From: Amylibacter sp.
Lineage (GTDB): Bacteria > Pseudomonadota > Alphaproteobacteria > Rhodobacterales > Rhodobacteraceae
NCBI GenBank assembly: GCA_965206885.1
Contig: CBDBLJ010000002.1
Coordinates: forward strand, 18,459-82,458
DNA: 64,000 nt
Reading direction: 5' to 3'
A program made the translations under genes and the position numbers. Under the pieces are notes generated by a model, which saw only the letters and a list, made by a program, of their open reading frames with translations, had not been told where the DNA came from and did not search any database. This document shows, piece by piece, positions 1-64,000 of the stretch (positions within the stretch are counted from its first letter, which is position 1; every line of letters starts with the position of its first letter).

Positions 1-530
1 TCCAAAACAGCCCAATCGGGTAAAAGCTGCGGAGACACGACACCTTTCTTTTCAGATGTCCGTGTTGTCACAATAGAAATCGGCGTCACTTCGGACCCTG
101 TCCCAGCAGTCGTAGGCACCAGAATCAATGGTAGCCGCTGTCCTGTGACCAAACCAACACCATACATATCATCCAGATGCTGTTTTTGATCTGGATAAGC
201 TAAAAGCGCAATGAGTTTTGCCGTATCTAAGGATGATCCTCCACCGACCGAAACCACCCCATCAACGCCAGCAGCCCGTGCCATTTCAACAGCGCTCAAG
301 ATAACTTGTTCAGGCGGGTCTTCTACCACTGTATCAATGATAAGCACACCTAACCCAGCATCATTTAACCCCATTAAACAGGTTTCAACTAAACCCAATT
401 CGAGGATGGTCTTATCCGTAACAACCGCGACCTTTGAGCCCCCTAACTCTCTCATCAACTGACCGATCTTTGCCGTAGCTCCAACCTCAGAAAGAATTGA
501 ACTCGTTGTTTGAAATTTAAAGGGTTTCAT
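1..530 (-). CDS. Iron-containing alcohol dehydrogenase, 5' part (runs off the window edge; absent from the ORF track)
   Basis: Manual translation from ATG at 530: MKPFKFQTTSSILSEVGATAKIG...VSVGGGSSLDTAKLIA...VPTTAGTGSEVTPISIVT. GGGS.LD.AK and PTTAGTGSE are Fe-ADH signature motifs. Confidence 0.9.
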   Translation of the reverse strand, partial: MKPFKFQTTSSILSEVGATAKIGQLMRELGGSKVAVVTDKTILELGLVETCLMGLNDAGLGVLIIDTVVEDPPEQVILSAVEMARAAGVDGVVSVGGGSSLDTAKLIALLAYPDQKQHLDDMYGVGLVTGQRLPLILVPTTAGTGSEVTPISIVTTRTSEKKGVVSPQLLPDWAVL

Positions 531-2877
531 TTTTCAAGCCTTATATTGAAGGGTCCTTCATAAACTATGACCTATTCGCACTATAAATCCAGAAGATAAA
601 AAATATTCTATTCACGCCCACGCAAAATATGTGCTGGTCGTAGCCTAAGCGGTCGCCATGCAAAAATCAGACCCGTGATAAGCGTAATAAAAACACCTCC
701 AATGATGATTGCAAAAGCAGATATTGGTATGAATTGATACTCTGCTTCCATCACAAAAACCATAACTGCCCATCCTGCAACAACACCTGTCAACAAGGCA
801 ACACCGCCCGCAGCAGCCCCAAGAATTATGGATCGTAATGCAAAGCTTGCAAGAATACGTCCACGAGTTGCACCAAGCGTTTTAAGAACTGCTGCTTCAA
901 ATACACGAGCCGGTTCACCAGCAGCAGCAGCGCCAATTAAAACGACAAATCCACTTAGCAAAGTAATCGCTGCCCCGTAAGATGTGGCGGTCGCAATACC
1001 TTTAAGAGCATCTGATACGCGTGCAATTGCATCACGCACACGAATTGCTGTGATATTAGGATAATCGCCCGCAACATTACGCAATAGGTCAGCTTCTGCC
1101 GCCTCTTCTGCATAAATAGTGGCTATATTTGTATGCGGTGCGCCCGCAAGAGCCCCAGGGTTTAGAGTCAGTACGAAGTTGATACTGGCGTTTGAGAAAT
1201 CAACGTTACGGAAATTAGATATCGTAGCGATTATCTCACGTCCAAGAATATTAACTGTAAGTGTGTCCCCTAGCTTTAAGCCGATTTCCAGCGCTTCTTC
1301 TTCAGCAACACTCACAAGAGGTGGCCCCGCATAATCTTCAGCCCACCAAACACCTTTAGTAACAGTCGAATTATGCGGTGGTAGGGCAGAATATGTTATC
1401 CCCCGATCCCCACGAATAACCCAATGATCACCAGCCACATCTCGTGCATCAACACCGTTAATATGTGTAACAATACCCCGTAACATTGGCGCCGTATCTA
1501 CCCGTGAAACACGTGGATCTTGTTTTACCTTGTCAGTAAACGTAGATAACTGATCGGGCTGTATATCCAGAAAAAAGTATGAAGGCGCGATCTTTGGCAA
1601 ATCTTGTGCAATAGAATTACGCAAATTGGCATCAATTTGACCAACAGAAGCCAACACGGCCAAGCCTAGGCCCAGAGATAGAACAACGGATGTTGTCTCA
1701 CTACCTGCCCCTCCTATTGCCCCCAATGCTAGACGTAATGCTGGGTAGTTGCGGACAATTTTAGTGCGTGCCAAACGTGCAGAAATCCATCTGATCCCTA
1801 TGGCTGACAGGGCCAATGCGCAAAGTGCAATCAAAATGCCAGCGGCGGTCCAAAGTGCAAGTTTCGGAGATCCAGAGTACCACGCAGCAGATGCGATCAA
1901 CGCTATAATTAAGAAAAAGATCAAAAGCAGAAATACAATACGTGGTCTGCCATACAATTGACCAGACGGAGAACGAAACAACGATGCCGCGCGTATCTTC
2001 TCTGCCTGCGAAAGCGGCCAAAGCGTGAAGATCAAAGCGGACAAAACCCCGTAAAGAGCAGCTTCAGCTAATGCTGACAAATGCAGGCCAATTGCAATAG
2101 GAACAGGAAATGCTGCTTCTATTGCCGATGATAAAAGGATCGGTAGAGTTGCACCTAATATCAAACCTAAAGTGATGCCGATCAATGCCATAACTCCTAT
2201 CTGAATAAGATAGGTTAGGAAAATTACTTTCCCGTTTGCCCCCAATGTTTTGAGAGTGGCAATCACAGGTGTTTTTCGATCAAGATATGCGCGTACTGCC
2301 GCAGATACACCAATGCCGCCGACCGCTAAGCCAGCCAATCCAACAAGAACCAAAAAAGCACCAATACGATCGACAAAACGTTGAACACCAGGTGCGGCTT
2401 TGCGTCTATCGTGCCAGCGTGCACCTTTGTTTTTAAAACGATTTTCTGCTTTTGCACTTAAACTTGATAAGTTCGTTAAATCGGGAAGCAAAAGCCTGTA
2501 TTTTGCCTCAAAAATGGACCCAGGTTCGAGTAATCCTGCCCCTCCCAAATCATCCAGAGCGACTATTGTTCGTGGTCCAAGCCCAAAACCTGCGCTGACA
2601 TTATCGGGTTCGCGAACTAAAGCTGCTGATAAATAGAATTCCTTTACACCCAAACGAAACATATCGCCGATAGACAATCCCAACCGATCAATCAAAATCT
2701 GCTGCATAACAGCGCCTGGTGTAGATTTATCCCCTGCTAACGCACGCGCCAACGACATATCGGGCTTTAACAGAACTCTGCCATATAAAGGGTAATTTGT
2801 ATCAACACCCTTAACCTGAGTTAGAGCCCGTTCTGCAGTATTGCCATCGCCAACCACAGCCATAGATCTAAAATCAA

Positions 2878-4232
2878 GGCACTTCTCCGCTTTGTTGAGT
2901 AGATTTAGGATTTCAAATAGAGCATAGATTGATTATCTGGAATGGATGATTGTCTAATTTTGAGTTTGAAGTATTCGGTATCCTTGATGCCTCTGGCTCG
3001 CTTACGGATCATTCCTATACTGACATTACCAGCCTCTATCCTGGCGCTTGTGAGCTTGTGTTTGGCGTAGTTGCAGATGCCCACACAATGTTTCCGTAGG
3101 GATTTCGCGAACTTTTTTAGATAGAGCATCTGTGACTGATCTGCTATCAGGCACCAACGTTCCAGTTGCTCCGCCATCGCCTCAAATGAAGCGGCACTCC
3201 ACAGCAGCTGAAGCTGTTCTTTCAAGACGTAAAGTGCATTCAGGTTGCTATTGCTCTCCAGCAACCTTTGCAGCTTGTCACTTTGTTTTTCACTCAACTT
3301 ATCCGCATTTTTGAGCAACAGATAATGCGTCCCTTTCATCAACTCTTTACCACTTGGATCGGCCTTTCTGAACTCAAGTCGACGCTGATTATGGATAGCT
3401 TTGCTGTAGTTTTTCATGACGTGGAAACGGTCAAATACTATGTCGGCCAACGGCAAGGACTCTCTGACAGCCTTTTGGTAGGCAGGCCCCATATCCATCG
3501 CTACGGCCTTTATTTTGCAGGCTGTATCTGGTTGCAGTTGTTTCAAAAACCTTGAAAAAACCTCGGCAGTTCGGCCTGCTTCAACCCAGATCAGATGACC
3601 GCCAACCATATCGTAGACCACCGTCATGTAGTCATGACCTTTCGCCCGGGCAACTTCATCTACACCAATATATTCCAAGCCAGTTAGCTCTGCAGGATCA
3701 AGCGTAGGGAGAGTTTCAATAAGGTATGCCCTGTCGATATTCTTGACCGTTTCCCATCGTATATCCAAATGTCTGGAAACCGCTTGAATAGACATATGCC
3801 GACATAATCCACTGATCAGTCGGCAAAATCGGTGAGTGAAACGGCACCCTTTATCAACAAAATCACACCCCTCAATGCGGCGTTCGCCCTTGTTAATATA
3901 AACCTGCGCCAGCTCAATCTCGACCACACAAGGATACCCAAAAAGGGGGATGTCGTTTACTTGTCGGCGGACATGCTGGTTGATGCTTCCCTTCTGGCCT
4001 GTAGCAGGGTCTATAGCCCTCCTACGCGCGTCTCGGCTGCAGTGAATGACAATCTTAACACCGCCGTCATCCAGTTTAATTTCATTTACACGTTGCCCTT
4101 TGAGGCCTAAAATATGCTGCGAGATGTTGATTGTCATATACCTGCTCTATGTAAAGTTATCAGAAACCATACATATCAACAGGTTACTTGGCGGTCGGCA
4201 TCTTTTTCTACTCAACAAAGCGGAGAAGAGCC
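2878..4232 (-). mobile_element. ISL3-family insertion sequence, 1355 bp, copy 1
   Basis: 25-bp terminal IRs GGCACTTCTCCGCTTTGTTGAGTAG with 1 mismatch; 8-bp TSD AAAATCAA at 2870..2877 and 4233..4240. Confidence 0.95.
2905..4137 (-). CDS. ISL3-family transposase (410 aa)
   Basis: IGVDE, VAMDM...Y, IVFDRFHVMK motifs and a C-terminal EAGN..I..I.KRARG segment typical of DDE_Tnp_ISL3. Confidence 0.93.
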   Translation of the reverse strand: MTINISQHILGLKGQRVNEIKLDDGGVKIVIHCSRDARRRAIDPATGQKGSINQHVRRQVNDIPLFGYPCVVEIELAQVYINKGERRIEGCDFVDKGCRFTHRFCRLISGLCRHMSIQAVSRHLDIRWETVKNIDRAYLIETLPTLDPAELTGLEYIGVDEVARAKGHDYMTVVYDMVGGHLIWVEAGRTAEVFSRFLKQLQPDTACKIKAVAMDMGPAYQKAVRESLPLADIVFDRFHVMKNYSKAIHNQRRLEFRKADPSGKELMKGTHYLLLKNADKLSEKQSDKLQRLLESNSNLNALYVLKEQLQLLWSAASFEAMAEQLERWCLIADQSQMLYLKKFAKSLRKHCVGICNYAKHKLTSARIEAGNVSIGMIRKRARGIKDTEYFKLKIRQSSIPDNQSMLYLKS

Positions 4233-4501
4233 AAAATCAACAATCTCGGATGTCTTAACACTAATGTCTTGCATCCAATCCCGTTCATCTGGTTCAGCAA
4301 AACGGTAGGTGAATTCGAGCTCGGCATCGCCACCAAGTATAACAGCGCCCTCTTCCACCAATCCATTTTCTATACTCATCTTAACCGAGCCGATGCTTGC
4401 AATAGCTCCGACACCCAAGGCAAGACAGATAATGAAAACCCAGAAACCGCGAAGGCCGCTGCGCAATTCACGGTAAGCAATACGAACAGCAACAGATGTA
4501 T

Positions 4502-5206
4502 TCATTCCGCAGCTTTCTGAGCTTGGATAAGATCGATGCGACCATCAGACAAGCGGACAATACGATCACAACGAGCAGCCAATTCAGTCGAATGCGTTAC
4601 CAGAACGATAGTTGTCCCGTATTTGTCACGCAGCCCTAGTAACAAATCAATAATCACCTGCCCGGTGGTACCATCCAGATTGCCCGTTGGCTCGTCTGCC
4701 AACAAAATATCAGGCCGTGTAGCAGCAGCACGCGCCAGTGCAACGCGTTGTTGTTCACCACCAGACATCTGCGATGGGTAATGATCCAACCTCGCACCTA
4801 AGCCAACGGCACAAAGCTCATCTTTTGCTTGTTCAAACGCATCTTTCACGCCTGCAAGCTCTAACGGTATTGCAACATTTTCTAAAGCCGTCATGGTCGG
4901 AATAAGGTGGAAAGATTGGAAGACAACCCCCATATGATTAAGACGAAACTTGGCCAGCGCATCTTCGTTTAACACCGAGAGGTTCTGTCCCAATGCATAG
5001 ATTGTACCACCTGTGGCCTGTTCTAGGCCTCCCATTAGCATAAGGAGCGATGATTTGCCTGAACCAGATGGCCCTACGAGCCCAAGAGTTTCTCCGCGGA
5101 CAACATCCAAAGTGATGTTGTGTAATATGTCGACGGAACCAGCATTGCCAGATAGTTTAAGATATGCATTCTTTAGAGATAGTATAGGTTCAACCAAGAT
5201 TTTCAT
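4502..5206 (-). CDS. ybbA: ABC transporter ATP-binding protein, YbbA-like (likely start 5206)
   Basis: Walker A GPSGSGKS, signature MSGGEQQR, LLADEPTGNLD; divergent from tesA and overlapping the ybbP start. Confidence 0.88.
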   Translation of the reverse strand: MKILVEPILSLKNAYLKLSGNAGSVDILHNITLDVVRGETLGLVGPSGSGKSSLLMLMGGLEQATGGTIYALGQNLSVLNEDALAKFRLNHMGVVFQSFHLIPTMTALENVAIPLELAGVKDAFEQAKDELCAVGLGARLDHYPSQMSGGEQQRVALARAAATRPDILLADEPTGNLDGTTGQVIIDLLLGLRDKYGTTIVLVTHSTELAARCDRIVRLSDGRIDLIQAQKAAE

Positions 5207-5225
5207 CCTCAGGATTTGTTCTACA

Positions 5226-5891
5226 ATGATATATTGTCCGTTACGCGTATTCTGCAAGCAAACAATTGCGTTACTTTTCATACTCTTTTCCATAACGCCC
5301 GTATTTGCAGCGCCTGTGGTTGTCGCCGCACTTGGTGATAGCCTGACACAAGGTTACGGTTTATCCCGTGAAAATGGATTTGTACCGCAACTGGAAACAT
5401 GGTTGCGTGGTAAAGGTGAAGACGTCAAGGTTTTGAATGCAGGTGTTTCAGGAGACACAACCGCAGGAGGGCTGTCCCGTATAGCTTGGACACTAACACC
5501 TGAAGTTGACGCTTTGATTGTAAACCTAGGCGGGAATGACTTACTGCGTGGCATTAACCCTGCTGCAAGCCGTGCGAATTTGGACAGTATCTTACAAATA
5601 GCCAAGGAAAAGGAGTTGCCAGTGTTGCTTGTCGGCCTGATCGCTCCAGGGAATTATGGGCCAGAGTACAAGGTAGAATTTGACCTTATCTATCGCGAAC
5701 TAAGTCACAAGTATGGAGCATTATTTTATGAAAATTTTTTCATTACGCTTATTGAAAACAGTGATGCTAAAAATCCAAACTACCGTTTCATGCAAAGTGA
5801 CGGTATTCATCCAAATGCTTTGGGTGTGGCAAGAGTTGTAAACGATATTGCCCCCCTTGTACTCAAATTGATTGCTCAAGCTCAGAAATAA
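5226..5891 (+). CDS. tesA: SGNH/GDSL arylesterase / thioesterase I, exported (likely start 5226)
   Basis: Signal-peptide-like N-terminus, ALGDSL, NAGVSGDTT, LGGND and DGIHPN blocks; conserved tesA-ybbAP layout. Confidence 0.88.
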   Translation: MIYCPLRVFCKQTIALLFILFSITPVFAAPVVVAALGDSLTQGYGLSRENGFVPQLETWLRGKGEDVKVLNAGVSGDTTAGGLSRIAWTLTPEVDALIVNLGGNDLLRGINPAASRANLDSILQIAKEKELPVLLVGLIAPGNYGPEYKVEFDLIYRELSHKYGALFYENFFITLIENSDAKNPNYRFMQSDGIHPNALGVARVVNDIAPLVLKLIAQAQK

Positions 5892-5943
5892 CACGCCATT
5901 ATGTAATAATTTAGCTCGGTATATGCCTTTACCATATGCTATT

Positions 5944-6843
5944 TTATTTTGTTGTAGGAACAGATTCCAAAACATTAAGAACTTCCGAATATATCCAGCG
6001 AGAAAATATCTGTGCAAGGCTATCTTCTTGTTCTTCTTTTACGGTAATGAAATATCGATCTGATGCTAAAATCCGATCATCAAGCGGCATGATAAGAGCT
6101 TTCTCCGCAATTGCAGGTGTTGCAAGAAGCAGACTTGTCAACGCCACCCCTGCTCCATTACGTGCAAGGCCAATAGCCAAACCATGGGAGTCAACGAGTT
6201 GAGCAATATTTTGGGGAGGCTCTAAATTAAGCTCATTTGACCACTTTTCCCACGTTTCTGAAGTACCAACAATTTGAATACGTCGTGCGTTACAAATATC
6301 ATCCCAAGACGGCTGCCCATTAAATATATCAGGGGCGCATACCATAACAATGTGGTCATGATATAACTCTTTAGCTCCTTTTCCAGCTGCCTCATAAGAG
6401 CCAAAGCGAATTTCGACATCAGCATCTGAAGCCATAAAATCATCTGGCCATAGTGTACTTTTAATGCGGATTTGTACGCTTGGATAACAATCAAGAAACT
6501 TCGATAAATTTGGCACAATAAAACTTTGAGCAAAGCTGATACTTGCGGCAATTGTAAGTGTATCATTTGATTGATCTGGCTCAAAAGCCGCAGCTACGCT
6601 GGCAAGACCACTGATAGACTCAGTCACATTTGGTAAAATACGGCGACCAGTATCTGTCAGAGCTAACCCTCTGGGCAATCGGATAAATAGTGGCACGCCA
6701 AATCGTTGTTCAAGCAGCCGTACCTGTTGGCTGATTGCCGATTGCGTCAGCCCCAATTCAAGCGCTGCCGCAGTAAAACTAAGGTGCCGTGCTGCACATT
6801 CAAAAGCACGGAACCAAGTTAATGGGGGGATTTTTCTCTGCAT
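5944..6843 (-). CDS. LysR-family regulator, GcvA-like
   Basis: PPLTWFRAFECAARHLSFTAAALELGLTQSAISQQVR helix-turn-helix; divergent from the HD/Rieske pair. Confidence 0.9.
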   Translation of the reverse strand: MQRKIPPLTWFRAFECAARHLSFTAAALELGLTQSAISQQVRLLEQRFGVPLFIRLPRGLALTDTGRRILPNVTESISGLASVAAAFEPDQSNDTLTIAASISFAQSFIVPNLSKFLDCYPSVQIRIKSTLWPDDFMASDADVEIRFGSYEAAGKGAKELYHDHIVMVCAPDIFNGQPSWDDICNARRIQIVGTSETWEKWSNELNLEPPQNIAQLVDSHGLAIGLARNGAGVALTSLLLATPAIAEKALIMPLDDRILASDRYFITVKEEQEDSLAQIFSRWIYSEVLNVLESVPTTK

Positions 6844-6858
6844 AAGCCTCAACTAAGC

Positions 6859-6875
6859 CATTAGTCTTTGTAATG
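6859..6875. promoter_or_regulatory. Candidate LysR box CATTA-N7-TAATG (contains T-N11-A)
   Basis: Dyad 16 bp upstream of the LysR start, inside the divergent intergenic region. Confidence 0.5.
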
Positions 6876-6986
6876 ACAGTGACCTAAATTTTGTCGTTTG
6901 TCAAAATGCAGATTGGCCTGAATACTAAGTTAATATGATGCCACTGGCATTTACCTCTCAGCCACGAATAGCCAAAGGGACGTACT

Positions 6987-7607
6987 ATGGAACAGGTTAA
7001 ATTCAAACAAATGAAGGACGGGGATCAAGAGGACTATGCTTTCCTTGATTGCCTTGAACGAGAATATACAAAAGGTACAGCTGATCGCTTGCTGTCAGCA
7101 ATGGTCGAGCTGGATAAAAGCCTATCAGGGTATCAGGTCACACGGCTTGGACATTCTTTGCAATCCGCAACGAGAGCCTGGTACGATGGTGCTGATGAGG
7201 ATTGGATTGTTGGCGCTCTTTTACATGACATTGGTGATATCTTTGCGCCCCATAACCACGATGAGTACGCTGCAACCATCCTAAAGCCTTTTGTCCGTGA
7301 ACAAGTTTGCTGGTGTGTGCAAACCCACGGAGACTTTCAACTGGTTTATTTTGCCGAACATGTTGGTGCGAACCCAAACAAGCGGGATGCCTATGTTGGC
7401 AATCCATACTTTGATGATTGTGCTGAATTTTGTGAACGTTGGGACCAAGCAAGTTTTGATCCAGATTATAAAAACAAGCCGCTTGAGTTTTTTGCAGACA
7501 TGGTTCGAGATGTCTTCGCCCGCCCAGCATATGACGAAAAGATCATGCAAAAAGGTATACGAAAACCACTAACAAACGCAGCACTTTCTGAAGCTCGTGC
7601 GGAGTAG
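6987..7607 (+). CDS. HD-domain protein of the PhnZ/TmpB-like (COG4341) type
   Basis: GHSLQ...LLHDIGD...HNHDE...THGDF...WDQ places His/Asp residues at the spacing of the diiron ligands of HD-domain oxygenases. Confidence 0.75.
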   Translation: MEQVKFKQMKDGDQEDYAFLDCLEREYTKGTADRLLSAMVELDKSLSGYQVTRLGHSLQSATRAWYDGADEDWIVGALLHDIGDIFAPHNHDEYAATILKPFVREQVCWCVQTHGDFQLVYFAEHVGANPNKRDAYVGNPYFDDCAEFCERWDQASFDPDYKNKPLEFFADMVRDVFARPAYDEKIMQKGIRKPLTNAALSEARAE

Positions 7608-8483
7608 ATAATGAATACAATATCAAAATTAGACTTTACACAATGTCTTCTGACAGCTGATCAAGCATCATCATTACCACCTAGTTGTTATACGTCGCCA
7701 GCTGTGGCCGAAGCAGAAATTAATCATATTTTTCGGCAATCCTGGATTGGTGTGGGGCGTGCAGATGTCGTTGCATCACCAGGGGATTACATAACGCTAG
7801 ACATCGCGGATCAACAAATCATTCTATTACGTGACAACACAGGTCAGCTCCGTGCATTTGCAAATGTTTGCCGGCATCGTGGCGCCCGCTTGATCGATGG
7901 CCAAGGCGAATGTAAAGGGCTTCGTTGTCCGTTCCACTCCTGGTTTTATGGATTGGATGGCAGGTTGGTTGCTGCACCACATATGGAAAAAGCACAAGGG
8001 TTTGATAAAGCAAAAAACAGTCTAATCTCTTACCATGCGGAAGAACGTTTAGGGTTCGCCTTTGTTTGCCTTAATCAAGAGGCACCGCCCATTGATGAAT
8101 ATCTTGGTGATTTTGTGAATATCCATGCACCTTGGCCAATAGAAACATTGGTATCTGTGCGGCGTCAAGAAACAGTCGTTGATTGTAATTGGAAGATGTT
8201 TCTTGAGGTTTTCAACGAATATTACCACCTGCCATTTGTTCATCCAGATACAGTCGATAGCATCTACTCAGCACCCGATCCAGCGGATCAAGTTACTGGT
8301 GCTTTTACCACACAGTTTGGTGCAACAGAAGGAACTGGGGGGTTACTAGAAGATACACAAGATAGTGCCCTACCGCATATGCCCAGCCTTTCAGACAAAA
8401 CTGCCAATGGCGCCCGATATACGTGGACTTTCCCAAATATGACGTTTGCCGCTAATTGTGACGCGCTGTGGTGTTATGAAGCT

Positions 8484-9792
8484 GGACACCTCGATTAACC
8501 GCTAATTCCAGAGGTATTTGATAGGCATTTTTTACGGCAGGCTGCTTTTTGACGCAAAAAAAGCCTGTTTTGTTCCGTTTTATGCGGCATTCATGCTTTA
8601 TGGAGCCGCCTGAGCGGGTATTTCTGAATTCTAGACGGATTCAGGCTGTGGCTTGCCGTCGTTCATGGAAGATGAGACGCTTCATATTGTAGGTTATGTT
8701 GGCGAGTGTCATCTTTGTTGTGGCGCGTTGAATTCCGATGGTTCTAATGGATAAATCCATCGGGCCCTTCTGATGACCAAAGACATGCTCGACACAGGTG
8801 CGAAATATAGAACGTGTCGCATTACCGCGCTCGATGTGTTTGGGCATTGGTTTGCCTTTTGGTTTTTTACGGTGGATGTGGGAGAAAAATCCATTGGCCT
8901 TAAGCCATGCCTCATTGCTCTTGGTGCGGTAAGCTGTATCGGCCCAAACCTTGCCAGAACGATTGTCCTTGGTGAGCACTGACGCCAACTCATGACCGTC
9001 ATAGCGCGCTGCATCTGTTGTTTTTTCACCTCTGATAAACCGAAACTTACGGTCAATGCTGATGTGGTTTTTATAGCCAAAGTGAGGTACGGAAATATCA
9101 ACTAACCCCGCATCTTTCTCACCCGTCTTGGTCGTTTTAGCCTTGCTATACTTGACCATCCACCGTGCGTCGGTGTCCTTCTGTGCCGCCTTGGCTGGAT
9201 TATCAGGCCAGATATCTTTTGCATCTTCGCCAGCCTTGGCGCGGGCTTTCTCGCTTGAAGTCATACGTTGGCGTGGGGCTGCAATCAGCGATGAGTCTAC
9301 AATTTGTCCCCCAGTTTGTTTGTAACCCCGATTACGTAAATGATCCTCAAAGGTTGCAAACAAATCAGTCAACACACCCGCTTGGGTCAACTTCTCCCGA
9401 AACACCCAAATGGTCTTTTGATCTGGCGTCGGCTCCCCAATTTGCAAACCAAGAAAACGCAACCAGCTAAAACGATCGCGGATCAGAAACTCCATCCGCT
9501 CATCACTTAAATTATGCATCGACGCTAATATCAAAATCTTAAACATCATAACCGCATCATAGGGCGGACGACCCCCCTGTGGACGCTCTCCATAGTTAAG
9601 TGCACTTGTCAGTGCACACCGAAACATCTCAAAATCCACATGCTCAGAAAGCGCGACAAGTGGGTCGCCTGTTTTAGACAAACGCTCAAGATGATCAGAA
9701 AAATCAAACAATCCTGCTTCGTGCATCAAAATATCCTCCTGAAAATATTGAATCACAAAATACACCTAAAAGATAGGTTTTTAGAGGTGTCC
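8484..9792 (-). mobile_element. IS5-family insertion sequence, 1309 bp
   Basis: Imperfect 17-bp IR starting GGACACCTC; 4-bp TSD AGCT at 8480..8483 and 9793..9796. Confidence 0.92.
8641..9726 (-). CDS. IS5-family transposase
   Basis: GRPPYDAVMMFKILIL...LSDERME, IVDSSLI, FGYKNH, WADTAY and VEHVFG motifs. Confidence 0.92.
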   Translation of the reverse strand: MHEAGLFDFSDHLERLSKTGDPLVALSEHVDFEMFRCALTSALNYGERPQGGRPPYDAVMMFKILILASMHNLSDERMEFLIRDRFSWLRFLGLQIGEPTPDQKTIWVFREKLTQAGVLTDLFATFEDHLRNRGYKQTGGQIVDSSLIAAPRQRMTSSEKARAKAGEDAKDIWPDNPAKAAQKDTDARWMVKYSKAKTTKTGEKDAGLVDISVPHFGYKNHISIDRKFRFIRGEKTTDAARYDGHELASVLTKDNRSGKVWADTAYRTKSNEAWLKANGFFSHIHRKKPKGKPMPKHIERGNATRSIFRTCVEHVFGHQKGPMDLSIRTIGIQRATTKMTLANITYNMKRLIFHERRQATA

Positions 9793-10059
9793 AGCTTACC
9801 CGATGGGTGCAAACCAATGCAAAGTCATCCAGACATCGTGTTTCCCACCAGAAACAGTCGCCCTACCAGAGTTTAAGGAAAAATCTGCGGCCTATCTCGA
9901 ACGGTTAGATGCCGCACTTGCAGAGGATGTTCCAGCGCTTGTTAATCAGCAACGAGGCATGACATGTCCAGATGCACGCGCAGGTCGTTTTCAACCAGAA
10001 TTAGAACCAAACGTAGCCGCTTTTGCTAAGTGGTATGCGCAACAATGGTCATAATCATA

Positions 10060-10926
10060 TTAACATTGGCGAAGCTTGGTTTTCTTAGCGTTTAAATAAA
10101 CTGGTTTATCAATCATTTTGCCATCGACAACTGTGACGCCATCCCCTGATTTTTCAGCACACTCAAAGGCAGCAATTATTTTTGCTGCTTTTATCAATTC
10201 ATCTTCACTTGGTTCAAATGTTTCGTTTAAAATCTCAACTTGGTTAGGATGAATACAAAACCCTCCAATGACACCACAATCTCTTGCCAAATTCGCACCT
10301 GTACGAAACCTATCGAGGTTCTTAAAATCAGAGATAGAGGCGAGAACACCAATAGCAGGTATTCCTAACGCGCAAGCTGATATAACAACCTGATGAAATG
10401 CAGTTCTGATTAATGCGGAATTCGGAGAACATCCAATTTCCGCAGCGAAATCCTCAGTTCCCAATGACAATGCACACAATCTAGGGTGAACAAAACCATC
10501 AACCTGATTTATAGCAATAAGCCCTGTACTGGACTCAATCTGGCAGATAATTATGGGGTTAGTACCGCCATTTTCTGCAATGCTATCAAGCGCCTCACCT
10601 GTAAGCCGAATATGATCAAACCCAAGCGTTTTCGGCAGAACAACAGCTTCACAGTTGTTTGGAAGCGCTTGTAAATCATCCTCAAACAATTCTGGTTCTG
10701 AATTCACGCGCACATAAAATGGTTTGTCGGCCTCACCCAATATTCTTGCTGCTAAATCAAGCTGCTGACGTGCGAATTGCTTAGAGCCGAACGCGACACC
10801 GTCCTCTAAATCCAGACAGACGGTGCCAGCATTACTAACGGCAGCTTTTTCAACCAGCTTTATCTTATCACAAGGTGTAAATAAAATTGACTTGGGAGGT
10901 ATCCAAAGACCACTCACTTGACCCAT
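10060..10926 (-). CDS. HpcH/HpaI aldolase-citrate lyase beta (CitE) family; candidate (S)-citramalyl-CoA lyase
   Basis: LFTP.D, CLDLEDGV, YVRVN, QIES, GTEDF and CIHPNQV motifs; last gene of the mct-meh-mcd operon. Confidence 0.8.
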   Translation of the reverse strand: MGQVSGLWIPPKSILFTPCDKIKLVEKAAVSNAGTVCLDLEDGVAFGSKQFARQQLDLAARILGEADKPFYVRVNSEPELFEDDLQALPNNCEAVVLPKTLGFDHIRLTGEALDSIAENGGTNPIIICQIESSTGLIAINQVDGFVHPRLCALSLGTEDFAAEIGCSPNSALIRTAFHQVVISACALGIPAIGVLASISDFKNLDRFRTGANLARDCGVIGGFCIHPNQVEILNETFEPSEDELIKAAKIIAAFECAEKSGDGVTVVDGKMIDKPVYLNAKKTKLRQC

Positions 10927-10936
10927 TGCTATATTC

Positions 10937-11539
10937 CTAAACGCCTGCAGGATTTTCTACATCGGCACCAAGTGCTTTCAAATCTTGATAGCGATCGCCA
11001 ATGCGGTGATGCGGCCTGCCGCTGGTTGCAGCACCAAAGGCCACCACCAACTCATCGGGGCCTGGTGCGTCGTAGATCGAAAATTGTACGGTGTGGTAGT
11101 GCGAACGACGCCCCGTATCATTTTTATCCATCAATGGAATTTGGAGCTGGGTATTTGCAGGGCCGCGTGTGTTGGTGAAGCCTAAATAGCCTTTTGCCTC
11201 GACAGCCTCACGGTAGAAATTACCATAAAACAGTGTGTGAATCAGTGCTGATGAATGCTCTATCTCGCAATTCACACCTGACATACAAGCTTTGCCAAAA
11301 GCTTCAATCTTTTCCCCTGACCCTGCAAGATCGATGATGCGGTCCGTTAACAGCTTACCCAATTGAGGGCCGTAATGTTGAATCTCAGGCGTCAAATCTT
11401 CGACATACCCGCGACCAGCCCATGGGTTTTTCACAACAGCAGCCACACCGATCATGCGTAAGATCGGATCGGCGGCTTTACCGCCTTCGACATGAATATC
11501 TTCGTCAAAGGTGACAACTTTTCTTATAATGGATTCCAT
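10937..11539 (-). CDS. Amino-acid-synthesis (AA_synth/DUF1185) family protein of unknown function
   Basis: AAVVKNPWAGRG...EAFGKA...GxxxEIEH.SAL.H...DAPGPDELVV pattern recognised from this family. Confidence 0.75.
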   Translation of the reverse strand: MESIIRKVVTFDEDIHVEGGKAADPILRMIGVAAVVKNPWAGRGYVEDLTPEIQHYGPQLGKLLTDRIIDLAGSGEKIEAFGKACMSGVNCEIEHSSALIHTLFYGNFYREAVEAKGYLGFTNTRGPANTQLQIPLMDKNDTGRRSHYHTVQFSIYDAPGPDELVVAFGAATSGRPHHRIGDRYQDLKALGADVENPAGV

Positions 11540-11552
11540 ATTTATGTCTCTC

Positions 11553-13193
11553 TCACTTGTTTTTTTCATTTGTTTTCTCGCGGGGCATCAGACCTCTGGC
11601 GATGATTTCAGCCTGCATTTCTGCGGCCCCTTCGAATATATTTAGGATACGCGCATCACATAAAACGCGTGAAATTGGTGTCTCAATCGCATACCCATTG
11701 CCGCCATGGATTTGCAACGCATTGTCGGCCGCAGACCAAGCAAGGCGCGCTGCAAGCAATTTTGCCATGCCTGCTTCAACATCACACCGCCCGCCTTGGT
11801 CTTTTTTTCTAGCCGCCATATAGGTGAGCTGCCGCACGCCCATAATTTCGACAACCATCCGCGCAAGTTTTCCGTAAATGCGTTCAAATTCGATTATTGG
11901 TTTGCCAAATTGCATACGGTTTTGCGCATATTCAAAGCCAAGTTCCAAAGCACTCGTTGCCGTGCCTAATGCGCGCGCCGCTGTTTGTATCCGCGCACTT
12001 TCAAAGGTTTGCATCAACTGTCGAAAGCCCTGTCCTTCTTCGCCCAAGACTGACGTTTCAGGTACCTTAAAATCATCAAAGGCAATATCGTATTCTTTCA
12101 TCCCACGATATCCGATGACGGGTATTTCACCACCCGTTATACCTTCATCAGGAAAGGGATCCGCATCGCTGCCACGTGTTTTTTCAGCTAAGAACATGGT
12201 TAAGCCCTGATGGCCTAATTCGTCTGGATTGGATCTGGCCAGAAGTGTCATAAGATCAGAGCGGCTGCCGTGTGTTATCCATGTTTTATTGCCGGTGACT
12301 ATATACTCATCACCATCGCGACGGGCGCGGGTTGATAGTTTTGCAAGATCAGACCCCGTGTTAGGCTCTGTGAAAACAGCAACTGGTAAAATATCCCCAG
12401 ATGCAATGCGCGGCAGATACTTTTGTTTTTGCTCTTCTGTGCCGCTTTTTTGAATAAGTTCGCCCGCAATTTCAGAGCGGGTTCCAAGACTGCCGACGCC
12501 CAGATATCCACTGGACAACTCTTCGGTCACGACACACATTGCAAGTTTTCCAAGCCCTGTGCCACCATATTCTTCTGGGATTGTCAGGCCGAAAACGCCG
12601 ATATCTGCCAGTTTTTGCACAACGGCGTCAGGTATAAGGTCATCCGCCATGTGCCATTGATGCGCATGCGGGATAATTTCTTTGCGGGCGAACTCATGGA
12701 ACTGTTCTGCGATCATAGACAGTGTTTCATCCTGACCGCGTTTACCAAAGGATTGGCGCTGAACACATTCATCTATGATTTCGTTTGAAAGCCTAGCGAT
12801 ACCCCATTTGTTAAAGGCAGCGATGCTTGGATCATCCGAAAAAGATTTGACCAAGTCTTGGGCATCCATATCTTGCGGGCGAATAATCTCATCCTGGCTC
12901 ATCGCAATGCCATGTTGCAATTGCGTGAGGTACTCTGAAAATAATGCCGCCGCGATCAACTGTTCTTGGCGCAGGAACTGGCCTTGCGCTGTCAGGGTCT
13001 CTGACCACTCCAAAGTTGCCGCCAGTGTTTCTGAATAGGCCGACATCCATGCAAACCCATGGCGTATGAATTGACTTTCGGGCGGCAGGGTTTTCGATAT
13101 CACTCTATTTCGAACACTCTCAACATATGCTCGCGTCGATAAAACGGCATCCCGCATCGAAGTTTGCAACCCTTTTAAATCAACAGGTTCCAT
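11553..13193 (-). CDS. mcd: (2S)-methylsuccinyl-CoA dehydrogenase-like acyl-CoA dehydrogenase
   Basis: About 550 aa with the long N-terminal extension (HGFAWMSAYSETL) characteristic of Mcd; FTEPNTGSDL, GNKTWIT, GYRGMKEY and IFEGAAE motifs. Confidence 0.75.
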   Translation of the reverse strand: MEPVDLKGLQTSMRDAVLSTRAYVESVRNRVISKTLPPESQFIRHGFAWMSAYSETLAATLEWSETLTAQGQFLRQEQLIAAALFSEYLTQLQHGIAMSQDEIIRPQDMDAQDLVKSFSDDPSIAAFNKWGIARLSNEIIDECVQRQSFGKRGQDETLSMIAEQFHEFARKEIIPHAHQWHMADDLIPDAVVQKLADIGVFGLTIPEEYGGTGLGKLAMCVVTEELSSGYLGVGSLGTRSEIAGELIQKSGTEEQKQKYLPRIASGDILPVAVFTEPNTGSDLAKLSTRARRDGDEYIVTGNKTWITHGSRSDLMTLLARSNPDELGHQGLTMFLAEKTRGSDADPFPDEGITGGEIPVIGYRGMKEYDIAFDDFKVPETSVLGEEGQGFRQLMQTFESARIQTAARALGTATSALELGFEYAQNRMQFGKPIIEFERIYGKLARMVVEIMGVRQLTYMAARKKDQGGRCDVEAGMAKLLAARLAWSAADNALQIHGGNGYAIETPISRVLCDARILNIFEGAAEMQAEIIARGLMPREKTNEKNK

Positions 13194-13210
13194 TTCTTGT
13201 ACTTCCTTAT

Positions 13211-14056
13211 TTAACATGATGCACTTGCCGACAATCCAATATGGCCATCAGGTGTTCTAACCACTAATTCTAAGCTGCCATCTGGTTGTTTACGCCCTTC
13301 CAACTGAGTCTTTTCTCCTAAAAAAACGGGTGCTTCGGCCCTAAATGAAAAGGCTGTAAGTGGTGCCTTTAGCCAAAGGGTTGCGTAATGTGCCATCATA
13401 ATTGCGTTCAGCGGTGCATGAACCACGCGTTCGGGATAACCCTCAACATGCACTGCATAATCTTTATCGTAATGAATACGGTGAGAATTGAATGTCAGTG
13501 CAGAAAACCGAAACAACAAAACTTCATCAGCTGTAAAGCTCGTAGTGAAATCTGTCTGGTCAGTTGACTTTGTCATATCTCGATCAGGTCGCGCTCCACC
13601 CTCTGATTGCAAATACACTATGGATTGTTTTTCTGTGATTAGAGTACCTTGATGATCCGACAAATCTATATCAACCGTGACTAGATATAGCGTTCCACTT
13701 TTCCCCTCTTTCTTTTCAATTTTGGAAATAGTCTGCTTCTTGCGAACTTCCGAAGTAATAGAGATTTGTCGATGACATTGAATTTTTGACCCTGCAAACA
13801 TCCGCCTTTTGGCAGGCAAGTCAGGCATCAGAACACCCAATTTAGCGTGACCATCAATGCCAATATCTTGTGGTACGACAGCATCAAGATGATACATCCA
13901 ATGCCAAAGAGGTGGTAAAATATGATCTGGACATGAAACGCCGATCGAATTGGCGAGCATCGCAACTTTTTCAAGGCCAATAATTGCTGTGGCTTCTGTT
14001 GTCCGACCTGTCCAATATTTAATCTGTTGTTCAATCGTCACTGTTATTTGCTCCAT
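13211..14056 (-). CDS. meh: Mesaconyl-C4-CoA hydratase / itaconyl-CoA hydratase-like double-hotdog enzyme (start 14056 or GTG 14041)
   Basis: LPPLWHW, RRMFAGS and LLFRFSALTFNSHRIHYD..Y...EGYP..VVHAPL motifs. Confidence 0.8.
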   Translation of the reverse strand: MEQITVTIEQQIKYWTGRTTEATAIIGLEKVAMLANSIGVSCPDHILPPLWHWMYHLDAVVPQDIGIDGHAKLGVLMPDLPAKRRMFAGSKIQCHRQISITSEVRKKQTISKIEKKEGKSGTLYLVTVDIDLSDHQGTLITEKQSIVYLQSEGGARPDRDMTKSTDQTDFTTSFTADEVLLFRFSALTFNSHRIHYDKDYAVHVEGYPERVVHAPLNAIMMAHYATLWLKAPLTAFSFRAEAPVFLGEKTQLEGRKQPDGSLELVVRTPDGHIGLSASASC

Positions 14057-15215
14057 TTCCCAATACATCTTTAAGAACTGCATCCGTATCAGCACCAACA
14101 TGGGATGCAGGTCGCACAGGCTGGCGTTTTTGATTTACAAAATTCAAGGGAGAACCTGATGCACACATACGTCCAATACCGTTTTGTTCAATCTCTTCAA
14201 ACATAGGGTTTTGCAGTGATGCACGGGGGTCACTCTGAACCATTTGTTGGAAACTTTGATAGGGTCCCCAAAGTATTTTGACGTCATCAAACAAATCTCC
14301 AATTTCCGCTAAAGTTTTATTTTGAGACCATTTACTCAGCTGGATAACAATCTCATCCCTCGCGTTATAACGCCCGGCATCACTGTATAGGTTAAGTCCC
14401 TTGCGTTTTTCAATTTCTGACATAGCATCTGCAGTGCCCGTGATTTCCACAAGCGATTTCCAATGTCGGTTTGTCAGAGCTACCAGCATAAGTTGGCGGC
14501 CATCTGAAGTGGGAAGATTGTGACCAAAAGCGCCGTATAAATGGTTGCCAATTGCAGGGCGATCCCGTTGCATAATTTCAGCTTCGCCCATGAAACCCAG
14601 ATTGGAAACCAACGAGTAAGCCACATCTGATAACGCAAGCGTCACATGCTGACCTTCTCCTGTTCTACTGCGATGTCGTTCCGCCGCAAGAATAGCCATT
14701 GCAAGCGTCATTCCCGCGATAGCATCCCACGCAGGGAACACACTATTTACAGGCTGATCCGCCGTAGCATTTCCCGTTGCAAACGGAATGCCCACGGCGC
14801 AATTGACTGTATAATCTACAGCTGCACTCCCATCATTGTGACCTGTCAAACTGACCATAATCAAATCGGGCCGCACTTTACGTAATTCTTCATAAGATAA
14901 CCATGATGGACCCGTTAAGTTGGTCAATAGAATGCCACCGTCTTCACATGAAGATGCTAATATTCTTCGGAAGATATCGCGCCCACCTTCTTGCTTCAAA
15001 TCAAGAGCAACGGATCGTTTACCTTTATTCAGCCCTGCCCAATACAGGCTTGTTCCATTTTTAGTTAGCGGCCATCGGTTATAATCCATCCCGCCACCTT
15101 CGGGGTCAACGCGGATAACTTCTGCACCTAATTGGGACAACGTCAGCCCAGCAAAAGGCGCTGCAACAAAGGCGGATAATTCTAATATCCGCATTCCTGA
15201 CAAAATATCATACAT
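14031..15215 (-). CDS. mct: Mesaconyl-CoA C1-C4 CoA transferase (2-methylfumaryl-CoA isomerase), family III
   Basis: SAFVAAP..G.TL.QLGA.VIR.DP.GGG.DY.RWP...SL.WAGLNKGKRS, VDYTVN and PAWD closely match the recalled Chloroflexus Mct sequence. Confidence 0.8.
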   Translation of the reverse strand: MYDILSGMRILELSAFVAAPFAGLTLSQLGAEVIRVDPEGGGMDYNRWPLTKNGTSLYWAGLNKGKRSVALDLKQEGGRDIFRRILASSCEDGGILLTNLTGPSWLSYEELRKVRPDLIMVSLTGHNDGSAAVDYTVNCAVGIPFATGNATADQPVNSVFPAWDAIAGMTLAMAILAAERHRSRTGEGQHVTLALSDVAYSLVSNLGFMGEAEIMQRDRPAIGNHLYGAFGHNLPTSDGRQLMLVALTNRHWKSLVEITGTADAMSEIEKRKGLNLYSDAGRYNARDEIVIQLSKWSQNKTLAEIGDLFDDVKILWGPYQSFQQMVQSDPRASLQNPMFEEIEQNGIGRMCASGSPLNFVNQKRQPVRPASHVGADTDAVLKDVLGNGANNSDD

Positions 15216-17343
15216 GACTTGCTTTCGGTGTCAGGTCGACGGTACGTGTCTCTCCAGATGTTTCATCGCCATGATAAATAGAGAACCGTCCTTGTTTCAC
15301 TTCATTCACATAACGTCGCAACATAAAACGCGTGGCATCATCAGCTATACGCTCAAATGGAATATCTTCGATTGCGCAGAAATACATTCCCTCAGGTGCC
15401 TTACCACGTGCTTTGCCCCTGTAGTAAATCATGAACTTTCCCGAAGCTTTGTCATCATATGTAGAAAGCATAAAATCGAGGCTAGCGTCTAACTTATCAT
15501 TCTTTAGGTGCTTGGATAATGCAGTTGGCGTTGCTTCAATCCCAAAAATCTGGCTATTTGGCAATGTAAGAGTAGACGCAGTTTCATCACCACAAAACAA
15601 TAACTTTCCATCATTTTCCAGAACGGCACCAACCACTGCACCTGCAGTGCCTTTCGCCGCATTCAACAGTGTTTTGCCACCTTCCAATGAAAAGAACCCA
15701 CCATTGACATAACCAAGTGGTTGCCCCACTTCATATGTGTATTCTTGTACTTTACCGATAAGAATAATGTGATCACCTGCATCGATCACTTTCTCTCTGG
15801 TACATTCAAATTGGGATAACGATCCTTCAATCATTGGCATCCCAATGCTTCCCGTATCCCACCCTACATGTTCGAATTTATCGGCACGGGGTGCAGCAAA
15901 AACCCCTGCTGTATCTTTTTGATCCTCTGACAGGATATTCACAGCAAATCCCTTACTCGTTTCGAAAATTTGCAAACTTTCAGAGAACTTTCCAATACAT
16001 ACCAGAACCAATGGTGGGTCCAAAGAGACTGATGTAAACGAATTTGCCGTAAAACCGCGTGGTGTTCCATCTTCTTCAACCGTTGTCACGACCGTAACTC
16101 CTGTCGCGAAAGTTCCAAATGCATTCCGTAAATCACGCTGTTCTTCTTTGGAATAATGACGAACTTTGGAAGGCTTAAGATATGTGTCATTATCGCCGCC
16201 AAGTCGCGGCGGCGTCTGGGCAATCGGTGTCGGAGCATTGCTGAAATGTACGGGGTTGGCAGCAACGGTCCAAGGTTTTGCGCCCTCAACTGGATGTGCC
16301 ACTTCTGTTAACATACCACGGGCCAACACCTGTGGATCCGCAAAGATGTCTTGAACAGAATTTAATGGGCCAAAGGGCACCACGCCGCCCAACAAATCTG
16401 TAAGTTCTGCTTTGGAAAATTGCTTCGTCCAATCAGCCACAATCGCGTTCAGCTCTTTTGAATTGGCACTGCGAGCACCAATTGATGTAAATCGCGTATC
16501 GTCACGCAAATCTTGCATATTCATGACGCTCGTCAATGTCCGCCAAAAAGAGTCATCTACGATGCCAAGCGCCACTTGCCCATCTTTTGCAGGGAAAAGG
16601 CCAAATAATGCAAGTAGTGGATGACCGTTCCCTTGAGGACCAGGAATCGTGCCATCAAAATCATATTGGTAAATCGCACGCTCGCACATGCTCATCATTG
16701 CATCATACATTGCGACATCAACGAATTGTCCGCGACCTGTTGAATTAACCTGCCGCAAGGCGGCCATAATTCCAAAGGACATCATCATGCCCGTAAAAAT
16801 ATCCCCAATCCCTGGCCCTACTTTAGTAGGGGAATTCGCATCGGGCCCTGTTAACCCCATAATGCCACCCATTGCCTGGGCAACCACATCGTAGGATGGC
16901 CAGCTTTGGTAAGGGCTTTCCCCCGACCGTGGATCACCAAACCCACGGATCGCCGCATAAACCAATCTGGGGTTAATCTCTGCCAGAGTTTCATAGGACA
17001 AGCCAAGACGCTCCATGACACCCGGTCGAAAATTCTCAACAACGACATCCGCTGTTTCACAAAGCTCTAAAAAATTCTGTTTGCCTTCTTTGGATTTCAA
17101 ATCCAATTGGACACTTTTTTTACTTCGGTTCAGGCTTACAAAATAACCAGCCCATTCTTTATTCGGATCGTCATCACGAAAAGGTCCATTTGAACGGCTT
17201 GTATCGCCATTCTTACTTTCAATTTTAATAACCTCAGCACCATGGTCCGCCAGCATCATCGTGCAATACGGCCCAGACAACATACGACTTAAATCCAGCA
17301 CACGTAGGCCAGATAAAACCCCTTGTGTACGTGTATCATTCAT
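15208..17343 (-). CDS. Fusion of a CaiB/BaiF family III CoA-transferase, a flavin reductase and a C-terminal domain (about 711 aa)
   Basis: N-terminal LDLSRMLSGPYCTMMLADHGAEVIKIE...YDVVAQA; after about residue 400, RDLRNAFGTFATGVTVVT...GFTANSFTSVSLDPPLV...AGDHIILIG; no stop codon between the domains. Confidence 0.88.
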   Translation of the reverse strand: MNDTRTQGVLSGLRVLDLSRMLSGPYCTMMLADHGAEVIKIESKNGDTSRSNGPFRDDDPNKEWAGYFVSLNRSKKSVQLDLKSKEGKQNFLELCETADVVVENFRPGVMERLGLSYETLAEINPRLVYAAIRGFGDPRSGESPYQSWPSYDVVAQAMGGIMGLTGPDANSPTKVGPGIGDIFTGMMMSFGIMAALRQVNSTGRGQFVDVAMYDAMMSMCERAIYQYDFDGTIPGPQGNGHPLLALFGLFPAKDGQVALGIVDDSFWRTLTSVMNMQDLRDDTRFTSIGARSANSKELNAIVADWTKQFSKAELTDLLGGVVPFGPLNSVQDIFADPQVLARGMLTEVAHPVEGAKPWTVAANPVHFSNAPTPIAQTPPRLGGDNDTYLKPSKVRHYSKEEQRDLRNAFGTFATGVTVVTTVEEDGTPRGFTANSFTSVSLDPPLVLVCIGKFSESLQIFETSKGFAVNILSEDQKDTAGVFAAPRADKFEHVGWDTGSIGMPMIEGSLSQFECTREKVIDAGDHIILIGKVQEYTYEVGQPLGYVNGGFFSLEGGKTLLNAAKGTAGAVVGAVLENDGKLLFCGDETASTLTLPNSQIFGIEATPTALSKHLKNDKLDASLDFMLSTYDDKASGKFMIYYRGKARGKAPEGMYFCAIEDIPFERIADDATRFMLRRYVNEVKQGRFSIYHGDETSGETRTVDLTPKASHV

Positions 17344-18151
17344 CAGGCAAACCTTTTCCAAAAACTCTATTCAAGAATGTTAATATTGGAGCATTGACGG
17401 CATCAGGATTTTCCATAAGTGCCATATGCCGCAAACCTTTAAGAATCACAGCTTCAGCACTTTCAACTTCATCGGCTATAGCGTGTGTCATTTCAGGGCC
17501 ATTTCCATAATCTTCGTCTCCAGTCAAAACCAATGTCGGACAAGATATTGGTGGATTGGGGCATATTATTTCATCAACCCCTGCCGCCAAAACACGGTAA
17601 ACTGGAGGATAATTCTCAGGGTTATTTGACATAACCCATCCCCGAACCTGCTCCATTACATCAGGATGATCAGCTCTGTAGACATCCGTAAACCAACGCA
17701 CTAATGCGGCTTCCACTGTAGCAGAAGGTCCCTCTTTCGCTGCCAGTTCCACACGTTTGAGAATTGCCGATTGAGCATCATCACTCCGTTTATGTGGCGA
17801 GTTTAGGATCATAAGAGCAGTGGCCCGTGCAGGCGCATCTTGAGCAAAGCGCCGTGCAATCATCCCTCCTAACGAAAATCCAATAATAGCAGCATGATCA
17901 ATTTTACAATGATCCATTAATGTCTGCAATTGTGTCGAAAAAACTGATAGTGATGGTGTTGAATTTGGGGCTACAGCCTCGCCATGCCAATATAAATCAT
18001 ACGCAATAATATGATAGTGTTCCGCTAGCGCAGACACCTGTGATTTCCAAACATCTCGAACCAGTCCCAACCCGTGTATCAATACAACTGTTGGATTACC
18101 CTTATGACCAAATTGCTCAAATGCAGTACCGTCATTTGTCCACTCTAACAT
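17336..18151 (-). CDS. Alpha/beta-fold hydrolase (PcaD/RutD/TgnD-like)
   Basis: LIHGLG, nucleophile elbow GFSLGG, GDED acid region and C-terminal RHM histidine. Confidence 0.85.
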   Translation of the reverse strand: MLEWTNDGTAFEQFGHKGNPTVVLIHGLGLVRDVWKSQVSALAEHYHIIAYDLYWHGEAVAPNSTPSLSVFSTQLQTLMDHCKIDHAAIIGFSLGGMIARRFAQDAPARATALMILNSPHKRSDDAQSAILKRVELAAKEGPSATVEAALVRWFTDVYRADHPDVMEQVRGWVMSNNPENYPPVYRVLAAGVDEIICPNPPISCPTLVLTGDEDYGNGPEMTHAIADEVESAEAVILKGLRHMALMENPDAVNAPILTFLNRVFGKGLPDE

Positions 18152-18154
18152 GCC

Positions 18155-18553
18155 TTAGTCTTTCTTAATTGGGTTATATGCTACGACCTCTACTTCCACA
18201 CGAACATCAACTAATAGCTCACTGACAACAGCGGATCGTGCTGGTGGGTCTACGGGAAAATATTCACCATATACTTGATTAAACCCTGGAAAATCAGAGC
18301 GATCCCGCAGCCAAACCATTGCTTTAACGACACCGTCCATAGAACATTCGGCTAGCTTTAAAGTGTCGTGAATGGCGTCCAAGACCACTTTTGTTTGAGC
18401 TTGAATATCCCCTGACGTCATTGGCTCTCCATCTTGCATAGGGATCTGCCCCGTAAGATATAGGAAATCACCTGCCTGAATGGCGCGCGACAAGGATAAT
18501 GTTCGATTGTTGATCACGACAGGATCACCAATCACTTTTTTCTTTGGTGGCAT
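18155..18553 (-). CDS. RidA/YjgF family enamine-imine deaminase
   Basis: LYLTGQIP, FNQVYGEYF..DPPARSAV with the catalytic Arg present, VEVEVVA. Confidence 0.88.
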   Translation of the reverse strand: MPPKKKVIGDPVVINNRTLSLSRAIQAGDFLYLTGQIPMQDGEPMTSGDIQAQTKVVLDAIHDTLKLAECSMDGVVKAMVWLRDRSDFPGFNQVYGEYFPVDPPARSAVVSELLVDVRVEVEVVAYNPIKKD

Positions 18554-18608
18554 TAATTTTTCTCCCTATTTGATAGGCTATTTAATCTTTGAATTAACAA
18601 CAGAGGTA

Positions 18609-18631
18609 TTTTCGTCATCGTATGTCGAAAA
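18609..18631. promoter_or_regulatory. Candidate operator TTTTCGTCA-N5-TGTCGAAAA upstream of ridA
   Basis: Inverted repeat whose half-site recurs upstream of the SBP gene, cdhR and the ALDH operon. Confidence 0.5.
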
Positions 18632-18793
18632 ATTACACCTCATGATATTTAGTAATACATTTTTTAATTACTGGTCAAAGATGTTGTGCAAATTTCATGC
18701 ATACTGGCATCGTCATAATCCTAAATCTTATCCAAGAACTCTTGTAATTTATCACTCTCTTCTGGCCACATATTTGCGGTTTCCTTCGTACTA

Positions 18794-19674
18794 TAGCCTG
18801 ACGACTCAACTTTGATTCCACTTTTGATTGGAGAATATCTGTTCAGCGGTTTCTCCTGTTTTTCGCCTATGGGCTTTAGCTTGCGCCCATGTATGTTCAA
18901 TTGGGTTATAATCGGGGCTATATGCAGGTAGATATTCAAGGATATGTTCTGCATCCGTGATGATTTTTATTGTGTCGCTACGTCTGTGAAAGCTGGCTCT
19001 GTCCATTACAAGTACTGATCCTTTGGAAAGGACTGGAATGAGCTGATCTTTGAGCCAAAGATTGAAGATATCCGCGTCAACATTACATGCTGTCAGGCCA
19101 ACAGTTAACAAGGTGCCAGCCAAAAGCGCTCCAATAACATTGATCCTCCCTTTCGCCTGCCAATCGTGAACACCCACACAGCGTTTTCCGCGCGGGGCAT
19201 AACCATGGGTGCGTGGCATGTCATGCGCAAAACCACTTTCATCAATATATACAATGGCTTTACCTGCAGCCTCATGGGCCGCTAACCTCTCTTGAAAGGA
19301 CTGCCTGTCGTCGTCGTTTGCCTTGGGGTGCCGCATGGCTTTTTTTATATGTGATCTTCAATTTCTTAAGGGCTTGCCAAATTGCCTTTGGGCAAACATC
19401 AAAACGGTCAGCACGTTCATACTGATAAGCATCAGGATATTTTTCAACATCCTGTGCTAGCTTTTTAAGATCTATTTTACGTATCTTTTTGCGTTCATGC
19501 TGTTTGGGTTCAACCCGTTTAGACCATCGCTTCACCGAGGCTACACCCACGGAGAAACGCTCTGCGACCCGAGCAAAACTCAAGCACTCTTGTTCTTTTA
19601 TCCGCAAAACATGGCGGCGAAATTTAATTGGATGTGTCATGTAACCATAGTATCATAATATTGTCGCTAGGCTA
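18794..19674 (-). mobile_element. IS630-family insertion sequence, 881 bp, intergenic
   Basis: IRs TAGCCTGACGAC / TAGCCTAGCGAC; TA duplication (18792..18793 and 19675..19676) at a CTAG target. Confidence 0.9.
18806..19640 (-). CDS. IS630 transposase encoded in two overlapping frames joined at an A7 run
   Basis: HTH-bearing orfA 19272..19640; orfB with YIDESGF, VMDRASFH and YSPDYNPIE; A7 run at 19340..19346. Confidence 0.85.
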
Positions 19675-19700
19675 TAGGAAAGCTTTCACTTACTGTCGCA

Positions 19701-21806
19701 TTAAACACACTCAGAACCGTCAATTTGGATCAAAGCATCAACGGCAACACAAGATTTTTCATATACAAACAAGGGGTTGATTTCGACTTCAACGATCTGT
19801 TCTACATTATCTAGGACAAATTCAGTTAGCTTTAAAAGGGTCTTACTAAGTATATCCAAATCAACTTTTTTGCTTCCGCGAAAACCGCTAAGAAGTTTGG
19901 AAACTTTTAGCGCGCTTAAACTGCGTCGTATCGTTTCGGAACTAGTTGGCAATAGTATCGTGTTCGCGTCACCAACCAACTCAACTAAAATACCACCACT
20001 GCCCAAAGTCATTGCATAGCCAAATTGTGGATCACGTCGAATACCAACAATCAATTCAGCCAACGGAGCTTTAGCCATACTTTCAATCAAAAACTGATCC
20101 GTGACAGCATCGGCATCATATTTTGCAACAGCATTTGTCATTTCGCTAACAGCCGCAACAATATCAGGCAAAGTCGACAAATTAAGCGTGACAGCGCCAG
20201 CTTCAGTCTTATGCACCAGCTTTGGGCCCATCATTTTAAGAGCAATCGGGAATTCAATTTCATGAGCGACGGTTGGCACTTGATCTACCTGAACACAACA
20301 CCCCTTAGGAACTAACACTCCAGCTTTTTCCAAAATACTTTTGCCCGAAACTTCATCTAATACAACAACGTTTTCGGTCTGAATTGGCGCGACAATAGCG
20401 TCCAATGAATTGGCCAAAATATGTACCCTTGCTTGTTCCCAGTCCGTTGCTGCGGAAATAGCATTTAATGCCTCATGAAGGCCTTGCATGGGGGCGACAC
20501 CAATAGAGATCAAATAATCGCGCGTTTGCTCGTCAATATTTTCAGGCAATGTCGAACATATAGCTGCTGGAATACCGACAGCAGCAGCGCCATCCGCAAA
20601 AGCTTTGGCATCATTTTGATAATAAACTTTAGACTCGTCCAACCCTGGAGCTGGATAATCCTGTACCAGAATGGCAGCGTCGCTTTTTGTACCCTCAAGG
20701 GCGCTCAGAAAAACTGGGGCCGTCAATTCTGGTTGTCCCCATATCGGTGTTGTATAATCTAACGGGTTTGAAACCGTGGCGATCGACGGCAACAGATTGG
20801 TCAAAACAGACACTTCCTTTATCGGGATTTCTGGAAAATCCAACCCAAGGATTTCACCTTGATCAGCCAACATCGTCGCCCCACCTCCTGAGCAGGTAAA
20901 ACCAGTCAATTTTTTGCCTTTCGGCGCCCCTGCAACACATAAATATTTAAGTGTTTCAAGAAACTGTGACGGGTTTGTTACTTTGATAACTCCAGTCCGT
21001 TCAAACAATGCATCATAAAGTTCGTTTGCTCCTGACAAAGAGCCCGTATGGCTAACCGTCAGGGAACTGCCAATTGCTGAACTTCCCGTTTTTAAAGCAA
21101 CGATTGGAACATTCAAAGACAATGATTTTAATGCAGCCTGCTCGAATTTGCGAATATCCTGCAATCCTTCAATGTGAACGCCTATTGCTCTCACTGCGGG
21201 GTTTTCACATAATAAATCAATGAAATCAGCCTGACCCAAAACTGATTGGTTCCCAGCTGAAATCATATGTGTCAAAGGCAAAGAGCGTTGGCTCATCGTG
21301 ATATCAGATGAAAACATCCCACTTTGCGTAATGATAGCGGCCCCATAACCAGGTGCCCCACCACCATGAGCAAAGGGCCAAAGCGCGGAATTATCCAAAT
21401 AATTAATCATGCCGTAGCAATTTGGCCCGATTAAGGCCATGTCGCCCACAGCATTTAACAATTCGGCTTCAGCCGCAATTCCATCTGCGCCAGCCTCTTT
21501 AAAGCCCGCAGCATAGCAAACAACACCTCCAGCACCCATTTCAGCAAGGGCACGCACCGTTTCAATTGCAGCATGTGCAGGCACCGCAAGGAAAACTGCA
21601 TCTGGAGCTTCAGGCAAATCATCAACGGAAGAAACACAAGGAAAACCAGCTAAGGTACTGCGCTTAGGGTTTACGGCCCAATACTGCCCCGTGTAGCCTC
21701 GTCGTTTAGCCTCGCCAATTGCGATAACAGCGTCCGTTCCCCCAATAAAAGCAATGTGGCGCGGGTTCATCAAGCGGTTAAAGTTTTTCCGTAATTCAGG
21801 TATCAT
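19701..21806 (-). CDS. ADP-forming acyl-CoA ligase, fused alpha/beta; candidate gamma-butyrobetaine-CoA ligase (BcoA/B-like)
   Basis: IGPNCYG, TQSG, SAGNQ, VSHTGSL, NPLDY and ATP-grasp HKTEAGAV, EVEINPL motifs; ATGA overlap with the upstream dehydrogenase. Confidence 0.82.
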   Translation of the reverse strand: MIPELRKNFNRLMNPRHIAFIGGTDAVIAIGEAKRRGYTGQYWAVNPKRSTLAGFPCVSSVDDLPEAPDAVFLAVPAHAAIETVRALAEMGAGGVVCYAAGFKEAGADGIAAEAELLNAVGDMALIGPNCYGMINYLDNSALWPFAHGGGAPGYGAAIITQSGMFSSDITMSQRSLPLTHMISAGNQSVLGQADFIDLLCENPAVRAIGVHIEGLQDIRKFEQAALKSLSLNVPIVALKTGSSAIGSSLTVSHTGSLSGANELYDALFERTGVIKVTNPSQFLETLKYLCVAGAPKGKKLTGFTCSGGGATMLADQGEILGLDFPEIPIKEVSVLTNLLPSIATVSNPLDYTTPIWGQPELTAPVFLSALEGTKSDAAILVQDYPAPGLDESKVYYQNDAKAFADGAAAVGIPAAICSTLPENIDEQTRDYLISIGVAPMQGLHEALNAISAATDWEQARVHILANSLDAIVAPIQTENVVVLDEVSGKSILEKAGVLVPKGCCVQVDQVPTVAHEIEFPIALKMMGPKLVHKTEAGAVTLNLSTLPDIVAAVSEMTNAVAKYDADAVTDQFLIESMAKAPLAELIVGIRRDPQFGYAMTLGSGGILVELVGDANTILLPTSSETIRRSLSALKVSKLLSGFRGSKKVDLDILSKTLLKLTEFVLDNVEQIVEVEINPLFVYEKSCVAVDALIQIDGSECV

Positions 21807-22963
21807 GCGCCTAAGGGTCTTAAAATTGATCGTGTTATGATGTGGCGTTGAATTTCCGATGTTCCATCCCAAATACGCTCAATCCGACTGTCGCGCCACA
21901 TGCGTTGAATAGGCATCTCTTCCATCAAGCCCATACCCCCATAAATTTGTACGGTATCATCTGCAACCTTGTGCAGCATTTCAGAACAAAACACCTTAAC
22001 CATCGCTGCATCTTGATCTTCTAAGGTGCCCGCATCTGCACGGCGGACGGCATCAAATACCAACAAATCTGCTGCGCGCAGGCCGATTGTCATATCTGCT
22101 AAACGAAATCCTGTCGCTTGGAAGCTGCCAATAGGTTTACCGAACTGTTTGCGGTTTGCGGCCCAATCTGTGGCCAATTCCAACATGCGCTCTGCCTTGC
22201 CACAACATGTGGCCCCGACCCAAATCCGGCCCATGCCAAGCCATTGACCCGCCAGTTCAAAACCGCGACCTTCTTCGCCCAGAACTTGGCCAGCCCCTAG
22301 ACGTACATCTTCGAAGATCAACTCATAGGTTTTATATCCGCGATTGCTAACGCATTTATTACCTTCGCGAAAAGTCACACCTGGCATATCGCGGTCCACC
22401 AAAAACGCCGTTATGCGTTTGCGAGGGCCGCGCTTGGTTTCATCCATTCCTGTGACAGCAAACACAATGGCGAAATCAGCCATCGTCGGTGCTGAGATAA
22501 AATGCTTGGATCCGTTCAAAATCCAATCATCGCCATCGCGTTTTGCGTTGCTGCGCATACCCATCGCATCGGAGCCTGCTTCGGGTTCAGTCAAACCGAA
22601 CAACTCACGCTTTTCACCCATCACACAGGGGTTTAGATATTTCTCGATCTGATCCCCTTCGCAAGCCATCAACAATTCTGTTGGCCGCGCAATCCAAGAG
22701 TGTAATGCGTGGCTGGTACGACCGAATTCACGTTCAATCACCGCCATTTGCGTATGGTTCAGCCCCCCACCGCCCACTGCTTCAGGCATGTTAGCCGCAT
22801 AAAGCCCTAACTCTTTTGCCTTGGCTTCAATATCACGCCCGATTTCATCAGGCACTTCACCAAGGCTATCCACCATTTCTTCATGGGGGATAACTTCCTT
22901 TTCAAAGAAATTGCGCACGGTATCGCGCAAAAGCTCATCTTCATGGGACATAGGTATGGTCAC
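21803..22963 (-). CDS. Acyl-CoA dehydrogenase; candidate gamma-butyrobetainyl-CoA dehydrogenase (BcoC-like)
   Basis: LTEPEAGSD, NGSKHFIS, RKQFGKPI and RIWDGTSEIQR motifs; context of carnitine genes. Confidence 0.85.
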   Translation of the reverse strand: MTIPMSHEDELLRDTVRNFFEKEVIPHEEMVDSLGEVPDEIGRDIEAKAKELGLYAANMPEAVGGGGLNHTQMAVIEREFGRTSHALHSWIARPTELLMACEGDQIEKYLNPCVMGEKRELFGLTEPEAGSDAMGMRSNAKRDGDDWILNGSKHFISAPTMADFAIVFAVTGMDETKRGPRKRITAFLVDRDMPGVTFREGNKCVSNRGYKTYELIFEDVRLGAGQVLGEEGRGFELAGQWLGMGRIWVGATCCGKAERMLELATDWAANRKQFGKPIGSFQATGFRLADMTIGLRAADLLVFDAVRRADAGTLEDQDAAMVKVFCSEMLHKVADDTVQIYGGMGLMEEMPIQRMWRDSRIERIWDGTSEIQRHIITRSILRPLGA

Positions 22964-23002
22964 GATCTTCTCCTAATTTATAATATTGAGAACTGAGGGG
23001 GC

Positions 23003-23899
23003 TTATCCGATTGGATCTGCACCACGCAGTTTCAATTTGTTGCGCGCTTCTTGCGGCGTAAGAGCTCTACCACCCATGCGCTCGATAATTTCGACGACCC
23101 TCGTAACCAGCTGCCCATTAGTTGCAAGCACACCTCGATCCAAATAGATGTTATCCTCAAGGCCAACGCGAACATTACCACCCATTGCTACAGCAGCGGC
23201 TGCCATAGGCATTTGCATGCGAGAAATACCAAAGCTCGCCCAGCTGGCATCATATGGAATATGATCTTTCATGGCTTTCATGGTATCGATGCTTTGATCC
23301 GCACCCCATGGAATACCCAGACAAATCTGAAACATCGGTGGATCTGCGATTAAACCTTCTGCAATCATTTGCCGTGCAAACCGGATATGTCCCAACTCAA
23401 ACACTTCCAATTCTGGTTTCACACCCCATGATCGTGTCAGTTCAGCCATTTTGCGCAATGTAGGGGGCGTTGAAATATAAATTTCATCCCCATCGCCAAA
23501 ATTCAGTGCTCCACAATCAAGCGAGCAAATTTCTGGCAAGCACTCTTTGATATGTAACAGGCGTTCTTCTGGCCCAATCATGTCAGTGCCAGGACCTGGC
23601 ATTGCGGGATTATCTGCACTTGGTACCCAATCCCCGCCCATACCCGCAGTCAGGTTAATCACGACATCCGTATCACTATCCCGAACGCGGTCCACGACTT
23701 CTTTGAACAATGCAGGATCCCTTGAACCTTTGCCTGTTTCGGGATCGCGCACATGAAGGTGCGCGATTGCTGCACCTGCTTTGGCGGCCTCGATTGCAGC
23801 ATCCGCAATCTCTTTGGGGGTCACGGGAACATGCGAACTGCGCCCAGTAGTATCTCCAGCACCTGTTACTGCACAGGTCACAACGACATCATAATTCAT
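23003..23899 (-). CDS. cdhC: BKACE-family 3-dehydrocarnitine cleavage enzyme
   Basis: TCAVTGAG...[43 protein letters not shown]; lies in a cluster with lcdH. Confidence 0.8.
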
Positions 23900-24574
23900 C
23901 TAATAGTTCTCCCTATTTTTTAATCACTTTGAAAGAGCTACATTTTTGGAGTATAGATTTATCGTCAATTTAATATTTTTTTGACGTATATTTGTACTTA
24001 ATCATATTATTTTAAACGCCATTAACCTTACTATAAACTCGATTATCCTAAGCCTAATTCAACTAGAGAATGTATCCCTTTCCTATCTAAAACCTGTATT
24101 TTTATGAAGTTAAGATGAAAACGCTACTTTGCATTTTGCAAAATAATAGTATTTATCAACTGGTAGATTGGCAGATCTATATGTTATTACTGCCAATCTA
24201 AATAGCTTTAAGGAACAGTTGTCCTACAATTTATGAGAACCACCACCGTTCAGAACTTTTAGCACCGTCCATGGCCCAATTACTCGCGATTACATCTGGG
24301 TGGGAAACCCGTTTATTCAAGCCATGTACAAGATTTGCGAACCCCCATACCACAGCACCACCGTCTTCGTTGTGAAGTTTCTGGCATTCCCAGTACATCG
24401 CTTTGCGCTTTTCGTAATCCAGCTCGCCGCGTGCTGCGATTACAAGCTCATTGAAGCGGTCAGCTGCTGGTGTGCCTTTCCAAGCAGTGTCGTTCCATGA
24501 GGAACCCTCAACACAACAGGCTGAGAACATCCAGTCATTAGTTGGACGGCCTGCCCATGTGCTTGTAACCCAAC

Positions 24575-25790
24575 CACGGCAATCGCTTGAAGATTTCAGC
24601 CTTCACCTTTGATTGCGGCTTTTAGGTAACTATCATCCCAAGCGGCTGTTTTTCTTCGTATTTTCAGACTGGCCGTATCGCCGACTTGCTTGAAGATGTT
24701 GATTGCACTATGTCGCATCAGAGCCATGTTGGCGGGGCCATTTTGGGTCCGCAAGCGCATCAGGTCGTCGTGAAACACCACATCCATCACCCAGTGCAGG
24801 CGATTTTCCACACCCCAATGGGCGCGTGTGGCGCGCAGGAATTGCTTGGCTGAGAGCGGTGCGGAGGACAGATAGTAACGTCGCGAGAAACTGGTTTTAC
24901 CTTTGTGTTTGACCTCGGCCTCGATCATGCCGATAGCGGCGAGGCCTGGAAACCTTGGTGCGCCAGGCTCAGACCGATCAGGGCGCAGCCACTCTACATC
25001 ATGACTGACATAGGCACGACGGATTTCTATCCGCCCATGATCGGCATCGGTGGTTTCATGGGTTTCCAAACCACTGGTCTGGTCGAAATAGAGCCTCACC
25101 TCTTCATGCAGTGATTTTTGGTTGCCTTTAAGCGCCAAAAGATAGTCTGCGCCTTGTGCGAGGATCGCCGCAGCAATACCGTGTTGGCAGCCCATTGCAT
25201 CAATCGTGACCAGCGCGCCTTTCAACTCAAGCCGCGCCAGTAGTCGAGGTATCGCGCTGATTTCATTCTCTTTCTCGTCACAGGATTCTTGCCCCAAGAC
25301 CAATCTCTGACGCGTTGCCCAAGCTGAAACCAGATGCAGGGCGCGGCCATCCTCACCATGCGCACGGCGTGACGACTTGCCGTCAATTGCCACGATCTCA
25401 TCATCGCCATCGCGCAAGGCCGCAACCCAGGAAACGAAGCATTCGCTAAACAGGTCAGCGGGAATCGCGTTCATCACATCATTGAGCGTGTCATGAGATG
25501 GGATCCCATCTTTGAAGGGTAGAAACCCACGCAAGAATTTCAATTTTCGGTCCGCCCATCGGGCTATTTCGGCAAAATCATCAGCACCAGCCATAACACC
25601 GCAGAGCACAATCAGTAGGATTTCGGGTAGTGGATAAACAGTTTTCCAGCTCTGGCGTGGGTCTTCAATGGCAGAAAAATGGTCGAGGATATTGGCTGAG
25701 ATCATGGGAGGCTCCGAATGTCATTTCAATGACCAGAGAATCACATATCACCCGCTAAGGGAATCCCCACTTTTTCAAGCGATTGCCGTG
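24575..25790 (-). mobile_element. ISAs1-family insertion sequence, 1216 bp, copy 1
   Basis: Perfect 17-bp IR CACGGCAATCGCTTGAA; 10-bp TSD GTAACCCAAC at 24565..24574 and 25791..25800. Confidence 0.95.
24596..25705 (-). CDS. ISAs1-family transposase (369 aa)
   Basis: IEDPR...YPL.EIL, VAIDGKSSR, VTIDAMGCQ, LKGNQ and HWGVENRLHW motifs. Confidence 0.95.
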   Translation of the reverse strand: MISANILDHFSAIEDPRQSWKTVYPLPEILLIVLCGVMAGADDFAEIARWADRKLKFLRGFLPFKDGIPSHDTLNDVMNAIPADLFSECFVSWVAALRDGDDEIVAIDGKSSRRAHGEDGRALHLVSAWATRQRLVLGQESCDEKENEISAIPRLLARLELKGALVTIDAMGCQHGIAAAILAQGADYLLALKGNQKSLHEEVRLYFDQTSGLETHETTDADHGRIEIRRAYVSHDVEWLRPDRSEPGAPRFPGLAAIGMIEAEVKHKGKTSFSRRYYLSSAPLSAKQFLRATRAHWGVENRLHWVMDVVFHDDLMRLRTQNGPANMALMRHSAINIFKQVGDTASLKIRRKTAAWDDSYLKAAIKGEG

Positions 25791-27147
25791 GTAACCCAAC
25801 CTTTTCCTTGTTTATTCCAGACATTTGCCCAAAATCCATCATTCGGCAAATTCTTAACAGTGACATCAAGGCCAATACTTCCTAATGATCCCTGAATAAG
25901 TTGCGCAGAGTCTGTGGCGCCTTCAAAAGCTGCATTAGAAGCTAAAAGTTCAAGCTTCGCATCTCCATATCCAGATTTCTTAAGATGGTATTTGGCCTTA
26001 TCAGCATCAAACTCACGTTGTGGTAACTCAGTGTTGTAAAACTCTTGCGTTGGTGAAATATCATGGTCATTTCCAAGACTTCCGTGACCCCGAAAAACCT
26101 TATCAACCAACTCCTGACGTTTGACACCATATTTAATTGCCAACCTAAGGTCCACATTATCATAAGGCGGTGTATCTAGTCGCATGATTGTGTTGCTGTG
26201 CTGCGTACTTGCTGTTTCTAAAATCTTTAAATGCGGTGCCTGCTCTAACAAGTTAACTGTTTTAAGATCAACATGATCCACAGCGTCAATGTCGTCGTTT
26301 AGCAGTGCTGCTTGCCGTGAAGTCGGGTCCAAAAGTATGAGTGATTCAATTTGGTCAAAGTGCGCGCGACCTTCTTTCCAGTAGTTTGGATTACGCTTGA
26401 ATAGAGCCCGAACACCAGGTTCAAATTTTTCAAGGATGTATCCCCCAGTACCGATCCCGTTGCCAACGTTAATTTCACCGTCGCTACCAACTGGTAAAAT
26501 AACCGCATGATAGTCACTTAGCACCCATGGGAAATCTGCGTTCGGAGCCTCCAGTTCCATAATAACAACATAGTCACCCTCTTTACGCATAGATTTAATC
26601 TGAGCAATCAAAGATTTAATCGCTGATGCACTTTCTTCACCGCGATGGCGATTAATAGAAGCAATCACATCATCTGCATTGAAAGTTTTGCCATTGTGAA
26701 ATTCTACACCTTTGCGAAGATTGAATTTCCATGTCTTTGCATCATCTGTTTCGATACTCTCGGCCAACTCACCCTTCAAAGTACCGTCACTCTGCACTTC
26801 TGTAAGATTATCACCCCAAGTATAGTTAATGTTGATCATTGCATTGGAACCCTCGTTAGTCATCGGATCCAAACTATTATTGGTAGAACCAGTCGCAAAA
26901 GCCTGACGAAGTATGCCGCCTTGCTTTGGGGTCGCTGCTTGAGCTGCATCTGCCATTGAAAGCGCTGCGGGTATTGTGATACCAGCAGCCACCATAGAGC
27001 TCATAAATTGTCGGCGGTTAATTGCCCCTGTCACAAATTTTCCCTGTTGAGTATTGATAAACTTATCACGCATTTAGTTTCCTCCCAGATCATGCATTTA
27101 GTTCTATTCGTATACCCTCAGCTTTATCTAAAACCATGAAGCATGCA

Positions 27148-27180
27148 TTTTCGACAAAATTGTCTTCATTCTGTCGAAAA
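27148..27180. promoter_or_regulatory. Candidate operator TTTTCGACA-N15-TGTCGAAAA upstream of the SBP gene
   Basis: Perfect 9-bp inverted repeat. Confidence 0.55.
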
Positions 27181-27675
27181 GACTATGTTCTCAGTTTTGA
27201 GCAACACAAAATTCAATATATTCTCTTTTTCCGTATACAGGTAATCTTTGTTGCTTCTTCTGATCCATCATGAAAAGTGCCAAACTATTTATCGCAGAAC
27301 CATTAAACTCCACCATAATTATATTCATAATTTCCATGGCTATATCGGTAAAAAACAACCCACTCAAAAAGCGCGGTTTATCTTTCATCCCAATTACTTC
27401 GTATCAGGAGGCAAACTCCGATACCCTAAGAAATTGCGAAGAAATGTCATGGCCTTGGAAAAATTATCTGATGTTACGAATAATAAACCTAAGTACGGCT
27501 CGAATATACAAATCAACTTCGGATCCAGTCTAGGTTTCCTTAGGAATGCAGAATGGTTGTTAGATAAAGTATTTATTATCCCTCAATAGATATATTCTAA
27601 ACTTCCAAAGTAATTCACCAATAATTCCCTCTTATTTTTTTCTATATTATGAGAACTCGAATATAAAACATATAC

Positions 27676-27708
27676 TTTTCGCCATATTATATACTATAAT
27701 GACGAAAA
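27676..27708. promoter_or_regulatory. Candidate operator TTTTCGCCA-N15-TGACGAAAA upstream of the AraC regulator
   Basis: Same half-sites and same 15-bp spacer as the site at 27148. Confidence 0.55.
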
Positions 27709-27747
27709 ATCTTACCTTATCACCTAAAATCCATACAAACTGCGTAC

Positions 27748-28818
27748 ATGGACAAACACACAAAAACACCACCACCTGCGCTTAGAATAGCTTGCGTTCT
27801 GATCCCGCGCTTCAATATGATGACCCTAACAGGGCTGCTAGAGCCTGCGCGTATAGCAAACTACCTTTCACCTTATAATTTGTTCACACATGAGTTTTAT
27901 TCGTTTGACGGTTCAGAGGTTTTTGCCAGTAATGGTATGTCAGTGACCTGCACTGAGCCACCCCAAAAACTTGGTCGAAACGATATCATTTTTGTACTTG
28001 GTAGCTGGGGTGGAGAACATTATTCCAATACGAAATTAATCTCATGGCTTAGATTACAAGCCAGATTAGGCGCACGCCTTTGCGCTGTTGAGCTTGGTAG
28101 TTATATTTTTGCACGTGCGGGCCTTTTAGCCGAAAAGGAAGTCACAACTCATTGGTCATACTTGGCAGGTCTTCAGGAGAAATTCCCAGACGTTATTGCC
28201 AAAGAACAAATATATACTGACAATGGGAAAATCATGACATGCTCTGGCGGGACGGCAGGTATTGACTTGATGCTCCATATCATCAGGCAGCAACACGGGG
28301 AGGAAATGTCTGCGGAAATAACAGATCAGATTATGTATCATTCCGCACGCAAAGAAGATGCGCCGCAACGCATATCGCTTGGGGGCAACATTGATACACT
28401 AACACCTAGCGTTCGCGCCGCCATAAGTATCATAGAAACTCAAATCAGCGAACCACCCAGCGTTCCCGAAATTGCAAAACATGTTGGTATTTCTCAACGC
28501 CAACTCGAACGGCAATTCAATAAAGTAATGGGCTGCAGTATTGTTCAGTTCGGGCTTTTGTTCCGGCTTCAACACTCGCGGGCCCTCCTCATATCGACAG
28601 AGCTCGGTATTCGCGAAATTGCCACTGCATCGGGATTTAATTCTTTATCACATTTTGCTTTCGCGTTTAAAAAATGTTTTGGTCGACGGCCCAGCGAATA
28701 CCGTGTTGCTTGGCCAGAACAGGATACTGCCCCGTACTGGCCTGGAACTATGTCAAGATTTATAGATAAGTTAGAAATGAGCCGACGCCTAAAACACGAC
28801 AAACCTACGAAACCTTAG
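27748..28818 (+). CDS. cdhR: GlxA-type (GATase1-AraC) transcriptional regulator, CdhR/GbdR-like
   Basis: N-terminal GATase-like domain (TTHW, TCSGGTAGIDLML) and C-terminal AraC HTH (GISQRQLERQF, SGFNSLSHF). Confidence 0.7.
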   Translation: MDKHTKTPPPALRIACVLIPRFNMMTLTGLLEPARIANYLSPYNLFTHEFYSFDGSEVFASNGMSVTCTEPPQKLGRNDIIFVLGSWGGEHYSNTKLISWLRLQARLGARLCAVELGSYIFARAGLLAEKEVTTHWSYLAGLQEKFPDVIAKEQIYTDNGKIMTCSGGTAGIDLMLHIIRQQHGEEMSAEITDQIMYHSARKEDAPQRISLGGNIDTLTPSVRAAISIIETQISEPPSVPEIAKHVGISQRQLERQFNKVMGCSIVQFGLLFRLQHSRALLISTELGIREIATASGFNSLSHFAFAFKKCFGRRPSEYRVAWPEQDTAPYWPGTMSRFIDKLEMSRRLKHDKPTKP

Positions 28819-29756
28819 GCCGTGTCGCGCAATGCACGAAGAACCGCTACGATTTGTCGGTCACGTTTTGCTGCCATCTCTTCAAATCCACGGTCACCCG
28901 CAACCTCATTACATCCATCAACCATTCGGTCGCGGAGTTCTTTTGTAAGGTCTGGTGCTTCCAACCGTGTCCATGGCAACTTCAATGCTGGTCCAAACTG
29001 GTCAAGGTTAGTTGCCATTCCACCAGCACCACAGGCCACGTGGAATGCCATACATTGACCTTGCGCAGCCATGCGCGGAGCAGGCCCATTCATCAGCGCT
29101 ATATCGATGTCTTCTGGCGTTGCTTCACCATTTGCCACCATATGCAAGGCTTCACGCCACAATGCTTCTTGTAGCCGAGTTGCCACGAAACCAGGGATTT
29201 CTTTCTTCATAATCAAAGGCGCCTTGCCCGCGATCTCATAAAATTCACCTGCCCATCTAACGGCTTCTGGATCAGTTTTCTTACCGCCTACAATCTCGAC
29301 CAGCGGTAACAGATAAGGCGGATTAAATGGATGTCCAATAACTGTACGCTCAGGCGTTGAGCATTGTGTTTGAATATCTGTCATCATCAAGCCAGAAGTG
29401 GATGAGCCGATCACAACATTCGCAGGAACAACTCGCCCTAATGTTTCATAAAGCGCTTGTTTCATTTCCAAGTTTTCTGGTGCACTTTCTTGAATAAACT
29501 GTGCGTCTTTCACCGCCTCTTCCAAATCCGTTACAATCCTCAACCGGTCTCGCGACGCGCTGGGTGCCAGACCAAGGTCGGTTAAACTTCCCCAAGCCGT
29601 ATCAAGTATTGCCATAAAGGCAGGTGTTTCCGATTCATCATGTAGATAGAGCGTTACATCATATCCGCGAGCCAAAAAATGTGCAGCCCATCCACCGCCG
29701 ATGGGCCCGCCACCAATGCTGGTGATGCGGGATATAGTCTTGGGATTGGGATACAT
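28815..29756 (-). CDS. lcdH: L-carnitine dehydrogenase (3-hydroxyacyl-CoA dehydrogenase family), no thioesterase domain
   Basis: IGGGWAAHFLARG, FIQESAPENL, SSTSGL, GHPFNPPYLLPLVE and GFVATRLQEALWREALH; next to cdhC and caiD. Confidence 0.8.
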   Translation of the reverse strand: MYPNPKTISRITSIGGGPIGGGWAAHFLARGYDVTLYLHDESETPAFMAILDTAWGSLTDLGLAPSASRDRLRIVTDLEEAVKDAQFIQESAPENLEMKQALYETLGRVVPANVVIGSSTSGLMMTDIQTQCSTPERTVIGHPFNPPYLLPLVEIVGGKKTDPEAVRWAGEFYEIAGKAPLIMKKEIPGFVATRLQEALWREALHMVANGEATPEDIDIALMNGPAPRMAAQGQCMAFHVACGAGGMATNLDQFGPALKLPWTRLEAPDLTKELRDRMVDGCNEVAGDRGFEEMAAKRDRQIVAVLRALRDTA

Positions 29757-29758
29757 AG

Positions 29759-30562
29759 TTATTCGCCTTTAAAATTCGGTTCGCGTTTTTCAACGAAAGC
29801 GGCAACACCTTCTGCCGCGTCATCTGACTTTAGCATTTTACGATAAGTCGGCATCGGGTCGGTGCGCATTTTATAGAATGCTTGTTCTAGCGGCACACAT
29901 TCAATGGCCCGTTGCACTTCTTTCACGCTTTGCATCGCAAGGGGGGCTGACCATGCAATGGACGCCGCCCACTCGCGCGCTGCTTCCATCAAGTTTTCTT
30001 TCGGCACCACTTTATTAACCAACCCATATTGTGCGGCTTCTGACGCTTTCATACGGCGGCCAAGCAAAAACATTTCCATTGCAATATTATGAGGGATGCG
30101 ACGCGGTAAACGTTGCAAAGCACCTGCATCTGGCACAATACCAAGCGGCATTTCGGGCAACCCAAATTCCACATGGTCGGCCGCGATCAACAGATCACAT
30201 CCCAGTGCCAATTCAAAACCACCACCGATGACCAAACCGTTCAAGGCCGCAATAACGGGTTTGTTTAAGGACCAATTCTCTGTTAGTCCCGCAAAACCTC
30301 CTTCACCGTAATCAGCTGTCTCCCACCAGTTATCCAATTGCATCTCGCCAGAGTTCAATGCCTTCAAATCCCAACCAGCCGAGAATATCTTGTCGCCCTC
30401 GCCCGTCACGATGCCTACGCGCAGCTCTGGATCATCGCGAAGCTCGGCAAAGGCCGCTCCAATGGCTTGGCTCATCGGAATGTCGATAGCGTTCACTTTG
30501 GGTTTATTCAGTTTTACTTCCAGAACATGGCCGTTCCGGGTTATTTCTACACCGTTTGTCAC
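29759..30562 (-). CDS. caiD: Crotonobetainyl-CoA hydratase / carnitinyl-CoA dehydratase
   Basis: FSAGWDLKA, GGFAGLTE, KPVIAA.NG...GGGFELAL and LPE..LGIVPD match the recalled CaiD sequence. Confidence 0.82.
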   Translation of the reverse strand: MTNGVEITRNGHVLEVKLNKPKVNAIDIPMSQAIGAAFAELRDDPELRVGIVTGEGDKIFSAGWDLKALNSGEMQLDNWWETADYGEGGFAGLTENWSLNKPVIAALNGLVIGGGFELALGCDLLIAADHVEFGLPEMPLGIVPDAGALQRLPRRIPHNIAMEMFLLGRRMKASEAAQYGLVNKVVPKENLMEAAREWAASIAWSAPLAMQSVKEVQRAIECVPLEQAFYKMRTDPMPTYRKMLKSDDAAEGVAAFVEKREPNFKGE

Positions 30563-30581
30563 AGGTAGCTCCTTTTTTTAA

Positions 30582-31619
30582 TTATTTAAATGCTGGCATC
30601 ACTTCGTTACAGAACAATTCCAATGATCGTTTCTGCGAAGCCATATCCAAACCAAAGCTTGAATAGAAAATAAATTCATCTACGCCCAAAGCTTCATATC
30701 GTTTGAGTTTTTGGATAACTGTATCAGGAGAGCCAAACATAAGATTTTCTTCCAGCATTGCTGGATCGTATTGCTCACGGCCTTCCAAATCGGACAGTGC
30801 AATTTCCTTGGGGAAGCCATCTTTCACATCGCCAAGATTGCGATAAAGATTTTCGAATTGTCCTAAAACACGCGTGATTGCGTTGATAGCATTGTCGCGC
30901 CCAGCATCATTTTCGTAAACGCAGGCGTGACGCATCATTGCAAAAATTGGATTGGCTTTTCCGCCCGATTTGACGATCGCCTCATCCAAGGGCTTTTTGT
31001 AAAGCTCAGCTTCCTCAAATGGACGGGTGAACGGCCACGACATAATGTTGCAATCATTCTCGATAGCATAATCAAACGTAATCGGAGAACGCGCTGCCGC
31101 CCATAACCGCGGATAAGGTTTTTGAATTGGTTTTGGTACAGACGTAGATGTCGGGAAATTCCAATATTCACCATCATGGGCATAATCGCCCTTCCAAAGC
31201 GCCTTTAGCGCTGGCAGCATCTCTTGCATATAACGCCAACCATCTGATTGTTTTACGCCCGGCATCATACGGTCAAATTCGCGCTGATAAGCACCTGAAC
31301 CAATGCCAAACTCCAATCGCCCGCCGCTGATCAAATCCAAGAATGCAGCTTCACCAGCTAGATTGATTGGGTGCCAGTACGCCGCTGTAGCTACAGCCGT
31401 CCCAAGACGAATAGTATCAGTTTCCCCTGCCCACCAAGTTAAAATTTGAAACGGATTGGGCGCAATTGTCATCTCTAGGGCATGGTGTTCTGCTGCCCAA
31501 ACAATATTGAAGCCACCGCGCTCCGCTAGTTGCACCATCTCGATGGTGTGGCGTTGCAGTTCATTCATATCAACGCTTGCATCCAAACGCTCTAGGTTAA
31601 TTGCTAGTTGAAATTTCAT
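30582..31619 (-). CDS. Luciferase-like (LLM) flavin-dependent monooxygenase, TgnB/HomA-like
   Basis: AEHH...TIAPNPF, RLGT.......WHPI.LAGEAA..D.IS.GRLE.GI..GAY..E..RM.PG resembles recalled trigonelline monooxygenase TgnB. Confidence 0.8.
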   Translation of the reverse strand: MKFQLAINLERLDASVDMNELQRHTIEMVQLAERGGFNIVWAAEHHALEMTIAPNPFQILTWWAGETDTIRLGTAVATAAYWHPINLAGEAAFLDLISGGRLEFGIGSGAYQREFDRMMPGVKQSDGWRYMQEMLPALKALWKGDYAHDGEYWNFPTSTSVPKPIQKPYPRLWAAARSPITFDYAIENDCNIMSWPFTRPFEEAELYKKPLDEAIVKSGGKANPIFAMMRHACVYENDAGRDNAINAITRVLGQFENLYRNLGDVKDGFPKEIALSDLEGREQYDPAMLEENLMFGSPDTVIQKLKRYEALGVDEFIFYSSFGLDMASQKRSLELFCNEVMPAFK

Positions 31620-31635
31620 AATATCTTCCTTTATA

Positions 31636-33117
31636 TCAGCGCATTACAAAAGGATTAGCCATAGGCTCATCCGATGTATTGACCCATATTGTTTTTGGAC
31701 GTGTGTAATCATACATAGCCTGGAAACCACTTTCGCGGCCATATCCTGACCCTTTCACACCACCAAACTCTGCGATTGGGGACACAACACGGTAAGTATT
31801 CACCCAGACAATCCCTGCACGCACAGCATCCGCCATTCGCAAAGAGCGCGCTCCATCTTTCGTAAAGATACCTGCAGCCAATCCATGCTCCGTATCATTC
31901 GCCAATTCGATAACTTCTTCTTCGGTCTTAAACCTTTGAACGCTCAATACTGGGCCAAACAGTTCTGTATCAACGATGCGCATATCCTGATTAGGGCACT
32001 CAATAATGGTAGGCTCATAAAACAGCCCATCCATGCCTTCAGGACGTTTTCCGCCCGCTAGAACTTTACCACCTTCACTTTTAGCAAAAGCAACTTCGCG
32101 CTCGATGTTTTCCAACTGACCAACTGTGCAAAGCGGGCCCATCTGGGTCTCTTCTAACAATGGATCACCGATGCGGATTTGGCGCGTCAATTTCAACATA
32201 TGTTCCAGAAACTCATCCGCAATATCTTCGTGCAAATACAACCGTGATCCTGCCACGCAACTTTGACCCGCAGCCCCGAAAATTCCTGCAATTGAGCCGT
32301 TAACCGCACTCTCAATGTTGGCATCATCGAATACGATAAAGGGGGATTTTCCACCCAACTCCAATGAAACTTCAGCAAAGTTCTGTTTAGAATTATCAAG
32401 GACATGGCGCGCCGCATTGGGGCCGCCTGTAAAGGATATACGCGCGACCAATGGATGTGATGTCAACGCGCGACCGCAAGGTTCTCCATGGCCTGATACA
32501 ATATTCACAACACCTGGTGGAAAACCCGCCTCTTCGATCAATTGGCCAAATTCCAACATAGCAGCAGAGGCATATTCCGAAGCCTTTAATACCACCGTAT
32601 TTCCCGCAGCTAAAGCTGGGCCAATTTTGACAGCCACCAAAAACAATTGTGAATTCCAAGGAACAACTGCGGCAACAACACCTAATGGCTCACGTTTGGT
32701 AAATACAAAAAGATCAGGCTTATCAATCGGCAGAGTTTCCCCGCTAATCTTATCTGCACAACCTGCATAAAACTGGAAAAACTCAGCGATGTATTTCGCC
32801 TGCCAACGTGTCTCTTTCAGCATCTTGCCAGTATCCACTGACTCGGTACGTCCCAATTCTTCCGATTTATCAGCCAATAACTCTGCAAGTTTGCGCAGAC
32901 ATTTACCACGCTCAGTTGGTGTCATTTTGGACCATGGCCCCGTTGAAAATGCCTTATGTGCAGCGCGTACAGCCTGATCAATATCTTTTTCAGTTGCTTC
33001 GGGTACTTGCGACCATATCTCTCCAGTTGATGGGTTGATGCTGTCAAACATCTTGCCATCAGATGCATCAACCCAATTGCCGTCTATTAACATTTTGTAC
33101 TTCTGAATATTTGTCAC
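31636..33117 (-). CDS. Aldehyde dehydrogenase, TgnC/HomC-like
   Basis: VPWNSQLF..AVK.GPALAAG, FTGGP, LELGGKSPFIVF, GQSCVAGSRL, TELFGPVLSV and C-terminal PFVMR, as recalled for TgnC. Confidence 0.85.
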   Translation of the reverse strand: MTNIQKYKMLIDGNWVDASDGKMFDSINPSTGEIWSQVPEATEKDIDQAVRAAHKAFSTGPWSKMTPTERGKCLRKLAELLADKSEELGRTESVDTGKMLKETRWQAKYIAEFFQFYAGCADKISGETLPIDKPDLFVFTKREPLGVVAAVVPWNSQLFLVAVKIGPALAAGNTVVLKASEYASAAMLEFGQLIEEAGFPPGVVNIVSGHGEPCGRALTSHPLVARISFTGGPNAARHVLDNSKQNFAEVSLELGGKSPFIVFDDANIESAVNGSIAGIFGAAGQSCVAGSRLYLHEDIADEFLEHMLKLTRQIRIGDPLLEETQMGPLCTVGQLENIEREVAFAKSEGGKVLAGGKRPEGMDGLFYEPTIIECPNQDMRIVDTELFGPVLSVQRFKTEEEVIELANDTEHGLAAGIFTKDGARSLRMADAVRAGIVWVNTYRVVSPIAEFGGVKGSGYGRESGFQAMYDYTRPKTIWVNTSDEPMANPFVMR

Positions 33118-33364
33118 AAGGCGCTCCCCTATAGTCCGTTGATTCCCATCCTCAATCTGTTTTTGATTTCAGTAATACGATTTTTCGACACTCAATGGCT
33201 AAAAAACATACCTTTGAGATAAAGTAGCGAAAGAATGAACTTAGCTAAATCAGAACCATCGCAACTTAAAACAGCTCTAACAACCGGCTCGCCACGCAAG
33301 TGACAAACAATATCATCGATTTGAGCTATTTAAGAGCCCGTCGAATTTGAGTACAATTATTCAG

Positions 33365-34483
33365 CTACAAAACCAGAGCTTCGCGGCCAACGTCATTTAA
33401 GTCTGGCAATCCAAGTTGAGCCAGTGTGATACTGGTTTCTTCCGCAAGTAGATTGGTCATTTCTTGAAGTCCAGTGTTACCGCCAGCTGCCATCGCAAAC
33501 GAGAGTGGTCTTCCCAAAAAAACAAAGTTTGCACCCATTGCATAGGCCTTTACGACGTCCTCACCGCTTCGAATTCCACTGTCATAAAAAAGCGGGAAGT
33601 CAACTCCAACAGCATCGCGGATTTCCCGCAATGCTAAAATTGCAGGTGGCGCACTATCAAGTTGCCTACCACCATGACTGGACACCTGAATAGCATCCAC
33701 CCCCAGAGATTGAAGTTTGACGGCATCGTCAGCGCTTAGAACCCCTTTGACGACAAGGTTACCTTTCCACCTTTGGCGAATTTTCGACAAAAGCTCCCAA
33801 TTGGCTCCAGCTCGACTACCAGCTCTGTCGAACTCTCCAAAGTCACCGCCAAAATTCGCAAGCTTTGGCTGGCCGTTAAAAAGCTGTGACAAGGACCAAC
33901 TAGGGTGGCAGGCAAAATCTAGAAATTGTGCAGGCCCTATTTTGAACGGCATTTTAAAACCACGCCTAAGTTCGCGTGGCCTTCTACCAACTTCAGGAAC
34001 ATCCACGGTCAAAATAAGGGTTTTGTATCCAGCCGCCTCGGCCCTATCTATAAGTTTGTCTGATCCAACAAGCGAACCGCTGACATACAATTGAAACCAA
34101 GCATTGCCTTCGGCAGCGTTTATCATGTCCTCAAGTGAGGTCGATGCGACTGTCGAAACGCCCACAGGAATGTGGTGTTTTGCGGCGAGTTTTGCCAACA
34201 TCATATCAGCAGAGGGGGATGCAAGATTGCACATTCCCATCGGGCTGATCCCAAAAGGCAGGCCGCATTTCCCCCCAAAAAGAGTAGTGGATATATTGCG
34301 ATGTTCCACATCATTCAGAATACGCGGTTGGAGTCTGAGAGAGTGCAAAGCGTTACGGTTCAATTCCTCTCCATAGCCAGTGCCCGCTGCACCATCTATA
34401 TAATCAAATATCATCCATGGAAGCCGTTTTTTGGCGACCCGATGCGCGTCCTCATACGAATGAATAGTAGTGTCGAAAAGCAT
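33365..34483 (-). CDS. slcD: FMN-dependent alpha-hydroxy-acid dehydrogenase; candidate sulfolactate dehydrogenase
   Basis: FDYIDGAA, SPMG, WFQLY, VVKGVL and SHGGRQLD motifs; in an operon with comDE and a TTT transporter. Confidence 0.7.
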   Translation of the reverse strand: MLFDTTIHSYEDAHRVAKKRLPWMIFDYIDGAAGTGYGEELNRNALHSLRLQPRILNDVEHRNISTTLFGGKCGLPFGISPMGMCNLASPSADMMLAKLAAKHHIPVGVSTVASTSLEDMINAAEGNAWFQLYVSGSLVGSDKLIDRAEAAGYKTLILTVDVPEVGRRPRELRRGFKMPFKIGPAQFLDFACHPSWSLSQLFNGQPKLANFGGDFGEFDRAGSRAGANWELLSKIRQRWKGNLVVKGVLSADDAVKLQSLGVDAIQVSSHGGRQLDSAPPAILALREIRDAVGVDFPLFYDSGIRSGEDVVKAYAMGANFVFLGRPLSFAMAAGGNTGLQEMTNLLAEETSITLAQLGLPDLNDVGREALVL

Positions 34484-34549
34484 GGTTAAGCATTCTTGGT
34501 TGGTTATCGAATAGGCTCACGCCCAAGCAAAAGTTGGCACATTGTTGTG

Positions 34550-35008
34550 CTAAGGTAACGGTACATCAAGCACAAATTTAAACAGGACAAAAAAGGCGAT
34601 CATAATCAATGCACCACACCCCCAATAGAGAGCGGCAATTTTGATGGACCATTGGTCATGCATAGCCGCAATCAGGCCACCAGAAAAGGCAATTATACCA
34701 GCTGGTAGAAAGCCAATAACTGGCATCGTAAAACAGGTAAAAAACATAGCGCCAAGTAAAAACAGGCGACGCCACCATATTCCATGGCCAAATCCACCAT
34801 CGTTGGACGGTTTTAAAAATCGCGTTATGAATGAAATTGCTGCAGTAACGATAAGAACAACAGCCACGGTTTGCGGAAACACTTGGCTGTCTTTGTCTGT
34901 ATAACTGGTTGTGTCATAAAGAGTAATAACACCCGTAATAACAAAGAGAGCCGAGACAATTAACGACCCAATGTCTCCTTGGGATTTCGAGGTAGGTGAA
35001 TTGTTCAT
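34550..35008 (-). CDS. tctB: Tripartite tricarboxylate transporter small subunit TctB (SlcG-like)
   Basis: Four hydrophobic segments, GFLPA and C-terminal LDVPLP; TAATG overlap with the tctA stop. Confidence 0.8.
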   Translation of the reverse strand: MNNSPTSKSQGDIGSLIVSALFVITGVITLYDTTSYTDKDSQVFPQTVAVVLIVTAAISFITRFLKPSNDGGFGHGIWWRRLFLLGAMFFTCFTMPVIGFLPAGIIAFSGGLIAAMHDQWSIKIAALYWGCGALIMIAFFVLFKFVLDVPLP

Positions 35009-36502
35009 TATTCCGTCTCCATAGTGGTTTTCTTTTGCTTCCACGCCATGAAAATCGGTAGGAATAAAGTAATCAGCGTAAATGCAAGAATCGCTTGGGA
35101 AATAGGGCGCCCAAAAAACATACCAAATAGGTTATGGGTCGCAGCTCCGATAATCCAACCTTGAACAAACCCTTGTTCTGCAATGGGGCCAAGGATAAGG
35201 CCCAGAACAATGGGTGACGCTGCAAAGCCAAATCGCGAAATCAGCCACCCGAAGATACCAAGGCACAGCATTATGATGACGTCTGATACACTATTGCGGA
35301 TTGCAAAGGTACCGATGATGGTCATGAAAGCAACTGAAAACTGCCTTTGGGATAGTCACGATAGATTTGTAGGCGTAGCGCCCAATCAACAGTCCTGCGG
35401 GCAACATCAGGATAGTTGCTATAATCAATCCATAGATGAACGTATATACAATCGAACGGCTTTGCTGAAACATCGCAGGGCCCGTGCGTACACCCTGAAC
35501 AAGTAGTGCCCCCAAAACGATTGCATCAGGTGGCGTACCAGGAATTCCAAGCACAAGTGTTGGGATAAAGCCACCGCCAACGGTCGCATTATTAGCTGAT
35601 TCAGTAGCGATAATTCCATCAGGCTCGCCTTCGCCAAATTTTTGATGCGGTTTGGCTGTGCGTTTCGCTTCCGAATAGGCAACTAAGCCTGCGACAGACC
35701 CACCTGCACCAGGTAAAATTCCGACCAGAGTTCCAATTATAGATGAACGGATAAGGTTGAACTTTGAGCGCATGGCAAGTCGGAATGCCTCGCCAATTCT
35801 GACTGATTTGACGTTCTCTTCAACTTGCAAATGCCTGTCGGGAACCGCAACAAGATCAATCAACACGGGAATACAATAAAGCCCGATCAAAGCACCAACC
35901 ACACCAAAGCCGCCGATCATGACCTGACTACCAAAAGTCAGCCGAATGTCTGCGGAAATCTCTGCAACACCCACAGTTGACAGGATCATACCGAACGCAC
36001 CCCCTGCGAGACCTTTCATTAGGTTGCCAGTTGACATAGATGCAATCAGAGACAACCCGAAAATGGATAACCAAAAATATTCAATGGGGCCAAAGGCTAG
36101 AGCAACCTTTGACAAAGGTGGAGCAAGCAAAAGCAGCGCAACAGCGCCCACCATCCCACCAAAAACTGAAGCAAAACAAGCAAGAGCAACAGCGAGATCA
36201 CCATCACCCCGCTTGGCCATAGGATATCCGTCAAATGTTGTTGCAATCGCAGATGGTGTCCCTGGCGTATTCAACAAAATAGCAGCGTAAGCTCCACCAT
36301 AGATGGCCCCAGTATATATCGCACCTAAGAGAATAAGGGCAGAAGCTGGTTCCATGCTAAACGTGATTGGCACCAGAACCGCCAGTGCCATAGTCGCGGT
36401 TAAACCAGGAATGGAACCAACAATTGTTCCCGCAACAACACCAAACAATGCTAACGCAAGATTGAAGGGTGTCATTGCCGATAAAAAGTGACCCAATTCC
36501 AT
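35008..36502 (-). pseudogene. tctA: TTT large subunit TctA (SlcF-like), frameshifted near 35335
   Basis: GSIPGL, GGAYAAILLNTPGTP, ESANNA and LGIPGTP motifs; the C-terminal ~110 aa (…AFMTIIGTFAIRNS…PIVLGLILGPIAE) lies in another frame. Confidence 0.85.
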
Positions 36503-36531
36503 ACGTAATCTCCCAGTTTAACCAATCGCAA

Positions 36532-37485
36532 TTATTTGATCAGCCCAGCCTCACGAGCGTCTTTCAAATACTCTTCAACACGCGCAGCCATAAAATCAGT
36601 CATCCCATCAGCACCGACATCCAGCATTGCAAAACCGCCATCCAGCATCTTTTGTTGGAACGCTGCGTCCGCATTAATTTCAGCGGTCATATCAGACCAC
36701 ATTTTTGTGGTTTCAGCACTTGCAGTATTTGGCAACGCAATGCCACGATAGGCACCACCAGTCATATCATATCCAAGCTCTTTGAAAGTCGGCACGTCAG
36801 GAAACAACGGATGACGCTCGTCCATTGCCACTGCTAGCATACGTACAGCATCCCCTTGCTTGGCACCCACAGTTGTATACCCCCACTCTGCCTTGGTTTG
36901 CTTTCCAAGCAGAGCCGTGACTGCAGCCCCTGTTCCTTTAAACGGTACATAGGTCGTCAGAGTACCTGCCAACTTGTCAAACTTGATTTGTGCCAAATGG
37001 TTTGCACTGGCTTTTCCTGAGCCCGACAGTGTCACTTCGCCTGGATGCGCCTTTGCATCAGCAATGAGATCAGCAAGTGTCTGATAGGGGCTGTCAGCAG
37101 TCACTACAATTGCATCAGGTGTAAAATGAAACATATAAAATGTATTTAAATCCGCAGTCTTAAAACCCACATCTTTTTGCGCAGGTTTGATGATGATATG
37201 GGGCAAGTTTACACCCATGATGGTTTTACCGTCGTCATTTAAACCGTTCAAAGATGCCCAACCGACTGCACCTCCGCCGCCTGGCTGGTAAGAGATTACC
37301 ATGTCTTGGCCGAACTTATCCTTGAAGAATGGCTGTTGAAGTCGCGCGGAAATATCAGATTCTCCGCCAGGCCCAAAGGGTATGACATAATTCACAGGGC
37401 CATCTATATCGGCCAATGCGGGTGTACTAAAAGTTACCGCAATCACAATTGCTACACTTGCTTTTAGGATTGATTTTCTCAGCAT
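36532..37485 (-). CDS. tctC: TTT substrate-binding protein TctC (SlcH-like)
   Basis: Signal peptide; IPFGPGGESD, PGGGG, VPFKG, PDVPTFKELG motifs; RBS GGGAGG before ATG 37485. Confidence 0.85.
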   Translation of the reverse strand: MLRKSILKASVAIVIAVTFSTPALADIDGPVNYVIPFGPGGESDISARLQQPFFKDKFGQDMVISYQPGGGGAVGWASLNGLNDDGKTIMGVNLPHIIIKPAQKDVGFKTADLNTFYMFHFTPDAIVVTADSPYQTLADLIADAKAHPGEVTLSGSGKASANHLAQIKFDKLAGTLTTYVPFKGTGAAVTALLGKQTKAEWGYTTVGAKQGDAVRMLAVAMDERHPLFPDVPTFKELGYDMTGGAYRGIALPNTASAETTKMWSDMTAEINADAAFQQKMLDGGFAMLDVGADGMTDFMAARVEEYLKDAREAGLIK

Positions 37486-37530
37486 ATTGTTCCTCCCTAT
37501 AATGCTGTTCATTCAGTCTTCGTAATTCTG

Positions 37531-38094
37531 TTAGGTATTTCTTTCTTGTAAGGCGGTCATAAAACGATCACGAATAGTCACTGGATCTTTGGTGATTACT
37601 GGGACTGGGATATTACCTGATTGGCATTTACACACGATAATGGTCATCTTATCGCTCGCCAGCGCGTCTCGCATTACATCGGCACATTCTTCTGCTTGGC
37701 ACTCAACAACTGTTTCACAACCACATGCCATGGCAACAGCCGTAAGCGAGGTTTTTTTACCCGCGTAGGTTGGTTGATCCCCAGTTGATCCATAACTGCC
37801 ATTGTCAATGATCAGCAAAATGAAATTGTCGGCTACATTGTTCGCGATAGTCGGCAAAGTGCCGAAGTTTGTTAGAACAGAACCGTCGCCATCTATTGAT
37901 ATCACTTTTTGTTTTTGAGCCAGCGCGACTCCTAAGCCGATTGAAGAAGATAGACCCATCGTCCCCAGCATATAGAAGTTGGTTGGTTGATCGTCCATCA
38001 TATGCATTTCCTGACTGGGTAACCCAATATTACACACGACAAAATGATCTGAGATAACAGGAATAATATCTTTTAAGACTTCAGAGCGGATCAT
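37531..38094 (-). CDS. comE: Sulfopyruvate decarboxylase beta subunit
   Basis: VVCNIGLPSQE, NFYMLGTMGL..SIGLG, ThDP motif DGDGS..........IIDNGSYGSTGDQ. Confidence 0.9.
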   Translation of the reverse strand: MIRSEVLKDIIPVISDHFVVCNIGLPSQEMHMMDDQPTNFYMLGTMGLSSSIGLGVALAQKQKVISIDGDGSVLTNFGTLPTIANNVADNFILLIIDNGSYGSTGDQPTYAGKKTSLTAVAMACGCETVVECQAEECADVMRDALASDKMTIIVCKCQSGNIPVPVITKDPVTIRDRFMTALQERNT

Positions 38095-38096
38095 TT

Positions 38097-38594
38097 TTAG
38101 TATCCTTTCCAGAAAGAGGCATCCGTCAGGATTGCGACTGGTTTGTTGCACATGAATGTGTATTTTAAAATCGAGTCCAATTCATCCGCGTCGGCTTCGT
38201 TGTGAAAATGATAGGTTGGGATATGCAATTGATTTAGCAGGGCTTTGGTATGCACAGCCATTTCCACTTGGCAGGCCACTGGTTCACCTAACTCACCACG
38301 GTAACTGATCAGCATTGGCAAAGGCATTCGGTAAAATTGTGTCAAGGTAACAAGAGTATTTACGGTCACACCAATGGCAGTATTTTGCATGATAATTGCT
38401 GAACGCTTCCCCCCCATAAAGGCACCAGCGCAAATTCCGATGCCTTCATCTTCTTTGTTTGAAGGGATGTGGTAAATATCCTCGCACGTATCAATTTTCT
38501 CGATGACCCCTGCCAGTTGCTTACATGGGACCGTTGTTACAAGTTCAATTTTATTGCTAACAAAATCAGCAACTATTTTATCATCTACCGCCAC
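38097..38594 (-). CDS. comD: Sulfopyruvate decarboxylase alpha subunit
   Basis: TVPC, NKEDEGIGICAGA.MGGK...IMQNT.IG, LPMLISYRGE.GE...CQVEM. Confidence 0.9.
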   Translation of the reverse strand: MAVDDKIVADFVSNKIELVTTVPCKQLAGVIEKIDTCEDIYHIPSNKEDEGIGICAGAFMGGKRSAIIMQNTAIGVTVNTLVTLTQFYRMPLPMLISYRGELGEPVACQVEMAVHTKALLNQLHIPTYHFHNEADADELDSILKYTFMCNKPVAILTDASFWKGY

Positions 38595-38688
38595 AATCGA
38601 CTCCTATTTAACTGTTGATTGCAGTCTTTATTTTCCAATAATTGGTTAAAACCACCAGCTTTTAGCTGGTCAGCTTTAGCGTTATTTA

Positions 38689-38756
38689 CATAAGGTTTCC
38701 TTCCATTTTAAGACCCAGCGTTGCGGTAAGGTCTTAAAATGGAAGGAAACCTTATG
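38689..38756 (+). promoter_or_regulatory. Perfect 27-bp stem hairpin covering the tnpA RBS and ATG (mirrored at 41583..41650)
   Basis: CATAAGGTTTCCTTCCATTTTAAGACC, 14-nt loop, then GGTCTTAAAATGGAAGGAAACCTTATG. Confidence 0.85.
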
Positions 38757-39173
38757 ATCTATTCTACTGGAAGTCATAGCAGATATTATCACAGATACCA
38801 TATCGTTTGGGTAACAAAATATCGTTACAAGGTGCTGCGTGGTGAAATGCGTGAGCGTATTCGGACATTGATACGACAAACGTGCAATGAATTGGGCGTA
38901 CACATTGAAAAAGGCGTATTGTCTACCGACCATGTGCATATGTTTGTGTCAGTCCCGCCGCACGTCCCAATTTCAAAGGTGATGCAACGCGTAAAAGGGA
39001 GGTCCTCATACAAGATACAGCGGGAGTACCCCGAATTACGCAAACGCTATTGGGGGCAACGGTTCTGGGCTAGAGGCTATTTTTCAACGACGAGTGGAAA
39101 TGTGACGGATGACGTTATTCGTCAGTATCTTGAATTACATTCAAAACGTGAACCTACCGACGAAAGTCGGTAG
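38754..39173 (+). CDS. tnpA: IS200/IS605 Y1 transposase TnpA
   Basis: YHIVWVTKYR, HUH motif DHVHM, KGRSS and FWARGYF. Confidence 0.93.
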   Translation: MIYSTGSHSRYYHRYHIVWVTKYRYKVLRGEMRERIRTLIRQTCNELGVHIEKGVLSTDHVHMFVSVPPHVPISKVMQRVKGRSSYKIQREYPELRKRYWGQRFWARGYFSTTSGNVTDDVIRQYLELHSKREPTDESR

Positions 39174-40035
39174 TTGTTCAGTAAAACTAAATTTAAATCT
39201 AACCATATATTTTTACGCATATGTAAAGCGTTACTTTACGTTTTAATGTAACCATGTCAGTTACCGTCATGTCCAAGGGGGATTTCTATGACAATTTCAT
39301 TATTCAAAACATTAATTGCGATCTCTGAATACGGTAGCTTTAGCGCTGCGGCGGATCAGGTATGTGTTACACATGCAGCCGTCGGACAACAAATGAAACG
39401 CTTAGAAGAATCCTTCAATGTTTCGCTTTTTGACCGCACCCTAAAGACACCAAGATTAAACCAGCTAGGCAAAGCATTGGTGCCAAAAGCGAAAGAAGTT
39501 GTGAATGCATATGAGACCATTTTAGATGACGTAACGGGTGACCCGAGATTGATCGGAGAGCTTACCCTCGGTGCTGTCCCCTCTACCATTCGTGGTCTCA
39601 TTCCTAGATCGGTTAAAAGACTGATGGAAATTTATCCCGACCTGCACATTCGTGTAGTTCCCGATCTTTCAGGAAATTTACTAGAGCAAGTCGAGCGTGG
39701 CTCTTTAGATGCAGCAGTCCTAAGTGAACCAACTCGAGTGCCCACTAATCTTAATTGGATGCCATTTGTTGAAGAAGAATTGGTTTTGCTAACCTCATCC
39801 GAAGTTACCGAAAACGACCCTATCCGCATTCTTGCAACGATGTCTTATATCCGACACACTCGGCAAGCCGCAGTTGGCATGTTGGCAGAAGAATGGTTGG
39901 CTAAAAACAATGTCACTGTGCACGACACAATGGAAATGGAATCGTTGGAAAATCTTTCCAGTATGGTTGCACACAATCTGGGTGTCTCGGTTGTTCCCAA
40001 CATTTGCATCCCTGACCCCATCTTTGCCCAACTTA

Positions 40036-40966
40036 GAGTCTGGCCGAAAACTATTTCAATGATTTCAACCCCTTGCTAATCGCCGTGTGACCATTCTGAT
40101 ATGGGCGATGAGGAGCCAGCTTTCAGCAGAAGCAATGGATTTCTCCCAATCTTTTGCCAATCGGCGGCACCGCCCCAACCAGGCAAAGGTGCGCTCGACA
40201 ACCCACCGTCTTGGAATGAGTTCAAATCCCACAGCCTTGTCACTGCGCTTTAAAATTTCGATAGTCCAACAGCCCATATTTTCTAAAGCTTCTCGTAATT
40301 TTGGCCCCGCATATCCTCCATCGGCAAACACATGTCGGAGTTTGGGATGGGAGTAGTAGATAGATTTGAGGACATCAACGGCCCCATCTCGATCTTGAAT
40401 GCCCGCACTGTGGATGATAAATCCGATCAACAGCCCGATGGTATCTGTGATGATATGGCGCTTACGGCCGTTTATCTTTTTCCCTGCGTCGTAGCCGGAA
40501 ACACCACCGCTTTCTGTCGTTTTAACACTCTGGCTGTCAATAACACCTGCACTTGGACTGGCTGCGCGACCTGCCAATTCCCGCGCCTTGATGACAAGCG
40601 TATCGTTGATCCGGTACAACACGCCATTGTCCCGCCAGTCGTAAAAATACTCCTGTATTGTAGTCCTCGGCGGGAAATCTTTCGGGATCATTCGCCACTG
40701 ACATCCCGTGCTCGCCATGTATTGCACTCCGTCCCACACATCGCGCATTTCGGTTGTTCTGGGCCGACCAACCACATTGGATTCTGGCAGCAGTGGTTCA
40801 ATTATTGCCCACTCTTCGTCCGTGCAATCACTTGCATAACGCCCATTGTTTCGCTCATATAGGGGGCGAGTAATATCAGTCCAAGCCATAAAATTCTCCA
40901 TCTTATTTGATAAAGAGAGTGAATCACAACTTACTGATATTACTCAACTAGTTTTCGGCCAGACAC
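40036..40966 (-). mobile_element. IS5-family (IS1031-like) insertion sequence, 931 bp
   Basis: 18-bp IR G(A/T)GTCTGGCCGAAAACTA; 3-bp TSD TTA at 40033..40035 and 40967..40969. Confidence 0.93.
40065..40889 (-). CDS. IS5-family transposase
   Basis: YASDCTDEEW, TGCQWRMIPKDFPP, VIDSQSVK, GRKRH, ADGGY and RWVVERTFAW motifs. Confidence 0.93.
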   Translation of the reverse strand: MAWTDITRPLYERNNGRYASDCTDEEWAIIEPLLPESNVVGRPRTTEMRDVWDGVQYMASTGCQWRMIPKDFPPRTTIQEYFYDWRDNGVLYRINDTLVIKARELAGRAASPSAGVIDSQSVKTTESGGVSGYDAGKKINGRKRHIITDTIGLLIGFIIHSAGIQDRDGAVDVLKSIYYSHPKLRHVFADGGYAGPKLREALENMGCWTIEILKRSDKAVGFELIPRRWVVERTFAWLGRCRRLAKDWEKSIASAESWLLIAHIRMVTRRLARG

Positions 40967-41158
40967 TTAGAAAAATATCTCTGGGCCCTAAAGTAACCTC
41001 GCGCACTCTTGGGGTTTTAACACGTGTAGATTGTTCCAAGGTAAAACTGGTCCAACGGCTTCTGGATCAAATATGTTCAACGTTAGAAGAGCATAAAACA
41101 AATGAGGCGATATAAAATTATTTTTTACATAATATTAAATAACTTTGTTTTGCTTAAC

Positions 41159-41704
41159 TGAACAACTACCGACTTTCGTCGGTAGGTTCACGTTTTGAAT
41201 GTAATTCAAGATACTGACGAATAACGTCATCCGTCACATTTCCACTCGTCGTTGAAAAATAGCCTCTAGCCCAGAACCGTTGCCCCCAATAGCGTTTGCG
41301 TAATTCGGGGTACTCCCGCTGTATCTTGTATGAGGACCTCCCTTTTACGCGTTGCATCACCTTTGAAATTGGGACGTGCGGCGGGACTGACACAAACATA
41401 TGCACATGGTCGGTAGACAATACGCCTTTTTCAATGTGTACGCCCAATTCATTGCACGTTTGTCGTATCAATGTCCGAATACGCTCACGCATTTCACCAC
41501 GCAGCACCTTGTAACGATATTTTGTTACCCAAACGATATGGTATCTGTGATAATATCTGCTATGACTTCCAGTAGAATAGATCATAAGGTTTCCTTCCAT
41601 TTTAAGACCTTACCGCAACGCTGGGTCTTAAAATGGAAGGAAACCTTATGTAAATAACGCTAAAGCTGACCAGCTAAAAGCTGGTGGTTTTAACCAATTA
41701 TTGG
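41159..41704 (-). mobile_element. IS200-family element, copy 2 (inverted relative to copy 1)
   Basis: Reverse complement of 38635..39180; identical TnpA translation in the ORF track. Confidence 0.88.
41166..41585 (-). CDS. tnpA: IS200/IS605 Y1 transposase TnpA
   Basis: Translation identical to 38754..39173. Confidence 0.93.
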   Translation of the reverse strand: MIYSTGSHSRYYHRYHIVWVTKYRYKVLRGEMRERIRTLIRQTCNELGVHIEKGVLSTDHVHMFVSVPPHVPISKVMQRVKGRSSYKIQREYPELRKRYWGQRFWARGYFSTTSGNVTDDVIRQYLELHSKREPTDESR

Positions 41705-41705
41705 A

Positions 41706-42173
41706 AAATTAACAGATCACCACGGAAAGATACGAACAGACGAGAGTTTTGACGACAAATGGATGTTAGTCTTTTTTGGATTTACCAATTGTCCTGATAT
41801 TTGCCCCGTTGGGCTATCAACTATTGCGCAAACCTTGGATGATCTCGGCACAGCATCGACACAGATACAATCGTTGTTTATCACTGTTGACCCTCAGCGT
41901 GACACCCCATCTGTCTTGGCCGATTATATCCCCCAGTTCCACCCAGATATTCTGGGGTTGAGCGGAACAGCCAAACAGATTGATCGCACTGCAAAATCTT
42001 TCAAGATTTTTTATGGAAAAGTTAAAGAGGCAACGGCACCAGACGGTTATACGATGGAACACAGTTCCTCGATGTTTTTGTTTGATCCGAAAGGTGAATT
42101 CGTACGCCTATATGATTTTAATGCGACCAGCGATGAAATACTTGCCGATTTAAAAAGCCGGATGGATATATAG
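41706..42173 (+). pseudogene. SCO1/SenC copper chaperone lacking its 5' end
   Basis: The frame extends upstream of the ORF-track start (KLTDHHGKIRTDESFDDKWMLVFFGFTNCPDICP...YTMEHSS) to the IS200 end; no start codon or membrane anchor remains. Confidence 0.8.
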
Positions 42174-42293
42174 CGACACGTCGTCAAATGATGGGTCTTC
42201 TGTACATTCGATTGAAACTCTACCTACCAAACCATAAACAAAGTTGGGAACTACTTTATGTTTAAAAAATTTCTACACATTTGTATGCTGAGT

Positions 42294-43509
42294 CACGGCA
42301 ATCGCTTGAAAAAGTGGGGATTCCCTTAGCGGGTGATATGTGATTCTCTGGTCATTGAAATGACATTCGGAGCCTCCCATGATCTCAGCCAATATCCTCG
42401 ACCATTTTTCTGCCATTGAAGACCCACGCCAGAGCTGGAAAACTGTTTATCCACTACCCGAAATCCTACTGATTGTGCTCTGCGGTGTTATGGCTGGTGC
42501 TGATGATTTTGCCGAAATAGCCCGATGGGCGGACCGAAAATTGAAATTCTTGCGTGGGTTTCTACCCTTCAAAGATGGGATCCCATCTCATGACACGCTC
42601 AATGATGTGATGAACGCGATTCCCGCTGACCTGTTTAGCGAATGCTTCGTTTCCTGGGTTGCGGCCTTGCGCGATGGCGATGATGAGATCGTGGCAATTG
42701 ACGGCAAGTCGTCACGCCGTGCGCATGGTGAGGATGGCCGCGCCCTGCATCTGGTTTCAGCTTGGGCAACGCGTCAGAGATTGGTCTTGGGGCAAGAATC
42801 CTGTGACGAGAAAGAGAATGAAATCAGCGCGATACCTCGACTACTGGCGCGGCTTGAGTTGAAAGGCGCGCTGGTCACGATTGATGCAATGGGCTGCCAA
42901 CACGGTATTGCTGCGGCGATCCTCGCACAAGGCGCAGACTATCTTTTGGCGCTTAAAGGCAACCAAAAATCACTGCATGAAGAGGTGAGGCTCTATTTCG
43001 ACCAGACCAGTGGTTTGGAAACCCATGAAACCACCGATGCCGATCATGGGCGGATAGAAATCCGTCGTGCCTATGTCAGTCATGATGTAGAGTGGCTGCG
43101 CCCTGATCGGTCTGAGCCTGGCGCACCAAGGTTTCCAGGCCTCGCCGCTATCGGCATGATCGAGGCCGAGGTCAAACACAAAGGTAAAACCAGTTTCTCG
43201 CGACGTTACTATCTGTCCTCCGCACCGCTCTCAGCCAAGCAATTCCTGCGCGCCACACGCGCCCATTGGGGTGTGGAAAATCGCCTGCACTGGGTGATGG
43301 ATGTGGTGTTTCACGACGACCTGATGCGCTTGCGGACCCAAAATGGCCCCGCCAACATGGCTCTGATGCGACATAGTGCAATCAACATCTTCAAGCAAGT
43401 CGGCGATACGGCCAGTCTGAAAATACGAAGAAAAACAGCCGCTTGGGATGATAGTTACCTAAAAGCCGCAATCAAAGGTGAAGGCTGAAATCTTCAAGCG
43501 ATTGCCGTG
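42294..43509 (+). mobile_element. ISAs1-family insertion sequence, 1216 bp, copy 2, without TSD
   Basis: Same IRs and same transposase as copy 1; flanks TATGCTGAGT and GGCTAGGTGT do not match. Confidence 0.93.
42379..43488 (+). CDS. ISAs1-family transposase (369 aa)
   Basis: Translation identical to 24596..25705. Confidence 0.95.
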   Translation: MISANILDHFSAIEDPRQSWKTVYPLPEILLIVLCGVMAGADDFAEIARWADRKLKFLRGFLPFKDGIPSHDTLNDVMNAIPADLFSECFVSWVAALRDGDDEIVAIDGKSSRRAHGEDGRALHLVSAWATRQRLVLGQESCDEKENEISAIPRLLARLELKGALVTIDAMGCQHGIAAAILAQGADYLLALKGNQKSLHEEVRLYFDQTSGLETHETTDADHGRIEIRRAYVSHDVEWLRPDRSEPGAPRFPGLAAIGMIEAEVKHKGKTSFSRRYYLSSAPLSAKQFLRATRAHWGVENRLHWVMDVVFHDDLMRLRTQNGPANMALMRHSAINIFKQVGDTASLKIRRKTAAWDDSYLKAAIKGEG

Positions 43510-43645
43510 GGCTAGGTGTAATGCCATGATGCAGCATTGATCTACGCCATGAGGCCGCGATCATAGAGTGTGCAGGCGATTTCACATCAATCGCATACCG
43601 TACTTTTTCTGAATGTTCTTGATAGGCTTCCGCCAAGTCAGTCAT
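43510..43645 (-). pseudogene. 5' remnant of a GAF-domain (AcoR-like) regulator cut off by ISAs1
   Basis: RBS GGGAGA, then MTDLAEAYQEHSEKVRYAIDVKSPAHSMIAASWRRSMLHHGITPS up to the IS end; I..SW.RS...G..P is typical of AcoR-type N-termini. Confidence 0.6.
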
Positions 43646-43727
43646 GTAATTCTCCCAAGTAGGATCAAACCATGAGCCGAGTTAAAAATCAATATAGCTT
43701 CAGATTACATTATATTGAGTTGAATCA

Positions 43728-44282
43728 TCATCCATCAACCATTGTTTTCAAAACATCCGTCCAAACTGAAACTGTTGTATCTAGATTTTCCGCTGCAAAC
43801 GCAGAAACACCAACAGCACGTCGCAAAACATCAAACCCAACAAAATGAGCTACTATCAAAGCTGCACGTTGCTCTTTATCTTCCCCATCAAGCCATTCCG
43901 CCATTTCAGATATAATAACTTTTTCAATTCGCTCTTTTAGATGTGGACCAATGGTTTCAGAACTTAATGATTTGACAATCACCATCGTTAAATCAAGATC
44001 ATCATCATAGGCTTTGGTTGCAAAATGATGGGTAATATTCTCACAAAATTCCTCTTTTGAACCAACCAAGAGGCCCTCAAACGTGATGTGCCCATCAATT
44101 GCTTCATAAAACAGTTTTTCTTTGCCACCGAAATACCGATTAATCAAAGATGGGTTTACACCGACTTCACTGGCAATTTCTCGAACGGAAGCAGCATCAT
44201 AACCTTTACGGGAAAAAGAACGTTGAGCGGATGCAATGATATCAGAACGTGTTGCTTCTGCATTACGTTTTCGTTCACTCAT
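43728..44282 (-). CDS. TetR-family regulator
   Basis: TRSDIIASA...FSRKGYDAASVREIA...GVNPSLINRYFGGKEKLF. Confidence 0.9.
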   Translation of the reverse strand: MSERKRNAEATRSDIIASAQRSFSRKGYDAASVREIASEVGVNPSLINRYFGGKEKLFYEAIDGHITFEGLLVGSKEEFCENITHHFATKAYDDDLDLTMVIVKSLSSETIGPHLKERIEKVIISEMAEWLDGEDKEQRAALIVAHFVGFDVLRRAVGVSAFAAENLDTTVSVWTDVLKTMVDG

Positions 44283-44296
44283 ACTTTACGCTCCAA

Positions 44297-44316
44297 AAGT
44301 AAACACCTGTTGACTT
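44297..44316. promoter_or_regulatory. Candidate TetR operator AAGTAAACA-CC-TGTTGACTT overlapping a TTGACT -35 element
   Basis: Dyad with 8/9 matching arms in the tetR-iorA divergent region. Confidence 0.55.
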
Positions 44317-44397
44317 GCGTGAATTGCTTTAATAACTTCCATGATAAATGACATAGAAAACCATATAAATCCACTCTAATACATCACAGAGGCTAAG

Positions 44398-44859
44398 ATG
44401 ATCAAACTCACCGTAGATGGTACAAAACACGAATTAAACGTAGAGCCCGAAATGCCATTACTTTGGGTTTTACGCGATGAATTGAACATCACTGGTCCTA
44501 AATATGGGTGTGGTATTGCTCAATGTGGCGCTTGTACTGTGCATATCGATGGCGTCGCAACAAAATCTTGTCAAATTCCTATTGGTGATCTGGACGGCGA
44601 AGTGACAACCATCGAAGGTTTAGGCACACCAAAAGCTTTGCACGCGGTTCAAGAAGCATGGGTGGAACACCAAGTGGCACAATGTGGATATTGCCAATCT
44701 GGGCAGATCATGGCCGCTGCATCTTTTTTGGCAGAAACACCAAACCCAACAGATGCAGACATTGATGACGCTATGTCCAGCAACCTATGTCGTTGTGGCA
44801 CCTACCCACGTATTCGTGCTGCGGTGAAAGCCGCCGCCGTTAAATTGGGAGGCGCATAA
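44398..44859 (+). CDS. (2Fe-2S)-binding subunit, isoquinoline 1-oxidoreductase alpha-like
   Basis: [23 protein letters not shown] and NLCRCGTY. Confidence 0.92.
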
Positions 44860-44861
44860 TC

Positions 44862-47102
44862 ATGGGCCGTATAAAAACAATCGCAAGACGGACATTCCTT
44901 ATCGGCTCTGCTGCCATCGTTGGCGGCGTCGCTTTTGGATATTATGCTTATAAAAAGCCTATCGCAAACCCGTTGTTAGATAATCTAGCCGAAGATGAAG
45001 CCGCAATAACGCCTTATGTCCGTATTGATCAATCGGGTGTCACTATCATCACGCCACGCGCTGATAAAGGCCAAGGCACCTATTCCATCCAAGCAGCATT
45101 GGTTGCAGAGGAACTTGATATCGCATGGGAAGATATTCAGGTCGACCCTAGTCCACCAAGCCCTGCTTACTATAATGCAAAAGTATTAGGAGAAGGTCTT
45201 CCCTTTGCTGCAGTTGACGACAGCTTTATAGCACGCAACGGTCGTGCCTTTGGTGGCGTATTAGGAAAACTACTTGGGATCCAAATAACAGGTGGATCCA
45301 CAACGGTTCCTGATGCCTATGAAAAAATGCGTATTGCTGGTGCTGTTGCGCGTGAAACTTTACTACTGGCCGCAGTAAAACAATCTAGCATTGCGCGCGA
45401 TCTACTGACAACCAAAGATGGCGCTGTAATTCTACCAGATGGCACATCCTTGTCTTATACCTCTTTAGCGCAAACAGCGGCACAGATTGATCCCCCCTCA
45501 GAAGTGACATTAAAACCTGAAAGCGAATGGCGCTATATTGGCAAAGAAATGCCGCGTATTGATATTCTTGCCAAATCTACAGGTACTTTAATCTATGGCA
45601 TCGATATGAAAATGGACGGCATGGCTCACGCATCTGTACGTACAAACCCACGTATTGGCGGCGGTGTGAACAGTTATGATGACAGCGCTGCACAAAAAAT
45701 GCGCGGTGTACAAAAAATCATCCCTATCACAGGTGGCGCTGGTGTTATTGCAGATAATACATGGCGTGCTATTCAAGCTGTGAATGCTATTGAGTTCGAT
45801 TGGAAGGAGGCACCCTATCCTGCCACATCCGATGACTTGTGGAGTAAAGTGGCAACGTCTTTTACCTCTGATTACCAAGATAGCCAATTCAAAGATGAAG
45901 GCGATATTGATACAGCCTTAAAAAATAATGACGTTTTAGAAGCCGAATATCGTATACCATTTCTAGCACACGCCCCCTTAGAGCCTATGAACGCTATTGT
46001 GTTGTTGAAAGATGCGCGCTTGGACATTTGGACAGGTACACAAATTCCGTTAAATATGATGGAAACAGTCGAAAAAATGACTGGGTTGTCGGCAGAAAAC
46101 ATTCATATCCATGTGCAAATGATGGGCGGCAGCTTTGGTCGACGCCTAGAGGATGATTATGTCCGCCAGACGATTGAGCTGGCCCAAGCAATGGAAGGCA
46201 CGCCCATTAAAATGACATGGTCACGTGAAGAAGACATGACACATGATTTTCCACGAACCCTGCAAATGTCACGTGCCAGTGGTACTGTAAAAGACGGTAA
46301 AGTCGAAAGTTATGACCTTGCGATAGCTGCCCTTTCAACAACAGAATCTCAGCTTGGCCGCCTTGGCCTGCCAGCTCTAGGTCCAGATACAGCAATTGTT
46401 GCAGCGGCTTGGGATCAACCCTTTGCCATACCGAACCACCGCGTCACAGGTTACCGCGTACCAGCAATGGTGCCTGTCAGTTCATGGCGCTCTGTTGGTG
46501 CATCAGGTAACGGTTTCTTATATAATGCGTTTCTAGATGAGTTAATACATGCCGCAGGCGCAGATCCATTGATGGAACGTATCCGTCTGTGTAACCACGA
46601 TCAATCACGTAAAACACTTGAAACCATTGGTGAAATGTCCAACTGGGGCAGTGATTTAGGACCAAACCGTTTCCGTGGTCTTGCCTTTACAGTCTCCTTT
46701 GGTGTTCCTGTGGCGGAGGTGATTGAAATTACGAACACCGAAGATGGCATTAAACTAGATAAAGTCTTTGTTGCTTGCGAAGTGGGCAAGGTTTTAGACC
46801 CCATAAACTTTGAGAACCAAGTCCAAGGTGGTGTGATCTGGGGTCTTGGGCATGCTATGGCTGCGGAACTAACCTATGATGATGGAATGCCAGAACAAAC
46901 CAATTATGATGGGTTTGAAGCAATGCGACTATATCAAGCTCCAGAAATCATCGTGCGTGGTTTGGAAAATGGTACCGAAGTGCGTGGCATTGGTGAGCCA
47001 ACAGTGCCTCCAGCAGCACCAGCTTTAGCAGCAGCAATCTTTGCGGCAACAGGCGAACGGATACGCGAATTGCCAATGAGCAATACGATTGATTTCGTGT
47101 AA
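44862..47102 (+). CDS. Molybdopterin-binding subunit, isoquinoline 1-oxidoreductase beta-like, Tat-exported
   Basis: RRTFL twin-arginine motif, KGQG, TGGSTT, GGSFGRR, WRSVG and GIGEP.VPP motifs. Confidence 0.9.
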   Translation: MGRIKTIARRTFLIGSAAIVGGVAFGYYAYKKPIANPLLDNLAEDEAAITPYVRIDQSGVTIITPRADKGQGTYSIQAALVAEELDIAWEDIQVDPSPPSPAYYNAKVLGEGLPFAAVDDSFIARNGRAFGGVLGKLLGIQITGGSTTVPDAYEKMRIAGAVARETLLLAAVKQSSIARDLLTTKDGAVILPDGTSLSYTSLAQTAAQIDPPSEVTLKPESEWRYIGKEMPRIDILAKSTGTLIYGIDMKMDGMAHASVRTNPRIGGGVNSYDDSAAQKMRGVQKIIPITGGAGVIADNTWRAIQAVNAIEFDWKEAPYPATSDDLWSKVATSFTSDYQDSQFKDEGDIDTALKNNDVLEAEYRIPFLAHAPLEPMNAIVLLKDARLDIWTGTQIPLNMMETVEKMTGLSAENIHIHVQMMGGSFGRRLEDDYVRQTIELAQAMEGTPIKMTWSREEDMTHDFPRTLQMSRASGTVKDGKVESYDLAIAALSTTESQLGRLGLPALGPDTAIVAAAWDQPFAIPNHRVTGYRVPAMVPVSSWRSVGASGNGFLYNAFLDELIHAAGADPLMERIRLCNHDQSRKTLETIGEMSNWGSDLGPNRFRGLAFTVSFGVPVAEVIEITNTEDGIKLDKVFVACEVGKVLDPINFENQVQGGVIWGLGHAMAAELTYDDGMPEQTNYDGFEAMRLYQAPEIIVRGLENGTEVRGIGEPTVPPAAPALAAAIFAATGERIRELPMSNTIDFV

Positions 47103-47115
47103 AGGATCAAACTAA

Positions 47116-47147
47116 ATAAGATTGCGTGTGATAGTACGCAATCTTAT
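47116..47147 (+). terminator. Hairpin after iorB with a perfect 12-bp stem
   Basis: ATAAGATTGCGT-GTGATAGT-ACGCAATCTTAT, 14 bp after the stop, with A/T-rich flanks. Confidence 0.55.
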
Positions 47148-47235
47148 AAACATTAAATAAGTCCACTAAGTAATTATTAATTAACAATAATAAACAAAAA
47201 TTGACATTCTCACCGCTTTCAGCCTTTTTAAGGGA

Positions 47236-48948
47236 ATGGCTCGCGCAACAGTAAAAAACTCTGAATACTCTTTGGCTCTCATCTTGCTATTTGCAGCTGG
47301 GGTTATCTTGGCTATTTTTTACTCCATCGCAGCTCAGACATTTGAAAACATCGAAAAAACGCAAAGCCGTTCCAAACTGGCATTATATCAAAGCACGATT
47401 GAAAATGAACTTTTGCGCTTGCAGCACTTACCTTCTGTCATTGCGAGTAATCCTTTAGTCTTAGATGCCTTAAAAACACACAAATTTGATACACTAAACG
47501 CAAAGCTTTTAGATATTTCGAATGCGGCACGTGCCGAAGCGATATATTTGATGATGCCTGATGGTTTAACAGTTGCCGCATCAAATTACAAAAAAACACA
47601 GACCTTTATCGGACAAAACTACGGGTTCCGCAGCTATTTTAAAGACGCGATGAAAGGCAATAACAGCACATTCTTTGCGATTGGGGCGACGACATCAAGA
47701 CCTGGGTATTTTCTTGCATCCCCCATAATATCTCAAGGCAAGATACTGGGTATTCTCGCTTTGAAGTTAGACCTAACGGCCTTGAATAGAGTATTGGAAG
47801 AAACCAACGATCTAATTTTTGTCACAAATCCTGACGGTATTGTCGTTCTGTCATCCAAACCTTCGCAACATTATAATGCAATCACCAGAATTACAGCTAT
47901 ACGAATGGAAAAAATCAAGGCAGAGCGACAGTTTGGCAAACGTATCATTGGGCAAGTCGACTGGAATTTAGATGGTGAGACACATGTATCGTATAAAAAT
48001 GGTAATTATTACCTTGCCAGATCAAATATTAATGGCACCAAATGGACACTCCATTATTTAGTAGACACATCGGCCGCTCGACAAAAAGCGCTGGGGATCG
48101 TTGCTGGCGTCGCCATTATTATGACTTTAAGCGCGTTGGCTTTTGTCTTTTGGCGCGTGCAACGTGTACGCCGCGCTCTGACAGCATCCATCGAAGATCG
48201 TAAAAGGTTGCAACGTGAAATCGAAACACGGCGTCAAGCTGAAGCTGATTTGAGAAACGCACAAAAGGAATTAAAGCGCAGCAGTAAAATGGCGGCATTA
48301 GGCCAACTTTCCGCCTCTGTCACCCATGAATTAGGCCAGCCAATTTCTGCCATGAAAAACCACATTACAGCAGAAGAGATCACAGCTGGCACACTATCCC
48401 CCGTAATGATCCATTTATCTGGCATCCTCGGGCGTATGGAAAACATCACACATCAATTGCGCTTTTTTTCCACATCTGGCGCAGAAGCAAGTACCGCTGT
48501 TTCGCTACCAGATGTCATCAATAACGCTTATGAATTAATACGCCATGACTGTGAACGCCATAACGTGACATATCAAACGCACGGGTTAGATCAGGATTTA
48601 CAAACATGGGGTAATCAAACCCGTTTAGAGCAAGTTCTGATCAATCTAATGAAAAATAGCATCAAGGCAATGTCCGATCATACCTCAAAGAAATTGGATG
48701 TATTTCTATCCCAAACAGATGAGCATATCCTAATTAAAGTCAGTGATACAGGCCAAGGGTTGCAAGGACAAAGCCTAGATCAAATCGTTGAACCATTCCA
48801 TACAACCGCTTCATCTGGCGAAGGTATGGGGTTGGGTTTAGCAATTTCCACATCTATCATTCACGAACATACAGGCACATTGGATGTCACCGAAAACCCA
48901 CAAGGTGGTACCTGCTTCACTATCTGCCTGCCAAAATACATCGAGTAA
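47236..48948 (+). CDS. dctB: C4-dicarboxylate sensor histidine kinase, DctB-like
   Basis: Two TM segments around a Cache domain (GQNYGFRSYF, GATTSRPGYF); H-box HELGQP, N-box RLEQVLINL, G-box GMGLGLAIS. Confidence 0.85.
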   Translation: MARATVKNSEYSLALILLFAAGVILAIFYSIAAQTFENIEKTQSRSKLALYQSTIENELLRLQHLPSVIASNPLVLDALKTHKFDTLNAKLLDISNAARAEAIYLMMPDGLTVAASNYKKTQTFIGQNYGFRSYFKDAMKGNNSTFFAIGATTSRPGYFLASPIISQGKILGILALKLDLTALNRVLEETNDLIFVTNPDGIVVLSSKPSQHYNAITRITAIRMEKIKAERQFGKRIIGQVDWNLDGETHVSYKNGNYYLARSNINGTKWTLHYLVDTSAARQKALGIVAGVAIIMTLSALAFVFWRVQRVRRALTASIEDRKRLQREIETRRQAEADLRNAQKELKRSSKMAALGQLSASVTHELGQPISAMKNHITAEEITAGTLSPVMIHLSGILGRMENITHQLRFFSTSGAEASTAVSLPDVINNAYELIRHDCERHNVTYQTHGLDQDLQTWGNQTRLEQVLINLMKNSIKAMSDHTSKKLDVFLSQTDEHILIKVSDTGQGLQGQSLDQIVEPFHTTASSGEGMGLGLAISTSIIHEHTGTLDVTENPQGGTCFTICLPKYIE

Positions 48949-48951
48949 AAC

Positions 48952-50292
48952 ATGACCAAAGCCCCACAATACCGCATCCTTGTTATTGATGATGATAAAG
49001 AAATGCGACTATCGCTTGTACATTTGCTGGAAAGCACTGGATGGGCAGTGGAAACAGCGGCAACTGCTGTTGGCGTTGAAGCTTTGATCGAGGCCACCCT
49101 ACCCGATGTAATTTTAACAGATGTTCAAATGCCAAACCGTACGGGCCTACAACTCCTCATCGAGCTCCCTATGGATATCATGCCCCCCTTAGTCTTGATC
49201 TCTGCACATGGTGATATCCCAATGGCAGTCGAGGCTATCCAAAACGGTGCTTACGGCTTCTTAGAAAAACCGTTCGAGCCTCGAAGATTACTAACCATCT
49301 TACAACACGCAGCGGAACAACATCAGCTACAAGAAACGACAAGCCGTTTAAAAGCACGGCTGGCAGATTTATCAGGATTGAACCGCGTATTCATTGGGCA
49401 ATCTGATTTGGTCAATTCTGTTCGTGAAACCGTTCTAGACTACAGCCATCTTGAAGCCTCTGTCTTAATCTTAGGTGAAACAGGTACAGGCAAAGAGGTC
49501 GTGGCAAAAGCCATGCATGATATTTCAGCACGCTCAGATAAGCCCTTTGTAGCTGTGAACTGTACTGCTATTCCAATCTTAGATTTCGAAGAGATGTTAT
49601 TTGGGCGCAAAGGTCATATCCAAGGGTTGGTCAATAAGGCCCAAGGCGGTACATTATTTTTAGACGAAATCATATCCGCACCCATTGAAATTCAGATGAA
49701 GCTTTTGCGCCTTATAGAAACAAAGGAGTTCATCGCTTTAGGGTCAGACACCACAAAAATCGCCGATATCCGCATCATAGCAGCTTCAAGTGAAGATCCC
49801 GATGTCGCAATTTCTGAAAATCGCTTACGTAAAGATTTACTCTTCCGCTTAAACGGTTTTACTGTGTCTTTACCAAGTTTACGCGAACATAAAGATGACA
49901 TCGTATTGCTCTTTGAGAACTTCATAGCCGAATTTTCCCGCTTATATGAAATGCCACCAACGGTTCAGACCGCCGAGGATGTTGCCGCTTTATTAGGCCA
50001 TGATTGGCTTGGCAATGTTCGGGAACTGCGTTCTGTGGCTGAACGCTGCGTTTTGGCTTCGAAGCGCGGCGCAGGTGGTGCTGCTAATGCATTAAAAGAT
50101 CCTGAAATCATTACAGATATACCCGAGAATTTACGCGGTGCTGTTGCCGCTTTTGAACGTGCTCTTATTACCAAATCGATAAGAGCCCACAAAGGCAAGA
50201 TGGATGTGGTTGCTGCAGCCCTAGGTATAGGTCGACGTACACTTAATGAGAAGATCGTTAAGCTAGATCTTGATAAAGACGCCATTTTATAG
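48952..50292 (+). CDS. dctD: DctD-like response regulator (receiver-AAA+-HTH) lacking the GAFTGA loop
   Basis: Receiver ILTDVQMP, Walker A GETGTGKE, Walker B TLFLDEI, W.GNVREL and Fis-type HTH. Confidence 0.82.
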   Translation: MTKAPQYRILVIDDDKEMRLSLVHLLESTGWAVETAATAVGVEALIEATLPDVILTDVQMPNRTGLQLLIELPMDIMPPLVLISAHGDIPMAVEAIQNGAYGFLEKPFEPRRLLTILQHAAEQHQLQETTSRLKARLADLSGLNRVFIGQSDLVNSVRETVLDYSHLEASVLILGETGTGKEVVAKAMHDISARSDKPFVAVNCTAIPILDFEEMLFGRKGHIQGLVNKAQGGTLFLDEIISAPIEIQMKLLRLIETKEFIALGSDTTKIADIRIIAASSEDPDVAISENRLRKDLLFRLNGFTVSLPSLREHKDDIVLLFENFIAEFSRLYEMPPTVQTAEDVAALLGHDWLGNVRELRSVAERCVLASKRGAGGAANALKDPEIITDIPENLRGAVAAFERALITKSIRAHKGKMDVVAAALGIGRRTLNEKIVKLDLDKDAIL

Positions 50293-50293
50293 C

Positions 50294-50341
50294 CTGCGGA
50301 AATCCGCAGAGCAGATAAAATACATTGCGCAATTTTCCTCA
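50294..50341. promoter_or_regulatory. Tandem DctD-type binding sites upstream of dctP
   Basis: CTGCGGAAATCCGCAG at 50294..50309 matches the core of the rhizobial DctD site TGTGCGGAAATCCGCACA (recalled); a weaker TGCGCAATTTTCCTCA lies 32 bp downstream. Confidence 0.7.
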
Positions 50342-50417
50342 ATCACCCTATCCTTATTTATAGGTTATAAACCCAATTGATCGTACTACGATTCATTTAT
50401 CGTTCTGGGAGGAACTC

Positions 50418-51425
50418 ATGAAGAACACTTTGAAAGTGGCTGTCATTACAGCCGTTACCGCATCCTTTGCAGGTGAAGCTATTGCTGAAACAACGTGGAA
50501 TGTGTCCGTATGGGGCAAACGCCGCGCGTTTACAGAGCATGTTGAGAAGCTGGCTGAATTGGTTTCAGAAAAAACTGCTGGGGACTTTAAACTGAACATT
50601 TCTTACGGTGGCCTATCTAAGAACAAAGAAAACCTAGATGGTATTTCTATTGGCGCGTTTGAAATGGCACAGTTCTGTGCTGGCTATCACCGTGACAAAA
50701 ACCCATCTATCACAGTGCTTGAGTTGCCATTCTTGGGCGTTTCGTCCTTAGAAGAAGAGCGCAAAATCAGTCAAGCCGTTTATGCACACCCAGCCGTCCA
50801 AGCCGACCTTGCACGTTGGAATGCAACATTATTGATGCCATCCCCACTACCACAATACAATTTGGTTGGTGTCGGTGATGCGCCAAAAACATTGGCAGAC
50901 TACAAAGGCCTAACAGTACGCGCGACAGGCGGTATAGGTAAAGCAATGGCAGCGGTTGAAGCAGTCCCAACATCCATGTCGGCCACAGAAGTACGCCAAG
51001 CGCTTGACGGCGGTGTTGTTAAAGCGGTTGCATTCGCACCACACGCACACATGTCATTTGGCACGGTCGAAACTGGCAAGTGGTGGACAACAAACTTGAA
51101 CCCAGGCACAGTGAACTGCCCAGTTGTTGCAAACACAGATGCGCTTGCTGCTTTAAGCGATGCAAACCGCGATGCGCTTCTTGGCTCAGTTGACGAAGCA
51201 TTAGACTACTATATCTCCACGTATAACGGCAAAACGATGGATGCTTGGGGCCCAACATTGGAGGCCAAGGGTATTGAAAGCGTCACTTACAGTGACAGTG
51301 AATTGGCTACATTCAAAGATACTGTTGCTGGCCCTGCTGCTGCATCTTGGATTGCAGACAACACAGCCAAAGGCCTGCCTGCACAAGAGTTATACGATCT
51401 TGTCACAGGTATGATTGGCAAATAA
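50418..51425 (+). CDS. dctP: TRAP transporter substrate-binding protein
   Basis: Signal peptide, DGISIGAFEM, LELPFL, KGLTVRA; precedes dctQM. Confidence 0.88.
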   Translation: MKNTLKVAVITAVTASFAGEAIAETTWNVSVWGKRRAFTEHVEKLAELVSEKTAGDFKLNISYGGLSKNKENLDGISIGAFEMAQFCAGYHRDKNPSITVLELPFLGVSSLEEERKISQAVYAHPAVQADLARWNATLLMPSPLPQYNLVGVGDAPKTLADYKGLTVRATGGIGKAMAAVEAVPTSMSATEVRQALDGGVVKAVAFAPHAHMSFGTVETGKWWTTNLNPGTVNCPVVANTDALAALSDANRDALLGSVDEALDYYISTYNGKTMDAWGPTLEAKGIESVTYSDSELATFKDTVAGPAAASWIADNTAKGLPAQELYDLVTGMIGK

Positions 51426-51493
51426 GCCGAGCCCAAACAAAAATAACCTGTCGCGCATTTGCGCGGCAGACATTTTGAAAACGGAACATCTCC

Positions 51494-52117
51494 ATGGCTT
51501 CTCATTCATCCGTCTTGACGGACAACAGCTTGCTGAGCAAGCTGGATCAACGTCTCTATAAACTCGAAAGCGCCTTTGCCCTCCTCAGCGGCTTAGCGGT
51601 TTTCTCTCTCATGATGTTAGCCGTGATTTCCGTCACAGGCCGCCATTCCATCAATCAACCGCTCCCTGGTTATGTCGATTGGATCGAACAAGCCATGCCA
51701 TTAATCGCCTTTATGGGTGTCGCTTATACACAACGCAATGGCGGTCATATCCGTATGGATATCCTCGTAAGCTTTCTAAAAGGCCGTAGCCTTTGGGCGG
51801 TCGAATTTATCACAGCCTTCCTAATGCTCGCCGTTATGCTCCTCCTCATATGGGGTTCATGGGCACATTTCGGCCGCAGCTTTGATTTTTCTGCCCCATT
51901 GTGGAGCCGTGACAGTTCAATGGATATCGCCCTACCGCTTTGGCCTGCAAAACTCTTAGCTCCCGTAGCCTTTAGCGTTTTAGCACTCCGCTTAGCATTG
52001 CAACTCGTGGCTTACGCACGCGCATTTAAAAACAATGAAACCAGCCCTGTGGCTGTACCTCTTATCGAAGACGCAGCAACACAAGCTGCCAAAGAAGCCG
52101 ACACGGTTTCGGGCTAG
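51494..52117 (+). CDS. dctQ: TRAP transporter small permease
   Basis: Four TM segments and GGHIRMD. Confidence 0.88.
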   Translation: MASHSSVLTDNSLLSKLDQRLYKLESAFALLSGLAVFSLMMLAVISVTGRHSINQPLPGYVDWIEQAMPLIAFMGVAYTQRNGGHIRMDILVSFLKGRSLWAVEFITAFLMLAVMLLLIWGSWAHFGRSFDFSAPLWSRDSSMDIALPLWPAKLLAPVAFSVLALRLALQLVAYARAFKNNETSPVAVPLIEDAATQAAKEADTVSG

Positions 52118-52126
52118 GATAAAATT

Positions 52127-53530
52127 ATGGAACCTATTGAAATTGGCATTATTGTCAGCCTTGGCCTTTTGGTCGTCGTCATCTTAGGCATGCGCGTGGC
52201 TTTTGCCGCTGCCATTGCAGGTGTTGTCGGGCTTATCTGGATATTTTGGGCAAAAAAAGGCTACTCAGGTGATAGTTTCTTCTGGGCCTTAACAGTTGCC
52301 GCAAAAACGGCAGGGCAAGTTCCCCATTCAAAAGTATCATCACAAGCACTCTCGCTGATCCCGACCTTTATCCTCATCGGTTATCTTGCCTATTATGCTG
52401 GCCTGACTAAGGCTTTGTTCGAAGCTGCTAAGAAATGGGTCGCGTGGCTCCCAGGCGGCTTGGCTGTCTCAACAGTTTTCGCCACAGCAGGTTTCGCAGC
52501 AGTATCAGGTGCCTCAGTTGCCACATCTGCCGTGTTTGCTCGCATCGCGATCCCAGAAATGCTGGCCTTAGGGTATGACAAACGTTTTGCTGCTGGCGTT
52601 GTTGCAGCAGGTGGTACACTTGCCTCTCTTATTCCGCCATCAGCAATCCTTGTAATTTACGCAATCATCGTAGAACAAGATGTTGGTATGCTCTTACTCG
52701 CAGGTTTTGTGCCAGGTGCATTTTCTGCAGTGATCTATGGCATCTTAATCGTAGGCTTGGCTCTGACGTTCAAAAATTTTGGGCCACCTGTATCAGGCTT
52801 CACTTGGAAGGAACGCTTTACAGCCCTACCACCTGCCTTGCCAATCTTTGCGGTTGTCGCGATCATTATCTTATTTGTCTATAACCCATTTGGTGGCGAT
52901 GCATGGGGTACTCCTACAGAAGGCGGTGCAATCGGAGCCTTTATCGTTTTTTGTATGGCTCTTTATAAAGGCATGCGTTGGACACAACTAAAAGATGCCT
53001 TAATGGAAACCGCAAAGCTGGCGGTGATGATTTTCACCATCATCTGGGGGGTTTTGATATATGTACGCTTCCTAGGTTTTGCCGATCTTCCATCTGCCTT
53101 CTCTCATTGGATCACGTCACTTGATCAAAGCCCAATGCTGACACTCGTATTCATCTTATTAGCCTACGCGATCTTAGGTATGTTCATGGATGCCATTGGT
53201 ATGCTTTTATTAACCTTACCGATCACTTATCCAGCTGTCATGGCTCTAAACGGCGGTGAATTCGTCTCTGCTGCGGATAGTGCATTCGGAATGTCAGGTC
53301 CAATGGCTGGTATTTGGTTTGGTATCTTGGTCGTGAAAATGGCAGAGTTTTGTTTGATCACTCCCCCCATCGGCTTGAACTGCTTCGTGGTGGCGGGCGT
53401 TCGCGATGATTTGAGTGTACAAGACGTATTCAAAGGCGTCACACCATTTTTCATCGCAGATGCGATTACAATCGCAGGTCTAGTCGCCTTTCCAAGTATC
53501 GTTTTATGGTTACCATCTCTTGCTGGATAA
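52127..53530 (+). CDS. dctM: TRAP transporter large permease
   Basis: SGASVAT, AAGGTLASLIPPS, TPTEGGA, ITPPIGLN. Confidence 0.9.
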   Translation: MEPIEIGIIVSLGLLVVVILGMRVAFAAAIAGVVGLIWIFWAKKGYSGDSFFWALTVAAKTAGQVPHSKVSSQALSLIPTFILIGYLAYYAGLTKALFEAAKKWVAWLPGGLAVSTVFATAGFAAVSGASVATSAVFARIAIPEMLALGYDKRFAAGVVAAGGTLASLIPPSAILVIYAIIVEQDVGMLLLAGFVPGAFSAVIYGILIVGLALTFKNFGPPVSGFTWKERFTALPPALPIFAVVAIIILFVYNPFGGDAWGTPTEGGAIGAFIVFCMALYKGMRWTQLKDALMETAKLAVMIFTIIWGVLIYVRFLGFADLPSAFSHWITSLDQSPMLTLVFILLAYAILGMFMDAIGMLLLTLPITYPAVMALNGGEFVSAADSAFGMSGPMAGIWFGILVVKMAEFCLITPPIGLNCFVVAGVRDDLSVQDVFKGVTPFFIADAITIAGLVAFPSIVLWLPSLAG

Positions 53531-53543
53531 CTCCTGAAAATAC

Positions 53544-53572
53544 ATAATATTATCCCATTGGGGTAATATTAT
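53544..53572. repeat. 29-bp near-perfect palindrome between dctM and the ABC operon
   Basis: ATAATATTATCCCA-T-TGGGGTAATATTAT, 13/14 matching arms. Confidence 0.7.
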
Positions 53573-53692
53573 TGTCAGATACAAAAGTGTTACTTGCCAC
53601 GCTGATCGCGACCTGCATAATCAATCAAATGTGAAGAATATGTGATCAGCAGAATCACGCGATTACCGTTCAAGAGTTTACGGCAGGAGATA

Positions 53693-55465
53693 ATGGAACC
53701 CATAATTGAAGTTAAAAATCTTACGATCGGTTTCGGTACCGCTGAACCTACGATTCAAGATGTTAATTTCTCTGTCCGAAAGGGTGAAACACTTGCCATA
53801 GTTGGGGAGTCTGGCTCCGGTAAAACTCTCAGTTGCCGCGCTATTTTAGGGATATTACCTAGCACCGCTAAAATCTATTCTGGTGAAATAATTTCGACCA
53901 AGAATACAGCACAGCAAGATCTGCTTAAACTCAATGAAAAACTATTTCGCAAAGTTCGTGGCGATAGCGTTTCTATGATTTTTCAAGAACCCATGCGATC
54001 CTTGTCTCCTTTGCACAAGGTCGGTCATCAAGTCGCTGAAGTACTAGAATTGCACCGCTCGCTTTCCCCAAAAAAAATCAAACAAGAAGTCTTAGCGCAA
54101 TTTGAACGCGTTGGTTTTCCTGATCCTGAGCGCGCCTATGCATCATATCCTTTTGAAATGTCAGGCGGCATGCTGCAACGTGCCATGATTGCAATGGCGA
54201 TGATTGCAAAACCTGACCTCTTGATCGCTGATGAACCAACAACAGCCTTAGATGTAACCACTCAAGCCCAAGTATTGGGCTTAATCAACGACCTCCAAAA
54301 AGAAACAAATATGGCTGTGATCCTTGTAACCCATGATTTGGGTGTGGTCGCGAACATGGCAGACAAAGTCGTTGTGATGAACAAGGGTCGGATTATGGAA
54401 AGCGGTGTGGCCAAAGATATTCTATCCGCCCCAGCACACCGCTATACGCAAAAATTGTTTGCCGCAGCACCAATCATTCCAATATCGAATGAAATCGTTC
54501 CCGCAATTCCACACGATGATCTGATCCTTGATATGAAGAACATCAGCAAAACCTATATGTCGCGCAGCAGTGCACCATGGAAACCCGCATCACAGATACA
54601 AGCGGTCCGTGGCGTGGGTTTACAACTGACACGTGGCAAGACTTTGGCGGTTGTTGGTGAATCTGGATCAGGGAAATCGACCTGTGCTCGCATAGCATTA
54701 GGGGCAGAATTACCCGATGAAGGTAGCAACGTAAACTTTTACGCAGAACCAAACACCACCCCTGTTGATGTAAGTACGCTTACACGCGCGGAACGCAGTA
54801 AATTCCAGAAACAAGCACAAATGGTATTTCAAGATCCATATTCATCCCTCAGCCCGAGAATGCAGATTGTGGACACGCTTATTGAGCCTTTGAAAATCCA
54901 TAATATCGGCACAAAGCAAACGCGTCTTGATCGCGCAAAAGAAGTGTTAAAACTAGTGGGGCTGGATACATCTATTCTACGGCGTTATCCGCACGCTTTT
55001 TCTGGCGGACAACGTCAGCGCTTATCCATTGCGCGGGCTTTGATGATGGAGCCAAAACTGCTGGTTTGCGATGAACCTACTTCGGCTTTGGATGTATCTG
55101 TACAAGATCAAATCCTTGATCTGTTGGAAGAGATACGAGATGCACGCCAATTGTCTTATCTGTTCATCTCGCATGATTTAGCAGTGGTATCGCGTATTGC
55201 GGACGAAGTTGCTGTGATGCGTCAGGGCCGTATTGTTGAGCAAGCGCCACCTAATACACTCTTTGCCAACCCAAAACACCCTTATACAAAAGCCTTAATC
55301 GCTGCCCAGCCAGAACCAGATATCACGCGACCGATTGATTTAGGCCTTGTGGCTTTGGGCGCAGGTACATCAAGTTCATGGGCTGATAACTTCCGTTTTG
55401 AAGGTGATGATGCTCCTCCCTTACAAGAATTGGAACCGGGCCATATGGTGCGCTGTCATGTTTAA
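53693..55465 (+). CDS. Dipeptide/oligopeptide-type ABC ATP-binding protein with two ATPase domains
   Basis: Two Walker A motifs (GESGSGK), MSGGMLQR and FSGGQRQR; RBS AGGAGA before ATG 53693. Confidence 0.9.
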
Positions 55466-57374
55466 AATCAAAACTCTATTCATAACAGCATGTCTGACGC
55501 TTAGTGCTACCTTGGCACAGGCACAGACGCTACAAGAAACGTTTTTATTCAAAGACCAAGTCGCATCTGGCGAGTTGCCTGCGATCCAGAAACGATTACC
55601 AGACGCCCCTTTAATCGTAGAGTTGCCATGGAAAGGACGATCATATGGCACTCAAGGTGGTACATTACGTACAATGATCACACGTTCCAAAGACACACGA
55701 CAAATGGTTGTCTATGGATATTCCCGTTTGGTGATTTACAATGAAAAATACCAATTAAAAGCTGACATTCTAGAAAACTTTGAAAACGAAAATGATAGAA
55801 AATTTACACTGCGTTTACGTAAAGGACATAAATGGTCAGATGGCGCACCATTTACATCCGCTGATTTTAAATATTGGTGGGTAGATGTTGCAACCAACAA
55901 AGAACTTACGCCATCAGGCCCATCAGATTTCTTATATGTTGACAAAAAATTACCCACAGTCACGTTCCCTGACGCGTTAACCATTGTTTATGAATGGAAA
56001 AACCCAAATCCACAATTTTTACAAACCTTGGCACAAGCAAGACCACCCTTCATTTTTCGCCCTGCGCATTATCTAAAACAATACCATGCGGATTATGCAG
56101 ACCCAGAATATTTGGCGAAAGCCGTCGCAAAGAAAAAGGTCCGCAGTTGGGCATCGCTACACAACAAGCTTGATAATATGTACAAGTTTGACAATGCAAC
56201 ATTACCAACCTTGCAACCCTGGATCGTGGATAAGAAAAGCACAAAGAACCGTAAGCTATTTGTGCGAAACCCATATTACCATCGCGTCGATAAAAACGGC
56301 ATACAACTCCCCTATATAGACCGTGTAGATATGAATGTTGTTGGCCCTGGTCTTGTAGCCGCAAAAGCCAATGCTGGTGAAATTGACCTTCAAGCGCGTG
56401 GGTTAAGCTTTAAAGATATCTCCATCTTAAAAAAAGGTGAGAAAGATGGTGGAAAGTACAAAACCTTACTCTGGGCGAATGGAACAGCCTCTCAAATCGC
56501 AATTTACCCAAACCTAAATTTTGCAGATAAAACATGGCGTACTGTTATGCGTGATGTCCGCTTTAGGCGCGCATTATCAGTGTCTATTGACCGAAAAATG
56601 ATCAACCGCGTATTGTATTTTGGATTAGCCAAAGAAAGTTCCATGAGTGCGTTGCCGCGCAGTCCTTTCTACAATGCAAATGATCGTGCTGCTTGGTCAC
56701 AATTCGACCCAGAACTTGCAAATGAAATGTTGGATGCAATGGGACTTACCAAACGCCGCCCTGATGGTATTCGTTTAATGTCTGATGGACGCCCCGTGCA
56801 GGTCGTCATCGAAACACCTGGTGAACGCCAAGAAGTCGAAAACGCCTTATCAATCATCACCGATACATGGCGTGATGTGGGTATCAAACTCGTTGTACGC
56901 CCATTGGAACGCGATATTCTTCGCAACCGCGTTTACTCAGGGGCTACAATGGCTGCTATTTGGTTTGGCTGGGACAATGGGTTACCACAACCCTATACAT
57001 CCCCCGCATATTTGGCCCCACGCCAACAAGAATTCTTTGCTTGGCCTAAATGGGGCCAGCATTACCAAATGCACGGTAAAGCAGGATATGAAGTGGATAT
57101 GCCTGAGCCAGAGAAATTACTGAGACTATCTTTAGACTGGGATCATGCATCTGATGTCATTACCCGATCAAAAATTTGGACAGAAATGCTAAAAATCCAT
57201 GCGGATCAACAGTATGGCATTGGTGTTTTAAGTGAAGCTCCGCAACCTGTTGTCGTTTCTAATCATCTGAAAAACGTACCAAAAGAAGCTGTTTGGGCAT
57301 GGGATCCAGGGGCACATTTTGGCGTATATCGCATGGATGAATTTTACTTTGACAATTTAGGAACGGCGCAATGA
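55458..57374 (+). CDS. Family-5 ABC substrate-binding protein (large AgpA-like type; likely start 55458)
   Basis: Signal peptide MFKIKTLF...AQA, LR.G.KWSDGAPFTSAD, RNPYYHRVD..G.QLPYID. Confidence 0.85.
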   Translation: MFKIKTLFITACLTLSATLAQAQTLQETFLFKDQVASGELPAIQKRLPDAPLIVELPWKGRSYGTQGGTLRTMITRSKDTRQMVVYGYSRLVIYNEKYQLKADILENFENENDRKFTLRLRKGHKWSDGAPFTSADFKYWWVDVATNKELTPSGPSDFLYVDKKLPTVTFPDALTIVYEWKNPNPQFLQTLAQARPPFIFRPAHYLKQYHADYADPEYLAKAVAKKKVRSWASLHNKLDNMYKFDNATLPTLQPWIVDKKSTKNRKLFVRNPYYHRVDKNGIQLPYIDRVDMNVVGPGLVAAKANAGEIDLQARGLSFKDISILKKGEKDGGKYKTLLWANGTASQIAIYPNLNFADKTWRTVMRDVRFRRALSVSIDRKMINRVLYFGLAKESSMSALPRSPFYNANDRAAWSQFDPELANEMLDAMGLTKRRPDGIRLMSDGRPVQVVIETPGERQEVENALSIITDTWRDVGIKLVVRPLERDILRNRVYSGATMAAIWFGWDNGLPQPYTSPAYLAPRQQEFFAWPKWGQHYQMHGKAGYEVDMPEPEKLLRLSLDWDHASDVITRSKIWTEMLKIHADQQYGIGVLSEAPQPVVVSNHLKNVPKEAVWAWDPGAHFGVYRMDEFYFDNLGTAQ

Positions 57375-58396
57375 TTTTACTCCGCTTTGCAATTTTCCGT
57401 CTCTTGACGATGTTGATGACACTTTTGTTAGTTTCAGCTCTGGTTTTTATCATCATAAATCTACCGCCAGGTGATTATTTAAGTAATCAAATAGAAGAAC
57501 TACGTGCAACGGGTCAAAGCGTTAGTGTGGCAAAAGCAGAGTTTTTACGACATGAATATGCTTTAGATAGACCTGTTATAGAACAATACTTTATATGGAT
57601 CGGTGCAATACCTGGCCCGCATGGGTTTTCAGGGTTGTTACAAGGTGACTTTGGCTGGTCATTCGAATTTGACCAACCCGTCGCAGATATTGTTGGTCAG
57701 GCACTTTGGTTAACAGTTTTGGTAAACCTTGCAGCGGTTCTGTTTGTCTATCTTGTTGCTTTGCCCTTAGGTGTAATAGCTGCAGCTCGTTCCAAAACAT
57801 GGGTCGATTACACATCAGCTTTCGTTGGTTATTTAGGGTTGGCTACGCCTAATTTCTTATTAGCACTGATCCTTTTCTATTACGGCCATCGGTATTTTAA
57901 TCTTCCTATCGGTGGGTTGATGTCGCCAGAGTTTGAAGGCGAAGCTATGAGTTTTGATAAAATGAAATCCATCTTGCTTCACTTAATAATCCCAACCTTT
58001 GTGATCGGAACATCAGGTGCCGCTGCAATGATGCAAAGGTTACGCGCGAATATGTTAGACGAATTGAGCAAACCTTATGTGGAAACCGCACGTGCAAAAG
58101 GAGTGCCACCAGCAAAGTTACTTGCAAAATATCCGCTGCGTGTCGCGTTAAATCCATTTGTGGCTGACATCGGAAACTTATTACCATCAATGATCTCAGG
58201 TTCTGTTCTTGTATCTGTTGTTCTTGGCCTTCAAACAATCGGGCCCGCATTGCTAACAGCCTTAAAGTCACAAGATCAATTTCTAGCAGGTTTTATACTT
58301 TTATTCGTAGCCCTACTCACTTTGATTGGCACAATGATCTCTGACGTTTTACTTATGTTGCTTGACCCTCGGATCAGATACGGAGGGCGCAAATAA
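57371..58396 (+). CDS. ABC transporter permease (OppB-like)
   Basis: LPPGDY, GDFGWSF, ELSKPYVETARAKG, LDPRIR. Confidence 0.9.
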   Translation: MILLRFAIFRLLTMLMTLLLVSALVFIIINLPPGDYLSNQIEELRATGQSVSVAKAEFLRHEYALDRPVIEQYFIWIGAIPGPHGFSGLLQGDFGWSFEFDQPVADIVGQALWLTVLVNLAAVLFVYLVALPLGVIAAARSKTWVDYTSAFVGYLGLATPNFLLALILFYYGHRYFNLPIGGLMSPEFEGEAMSFDKMKSILLHLIIPTFVIGTSGAAAMMQRLRANMLDELSKPYVETARAKGVPPAKLLAKYPLRVALNPFVADIGNLLPSMISGSVLVSVVLGLQTIGPALLTALKSQDQFLAGFILLFVALLTLIGTMISDVLLMLLDPRIRYGGRK

Positions 58397-59550
58397 TGGC
58401 TATCCTTCCTGACGGTCGTTATGTCGACGATGCACCTTATGAAGAAAACGAAAATATCAGTGCTCCAGATCGTCCTGACTTGGATGCACCCAACTGGAAA
58501 TTGGTATGGCGTAGATTTAAACGGCACAAACTGGGCTTAGTGTCAGGTTTATTTTTACTCTGCGCCTATCTCATGCTTCCAATCGCAGGCTTCATTGCAC
58601 CTTACACTCCGAATGAGCGTAATGCAGAGCATCTCTATGCTCCCCCGCAAGGGATACATCTCTTTAATGATGGGAAACTCGTAGGCCCCCATGTTTTGCC
58701 GACAACAGCCAAGGCTGATTTGGAAAACTATCGTTGGCTTTACACAGTCGATGAAACGCGCCCGATGAAATTAGAGTTCTTTTGTAAAAGAGACAGCTAT
58801 AATCTGTTTGGTTTATTCAAAACCAATCGTCATTTATTCTGTGCACCAGAAGGTGCCACTATATTCCTATTGGGCTCTGACCGTCTGGGCCGCGATGTAT
58901 TTTCACGCATTTTATATGGCGCACAATTATCGCTTACCGTTGGCTTGATCGGGATCACCGTGTCATTTATATTAGGTATCGGCTTTGGTAGTATTGCTGG
59001 GTATTTTGGCGGTAAAGTCGACTGGGTCATTCAGCGATCCATTGAAATCCTACGTTCCTTACCTGAATTACCGTTATGGTTGGCACTCTCTGCCGCGGTA
59101 CCATCTCATTGGGGGCCAGTAGCAGTCTTCTTCATCATATCAATTATTCTAGGTATATTAGACTGGCCTGGATTGGCCCGTGCCGTGCGATCAAAGTTCT
59201 TATCATTACGTGAAGAAGAGTACGTAAAAGCCGCTGAAATGATGGGAGCATCCCCAGCACGTGTGATCCGTCACCACTTGTTGCCGAATTTCTCCAGCCA
59301 CTTAATAGCCAGCGCAATGTTATCCATTCCCGCTATGATACTTGGTGAAACAGCACTGTCATTCCTTGGATTGGGATTGCGTGCACCAGCAGTCAGCTGG
59401 GGTGTCATGTTGAATGATGCTCAGAACTTAGCCGCGATAGAAATATACCCGTGGACAGCCACACCAATGTTAATGATCGTACTGGTTGTTCTCGCGTTCA
59501 ACTTCCTTGGTGACGGCTTACGTGATGCATTAGACCCGTATCAAAACTAG
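58396..59550 (+). CDS. ABC transporter permease (OppC-like)
   Basis: LGSDRLGRDVFSR, REEEYVKAAEMMGAS, FNFLGDGLRDALDP. Confidence 0.9.
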   Translation: MAILPDGRYVDDAPYEENENISAPDRPDLDAPNWKLVWRRFKRHKLGLVSGLFLLCAYLMLPIAGFIAPYTPNERNAEHLYAPPQGIHLFNDGKLVGPHVLPTTAKADLENYRWLYTVDETRPMKLEFFCKRDSYNLFGLFKTNRHLFCAPEGATIFLLGSDRLGRDVFSRILYGAQLSLTVGLIGITVSFILGIGFGSIAGYFGGKVDWVIQRSIEILRSLPELPLWLALSAAVPSHWGPVAVFFIISIILGILDWPGLARAVRSKFLSLREEEYVKAAEMMGASPARVIRHHLLPNFSSHLIASAMLSIPAMILGETALSFLGLGLRAPAVSWGVMLNDAQNLAAIEIYPWTATPMLMIVLVVLAFNFLGDGLRDALDPYQN

Positions 59551-59776
59551 GAAAGACAACAGTTAATCACTGTTGTCTTTCTCACCTGCTCCACCTTCCA
59601 AAGCCTCTTCATCCACCCCTGTGAGAGCAGCACCTGCTATGGTTTTCTTTTGCGTTTCAGTTAGGTTTTGTGTGTTGGTATCATCCGCCAATCGTACAGT
59701 CACTTCACGGTGTGCAAACTTGATACCTTCACGCGCGAACAGGTCACGAATTTCCTGAAACACACGTTTACGAATG

Positions 59777-59906
59777 GTAAGCATCAAGGGAACCCCCTCT
59801 ATTTTGGTTTGATTTGAGATGCGATTATTGCGCGAGGCTGGCGGTTTGGTTGGCGCGATATGAGGATTTTTCTGATGAGCAAGCGACGGGCTGGGCGAGG
59901 TTCCAA
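59777..59906 (+). repeat. Left arm of the 130-bp inverted repeat (partner 63178..63307)
   Basis: Ungapped manual alignment gives 120/130 identities, with the first 32 bp perfect; the arm includes the tnpA start region. Confidence 0.9.
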
Positions 59907-60240
59907 ATACACGGATGATTTTAAGCGACGGCTAGTGGCGGAGAGCCAAGGTGATGGCGTGAGTGTTCCGATGGTCTCGCGGCGTCATGATGTGCCACCC
60001 CGCCGGATTTACGCGTGGCGCGGTGATGCGCGGTTCCAGCCGGACGCGTCGGGTGATACCGGCTTCATACCAGTCGAAGTGGCAAACAGTGATACTGATG
60101 TTTCATCTGTGCTGCCAGAAGCGCAGCTTACAACCAGTCCCCAGATTGAGATCACTTTGGAGAATGGGCGCAAGCTGAGCGTGAGCGGTGGGGTTGATGC
60201 GGGCTTTGTGCTGGAATTGGCGCGTGGGCTGGCGGCATGA
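59875..60240 (+). CDS. tnpA: IS66 TnpA (HTH accessory protein)
   Basis: [12 protein letters not shown]...GVSV..VSRRHDV...[19 protein letters not shown]; ATGA overlap with tnpB. Confidence 0.88.
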
Positions 60241-60584
60241 TCCCGGTACTGGCGGATGCAAAGATCTGGCTGGCGGCGGGGGTGACTGACATGCGGCGCG
60301 GGTTCAACGGTCTGGCCGTTCAGACCGAGCAGGTTCTGGGGGGGGATCCTTACTCCGGCCATCTGTTTTTGTTCCGAGGGCGACGCGGTGATCAGATCAA
60401 GATGATCTGGTGGGATGGTCAGGGCGCGTGCCTGTTTACCAAGCGCCTTGAACGGGGTCGGTTTATCTGGCCCTCTGCTCAGGAAGGTAAGATCAACCTG
60501 AGCCGTGCGCAGCTTGCGATGCTGATGGAAGGTCTGGATTGGCGTATGCCGCTCAAGACATGGCGACCCAAGATGGTAGGTTAG
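60237..60584 (+). CDS. tnpB: IS66 TnpB accessory protein
   Basis: [51 protein letters not shown]. Confidence 0.95.
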
Positions 60585-60654
60585 AGGCAATGTTTTATGG
60601 GTATTTCTGACGTTTTGGGATTCCCATGAGGCCCTTGATTTGGTAAGGAGTGGC

Positions 60655-62340
60655 ATGAGTAAGACCCCTCCAAATCTGGCTGATTTGCCCCCTGACGTGC
60701 AGGCGTTTGTGGCCGCACAAGCGGCGGAATTGGCTCGTAAAGACGCGGAGTTGTTGGGGCTGTCGTTGAGCCATGCCACAGCGCAAAAGCGCCTTGAAAA
60801 TGAGATGGAAGCGGCTCTTGCTGCGGAGCGCGCCGCCCATGCGCTTGCCATTATGAGCAGAGATACCCTGATTGCCGATCTGCGCCTGCAATTGCACGGA
60901 CATAAAAAACATCGCTTCGGTTCAAAGTCAGAAAGCAGCACACAGCTGGCGCTGGCGCTGATCCTTGAAGATCTTGAAATCGAACAAGCCGCTGAGACGG
61001 ATGATGAGAATGGGCCCTCTGACGCTGAGACCACAAAGCCGCCGCGTACCCCGCGCAAGCGCAAACCTTTCCCCAAGGGGCTCAAGCGGGTCAAAAAGAC
61101 CATCACGCCCAGTGATGCTTGCACCGACTGTGGTGGCAGCTTCAAAGTGCTCGGGACAGATGTGATGGAAGAACTGGAATATGTGCCCGGCCATTACGTC
61201 GTAAAACAACTTGAGCGCCCACGACTGGCCTGCACCTGTTGTGAGAAGGTGGTTCAGGCCGAGATGCCAAGCCGTCCTATTCCCAAGAGCTTTGTCGGCC
61301 CTGCGTTGATGGCCCACATCTTGTGCTGCAAATACGGCTATCATCTGCCGCTGTATCGACAGAGCCAGATGTTTGAGAATGAAGGCATCGATCTGAGCGG
61401 GTCGCTCATGGCCAACTGGGTCGGCAAATGCACTAAGCTGTTGGAGCGCGTGGCTGATGCCATCCGGGATCACGTTTTTGAGGCGCAAGCGATCTTCATG
61501 GACGACACCACGGTCAAACTGCTCCAAAAGGGCAAGGGACGCGGTAATAACAAGACAAAAACCGCGCGGCTCTGGGTCTATGCCAGAGATGAGAGCGCCT
61601 GGGCGAGCGGCGCACCACCGGCGGTGTGGTATCAGTTCTCCACCAACCGGGGCGCAGAACATCCGAGCAAACATCTCAAGCCCTACAAGGGCTATGCCCA
61701 TGCGGATGCCTATGCTGGGTATAATGACGCCTATCGGACGGGGCGCGTCAAAGAGATGGCCTGCATGGCCCATGTTCGGCGGGATTTTTATAGCCTGTTT
61801 GAAAGTCTGAAGCTGCCCGTGGCGGGCGAAGCCGTTCTGCGCATTCGAAAGCTCTATGATGTTGAGGCACAAGCGCGGGGTCTGGCGCCTGCTGAGCGCG
61901 TGGCCCTGCGTCAGGAATATGCCAAGCCGATCTTTGATGAGTTGGAAATCTGGCTCAAGGAGCAGCTGGGCAAGATCTCCGTTAAGACGCCGCTGGCCAA
62001 GGCGATCAGATATGCGCTCGCGCGCATGCCAAAGGCGCGGCCCTATCTCGACAATGGCTTTCTGGAAATCGACAACAACACAGCCGAGCGTGCGGTGCGC
62101 CCTGTGGCCGTTGGACGTAAGAACTACCTGTTCATGGGATCAGAGGCAGGTGGAAAATCCGCCGCCATAGCCTACACCCTCATCGAAACCGCCAAGATGA
62201 ACAACGTCAATCCCGAAGCCTGGCTCGCATGGGTGCTCGAGCGCATCCAGGATCATCCCGCAAACCGTATGCAAGATCTCCTACCGTGGGCCTATCAGGA
62301 GATGATCGAGGAGCGGGAACAAAGCGTTATAGCGGCATGA
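60655..62340 (+). CDS. tnpC: IS66 TnpC DDE transposase
   Basis: Leucine-zipper-like region, FGSKSE, zinc-finger C..CGG and C..C, KYGYHLPLYRQ, FMDDT, CMAHVRR, IDNN.AERAVR. Confidence 0.95.
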   Translation: MSKTPPNLADLPPDVQAFVAAQAAELARKDAELLGLSLSHATAQKRLENEMEAALAAERAAHALAIMSRDTLIADLRLQLHGHKKHRFGSKSESSTQLALALILEDLEIEQAAETDDENGPSDAETTKPPRTPRKRKPFPKGLKRVKKTITPSDACTDCGGSFKVLGTDVMEELEYVPGHYVVKQLERPRLACTCCEKVVQAEMPSRPIPKSFVGPALMAHILCCKYGYHLPLYRQSQMFENEGIDLSGSLMANWVGKCTKLLERVADAIRDHVFEAQAIFMDDTTVKLLQKGKGRGNNKTKTARLWVYARDESAWASGAPPAVWYQFSTNRGAEHPSKHLKPYKGYAHADAYAGYNDAYRTGRVKEMACMAHVRRDFYSLFESLKLPVAGEAVLRIRKLYDVEAQARGLAPAERVALRQEYAKPIFDELEIWLKEQLGKISVKTPLAKAIRYALARMPKARPYLDNGFLEIDNNTAERAVRPVAVGRKNYLFMGSEAGGKSAAIAYTLIETAKMNNVNPEAWLAWVLERIQDHPANRMQDLLPWAYQEMIEEREQSVIAA

Positions 62341-63170
62341 TCGGCCCCCGTGATTCAGCGGCACTCCCAGAGCAAGGGGATCTGTTTGAAGAGCGCGGGA
62401 ATTGGCAAGGGCCAGATACCTCACAGCACGACTTGGGCGTTGAAAACCTTGAAGGCTTGTCCGACAAAGACCTCGTCGAGAAGACGGCAAAGGCTACACT
62501 GTCCAACGTCGACCTGCTGTGCGCCCAGATTGTGGAACGGGGCTTGGGAGATATAGCCGTTCCGGGTCTCGTCGCGCTTTGGAACCGGTTTAAGGGGTTC
62601 GGAATTGCGACCCCTTTACCAGAACAAAAGCTTGCCTTGGAAACTCTTCGCGCCATTGGGAATGAAGCTGCAAAAAAAGAAATCAGCAAGATCCTTGGCG
62701 CACAGGACTTGCCCGACAGCTTGCTCCCGTTTGTGTTGCAAGCCGCTGTGAGCGTGGGCTTGAAGCTGCCTCAGGCACAAATCTTGCCATGGCTGGAACA
62801 CGGCGCACCAACAGTCCGTGCCCAAGCCTTCATCCTTATACAATCGAACAGCCCACAGCGAAGCACCTTGGAAATCGGGTTCAGCGACCCAGACCCTTCA
62901 GTCCGACGAACCGCTCTGACAGTGGCGGGGAATCTGGGCCATATCAGCGCAAGGGCAGGATTGCTTGCCGAGTTCCGGAAAAATCCAACCAGCCAAAAGA
63001 TCGAAGCGCTTTTAACTGTCGCCGATGACGACATCGTTGTTGAAATCGGAAGATACGCACTGGAAAATCCGCCTCACCGGTGCCTCATCGCAAGTGAACT
63101 TGAGGCTCTGGACACACCCAAAGCCCGAAAGCTGGCCCAACGAATCAACGATCAGATAATGCAGCGTTGA
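62337..63170 (+). CDS. IS66 passenger gene: 277-aa alpha-helical HEAT/PBS-lyase-like protein with N-terminal QGDLF
   Basis: ATG overlaps the tnpC stop (ATGA); HEAT-like units LEHGAPTVRAQAF and FSDPDPSVRRTAL..AGNLG; stops 7 bp before the right repeat arm. Confidence 0.75.
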   Translation: MIGPRDSAALPEQGDLFEERGNWQGPDTSQHDLGVENLEGLSDKDLVEKTAKATLSNVDLLCAQIVERGLGDIAVPGLVALWNRFKGFGIATPLPEQKLALETLRAIGNEAAKKEISKILGAQDLPDSLLPFVLQAAVSVGLKLPQAQILPWLEHGAPTVRAQAFILIQSNSPQRSTLEIGFSDPDPSVRRTALTVAGNLGHISARAGLLAEFRKNPTSQKIEALLTVADDDIVVEIGRYALENPPHRCLIASELEALDTPKARKLAQRINDQIMQR

Positions 63171-63177
63171 TGTTTAC

Positions 63178-63307
63178 TTGGAACCTCGGCCACCCCGTCG
63201 CTTGATCATCAGAAAAATCCTCATATCACGCCAGCCACATCGCCAGCCTCGCGCAATAATCGCAGCTCAAGTCAGACCAAAATAGAGGGGGTTCCCTTGA
63301 TGCTTAC
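63178..63307 (-). repeat. Right arm of the 130-bp inverted repeat; a diverged IS66 left end with a tnpA stub
   Basis: The minus strand reads ATG ATC AAG CGA CGG GGT GGC CGA GGT TCC AAG TAA (MIKRRGGRGSK*), versus [12 protein letters not shown] in the real tnpA. Confidence 0.85.
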
Positions 63308-63347
63308 TACGAATGCTCCATTGGTCCCCTGGTTTGGTCATAAATTT

Positions 63348-64000
63348 GGCACTTCTCCGCTTTGTTGAGTAGATTTAGGATTTTAAATAGAGCATAGATT
63401 GATTATCTGGAATGGATGATTGTCTAATTTTGAGTTTGAAGTATTCGGTATCCTTGATGCCTCTGGCTCGCTTACGGATCATTCCTATACTGACATTACC
63501 AGCCTCTATCCTGGCGCTTGTGAGCTTGTGTTTGGCGTAGTTGCAGATGCCCACACAATGTTTCCGTAGGGATTTCGCGAACTTTTTTAGATAGAGCATC
63601 TGTGACTGATCTGCTATCAGGCACCAACGTTCCAGTTGCTCCGCCATCGCCTCAAATGAAGCGGCACTCCACAGCAGCTGAAGCTGTTCTTTCAAGACGT
63701 AAAGTGCATTCAGGTTGCTATTGCTCTCCAGCAACCTTTGCAGCTTGTCACTTTGTTTTTCACTCAACTTATCCGCATTTTTGAGCAACAGATAATGCGT
63801 CCCTTTCATCAACTCTTTACCACTTGGATCGGCCTTTCTGAACTCAAGTCGACGCTGATTATGGATAGCTTTGCTGTAGTTTTTCATGACGTGGAAACGG
63901 TCAAATACTATGTCGGCCAACGGCAAGGACTCTCTGACAGCCTTTTGGTAGGCAGGCCCCATATCCATCGCTACGGCCTTTATTTTGCAGGCTGTATCTG
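63348..64000 (-). mobile_element. ISL3-family insertion sequence, copy 2 (partial, runs off the window)
   Basis: Starts with the same IR as copy 1; transposase 3' part 63375..64000; one synonymous difference noticed (2914 C versus 63384 T). Predicted TSD ATAAATTT. Confidence 0.93.

Follow-up and report, generated by a model that had tools for sequence, protein, structure and literature searches.

A putative sister copy of the trigonelline ring-opening genes in a possible supercluster for betaine-type nitrogen compounds of Amylibacter sp.

The window analyzed in the current work, a 64,000-nucleotide (64 kb) stretch of Amylibacter sp. DNA, carries between positions 10060 and 33117 a densely packed gene cluster, and the cluster genes named in an earlier note on this DNA were all found where it had placed them, on the minus strand (the orientation of every gene below unless indicated otherwise). 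The lengths of these genes are those of their relatives, and the genes therefore appear intact. At the upstream end lies a single operon with intergenic gaps of 2-19 nt, which consists of genes for an aldehyde dehydrogenase (ALDH), a luciferase-like flavin monooxygenase (LLM), an enoyl-CoA hydratase (ECH) and a 3-hydroxyacyl dehydrogenase of the L-carnitine dehydrogenase type (CDH-like). The first of these, ALDH (31636..33117; Pfam Aldedh, 550 bits), is a TgnC-like paralogue whose top NCBIfam match is betaine-aldehyde dehydrogenase (BADH), with a score of 504 bits that falls under the equivalog cut-off of 669. LLM (30582..31619; Pfam Bac_luciferase) has more than 4000 homologues, of which the best 120 are 74-98% identical, and is matched at E<=1e-30 by 168 of the 50%-identity representatives.

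A second operon (10060-18553), in which every gene overlaps its neighbour or is at most 10 nt from it, opens with a RidA-family enamine/imine deaminase (18155..18553; Ribonuc_L-PSP), followed by an alpha/beta hydrolase with a PcaD-like fold (17336..18151; Abhydrolase_1; 150 bits to PcaD, under the cut-off of 256), which is the positional homologue of the tgn-cluster hydrolase. The next gene (15208..17361) specifies a 717 aa fusion, recognized by Pfam, of a family-III CoA-transferase of the succinyl-CoA:mesaconate type (CoAT1, residues 16-391) and a TgnA-like flavin reductase (FR, residues 416-559 plus a C-terminal extension), the latter matching PDB 3RH7 over its full length, extension included. 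The family closest to CoAT1 is NF041294, succinyl-CoA:mesaconate CoA-transferase (427 bits, under the cut-off of 700), as against 145 bits to CaiB. An identical fusion architecture is found in Ruegeria pomeroyi and Parasedimentitalea marina, and in many lineages the reductase is joined to, or has as its neighbour, a CoA-transferase of the dicarboxylate type. Further downstream, an AA_synth protein (PF06684; 10937..11569; 225 bits; PDB 2QTP) is found in Tgn-like cassettes without exception.

These genes were compared by tblastn with a reference tgn cluster, that of Acinetobacter sp. PK01, whose tgnA, tgnB and tgnC are named as such by PGAP. Each of the five Acinetobacter core genes retrieved as its top match in the window the predicted counterpart (AA_synth 62%, hydrolase 30%, TgnA 38%, TgnB 38% and TgnC 52% identity), which bears out the Tgn resemblance recognized in the earlier note. 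LLM is placed outside the TgnB orthologues: in a neighbour-joining (NJ) tree it falls in a tight clade of its own, the sister of TgnB, being 38-40% identical to TgnB as compared to 72-73% among TgnB orthologues from Acinetobacter and alphaproteobacteria, and trigonelline cannot therefore be taken as its established substrate. By these comparisons the cassette genes of the window are paralogues, rather than orthologues, of the tgn genes. Succinate semialdehyde and a succinate semialdehyde dehydrogenase (SSADH, TgnE) form the end of the Tgn pathway. The statement that a TgnE-like gene is missing was found to be valid for the entire 64-kb window, where an SSADH query from a tgn cluster matches ALDH only (33.5%); the identity of ALDH with Acinetobacter TgnC is 52%, and with the ALDH of the Sinorhizobium medicae tgn cluster 53%.

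Inserted within the second operon, between the CoAT1-FR fusion and AA_synth and with overlapping reading frames, are three genes whose products resemble enzymes of C5-diacid CoA metabolism. The first is a second family-III CoA-transferase (CoAT2; 14031..15215), which is mesaconyl-CoA C1-C4 isomerase (Mct)-like (top NCBIfam match TIGR04253, 438 bits, under the cut-off of 725) and has homologues near Mcd-sized acyl-CoA dehydrogenases (ACADs) or MaoC genes on Azospirillum and Marinobacter plasmids. It is followed by a MaoC-type hydratase (13211..14101) resembling itaconyl-/mesaconyl-C4-CoA hydratase (Ich-like; top PDB match itaconyl-CoA hydratase 8KHG, 149 bits, E=2e-42) and by an ACAD of the (2S)-methylsuccinyl-CoA dehydrogenase (Mcd) type (11553..13217; 554 aa, with an N-terminal extension), whose residues 44-544 match the Paracoccus enzyme 6ES9 with 601 bits. 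The last gene of the operon encodes a CitE/Ccl-like lyase (10060..10926; HpcH_HpaI), a candidate citramalyl-CoA lyase which scores 116 bits to RipC/Ccl (under the cut-off of 375) and whose PDB matches include malyl-CoA lyase, CLYBL and Pseudomonas aeruginosa Ccl; it was not found at the equivalent position in the closest relative, the slot in the close relative L008 holding an unrelated gene. The identities previously proposed for these C5-CoA genes, and their location within one tight operon, are thus upheld.

The region between the ALDH-LLM genes and the RidA operon contains, apart from two IS elements, ECH, the CDH-like gene, an AraC-type regulator, an enzyme for beta-keto acid cleavage (BKACE), a second ACAD and an acyl-CoA synthetase, all of which had been overlooked in the earlier note. 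ECH (29759..30562; ECH_1) is of the crotonobetainyl/carnitinyl-CoA type (310 bits to the CaiD equivalog, under the cut-off of 500), and the P. marina gene at its position is named carnitinyl-CoA dehydratase by PGAP. The CDH-like protein (28815..29756; 3HCDH_N/3HCDH; 311 bits to NF005471, L-carnitine dehydrogenase, under the cut-off of 414) represents the short form, which lacks the long form's thioesterase domain. Convergent with its gene is that of a GbdR/CdhR/GlxA-type AraC regulator with a DJ-1 domain (27748..28818, plus strand; Pfam HTH_18 and DJ-1; 250 bits to the GbdR equivalog, under the cut-off of 480). BKACE (23003..23899; 330 bits), of the dehydrocarnitine-cleavage type, is 81.6% identical to that of Aminobacter; the ACAD (21803..22963; Pfam ACAD domains), a candidate gamma-butyrobetainyl-CoA dehydrogenase, is 87% identical to its Aminobacter orthologue; and the ADP-forming synthetase (19701..21872; CoA_binding_2, Succ_CoA_lig, ATP-grasp_5) is a candidate gamma-butyrobetaine-CoA ligase. 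The gamma-butyrobetaine/carnitine route of Sinorhizobium meliloti comprises five enzyme families, all of which are present in the window, and the ABC binding protein of the R. pomeroyi cluster is similar to the GABA-binding Atu4243. The S. meliloti CDH is a dual-function enzyme (PMC12482172).

The motif TGNCGAAAAAT has four exact matches in the 64 kb, three of which sit 48-70 bp upstream of RidA, AraC and ALDH. As TGTCGAAAAAT it is located 63 bp upstream of ALDH (33180..33190, minus strand) and 70 bp upstream of RidA (18623..18633, plus strand), while an inverted pair, TGGCGAAAAGT and TGACGAAAAAT, lies 38-74 bp upstream of the AraC regulator gene (27674..27710), and TGACGATAAAT, with one mismatch to the motif, is found 58 bp upstream of BKACE (23957..23967, minus strand). 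Its core CGAAAAAT occurs in 31 of 44 RidA/hydrolase-ALDH intergenic regions of other loci, recovered without bias. On the basis of this shared motif, bases 10060-33117 are proposed to be co-regulated. The window is also rich in IS elements and rearranged with respect to its relatives: blastn against the close relative L007 revealed, in the gap between regulator and BKACE, a lineage-specific insertion of 3.7 kb (23914..27622, these positions being the break), which contains one of two identical ISAs1-type copies (24574-25790) and a truncated SBP_bac_5 gene (25775-27073; Pfam), and an IS630-family transposase of two ORFs (18806..19640; DDE_3 and HTH_Tnp_IS630) occupies the gap between the synthetase and the RidA operon.

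The distribution of these genes was assessed in 80 marine metagenome loci anchored on LLM. The ALDH-LLM-ECH-CDH layout (type 1) was present in 50 of these, and also in R. pomeroyi, P. marina, Aminobacter and Hwanghaeella, and forms a single operon in 43 of the 69 loci with enough flank. Where this layout has 6.5 kb or more of upstream flank (25 loci), AA_synth is present in 23, the hydrolase in 24, RidA in 18 and CoAT1 in 15; LLM/ALDH adjoins RidA-hydrolase-(CoAT1-FR)-AA_synth in many unrelated genomes, an association far above chance. RidA and BKACE of the window are 57-72% and 73-88% identical, respectively, to those of the type-1 loci. The AraC regulator is found at the equivalent position in 24 of the 80 loci, and the synthetase comes after ACAD in 22. 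Another 22 of the 80 (type 2) carry an LLM (72-75% identical) whose neighbours encode a hydrolase together with a TPP enzyme and a CMD protein, with no CoA or carnitine-type genes. The co-occurrence of Tgn-like genes with mct-meh-mcd anticipated by the earlier note is real in the operon of the window, yet none of the 80 marine loci has an orthologue of mct, meh, mcd or the CitE-like gene within 10 kb of LLM. C5 genes beside the cassette are confined to the window lineage, Hwanghaeella (an Mcd gene in the equivalent slot, 66% identical) and Aminobacter, where a non-orthologous itaconate-type set (PrpD, ACAD, CoA-transferase, MaoC and lyase) immediately follows AA_synth; unrelated C5-diacid sets were added to the cassette independently in the latter two. 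The constant partners of LLM/ALDH are the butyrobetaine/carnitine-type genes, not mct-meh-mcd, and the LLM/ALDH-betaine gene set is common in marine bacteria.

Our favoured reading, to which we would assign a little less than an even chance, is that 10060-33117 constitutes one co-regulated supercluster of three modules for the catabolism of betaine-type (N-methylated or quaternary) nitrogen compounds, with the substrate and the order of steps as we infer them from the gene content. In the first module (ALDH, LLM and RidA-hydrolase-CoAT1-FR-AA_synth), the paralogous sister of the tgn cassette, LLM would use reduced flavin from the reductase domain to oxygenate and open a cationic N-heterocycle, which would most likely be a betaine of the pyridinium type but need not be trigonelline; ALDH would convert the aldehyde or lactol so formed to an acid, the formamide or enamine nitrogen remnant would be removed by the hydrolase, RidA and AA_synth, and the acid, in place of the Tgn end in succinate semialdehyde and SSADH, would be esterified to CoA by the reductase-fused transferase. 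Because LLM is not a TgnB orthologue and the hydrolase is just 30% identical, the chemistry may differ from ring cleavage. The second module (ECH, the CDH-like dehydrogenase, BKACE, ACAD, the synthetase and the GbdR-type regulator), the most constant partner of LLM/ALDH, would follow a route of the type gamma-butyrobetaine to crotonobetainyl-CoA, carnitine, dehydrocarnitine, and betainyl-CoA plus acetoacetate, and would serve the same compound as the first. The third (Mcd, Mct-like, Ich-like and Ccl-like), acquired in the window lineage, would convert the CoA ester of a C5 diacid of the methylsuccinate/mesaconate type, the presumed product, to pyruvate and acetyl-CoA; in Rhodobacterales, which have the ethylmalonyl-CoA pathway, such an ester would require no added genes. 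Retention of the C5 unit is plausible. Counting against the favoured reading are the 80 marine loci without C5 orthologues near LLM, the absence of the CitE-like gene from its position in the closest relative, the 22 type-2 loci, and the fact that no reductase is evident that could take a formylsuccinate-type product to methylsuccinate. In the proteome of R. pomeroyi DSS-3 on carnitine, SPO2707, the probable orthologue as judged from neighbouring annotations alone, changes by +1.1 log2 (not significant), as against +9.4 log2 for the true L-carnitine dehydrogenase SPO1436 (PMC12478193 Dataset S1); carnitine itself is thus probably not the inducer.

The earlier note had proposed that trigonelline or a ring-methylated analogue is opened in the Tgn manner and that the C5 skeleton of (N-methylformamido)methylene-succinate is kept, CoA-activated and split to pyruvate and acetyl-CoA. 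Its gene-for-gene tgn homology, absence of TgnE and C5 genes stand, the last sharing the cassette operon with a dicarboxylate-type CoA-transferase fused to the reductase. R. pomeroyi DSS-3, of a cassette-carrying species, grows on trigonelline (PMC8269262), and R. pomeroyi is absent from the best 120 matches of the canonical TgnB clade, which is weak evidence. Against this, the canonical tgnB clade, whose members keep 72-73% identity across classes, is widespread in Rhodobacterales too, and a different substrate is therefore more likely for its sister clade, at 38% identity; the hydrolase shares just 30% identity, no enzyme reducing a 2-formylsuccinate-type intermediate (the formyl carbon) to the methylsuccinate level is evident, the C5 genes are rare partners, and ECH, CDH, BKACE, the second ACAD and the synthetase are left without a role, so that we regard this proposal as quite improbable. 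It is also unlikely that the region is an island of separate pathways (a Tgn-like betaine route to C4, a gamma-butyrobetaine/carnitine set and an independent methylsuccinate/itaconate set) which share only regulator and location, with Mcd-Mct-Ich-Ccl having landed in the operon of this IS-rich genome. The many IS elements and rearrangements, the variable presence of CitE between close relatives, the majority of cassettes without C5 genes, the type-2 loci, in which the LLM cassette works without CoA genes, and the separability of BKACE-ACAD-synthetase, which is detached from the cassette in R. pomeroyi strain L001, are in keeping with it. The overlapping frames of CoAT2-MaoC-Mcd inside the operon, the placement of C5-diacid genes in the same slot by three lineages independently, the frequent ALDH-LLM-ECH-CDH operon and the one motif ahead of all transcription units argue the opposite.

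A further reading, in which the LLM cassette acts on open-chain butyrobetaine/carnitine intermediates and not on a ring, is likewise doubtful. ALDH could then be a trimethylaminobutyraldehyde dehydrogenase making gamma-butyrobetaine, LLM might be an oxygenase of the C-N or Baeyer-Villiger kind that acts on dehydrocarnitine or trimethylaminoacetone, esterase or thioesterase activity might be the part of the hydrolase, and the CoA-transferase might recycle CoA from carnitinyl- or betainyl-CoA in place of the thioesterase domain missing from the short CDH. Such roles would agree with the constant co-operonic position of LLM/ALDH and ECH-CDH, the BADH match of ALDH, the GbdR-type regulator and the ABC binding protein of the R. 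pomeroyi cluster, which resembles the GABA-binding Atu4243. However, ALDH is nearer to TgnC than to the SSADH compared and falls under the BADH cut-off, each of the five cassette members has a tgn homologue, type-2 loci have LLM without carnitine-type genes, CoAT1 resembles mesaconate CoA-transferase far more than CaiB, and Mcd, Mct, Ich and Ccl are left unexplained.

The likeness to homarine genes suggested in the earlier note was not borne out, as the Hom operon comprises an enzyme set other than that of the window (PMC13236597). The five-gene Tgn-like set is also present in S. medicae (pSymA), Thioclava, Agrobacterium fabrum (pAt) and Ensifer adhaerens, in each case adjoined by a betaine-type transporter. 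True tgn clusters are 70-73% identical between themselves, whereas the window shares 38% (TgnB/LLM) and 52% (TgnC/ALDH) with them, and its cassette is a sister copy, not previously characterised, of the genes known to open the trigonelline ring.

An ORF map of the window, together with Pfam and NCBIfam scans, confirmed that all genes named in the earlier note are present. The first gene set constitutes a minus-strand operon running from 18553 to 10060, in which neighbouring genes overlap or are separated by no more than 10 nt, and which encodes, in this order, RidA, an alpha/beta hydrolase, a 717-aa protein in which a family-III CoA-transferase is fused to a flavin reductase, a second family-III, Mct-like CoA-transferase, a MaoC-type hydratase, a 554-aa acyl-CoA dehydrogenase, an AA_synth protein and a CitE-like lyase. 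The second set is located on the same strand and comprises the aldehyde dehydrogenase gene (ALDH, 31636-33117) and the luciferase-like monooxygenase gene (LLM, 30582-31619), followed by an enoyl-CoA hydratase gene (ECH) and a carnitine-dehydrogenase-like gene (CDH); because the gaps that precede the latter two genes measure just 19 and 2 nt, ALDH, LLM, ECH and CDH form one operon. Between the two sets, in the same orientation, are found this ECH (best match crotonobetainyl-CoA hydratase) and the short L-carnitine-dehydrogenase-like gene, in addition to a convergently oriented GbdR/CdhR-type AraC regulator gene, a BKACE gene (for beta-keto acid cleavage enzyme), a second acyl-CoA dehydrogenase gene, an ADP-forming acyl-CoA synthetase gene and two IS elements. 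An Rfam scan of the window gave zero matches, and PDB searches performed with the LLM, the hydrolase and the ALDH returned matches that were distant or generic. A search for RNA-seq runs yielded no clear candidates.

In trigonelline degradation, TgnD is an alpha/beta hydrolase which releases succinate semialdehyde, CO2, formate and methylamine, while TgnE is a succinate-semialdehyde dehydrogenase (SSADH). The cluster concerned, tgn of Acinetobacter baylyi ADP1, is reportedly that described by Perchat et al. in 2018. In the current work, the PGAP-annotated cluster of the Acinetobacter sp. PK01 plasmid NZ_CP094644.1, retrieved by a tblastn search of plasmids with the LLM, served as reference; PGAP names tgnA, tgnB and tgnC on this plasmid, and the gene order is GntR / AA_synth - alpha/beta hydrolase - tgnA - tgnB - tgnC - permease - hypothetical - SSADH - CMD. 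When the PK01 proteins were searched against the whole 64-kb window, each of five landed on a predicted gene. The identities obtained were 62% for AA_synth, 30% for the hydrolase in the TgnD position (51-54% among orthologues), 38% for the TgnA reductase (true tgn clusters being mutually only 41-48% identical), 38% for the TgnB monooxygenase and 52% for the TgnC aldehyde dehydrogenase (70-72% among orthologues), with the orthologous tgn clusters being those on pSymA of S. medicae (adjacent to nodL/noeA) and in marine Thioclava. The window reductase possesses the same C-terminal extension as TgnA (3RH7), but is fused to a CoA-transferase. The SSADH of the PK01 cluster matched, across the 64-kb window, the TgnC-like ALDH alone (33.5%), which bears out the earlier claim that no TgnE-like gene is present and places the window ALDH clearly nearer to TgnC than to this SSADH. 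Judging from these protein comparisons, the cassette is therefore homologous to tgn as a whole and represents a paralogous sister rather than an orthologue. The S. medicae cluster (L092, 974513-993544) is of the canonical tgn type, its TgnB being 72% identical to that of Acinetobacter, and it includes an ABC transporter of its own as well as genes for a NIPSNAP protein and an SSADH; presumably this is the classical trc (trigonelline catabolism) locus.

The window LLM does not prove to be an orthologue of TgnB: the S. medicae and Thioclava orthologues of TgnB are 72-73% identical to the Acinetobacter protein, and in a neighbour-joining tree the window LLM is placed in a separate, tight clade of 65-80% identity, apart from the TgnB clade and sister to an Agrobacterium pAt/Ensifer group (45-50%). 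The family is a narrow one, since only 168 representatives at the 50%-identity level score E<=1e-30 with the window LLM. The JGI/IMG labels 'tgnB' and 'trigonelline monooxygenase' are attached to clusters of 39% and 32% identity, and not to the clade of the window LLM. The canonical TgnB clade is widespread in Rhodobacterales; the two clades coexist in one order, and it can therefore be argued that they differ in substrate or in downstream chemistry. A third family of Tgn-like cassettes is present on A. fabrum C58 pAt (L097, 213499-230530) and E. adhaerens pB (L095), with an LLM 45-47% identical to that of the window and the gene order FR-ALDH-LLM-hydrolase-CMD-NIPSNAP-AA_synth-2-hydroxyacid dehydrogenase, and with a ProXWV betaine transporter alongside.

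Searches with the LLM gave over 4000 close homologues, and the 120 best ones listed are 74-98% identical to it. R. pomeroyi, a MAG, Hwanghaeella, Aminobacter pSR3 and Parasedimentitalea share the layout AA_synth <- (CoA-transferase/flavin reductase fusion) <- hydrolase <- RidA / ALDH -> LLM -> ECH -> CDH (<- AraC) -> BKACE -> (ABC) -> acyl-CoA dehydrogenase -> synthetase. For counts of gene context, 80 LLM-anchored loci from marine metagenomes were used, 50 of which display the ALDH-LLM-ECH-CDH layout (type 1). Where the downstream flank measures 1 kb or more (69 loci), ECH follows LLM in 43 cases; where ALDH is present and the upstream flank extends over 6.5 kb or more (25 loci), the hydrolase occurs in 24, AA_synth in 23, RidA in 18 and a CoA-transferase in 15. 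A second context (type 2) was found at 22 of the 80 loci (for example L043-L047, L050-L052, L055, L057, L059, L062, L065-L067, L071, L072, L076, L080, L084 and L086; in L066 at 6332-13655), where an equally similar LLM (72-75%) is found in the order TetR - PcaD-like hydrolase - Xsc/acetolactate-synthase-like TPP enzyme - CMD - LLM, with no reductase nearby, zero CoA genes, and ALDH and AA_synth in some loci only; this gene set looks like an alternative finishing module. Because the same core recurs in differing gene contexts, the LLM, ALDH, hydrolase and AA_synth genes are, by their conserved neighbourhoods, a movable cassette with alternative finishing modules, namely SSADH and CMD in tgn, the TPP enzyme and CMD in type 2, and CoA-transferase, RidA and ECH/CDH in type 1. 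Literature searches found no paper which describes the window-type cassette or assigns a substrate to its LLM.

The most faithful partners of the cassette are the butyrobetaine/carnitine-type genes. Five families (ADP-forming CoA synthetase, acyl-CoA dehydrogenase, crotonase, carnitine-dehydrogenase-type dehydrogenase and BKACE) are clustered in the window with the GbdR/CdhR-type regulator, and the same five-family set is contiguous in many of the comparison loci. Exactly these families are used in Sinorhizobium meliloti to convert gamma-butyrobetaine via carnitine to betainyl-CoA and acetoacetate, the counterpart for carnitine catabolism in Pseudomonas aeruginosa being CdhCAB. The S. meliloti catabolism of gamma-butyrobetaine and L-carnitine is said to be covered by Bazire et al. 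2019, and a dual-function carnitine dehydrogenase is reported for this organism (PMC12482172). In the window, CDH scores 311 bits with the L-carnitine dehydrogenase equivalog (cut-off 414) and ECH 310 bits with that for crotonobetainyl-CoA hydratase (cut-off 500). The earlier reading, being that of a trigonelline-like ring cleavage feeding C5-dicarboxylate CoA catabolism, is partly supported: it stands as regards a Tgn-like cassette which lacks the Tgn ending and is tied to CoA chemistry, yet it had passed over these butyrobetaine/carnitine-type partners.

By inference from published annotations, the cluster of Ruegeria pomeroyi DSS-3 lies at about SPO2697-2712, in which SPO2699-2702 are annotated as an 'opine/polyamine' ABC transporter, SPO2707, the probable LLM orthologue, as a luciferase-family protein, and SPO2708 as a COG1012 protein mislabelled carnitine dehydratase. 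The transporter of the cluster is up 3-5-fold in co-culture with the picoeukaryote Micromonas (PMC9870897), and a SPO2708 mutant shows slightly lower fitness in the diatom phycosphere (PMC10041152). DSS-3 grows on trigonelline (PMC8269262), and R. pomeroyi is among the species that carry the window-type cassette. According to Dataset S1 of PMC12478193, SPO2707 changes on carnitine by +1.14 log2, which is not significant, whereas increases of +9.4 and +8.7 log2 are recorded for SPO1436, which is the true carnitine dehydrogenase, and the neighbouring SPO1435, respectively, so that the carnitine-induced locus in these data is probably a different one from the window-type cluster. For the other SPO27xx tags, nothing was found in the supplements searched. 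The binding protein of the cluster transporter resembles the GABA-binding Atu4243 family, a resemblance that fits gamma-butyrobetaine (trimethyl-GABA) better than carnitine. Identity of this ABC system with the carnitine transporter cntTUVW (SPO2995-2998) was considered and rejected, as the neighbouring tags misfit and the cluster maps to about SPO2697-2712.

The earlier calls of C5-dicarboxylate genes were sound at the level of protein family, and these genes are located in the operon from RidA to the CitE-like lyase. An Mcd-type acyl-CoA dehydrogenase with an N-terminal extension is present: the long acyl-CoA dehydrogenase matches Paracoccus methylsuccinyl-CoA dehydrogenase (6ES9) over residues 44-544 with 601 bits (E=1.7e-179). 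The sole PDB relatives of the hydratase are itaconyl-CoA hydratases (149 bits to 8KHG), with zero NCBIfam matches; the CitE-like lyase resembles malyl-/citramalyl-CoA lyases in the PDB and scores 116 bits with the Ccl-type NCBIfam (cut-off 375); and the CoA-transferases are nearest to succinyl-CoA:mesaconate CoA-transferase and mesaconyl-CoA isomerase (438 against 725 for the latter), both being below curated cut-offs. On paper, this set would amount to a complete route from methylsuccinate to pyruvate and acetyl-CoA. Orthologues of Mcd, the second CoA-transferase, the hydratase and the lyase were found within 10 kb of the LLM at 0 of the 80 marine loci, yet the link is not confined to the window. 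In Hwanghaeella, an Mcd of 66% identity is encoded between the reductase and AA_synth genes; Mcd-AA_synth also occurs in a genome closely related to that of the window organism (~83% nucleotide identity); and in Aminobacter an itaconate-type set (MmgE/PrpD, acyl-CoA dehydrogenase, CoA-transferase, MaoC and CoA-ester lyase), non-orthologous and 30-36% identical to the window genes, directly follows AA_synth. That different C5-diacid genes have been recruited independently into one and the same slot supports a cassette product that is a dicarboxylate handled as CoA ester, as does the fusion of a mesaconate-type transferase to the reductase in Rhodobacterales. Members of this order possess the ethylmalonyl-CoA pathway, and extra Mcd and hydratase genes would therefore be unnecessary there. 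Against the C5 idea, the close relative has an unrelated gene in the slot of the CitE-like lyase, no reductive step from a formylsuccinate-type intermediate to methylsuccinate is visible, and type-2 loci do without CoA genes; the C5 route has been added in a lineage-specific manner.

Counting of 8-mers, without bias, in 44 RidA/hydrolase-ALDH intergenic regions from loci of other taxa (L001-L091) recovered CGAAAAAT in 31 and TGGCGAAA in 23 of these regions. The motif derived from these, TGNCGAAAAAT, has four exact matches in the window, and three matches are located 70 bp upstream of RidA, 48 bp upstream of the regulator gene (a site with an inverted partner) and 63 bp upstream of ALDH; a one-mismatch copy is located 58 bp upstream of BKACE. 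The TGNCGAAAAAT(C) sites, at 18623-18633, 23957-23967, 27674-27710 and 33180-33190, thus precede every transcription unit of the cluster, which suggests that a single regulon may cover all of them. TGTCGAAAA alone occurs 7 times in the window against 0.8 expected, in a pattern search that was partly post hoc and whose statistics are indicative only. The GbdR/GlxA-type regulator probably uses the motif as its operator.

Relative to related loci, a 3.7-kb insertion (a truncated SBP gene and an ISAs1 copy) parts the regulator gene from BKACE, and an IS630 is located between the synthetase gene and RidA; despite these rearrangements, all genes of the cluster are full length. IS elements appear to be expanding in the genome: the 64 kb carry a very high IS load, with at least nine transposase genes of about six families, with repeat pairs of 99-100% identity at 2878-3177/63348-63647, 24574-25790/42294-43510 and 38627-39191/41148-41712, and further IS at 8641-9765, 18806-19640 and 40065-40901. 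Truncated neighbours are SBP_bac_5, a Rieske gene and probably TctA (35008-36502). The Rieske gene, downstream of the cluster, encodes a GbcA-like oxygenase (7611-8498 + 9793-10055) that belongs to the quaternary-amine monooxygenase family (158 bits, cut-off 670); an IS5-type element at about 8484-9792 interrupts the gene, which adjoins an HD-domain gene and a LysR regulator gene; an intact copy is found in L008 (2956-4086), and in the type-2 locus L066 the LLM is flanked by a similar Rieske gene and a class II aldolase gene. Directly upstream of ALDH, 33365-38594 encodes an LldD-like FMN 2-hydroxyacid dehydrogenase, the tripartite tricarboxylate transporter TctCBA and subunits of a ComDE-like sulfopyruvate decarboxylase, the latter passing the TIGR03845/03846 cut-offs, which suggests a role in sulfolactate/sulfopyruvate metabolism; these genes are not conserved beside the cassette elsewhere. 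The region 44398-53530 encodes an IorAB-type molybdenum hydroxylase (a 2Fe-2S subunit and a 746-aa Mo subunit), of a type often acting on N-heterocycles; next come genes for a dCache sensor kinase, a sigma-54 response regulator and a TRAP transporter of the DctPQM type.

In the exchange of carbon and nitrogen between plankton and bacteria, a major part is played by N-methylated osmolytes, among them trigonelline, homarine, carnitine and butyrobetaine. We put forward, as a tentative and rather unlikely reading, that the cassette belongs to an undescribed global marine pathway, in which the TgnB-sister would open the ring of a cationic N-heterocyclic betaine other than trigonelline and the ring carbons would be kept as the CoA ester of a branched C5 diacid instead of being decarboxylated to succinate semialdehyde. 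The side chain of the betaine, possibly gamma-butyrobetaine-like, would be shortened by ECH, CDH, BKACE, acyl-CoA dehydrogenase and synthetase, and the C5 diacid CoA ester would, in Rhodobacterales, enter the ethylmalonyl-CoA pathway, while the window organism would have a dedicated Mcd-Mct-Ich-Ccl route for it. Marine metagenomes contain thousands of near-identical relatives of the cassette LLM, which is also present in the model organism Ruegeria pomeroyi, for which an arrayed mutant library makes the substrate question directly testable. To name it would be to fill in a sink that is missing for a marine N-metabolite, would show how a Tgn-type ring-opening cassette came to exchange its decarboxylative C4 ending for a CoA-dependent one, and would explain why the cassette is joined to butyrobetaine/carnitine-type genes.

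Further flavin-dependent systems that open N-heterocycles, and other roles for the cassette, were considered as well. The combination of LLM, flavin reductase, RidA and alpha/beta hydrolase follows the logic of the Rut pyrimidine pathway (RutA/F/C/D), but the equivalog scores are far below cut-off (RutC 59 against 169, RutD 74 against 239, RutF 76 against 255 bits), RutA is absent from the best 25 of the 29 NCBIfam matches of the LLM, and RutB and RutE are not present in the window; because of these scores and the gene-for-gene homology to tgn, a Rut-like role was dropped, as was, on account of the same homology, an SsuD-like desulfonation, for example of a sulfobetaine. By description, the PyrA/E system of Arthrobacter sp. 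68b and the vitamin B6 pathway with 2-(acetamidomethylene)succinate hydrolase resemble the ring-opening reading: in both, the ring is opened directly, with no preceding hydroxylation, and an N-acyl enamine is then hydrolysed. The Hom operon homABCDER shares with it the catabolism of an N-methylpyridinium betaine, the occurrence in marine bacteria and an ALDH-like enzyme (PMC13236597). It is set apart by an FAD-binding HomA, HomB, a peptidase-like HomC and an ALDH-like HomD and by ending in N-methylglutamate. Genes for an LLM, AA_synth, RidA or CoA enzymes are not reported for the operon, and in R. pomeroyi Hom is a different locus, SPO3188-3192 (PMC13236597).

Mcd is known from the ethylmalonyl-CoA pathway, Mct and Meh from the 3-hydroxypropionate bi-cycle, and Ict-Ich-Ccl from itaconate degradation (P. 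aeruginosa PA0878-0883, Yersinia RipABC). The window resembles these C5 routes in its Mcd-type acyl-CoA dehydrogenase, Ich-like hydratase, Ccl/CLYBL-like lyase and two family-III CoA-transferases, and differs from them in that the genes do not stand alone as a cluster but are embedded in a Tgn-like operon, and in that the Mct-like, mesaconate-CoA-transferase-like and Ccl-like proteins are all below equivalog cut-offs. With the carnitine systems of S. meliloti and P. aeruginosa (CdhCAB) it shares the CoA synthetase, acyl-CoA dehydrogenase, crotonase, carnitine-dehydrogenase-family dehydrogenase, BKACE and GbdR/CdhR-type AraC regulator, whereas the window CDH is a short form without the thioesterase domain of the long form, every NCBIfam equivalog score is below cut-off, and the LLM/ALDH pair heads the operon. 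With tgn, the window has in common the same five families as one cassette (AA_synth, hydrolase, C-terminally extended reductase, LLM and ALDH) and a betaine-type regulator or transporter nearby; in contrast to tgn, the SSADH (TgnE), the CMD protein and the GntR regulator are absent from the window cassette, RidA, the CoA-transferase fusion, ECH and the CDH-like gene are added, the gene order differs, and the cassette is split into two operons.

Follow-up and report, generated by a model that had tools for sequence, protein, structure and literature searches.

Why a CoA-transferase and a flavin reductase should share one polypeptide, and whether their union reveals a common pathway, is the question raised by a single reading frame in a 64,000-nucleotide stretch of Amylibacter sp. 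DNA (hereafter, the window). The ORF (15208..17343, including its stop codon at 15208-15210) is on the minus strand, as are all window genes cited below, and encodes 711 amino acids from an ATG; an alternative TTG start at 17361 would yield 717, but the ATG is favored by the N-termini of homologues. The preliminary description saw here a complete CoA-transferase, a linker, a flavin reductase, and a further domain, and both the ORF itself and Pfam searches confirm this arrangement, the tail being ~150 amino acids long.

The N-terminal part (aa 10-385; 16189..17316) is a family III (CaiB/BaiF/Frc-type) CoA-transferase that aligns with the whole of the CoA_transf_3 profile (PF02515, positions 1-366 of 366, E 1.7e-124). 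It had been called CaiB-like, which holds insofar as the family III domain is complete, but CaiB itself is a distant match: the L-carnitine CoA-transferase profile NF002914 gives 145 bits, short of its cut-off of 413, and PDB 1xk6 gives 110 bits. No equivalog cut-off among the NCBIfam profiles is reached; the top match is the succinyl-CoA:mesaconate CoA-transferase NF041294 (426.6 bits, cut-off 700), the PDB sequence matches are 4ed9, YfdE, SUGCT, and Frc, and the best fold match is SUGCT (E 1e-28). With the dicarboxylate transferases (NF041294, SUGCT 9br6/9br7, YfdE 4hl6, and Frc) the domain has in common its fold over the full length, its Gly-rich loop, and its catalytic Asp; it differs from them in staying below the equivalog cut-offs (427 vs 700 bits) and in being joined to a reductase. 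The predicted nucleophile, Asp181 (codon 16801..16803, motif GPGIGD181IFTG), aligns with the Asp of YfdE (SLADLCGG), SUGCT (AMTDLATG), and 4ed9, and is invariant in all 47 family members. The catalytic role of Asp169 is established in Frc, for which mutant and intermediate structures exist; the YfdE equivalent is Asp173. Because the best named matches are succinyl-CoA:mesaconate CoA-transferase, SUGCT, and YfdE, and because the nearest unfused relatives (47-57% identity) lie in dicarboxylate-CoA operons of the order PrpD-MaoC-ACAD-MaoC-CoA-transferase-lyase, it is plausible, as the preliminary description proposed, that the transferase acts on a dicarboxylate.

The interdomain linker (aa 386-403; 16135..16188) is the least conserved part of the protein (conservation 0.39) and varies in both sequence and length among 47 homologues, yet it is always in frame. 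The stretch quoted in the preliminary description, LGGDNDTYLKPSKVRHYSKEEQRDLRNAFG, corresponds to aa 381-410 and contains no in-frame ATG, GTG, TTG, or stop codon, in agreement with its statement that no stop remnant is evident at the junction.

Downstream of the linker, an HpaC/TgnA-type NAD(P)H:flavin reductase domain (aa 404-555; 15679..16134) is recognized by Flavin_Reduct (PF01613, aa 410-553, E 7e-41) and by its PDB relatives 3rh7, 3nfw, 5zc2, and 1rz0; both its GDH motif (G523-D524-H525, 15769-15777) and its TxNS...S motif are invariant. The tail (aa 556-711; 15211..15678) has no Pfam match, but modeled alone (pLDDT 86.5, pTM 0.80) it adopts a Nudix fold, resembling 3cng (E 1e-8) and the C-terminal domain of 3rh7 (TM 0.66). 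A role as a Nudix hydrolase was considered and rejected: the Nudix box GX5EX7REUXEEXGU, even as a relaxed pattern, is missing from all 47 family members, and the likeness is one of fold alone. The 3rh7 match spans reductase and tail together (E 3.7e-64, aa 11-309 of the C-terminal half), and 3rh7 is SMa0793 of Sinorhizobium meliloti 1021, a "putative oxidoreductase"; judged by these alignments, reductase and tail are one known unit of the SMa0793 type. SMa0793 and its stand-alone homologues in Leisingera, Acidiphilium, and Pelagibius have the same two-domain unit and the same operon neighbors (the hydrolase upstream; LLM oxygenase, ALDH, and AA_synth nearby), but they are proteins of ~310-325 amino acids without a CoA-transferase and are 41-44% identical (Pelagibius-type, 56-62%). 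The C1 reductase of p-hydroxyphenylacetate 3-hydroxylase from Acinetobacter baumannii (5zc2, NF045919) likewise combines an HpaC-type reductase with an extra C-terminal domain, but the likeness is limited to the reductase (profile 6-157 of 309) and the C-terminal domains have unrelated folds.

The home operon begins with a RidA-family gene (18155..18553), followed by an α/β-fold hydrolase gene (PcaD/TgnD-like; 17336..18151), whose stop shares 8 nt with the fusion start. The fusion stop is in turn overlapped, again by 8 nt, by the start of a mesaconyl-CoA C1-C4 CoA-transferase-like gene (14031..15215), which matches the 2-methylfumaryl-CoA isomerase 8apq (411 bits) and TIGR04253 (438 bits, below the cut-off of 725). 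Two lineage-specific genes come next, one for a double hot-dog MaoC hydratase resembling itaconyl-CoA hydratase (13211..14101; PDB 8khg, E 2e-42) and one for a 554-aa acyl-CoA dehydrogenase with an N-terminal extension that resembles (2S)-methylsuccinyl-CoA dehydrogenase (11553..13217; PDB 6es9, 601 bits over aa 44-544, and also 8ciw, which bears that enzyme's name). These three inserted genes separate the fusion from the AA_synth (PF06684) gene (10937..11569), and an HpcH/CitE-type CoA-ester lyase, citramalyl-CoA lyase-like, lies beyond (10060..10926; CitE and RipC/Ccl matches below cut-offs). On the other side, the RidA operon is parted from the remaining cluster by an IS630-family transposase in two ORFs (18806..19640), at which the Logan contig of X1/X3 stops. 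There follow genes for BKACE, an acyl-CoA dehydrogenase (ACAD), and an NDP-forming acyl-CoA synthetase (19701..23899), which recur in fused-type clusters and are also found in L013 and L022; an IS4-like element (24574..25790, no strand assigned) with an identical inverted copy at 42294-43510; and an operon of aldehyde dehydrogenase (ALDH; 31636..33117, the first gene), luciferase-like flavin-dependent (LLM) oxygenase, the presumed partner of the reductase (30582..31619), CaiD-like enoyl-CoA hydratase (ECH; 29759-30562), and L-carnitine-dehydrogenase-like 3-hydroxyacyl dehydrogenase (3HCDH; 28815-29756). The LLM gene is accordingly where it had been placed, ~13 kb from the fusion, a gap that is due to an IS-associated rearrangement.

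Relatives display a more compact arrangement. The fusion family's operon is (RidA)-α/β hydrolase-fusion-AA_synth, usually beside ALDH-LLM oxygenase-ECH-3HCDH; the hydrolase is immediately 5' of the fusion in every locus examined, and RidA is kept 5' of the hydrolase in most fused-type loci. AA_synth directly follows the fusion in L001, L006, L008, L012, and L013 (72-79% identical to the window's), and L010 and L011 alone have the mesaconyl-CoA transferase-like gene in that position. In R. pomeroyi, P. marina, a Rhodobiaceae MAG, and metagenomes, transporter-BKACE, GlxA, and 3HCDH-ECH-LLM-ALDH stand divergent from RidA-hydrolase-fusion-AA_synth, with cluster proteins 55-94% identical to those of the window. 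The LLM oxygenase, ALDH, hydrolase, and AA_synth genes, all present in the window, are adjacent in five fused-type loci with intact flanks (L001, L006, L008/L009, L012, and L019), where the LLM gene is ~3 kb from the fusion in a divergent operon; L014 has the same layout, missing only AA_synth, and two loci (L013 and L021) have no LLM gene within 10 kb of the fusion operon. The window's LLM oxygenase is 65-75% identical to those beside the fusion operon in relatives, and its ALDH is 76-87% identical across fused-type loci. Since the LLM gene is near the fusion in relatives, and since the reductase directly precedes it in the unfused canonical clusters, the LLM oxygenase is very probably the partner of the reductase; the earlier proposal that the reductase serves this enzyme is well borne out by locus layouts of both kinds.

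Those canonical clusters (Leisingera, Acidiphilium, and S. meliloti) run AA_synth-hydrolase-reductase-LLM-ALDH and are without ECH, 3HCDH, and BKACE. They have a second ALDH (succinate-semialdehyde dehydrogenase, TgnE), present in the S. meliloti locus, whereas fused-type loci have one ALDH. In gene content and order they correspond to the Acinetobacter baylyi ADP1 tgn cluster, in which, as Perchat et al. (2018, cited in PMC13236597 and PMC8269262) reportedly described, TgnA/TgnB form a two-component trigonelline oxygenase. After its flavin reductase and LLM-type oxygenase, that cluster encodes an ALDH, an α/β hydrolase, and a conserved hypothetical protein. The fused-type cluster is related to the canonical ones but, compared with tgn, has no succinate-semialdehyde dehydrogenase gene and has gained CoA-dependent enzymes. 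It is widespread among marine bacteria and probably serves the breakdown of a trigonelline-like nitrogen compound. Its LLM oxygenase and hydrolase belong to a distant subfamily, however, being only 35-38% and 29-31% identical to their counterparts in Leisingera, Acidiphilium, and S. meliloti, so the substrate may be other than trigonelline and the chemistry different. "Ring cleavage", the label previously given to this module, is overstated: it derives only from the likeness to the Tgn system, at the LLM identity just given.

On balance, it seems somewhat probable that a TgnA/SMa0793-like reductase unit has been joined to a dicarboxylate CoA-transferase of the same pathway. The reductase with its Nudix-fold domain would reduce free flavin for the LLM oxygenase at 30582-31619, and the resulting two-component oxygenase would open or oxidize a trigonelline-like N-heterocyclic or quaternary-amine osmolyte. 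Its product would then pass to the ALDH, α/β hydrolase, RidA, and AA_synth proteins, in the manner of Tgn-type clusters. The transferase, active through Asp181, would take CoA from succinyl-CoA or another donor and pass it to a dicarboxylic intermediate of that pathway; both this acceptor and the substrate class we infer from the comparisons above. A branched C5 dicarboxylate skeleton is already present in the Tgn intermediate 2-((N-methylformamido)methylene)succinate. Carbon would thereby enter CoA-dependent steps rather than be decarboxylated to succinate semialdehyde: in every lineage via the CaiD-like hydratase and the enzyme resembling carnitine dehydrogenase, in this one via a methylsuccinyl/mesaconyl/itaconyl-CoA module, and possibly with ethylmalonyl-CoA pathway enzymes in Rhodobacterales. 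In Pelagibius, a CMD-family decarboxylase-like gene holds the operon slot occupied elsewhere by the CoA-transferase, which fits two alternative fates of one intermediate. The fusion itself would fix co-expression and would not be mechanistically required. Set against this explanation are the distance of the LLM oxygenase and hydrolase from the canonical ones, the transferase scores under the equivalog cut-offs, the two loci without a nearby LLM gene, and the lack of confident packing between domains in the AF2 model (pTM 0.48), as well as the observation that the carnitine-like partners (the CaiD-like and carnitine-dehydrogenase-like enzymes, BKACE, ACAD, and the NDP-forming synthetase) would suit a CaiB-like transferase equally well.

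It is unlikely, although worth weighing, that the locus is instead a "betaine island" in which two independent pathways are mixed, one a Tgn-like route through the oxygenase and the other for carnitine/γ-butyrobetaine. The transferase would then work in the manner of CaiB, exchanging CoA between γ-butyrobetaine or crotonobetaine and carnitinyl-CoA (or a hydroxyacyl-CoA like it), and would be fused to the reductase merely as a chance neighbor. Crotonobetainyl-CoA hydratase is indeed the best match of the ECH (310 bits), and L-carnitine dehydrogenase that of the 3HCDH (311 bits); together with the BKACE, ACAD, and synthetase of the cluster, these two enzymes would cover every step of the route from γ-butyrobetaine through carnitine to betainyl-CoA, except for the CoA hand-over. 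The cluster regulator is GlxA/CdhR-like, and the reductase readily joins whichever gene is upstream. In R. pomeroyi, the cluster gene SPO2708 is labeled carnitine catabolism, by annotation only (PMC10041152), and exudate of Micromonas, among whose metabolites carnitine is inferred, induces the neighboring transporter SPO2699-2702 (PMC9870897). However, the ECH and 3HCDH, like all the carnitine-like enzymes, fall under their equivalog cut-offs, and the transferase is far from CaiB but close to dicarboxylate transferases, with its nearest unfused kin in dicarboxylate-CoA operons. Moreover, both operons (ALDH-LLM-ECH-3HCDH and RidA-hydrolase-CoA-transferase::reductase-AA_synth) intermix genes of the two sets, an arrangement that is conserved across families and would be unexpected were the pathways independent.

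A function for the fusion beyond co-expression, with the three domains acting as one regulated machine, is quite improbable. The Nudix-like domain or the transferase could, as a conjecture, sense substrate or an NDP-linked ligand (acyl-CoA, NADH, or FAD) and so gate NAD(P)H oxidation, limiting the production of reduced flavin to times when the pathway has a use for it; a possible analogue is the C1 reductase, in which an autoinhibitory C-terminal domain regulates flavin reduction. Consistent with such a role, the tail, though devoid of catalytic residues, has invariant positions and a dN/dS of 0.14, a mark of purifying selection; the reductase carries it whether stand-alone or fused to the hydrolase or the CoA-transferase. 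Within this tight subfamily, no stand-alone transferase was seen that is more than 57% identical to the window's. Since family III CoA-transferases, like HpaC-type reductases, form dimers, a dimer of the fusion is plausible on steric grounds; the AF2 monomer has low pLDDT at aa 141-179 and 212-246, segments that interlock in known dimers. Against it, sister-lineage reductases work without a CoA-transferase, the linker is variable, and the AF2 model of the full-length fusion gives no confidence to the interdomain arrangement (pTM 0.48).

What the fusion says about pathway membership needs to be separated from what it does. The reductase is stand-alone in many genomes and is fused in >120 protein clusters (692-720 aa) with both Pfam domains, mostly from marine Rhodobacterales, and it is in this sense a Rosetta stone. 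The preliminary description went further, calling the fusion the strongest physical evidence that ring cleavage and the C5 module form one pathway, which is overstated. The closest relatives of the window's reductase (56-62% identity) are stand-alone, and in other lineages the same reductase-Nudix unit is joined to the upstream gene, there a hydrolase instead of a CoA-transferase, in α/β-hydrolase::flavin-reductase fusions (440-540 aa; P0304, P0306, P0313, and P0374, among others) of canonical-type clusters; these fusions form one clade with 100% support. Fused and unfused forms are interleaved in the reductase tree (bootstrap 97-100%), and the physical link of transferase and reductase is therefore labile. 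The C5 module is real, consisting of the methylsuccinyl-CoA dehydrogenase-like, mesaconyl-CoA isomerase-like, itaconyl-CoA hydratase-like, and CitE-like genes, but it flanks the fusion in this lineage only; elsewhere the conserved CoA-pathway partners are the CaiD-like hydratase, the carnitine-dehydrogenase-like enzyme, and BKACE. The fusion is a useful pathway clue, neither unique nor essential. A literature search found no paper describing the protein or its gene cluster, and no biochemical or genetic test of any fused-type cluster gene; with an orthologue in R. pomeroyi (AAV95956.1), the protein is a testable lead rather than something categorically new.

The fusion probably arose by read-through of overlapping, translationally coupled neighbor genes. 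The tri-domain protein is real and maintained, as purifying selection, conserved architecture, and intact catalytic motifs demonstrate. Over 14800-17800, the contigs of X1, X2, X3, and a fourth run from another study have zero differences and zero gaps (word depth was 93x, 15x, and 91x for X1, X2, and X3, respectively), and the junction, where a check of the sequence had been suggested, is covered by one X4 contig spanning 16064-16241; the fusion sequence is identical across four runs, three samples, and two studies. In the relative L011, the same 711-aa ORF is 89% identical in amino acids and 84% in nucleotides, with a dN/dS of 0.071 overall and of 0.037, 0.059, and 0.142 for the CoA-transferase, reductase, and Nudix-fold tail, respectively (dS 0.86). 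Although operon neighbors overlap by 4-8 nt, such that one small change could join two genes, and stand-alone genes are the nearest kin of the reductase half, an artefact or a private, recent stop-loss without function is practically out of the question, given the identical assemblies, the strong selection on all domains of the L011 ORF, the architecture common to >120 clusters, and the invariant catalytic motifs of both halves. Transcription of the fusion was seen only as two short metatranscriptome contigs, both of which lie inside the CoA-transferase part.

The fusion is a single minus-strand ORF running from an ATG at 17343 to 15208, with a product of 711 amino acids and an expected mass of about 77-78 kDa; a TTG six codons upstream is an alternative start, but the N-termini of 46 homologues agree with the ATG instead. 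The preliminary description of one ORF with two complete enzymes and an extra domain is borne out: Pfam places a family III CoA-transferase at residues 10-385 (E 1.7e-124), a flavin reductase at residues 410-553 (E 7e-41), and no family in the last ~155 residues. The junction likewise carries no stop remnant, the linker (residues 381-410) having neither a stop codon nor an in-frame ATG, GTG, or TTG. Overlaps of 8 nt join the fusion start to the upstream hydrolase gene and the fusion stop to the next gene, and the ORF is thus part of a translationally coupled operon. Over 14800-17800, independent assemblies of three runs under one organism label (93x, 15x, and 91x word depth) exhibit no differences and no gaps, and the contigs of a fourth run, from a separate study, likewise cover the interval without either; one short contig (16064-16241) spans the CoA-transferase/reductase junction. 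Near-identical pieces of the region are present in several marine metagenomes, and in one metatranscriptome two 151-nt contigs lie within the CoA-transferase part, neither spanning the junction.

Locus L011, of the same lineage as the window, contains the same 711-amino-acid ORF (89% protein and 84% DNA identity); at dS = 0.86, dN/dS between the two is lowest in the CoA-transferase (0.037), slightly higher in the reductase (0.059), and highest in the tail (0.142). More than 120 clusters in a large protein database share the architecture (692-720 amino acids, both Pfam domains, 55-62% identity), so relatives are not uniformly encoded as two genes. Carriers include Ruegeria pomeroyi, Roseovarius, Sulfitobacter, Shimia, Pseudorhodobacter, Rhodobiaceae, Kiloniellaceae, and a Rhizobiales MAG, and an alignment of 47 members has a linker variable in length and sequence with the frame kept throughout. 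A sequencing artefact or private accident is therefore excluded by the concordant assemblies, the low dN/dS of the L011 ORF, and these clusters. A scan of a single fusion protein against GTDB genomes returned only two matches, both spurious.

The tail has a known counterpart: PDB 3rh7 (the S. meliloti 1021 protein SMa0793) aligns over reductase and tail jointly (E 3.7e-64), so the fusion combines a CoA-transferase with a two-domain reductase that existed beforehand. Modeled alone (AlphaFold, pLDDT 86.5), the tail has a Nudix fold matching 3cng, MTH1, and the C-terminal domain of 3rh7, and 0 of 47 family members have a Nudix box; the full-length AF2 model (pTM 0.48) gave no usable interdomain geometry. 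In the reductase the GDH motif is intact and invariant. One homologue, P0137 (563 amino acids), combines CoA-transferase and reductase without the Nudix-like tail, has GDN replacing GDH, and is possibly degenerate or truncated.

By sequence, the CoA-transferase domain best matches the dicarboxylate-type enzymes. Its top NCBIfam match is succinyl-CoA:mesaconate CoA-transferase, at 427 bits and under the 700-bit equivalog cut-off; its PDB sequence matches are 4ed9, YfdE, SUGCT, and Frc, and SUGCT is also the best fold match. The predicted catalytic residue is Asp181 (GPGIGD181IFTG), which is invariant and aligned with the Asp of YfdE, SUGCT, and 4ed9; Asp152 was considered as the nucleophile and ruled out by the alignment to YfdE and SUGCT. 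The nearest unfused relatives (47-57% identity) occupy PrpD-MaoC-ACAD-MaoC-CoA-transferase-lyase operons adjoining dicarboxylate transporters, which places the ancestry of the domain in branched-dicarboxylate metabolism.

The two halves of the protein differ in their relationships. Across all fused proteins the CoA-transferase halves are closely related (a single tight group, 63-78% identical), and clustering at 50% reduces the entire family to one full-length representative. The reductase half from the window is 56-62% identical to stand-alone reductases of ~320 amino acids (e.g., from Pelagibius sp.) and 42-49% identical to other fusions. In a neighbor-joining tree of the reductases (299 columns, 300 bootstraps, computed in numpy), fusions fell into three separate groupings with stand-alone proteins: the window lineage with those of Pelagibius type (100%), the Rhizobiales fusion with others (97%), and the Rhodobacterales fusions with one more (100%); the CoA-transferase-fused proteins as a whole received 0% support for monophyly. 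Because the ratio of divergence between the halves is similar throughout (e.g., 67% and 47% for two main-clade members), one old fusion followed by several fissions fits equally as well as several independent fusions. In Pelagibius sp. Alg239-R121 (locus L022), the gap between hydrolase and reductase, the slot held by the CoA-transferase in the fusion family, is occupied by a gene for a 126-amino-acid CMD-family (carboxymuconolactone decarboxylase-like) protein (9569-9949).

A second type of fusion, α/β hydrolase::flavin reductase::Nudix-like (440-540 amino acids), is common (P0304, P0306, P0309, P0313, P0326, P0353, P0374, and others) and makes up a separate clade (100% bootstrap); hydrolase-reductase fusions are found in many canonical-type clusters. 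The JGI name "(E)-2-((N-methylformamido)methylene)succinate hydrolase" is attached to some hydrolase fusions and also to some CoA-transferase fusions. Given the hydrolase-fused, CoA-transferase-fused, and stand-alone forms, the reductase therefore fuses readily to upstream genes and works unfused too.

Between the fusion and AA_synth lie genuine C5-dicarboxylyl-CoA enzyme genes: a methylsuccinyl-CoA-dehydrogenase-like ACAD (PDB 6es9, 601 bits), a mesaconyl-CoA C1-C4 transferase-like protein (PDB 8apq, 411 bits), an itaconyl-CoA-hydratase-like MaoC protein (PDB 8khg), and a CitE/Ccl-like lyase. It is only in the window lineage (L010 and L011) that these genes come after the fusion; the other fused-type loci examined have no orthologues adjoining it. 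The fusion had been proposed as the strongest physical evidence joining the ring-cleavage and C5 modules in one pathway; that argument is limited by this restricted adjacency and by the recurrence of reductase fusions, since the joining of this reductase to different upstream neighbors more than once is a caution against treating any one fusion as firm proof of pathway unity.

In intact relatives, the ancestral layout comprises an ABC transporter-BKACE group, a GlxA-type regulator, and 3HCDH-ECH-LLM-ALDH (a 3-hydroxyacyl dehydrogenase, an enoyl-CoA hydratase, the luciferase-like flavin-dependent oxygenase, and ALDH) divergent from RidA-α/β hydrolase-fusion-AA_synth; an ACAD and an NDP-forming acyl-CoA synthetase stand beside the transporter in some but not others. 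Every gene of this layout is found in the window, 55-94% identical to its counterparts. The canonical, unfused order in Leisingera, Acidiphilium, and S. meliloti is AA_synth-hydrolase-reductase-LLM-ALDH, with an ABC transporter and a second ALDH in addition in S. meliloti, whose 33-kb stretch has no nif/nod flanks tying it to the classical trc region. These canonical clusters carry the genes known from trigonelline degradation, where TgnA provides the reduced flavin and ring opening is the work of TgnB (PMC13236597 and PMC8269262, citing Perchat 2018). The fused-type clusters form a subfamily of their own: their LLM is only 35-38% and their hydrolase 29-31% identical to the canonical proteins; they lack the second ALDH of the S. 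meliloti type; and they add a CaiD-like hydratase, a carnitine-dehydrogenase-like enzyme, BKACE, and ACAD.

Homology and synteny suggest that the reductase-Nudix unit probably feeds reduced flavin to the LLM oxygenase (30582-31619), in keeping with the original proposal that the reductase serves the LLM enzyme 13 kb away. The CoA-transferase may thioesterify a dicarboxylic intermediate of the same pathway, a role whose chances we place just short of even, in view of its affinities, the way the gene sets interleave in both operons, the C5 module here, and the decarboxylase-like gene in the same slot elsewhere. Dicarboxylate activation, as first suggested, is plausible; scores below every equivalog cut-off count against it. 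The main rival, which we judge improbable, assigns the CoA-transferase a CaiB-like role in a carnitine-type route merely co-located with the oxygenase genes; the CaiD-like hydratase and the carnitine-dehydrogenase-like enzyme both score under equivalog cut-offs, and CaiB is far from the CoA-transferase domain (145 bits in NCBIfam, 110 bits in PDB). A regulatory role of the fusion or its Nudix domain is less likely. The homarine (hom) operon is no explanation, as its enzyme set differs (FAD protein, HomB, peptidase, ALDH).

Tentatively, and with considerable doubt about the reading as a whole, the fused-type cluster (ALDH-LLM-CaiD-like ECH-carnitine-dehydrogenase-like, RidA-hydrolase-fusion-AA_synth, BKACE, ACAD, and ABC transporter) might be an undescribed CoA-dependent branch of pyridinium/betaine catabolism widespread in marine Roseobacters. 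A ring-opened trigonelline-like product would then be thioesterified by the fusion, not decarboxylated to succinate semialdehyde, and would proceed either via formyl- or hydroxymethyl-succinyl-CoA to itaconyl/mesaconyl-CoA or via carnitine-like N-methylformamido intermediates to acetoacetate and a sarcosine derivative, with the non-catalytic Nudix domain tuning flavin reduction. Were the CoA-dependent reading true, ring-opened pyridinium carbon would have a second fate, tied to C5-dicarboxylate or ethylmalonyl-CoA metabolism.

Among phytoplankton metabolites, trigonelline and related N-methylated osmolytes are abundant; their consumption by marine bacteria is, to our knowledge, understood only in part, and the homarine pathway was reportedly solved as late as 2026. 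The fusion is a marker of a gene cluster, conserved and unstudied, that occurs in R. pomeroyi DSS-3 and in many Roseobacter-group genomes and metagenomes. In R. pomeroyi the fusion is AAV95956.1, probably SPO2711, and the cluster extends from about SPO2703 to SPO2712. The architecture itself is already in public databases (UniProt Q5LPY5, many NCBI "CoA transferase" entries), labeled "CoA transferase," "CaiB-like," or "Cag11." NCBI and UniRef call several of the fusion proteins (P0035, P0056, P0079, and P0104) "cag pathogenicity island protein Cag11," which, judging from the domain content, is evidently a propagated misannotation. Literature searches on the fusion, Q5LPY5, and SPO locus tags found no paper on the protein or cluster, and supplement searches for either found nothing. 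The sole mentions were of the transporter neighboring the R. pomeroyi cluster, SPO2699-2702, which is induced (PMC9870897), and of SPO2708, labeled "carnitine dehydratase" from annotation (PMC10041152). The fusion is of moderate interest and lends itself to testing in R. pomeroyi, for which an arrayed transposon library exists.

The cluster is scrambled in the window, as its great richness in IS elements explains. At least eight are present (2905-4137, 8641-9765, 18806-19640, 24574-25790, 38739-39173, 40065-40901, 42294-43510, and 59860-62340), of the ISL3, IS5-like, IS630, IS4-like (two 100%-identical inverted copies), IS200, IS5, and IS66 types; the IS66 region has a GC content of 57% vs. 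~46% in the rest of the window. The RidA and LLM operons share one orientation and are now 13 kb apart, separated by IS630 and IS4 copies. The window contains no housekeeping genes, and the setting points to a plasmid, chromid, or IS-expanded genome; no plasmid matched the cluster by megablast. The Logan contig bearing the fusion (sequencing runs X1 and X3) is 9050 nt long (~9769-18818) and stops at the IS5-like element on one side and IS630 on the other, and the lyase-to-RidA block is thus a repeat-flanked unit. Two IS-adjacent genes look truncated, a Rieske ring-hydroxylating oxygenase alpha subunit (7611-8498, 295 amino acids, partial catalytic-domain profile match) and an SBP_bac_5 binding protein (25775-27073, 432 amino acids). 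Directly upstream of the ALDH operon, 33365-37512 encodes an FMN-dependent α-hydroxyacid dehydrogenase and TctB, TctA, and TctC tricarboxylate-transporter proteins. L007, a 681-kb ENA contig of a metagenomic genome, has a similar FMN_dh gene (64% identity) close to its fusion; its partner genes are decayed (6569-9991), the ALDH being IS-split and the hydrolase in two ORFs, with the fusion ORF intact. In a comparison of 28815-33117 with L001, L008, and L014, ECH is 90-94%, BKACE 91-92%, and 3HCDH and ALDH 84-87% identical to their Rhodobacterales counterparts despite the low GC of the window, far above the fusion (59-62%) and the hydrolase (59-61%); the two operons may therefore differ in history, one possibly having been gained by horizontal transfer.

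Follow-up and report, generated by a model that had tools for sequence, protein, structure and literature searches.

We showed that the insertion sequence at positions 59777-63307 of the window (the whole stretch of DNA analysed, 64 kb) belongs to the IS66 family and is an active element with two alternative right ends. The 3531-bp form has multiplied at different sites, and the inner, native right end (IRR), which delimits a canonical form of 3401 bp (window 59777-63177), is still used. The outermost right terminus of the long form is the tip of a 130-bp add-on, which sequence comparison supports as the diverged left end of a sister element. The most likely account of this structure, and one that we consider probable, is a nested, inverted insertion of the 3401-bp element into such a sister, combined with two usable right ends. 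The element is an IS66 jumping gene of the already described passenger-carrying kind, and no new gene-capture mechanism is involved.

Architecture of the element

The features of the element and of its flanks are collected in Table 1. The assignment to IS66 is based on the profiles of TnpA, TnpB and TnpC, the GTAAGC termini and the 8-bp duplications, all of which fit this family. TnpA scored 72.8 bits against the NCBIfam profile IS66_ISRel24_TnpA (NF047595), slightly below the cutoff of 74, and the cutoff of the TnpC profile NF033517 is 180 bits. TnpC comprises LZ, zf-IS66 and DDE_Tnp_IS66 domains and a C-terminal element, with additional matches to PF13005, PF13007 and PF13817. The tnpA stop overlaps the tnpB start by GCATGATC (ATGA), and the tnpC stop overlaps the ATG of orf4 in the same way. 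An Rfam search of the sequence returned no family match.

Table 1. Positions of the element, its genes and its ends in the window
Feature	Position	Strand	Description
Host ORF 3' part, interrupted	59563..59776	-	resumes 63316-63347; cut again by ISL3 copy from 63348
Target-site duplication, left copy	59769..59776	.	8 bp, TACGAATG, read from sequence
Left arm of long inverted repeat	59777..59912	+	IRL tip GTAAGCATCAAGGGAACCCCCTCT, tnpA upstream region and first codons; kept in left ends of relatives
tnpA	59875..60240	+	121 aa, HTH_Tnp_1, IS66 accessory protein; Pfam PF01527, E 7e-10
tnpB	60237..60584	+	115 aa, IS66 Orf2-like; PF05717, E 6e-39; NF033819
tnpC	60655..62340	+	561 aa, IS66 DDE transposase; PF03050, E 5e-95; NF033517, 434.9 bits
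orf4	62337..63170	+	277-aa HEAT-like alpha-solenoid protein; TGA inside native IRR
Native right end (IRR)	63161..63177	-	GCAGCGTTGATGTTTAC; 3401-bp copies L025 and L034 end here
Stub ORF	63174..63209	-	MIKRRGGRGSK*; sister's tnpA start, TAA stop supplied by native IRR tip (GTAAAC)
130-bp add-on	63178..63307	-	inverted nt 1-130 of sister IS66 left end; 120/130 against own left end
Target-site duplication, right copy	63308..63315	.	8 bp, TACGAATG, read from sequence

The inverted-repeat analysis of the window revealed two arms of 136 nt (59777-59912 and 63172-63307) which are 91% complementary. The first-pass annotation had described a long inverted repeat with a perfect outer 32 bp and 120 matches in 130, and a direct count reproduced these values (32/32, and 120/130 with mismatches at positions 33, 37, 43, 68, 70, 74, 80, 103, 115 and 119) and gave 124/136 for the whole arms. 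The 64-kb window contains exactly two occurrences of the 32-mer tip, compared with zero expected from 100 shuffles. The annotation's description of a duplication around the whole 3531 bp and of a minus-strand stub of the tnpA start was equally accurate, the same 8 bp being present at both flanks. The interrupted host ORF is in frame across the reconstructed empty site; the start of the neighbouring ISL3 copy was taken from the ISL3 repeat boundary.

Both ends of the 3531-bp form carry the tip GTAAGCATCAAG, starting with 5'-GTAAGC. The canonical form extends from the IRL (GTAAGCATCAAG...) to the short native IRR (...GTTGATGTTTAC), which overlaps the orf4 stop and sits at the inner edge of the long repeat. 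The reverse-complement tip of this IRR, GTAAACATCAAC, matches the IRL at 10 of 12 positions, with divergence beyond them. The add-on follows the native IRR directly, with no cargo in between, and the second copy is represented by 130 bp only.

Three ORFs, a length of about 2.5-2.7 kb and an 8-bp duplication are typical of canonical members of the IS66 / IS679 group. The window element has the three proteins of this group, its terminal motif and its duplication length, but differs in its fourth ORF and in its inverted repeats (about 12 nt in the native and 136 nt in the derived form). Terminal repeats of about 20-30 bp are typical of canonical IS66 elements (PMC12888890), as a descriptive norm rather than a strict criterion, and the window element departs from it in both forms, with a 10/12 tip in the native one and 136 nt in the derived one.

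Copies of both lengths

Copies with other duplications, which the first-pass annotation had proposed to look for, are present in one long-read metagenome. This contains at least eight near-identical further copies of 3531 bp, six of which have different 8-bp duplications (GATTAGCT, GTTCGATG, GCACAATC, CCTTTTCC, CCTGAAGC and GCTGTATC); the chimera thus transposes as a unit, as had been claimed. The 3531-bp copies are 99.2-99.5% identical and share the same 10 differences between their arms. Two 3401-bp copies from the same metagenome (L025 and L034) end exactly at the native IRR and have the duplications GCTTTTTT and CGACAATG. Since the copies of each length have duplications of their own, both right ends work. 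The view that the element is built from two left ends therefore holds for the right terminus of the long form, but leaves out a native IRR which is intact and still in use. Long copies outnumber short ones by about 9:2 in this metagenome and the window together, which is a small sample.

Two of the 3531-bp copies (L027 and L033c) lack matching duplications, which we attribute to putative recombination or deletion between copies. The polymorphisms q1876T and q1880C are common to the short copies L025s and L034s and the long copies L028, L029 and L033b. Because such polymorphisms are shared, the two forms are interleaved and do not constitute separate clades; the SNP pattern across them looks mosaic and does not settle the direction of interconversion.

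Origin of the right terminus

In other lineages (72-85% nucleotide identity; at least 20 loci, genomic and metagenomic) only the native end was found, with no add-on, and the terminal repeat is about 12 nt or 24 nt long. A locus in a complete genome (L035) ends at the native IRR with the duplication AATTCGTC. The lineage L036-43, which is 72% identical, shares this terminus, as do 12 further loci; indeed, all other orf4 loci end there. Relatives with three ORFs (L005, L010, L013, L016 and L020) have the same right tip, located 25-60 bp after tnpC. Judged from these comparisons, the native IRR is the ancestral right end.

The right arm has ancestral bases at sites 33, 70, 79 and 121, which have been lost from the element's own left end, and it also carries derived states of its own. 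This pattern supports the first-pass proposal of a diverged sister left end at the right terminus. Searches for a sister left end matching the right arm by more than 91%, and for a founder locus (a sister with the element nested at nt 130), found neither. Nested insertion itself is common in this IS66 group. The native IRR adjoins an inverted sister at q1115 in L015 and at q1223 in four metagenomes (L050-53), and L033 contains direct nested copies at q1582 and q1965.

According to the account that we prefer, one 3401-bp copy would have inserted, in inverted orientation, at nt 130 of a sister IS66. The left tip of the sister would then have come to lie 130 bp outside the native IRR, facing outward, and the transposase would have been able to pair its own IRL with that of the sister and to move the 3531-bp unit. 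This form has subsequently spread, and the inner IRR still yields 3401-bp copies. At the founder locus, the left flank would read TTGGAACC and then run into the rest of the sister in inverted orientation. The length of 130 bp would simply reflect how far from the sister's tip the element landed, and thus the trimming of a second IS, which had been postulated, is unnecessary. Moreover, the IRR tip is exactly preserved at the junction, as transposition chemistry predicts. The copies with their own duplications indicate that a left end can serve as a right end in vivo, with TnpC presumably acting on the add-on tip.

Any tnpA promoter located within the first 98 bp has probably been duplicated and faces inward; a sigma-70 consensus scan covering 59600-63500 detected none in the two arms, so that the first-pass suggestion of an inward promoter producing antisense RNA found no support. 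A more speculative idea, to which we give a rather low probability, is that the borrowed left end works better as a right terminus than the weakly matching IRR does, so that the left-left derivative out-transposes its parent, with about 9 long and 2 short copies in one community and roughly 50 copies in the host. If this were true, IS66 elements would normally keep a deliberately weak right end, and the left 130 bp would hold everything required for end recognition. On this reading, orf4 and tnpC might also be modulated by the tnpA control region that is present as a second, inward-facing copy.

Among the alternatives, the likeliest, albeit improbable, is that the element duplicated its own left end (by inverted dimer formation, fold-back or template switching), with 8% divergence between the arms thereafter. 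The homology of the two arms as left ends is clear, and the inverted arms of L015, 100% identical over 255-550 nt, indicate that very recent inverted duplications of one sequence do occur. A decayed self-copy is, however, difficult to reconcile with 3531-bp copies which are at least 99% alike and retain the same 10 arm differences throughout. The four ancestral sites and the private derived states of the right arm point instead to a separate lineage, and the junction, placed exactly at the native IRR tip, resembles an insertion.

The first-pass annotation had envisaged another route, in which a second, inverted IS66 inserted beyond a host gene (orf4), trimming left 130 bp of this second copy, and the resulting chimera captured the gene. 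It was correct about the sister left end, and capture between two IS66 ends has been proposed for ISPa75-fosZ (PMC12888890); such capture may also occur in a sugE-carrying relative (L001-3 and L067), which has no canonical IRR and ends in an IRL-like stretch of 24 nt. For the window element this route is very unlikely, since orf4 is separated from the add-on by the native IRR and was thus inside the original element. The gene overlaps the tnpC stop at its start and terminates inside the IRR. Furthermore, orf4 elements with the native end only, some of them with their own duplications, are found in distant lineages (72-85% nucleotide identity).

A similarly slight chance is given to the possibility, which the same annotation had in part raised against its own reading, that the long repeat is ancestral or routine in this IS66 clade and that the 3401-bp copies are derived. 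The predominance of long copies (about nine against two) would agree with it, but the add-on is absent from the 20 or more loci of other lineages, the three-ORF relatives end at the same short IRR, and a scan of JGI metagenomes for the exact long-form junction found none. An assembly artefact, with the inverted end produced by mis-joined repeat copies, can practically be dismissed: the host is IS-rich and contains the element in tens of copies (roughly 50; the word depth is about 5200 for the IS and about 102 for the flank), but identical structures occur at 8 other sites in long-read contigs, the junction 63177/63178 and the left junction are spanned by contigs of four independent public runs, and a contig of run X1 contains the empty site, with 59768 joined to 63308 and 8 shared bases.

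Passenger gene and related systems

An exact look-up of the window Orf4 gave no record, and P0001, a 99% relative, stood in for it. The AF2 model (pLDDT 81.6) is all-helical across residues 43-276, and the best Foldseek matches were alphaRep and HEAT repeats; the fold search yielded nothing beyond generic designed HEAT/armadillo repeats and CpcE/F, and hence no clue to function. The HEAT_2 profile is sub-threshold in the window protein and above threshold in its homologues. The dN/dS values of orf4 (0.13-0.35) indicate that the gene is under purifying selection. Given also its ATGA overlap with tnpC, it may have an accessory role in transposition. The gene and the same native end were found together in lineages down to 72% nucleotide and 57-60% amino acid identity, and we infer that orf4 has long belonged to this IS lineage, in which selection maintains it, and that it has no connection with the add-on. 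Stand-alone cellular homologues (27-33% identity, no IS66 nearby) suggest that the extra gene was originally captured. The idea that the wider Orf4 family is always linked to IS66 was rejected, as four distant members lie in ordinary chromosomal contexts. A tblastn search of plasmids with Orf4 and one distant homologue gave no matches.

IS66-family elements in which a passenger gene follows the DDE transposase have been named tIS66 (among them ISPa75-fosZ, ISPsp18, ISPa120, ISPa128 and ISPsy43). Chimeric ends are known in this group, as ISPa75 has a right IR similar to the IRL of a different IS66 (PMC12888890). The window element has the same arrangement, i.e. tnpA-tnpB-tnpC with one extra gene before the right end (orf4 lies between tnpC and the IRR, inside the native ends), a GTAAGC... 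tip and 8-bp duplications. It differs in that the extra gene encodes a HEAT-repeat protein and begins in overlap with the tnpC stop (ATGA), in that this gene is conserved across the whole sub-lineage and is no recent resistance cargo, and in its two nested right termini, both of which are used. A marine Rhodobacterales sub-lineage of IS66 is thereby defined, in which a HEAT-repeat gene overlapping the transposase stop is under selection.

The use of an equivalent end from a second copy has parallels elsewhere. Compound transposons such as Tn5 (OE-OE) and Tn10 move on two identical outside ends, and alternative or surrogate ends are used by IS50 (OE/IE) and by ISEcp1-type units. As in these systems, the window element pairs its own end with the equivalent end of a second, inverted copy, and nested units of different length move because the inner end is usable. 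It resembles a compound transposon in its equivalent outward ends and its usable inner end, copies of both lengths having their own duplications. A compound transposon, however, has two complete or autonomous IS copies at its ends, whereas here the second copy amounts to 130 bp, its extent set by the insertion point, and the inner and outer ends enclose no cargo.

To our knowledge, the end requirements of IS66 have not been dissected, and the biochemistry of its transposition, including end recognition and the roles of TnpA and TnpB, is poorly known. The element offers a natural experiment in this respect: it moves either with an IRR matching over 12 nt or with 130 bp of a left end, which permits a direct comparison of the two. 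It also provides a warning for annotation, since a long inverted repeat in an IS can mask an inner functional end.

The sugE-carrying relative occurs in Sulfitobacter plasmids, Paracoccus and Primorskyibacter. It shares about 83% nucleotide identity with the window element over tnpA-C and carries its passenger in the same slot after tnpC, so the interval between tnpC and the IRR is a recurrent cargo slot. It differs in its passenger (an SMR transporter) and in its right end, which lacks the canonical IRR and has the 24-nt IRL-like repeat; no duplication was seen, and the right flank is identical across all four genomes.

Two right ends of the IS66 element

The inverted repeat bounding the IS66-family element was examined together with its ORFs (Table). 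Counted from the tips inward, its arms match at 32/32, 120/130 and 124/136 positions, and the window contains exactly two occurrences of the 32-nt tip (0 expected by chance). The arms, tip, target-site duplication and stub ORF described in the first-pass annotation were all present. A consensus scan for the putative inward promoter, which would produce antisense RNA, gave no site in either arm, and Rfam no match. The octamer GCATGATC is common to both stop-start overlaps (tnpA/tnpB and tnpC/orf4).

Table. Features of the IS66 element and other repeats in the window
Feature	Position	Remarks
Target-site duplication	59769-76 and 63308-15	8 bp, TACGAATG, both sides of the element
Inverted repeat	59777-59912 / 63172-63307	136 nt, 91% complementary
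tnpA	59875-60240	HTH_Tnp_1
tnpB	60237-60584	TnpB_IS66
tnpC	60655-62340	DDE_Tnp_IS66; zinc-finger, leucine-zipper and C-terminal domains
orf4	62337-63170	fourth ORF
Short form	59777-63177	3401 bp
Add-on	63178-63307	130 bp
Stub ORF		MIKRRGGRGSK*, minus strand, right arm
ISL3-family element	63348-64000 and 2878-4200	two copies
1217-bp IS	24574-25790 / 42294-43510	inverted, 100% identical
565-nt inverted repeat	38627-39191 / 41148-41712	99% identical

In a single long-read metagenome, at least 18 contigs encode an Orf4 protein (P0001) that is 99% identical to that of the window, and the window element was mapped on ten such places. This gave eight full 3531-bp copies (99.2-99.5% identity), six of which have differing perfect 8-bp duplications (GATTAGCT, GTTCGATG, GCACAATC, CCTTTTCC, CCTGAAGC and GCTGTATC, the last belonging to a copy nested inside tnpC of another); the 3531-bp unit had therefore transposed as a whole, as proposed earlier. 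Two copies, in L025 and L034, are only 3401 bp long, ending in ...GCAGCGTTGATGTTTAC (window 63177), each with its own duplication (GCTTTTTT and CGACAATG), and thus the window element is a 3401-bp IS followed by a 130-bp add-on. Between the left tip, GTAAGCATCAAG, and the native terminus read as its reverse complement, GTAAACATCAAC, 10 of 12 positions agree; the orf4 TGA (63168-70) lies inside this terminus, and the native tip contributes the TAA stop of the stub ORF. Both further copies with different duplications and a normal right end, which the first-pass annotation had suggested looking for, were found, the native end sitting inside the window element too.

Polymorphisms common to the short copies and particular long ones (e.g. 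q1876T/q1880C, numbered along the window element, with L028, L029 and L033b) show that the two forms are interleaved and do not constitute separate clades. Public runs of a host-like organism reproduced both the left junction (on a 16.3-kb contig) and the 63177/63178 junction. They also contained loose ends at 63177, which represent short-form copies, and an empty site in which 59768 is linked to 63308 through 8 shared bases; IS word depth was ~5200 vs ~102 for the flank (~50 copies). Both right ends are in use, as these runs support. One modest point appears to be new: a naturally occurring IS66 derivative, whose two functional right ends are nested and include a left end, has proliferated.

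In two full 3531-bp copies (L027 2441-5971 and L033 6363-9893) the duplications are unmatched, which suggests that copies have recombined or that adjacent deletion has occurred between them; one 113-kb circular contig carries both L027 and L028. Another 3531-bp copy carries a 182-bp insertion, possibly a MITE, in the 5' part of tnpC (L029 3251-3421, q981). In G+C content (56% vs 46% for the window) the element is compositionally foreign to the host, which suggests that it came from elsewhere; all of its relatives are in Rhodobacterales.

Derivation of the additional terminus

Every other lineage examined has the native end only. The relative in a complete genome (L035, 82% nucleotide identity) is 3409 bp long with the duplication AATTCGTC, and that of protein lineage P0023 (72% nucleotide identity; orf4 60% at the amino acid level) is 3370 bp long and terminates in ...GCGTTGATGCTTAC, with the duplication GATTGTTG in L038. 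Homology stops exactly at q3401, followed by diverse flanks, in a Tateyamaria contig, Roseovarius MAG loci, four further protein lineages and eight metagenome loci. Three-ORF relatives without orf4 (L005, L010, L013, L016 and L020) share the same terminus, GCAGCGTTGATGYTTAC, 25-60 bp past tnpC; orf4 thus occupies the interval bounded by the tnpC stop and the final ~16 bp of a canonical IRR. An exact-match scan of JGI metagenomes for the add-on junction gave zero matches. The long inverted repeat is therefore derived and peculiar to the lineage of the window element. That related IS66 elements routinely have such repeats can be discounted, since an inverted repeat of ~12 nt is normal for the clade and the add-on occurs in no other lineage examined.

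The add-on corresponds, in inverted orientation, to nt 1-130 of an IS66 left end. At 4 of the 10 arm-difference sites (33C, 70A, 79C and 121G) the right arm has the majority state of other left ends, and it additionally has derived states of its own; it thus probably stems from a separate lineage, in agreement with the earlier view of the right end as a diverged left end of a sister element. The same states argue against a decayed self-copy. Neither the sister itself nor the founder locus was found. The native tip is kept to the base at the 63177/63178 junction, which looks like a transposition joint. A copy inserted in inverted orientation at nt 130 of a sister would give the window structure directly, so that the trimming of a second IS postulated earlier is unneeded. 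Nested insertion into sister copies is frequent, since similar joints recur at other break points: the native IRR of L015 runs into an inverted sister at q1115, that of L050-L053 (four independent metagenomes) into one at q1223, and in L033 copies are nested in direct orientation at q1582 and q1965.

In L015 (3442-8697, a Roseovarius MAG) the orf4-bearing copy sits in inverted orientation inside tnpC of the sister; the inverted arms, 255 and 550 nt long, are 100% identical, and a further IS of 1 kb lies within. A similar joint near q1220 in L014 (4002-6441) is broken by a ~130-nt repeat. In L050 (2254-3498) and L051-L053, of protein lineage P0013 and all marine, the same junction fuses the native right end to an inverted 1223-bp left part of the sister (tnpA, tnpB and the start of tnpC).

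Orf4 and gene capture

IS66 elements that carry a passenger gene beyond the transposase gene have been described under the name tIS66 (PMC12888890). The capture of such a gene by a second, inverted IS, as envisaged in the first-pass annotation, is not new as a concept, because for ISPa75-fosZ the right IR was likened to the IRL of a different IS66 and capture between a pair of IS66 elements was proposed (PMC12888890). For orf4 it is contradicted by the position of this gene before the native IRR. Of that interpretation, the sister left end as right terminus and the transposing unit stand; capture of orf4 in this event and trimming do not.

Capture between two IS66 may apply to a sister lineage with sugE (SMR transporter) in the slot of orf4, directly after tnpC. 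These elements (L001-L003, e.g. L003 3125-6129, and L067 8995-11999 on Sulfitobacter sp. D7 plasmid p3SUD7; ~83% identical) are without a canonical IRR and end in a 24-nt IRL-like repeat (22/24). In four genomes their right flanks are identical over at least 3.5 kb, the left flanks differ and no target duplication was seen, so that what moves may be a larger or a one-ended unit.

The AlphaFold model of Orf4 (pLDDT 81.6) predicts an all-helical solenoid (residues 43-276) with a disordered N-terminus, the best structural matches of the model being designed HEAT-like and armadillo repeats and CpcE/F. A profile search gave 482 clusters of similar-length proteins. The few close homologues (at least 51% identical) are next to tnpC on IS-sized contigs. 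Four distant members (27-33% identical) lie in normal chromosomal surroundings, with no IS66 genes nearby. The ancestor of this sub-lineage therefore probably acquired orf4 in a single, ancient capture. The dN/dS values (0.13-0.35 for orf4, about 0.10 for tnpC) indicate purifying selection on orf4 since capture, orf4 being either cargo or an accessory factor.

Synonymous divergence between the window element and L004, L044, L035, L054 and L045 is 2-3x lower in orf4 than in tnpC of the same pairs (e.g. 0.23 vs 0.71), which points to either mosaic recombination between IS lineages or extra constraint on orf4 DNA/RNA. Two distant chromosomal homologues (L059 2550-4816 and L058 4001-5688) have a 4-nt overlap with a neighbouring gene, in one case for a 484-aa PF27394 protein upstream and in the other an AEP-TOTE primase-like gene downstream, which may hint at the original partners of the Orf4 family.

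Other repeats in the window

One ISL3-family copy starts 32 bp past the IS66 duplication and interrupts the host ORF that the IS66 has also cut. ISL3 word depth in the public runs is 8-80x that of the IS66, which suggests a very heavy IS load in the host. The 1217-bp copies (ISAs1-like; DDE_Tnp_1_assoc and DDE_Tnp_1) flank 16.5 kb, possibly as a compound transposon or as the borders of an invertible segment. The 565-nt repeat flanks ~2 kb containing a LysR-type regulator and an IS5-like transposase gene.
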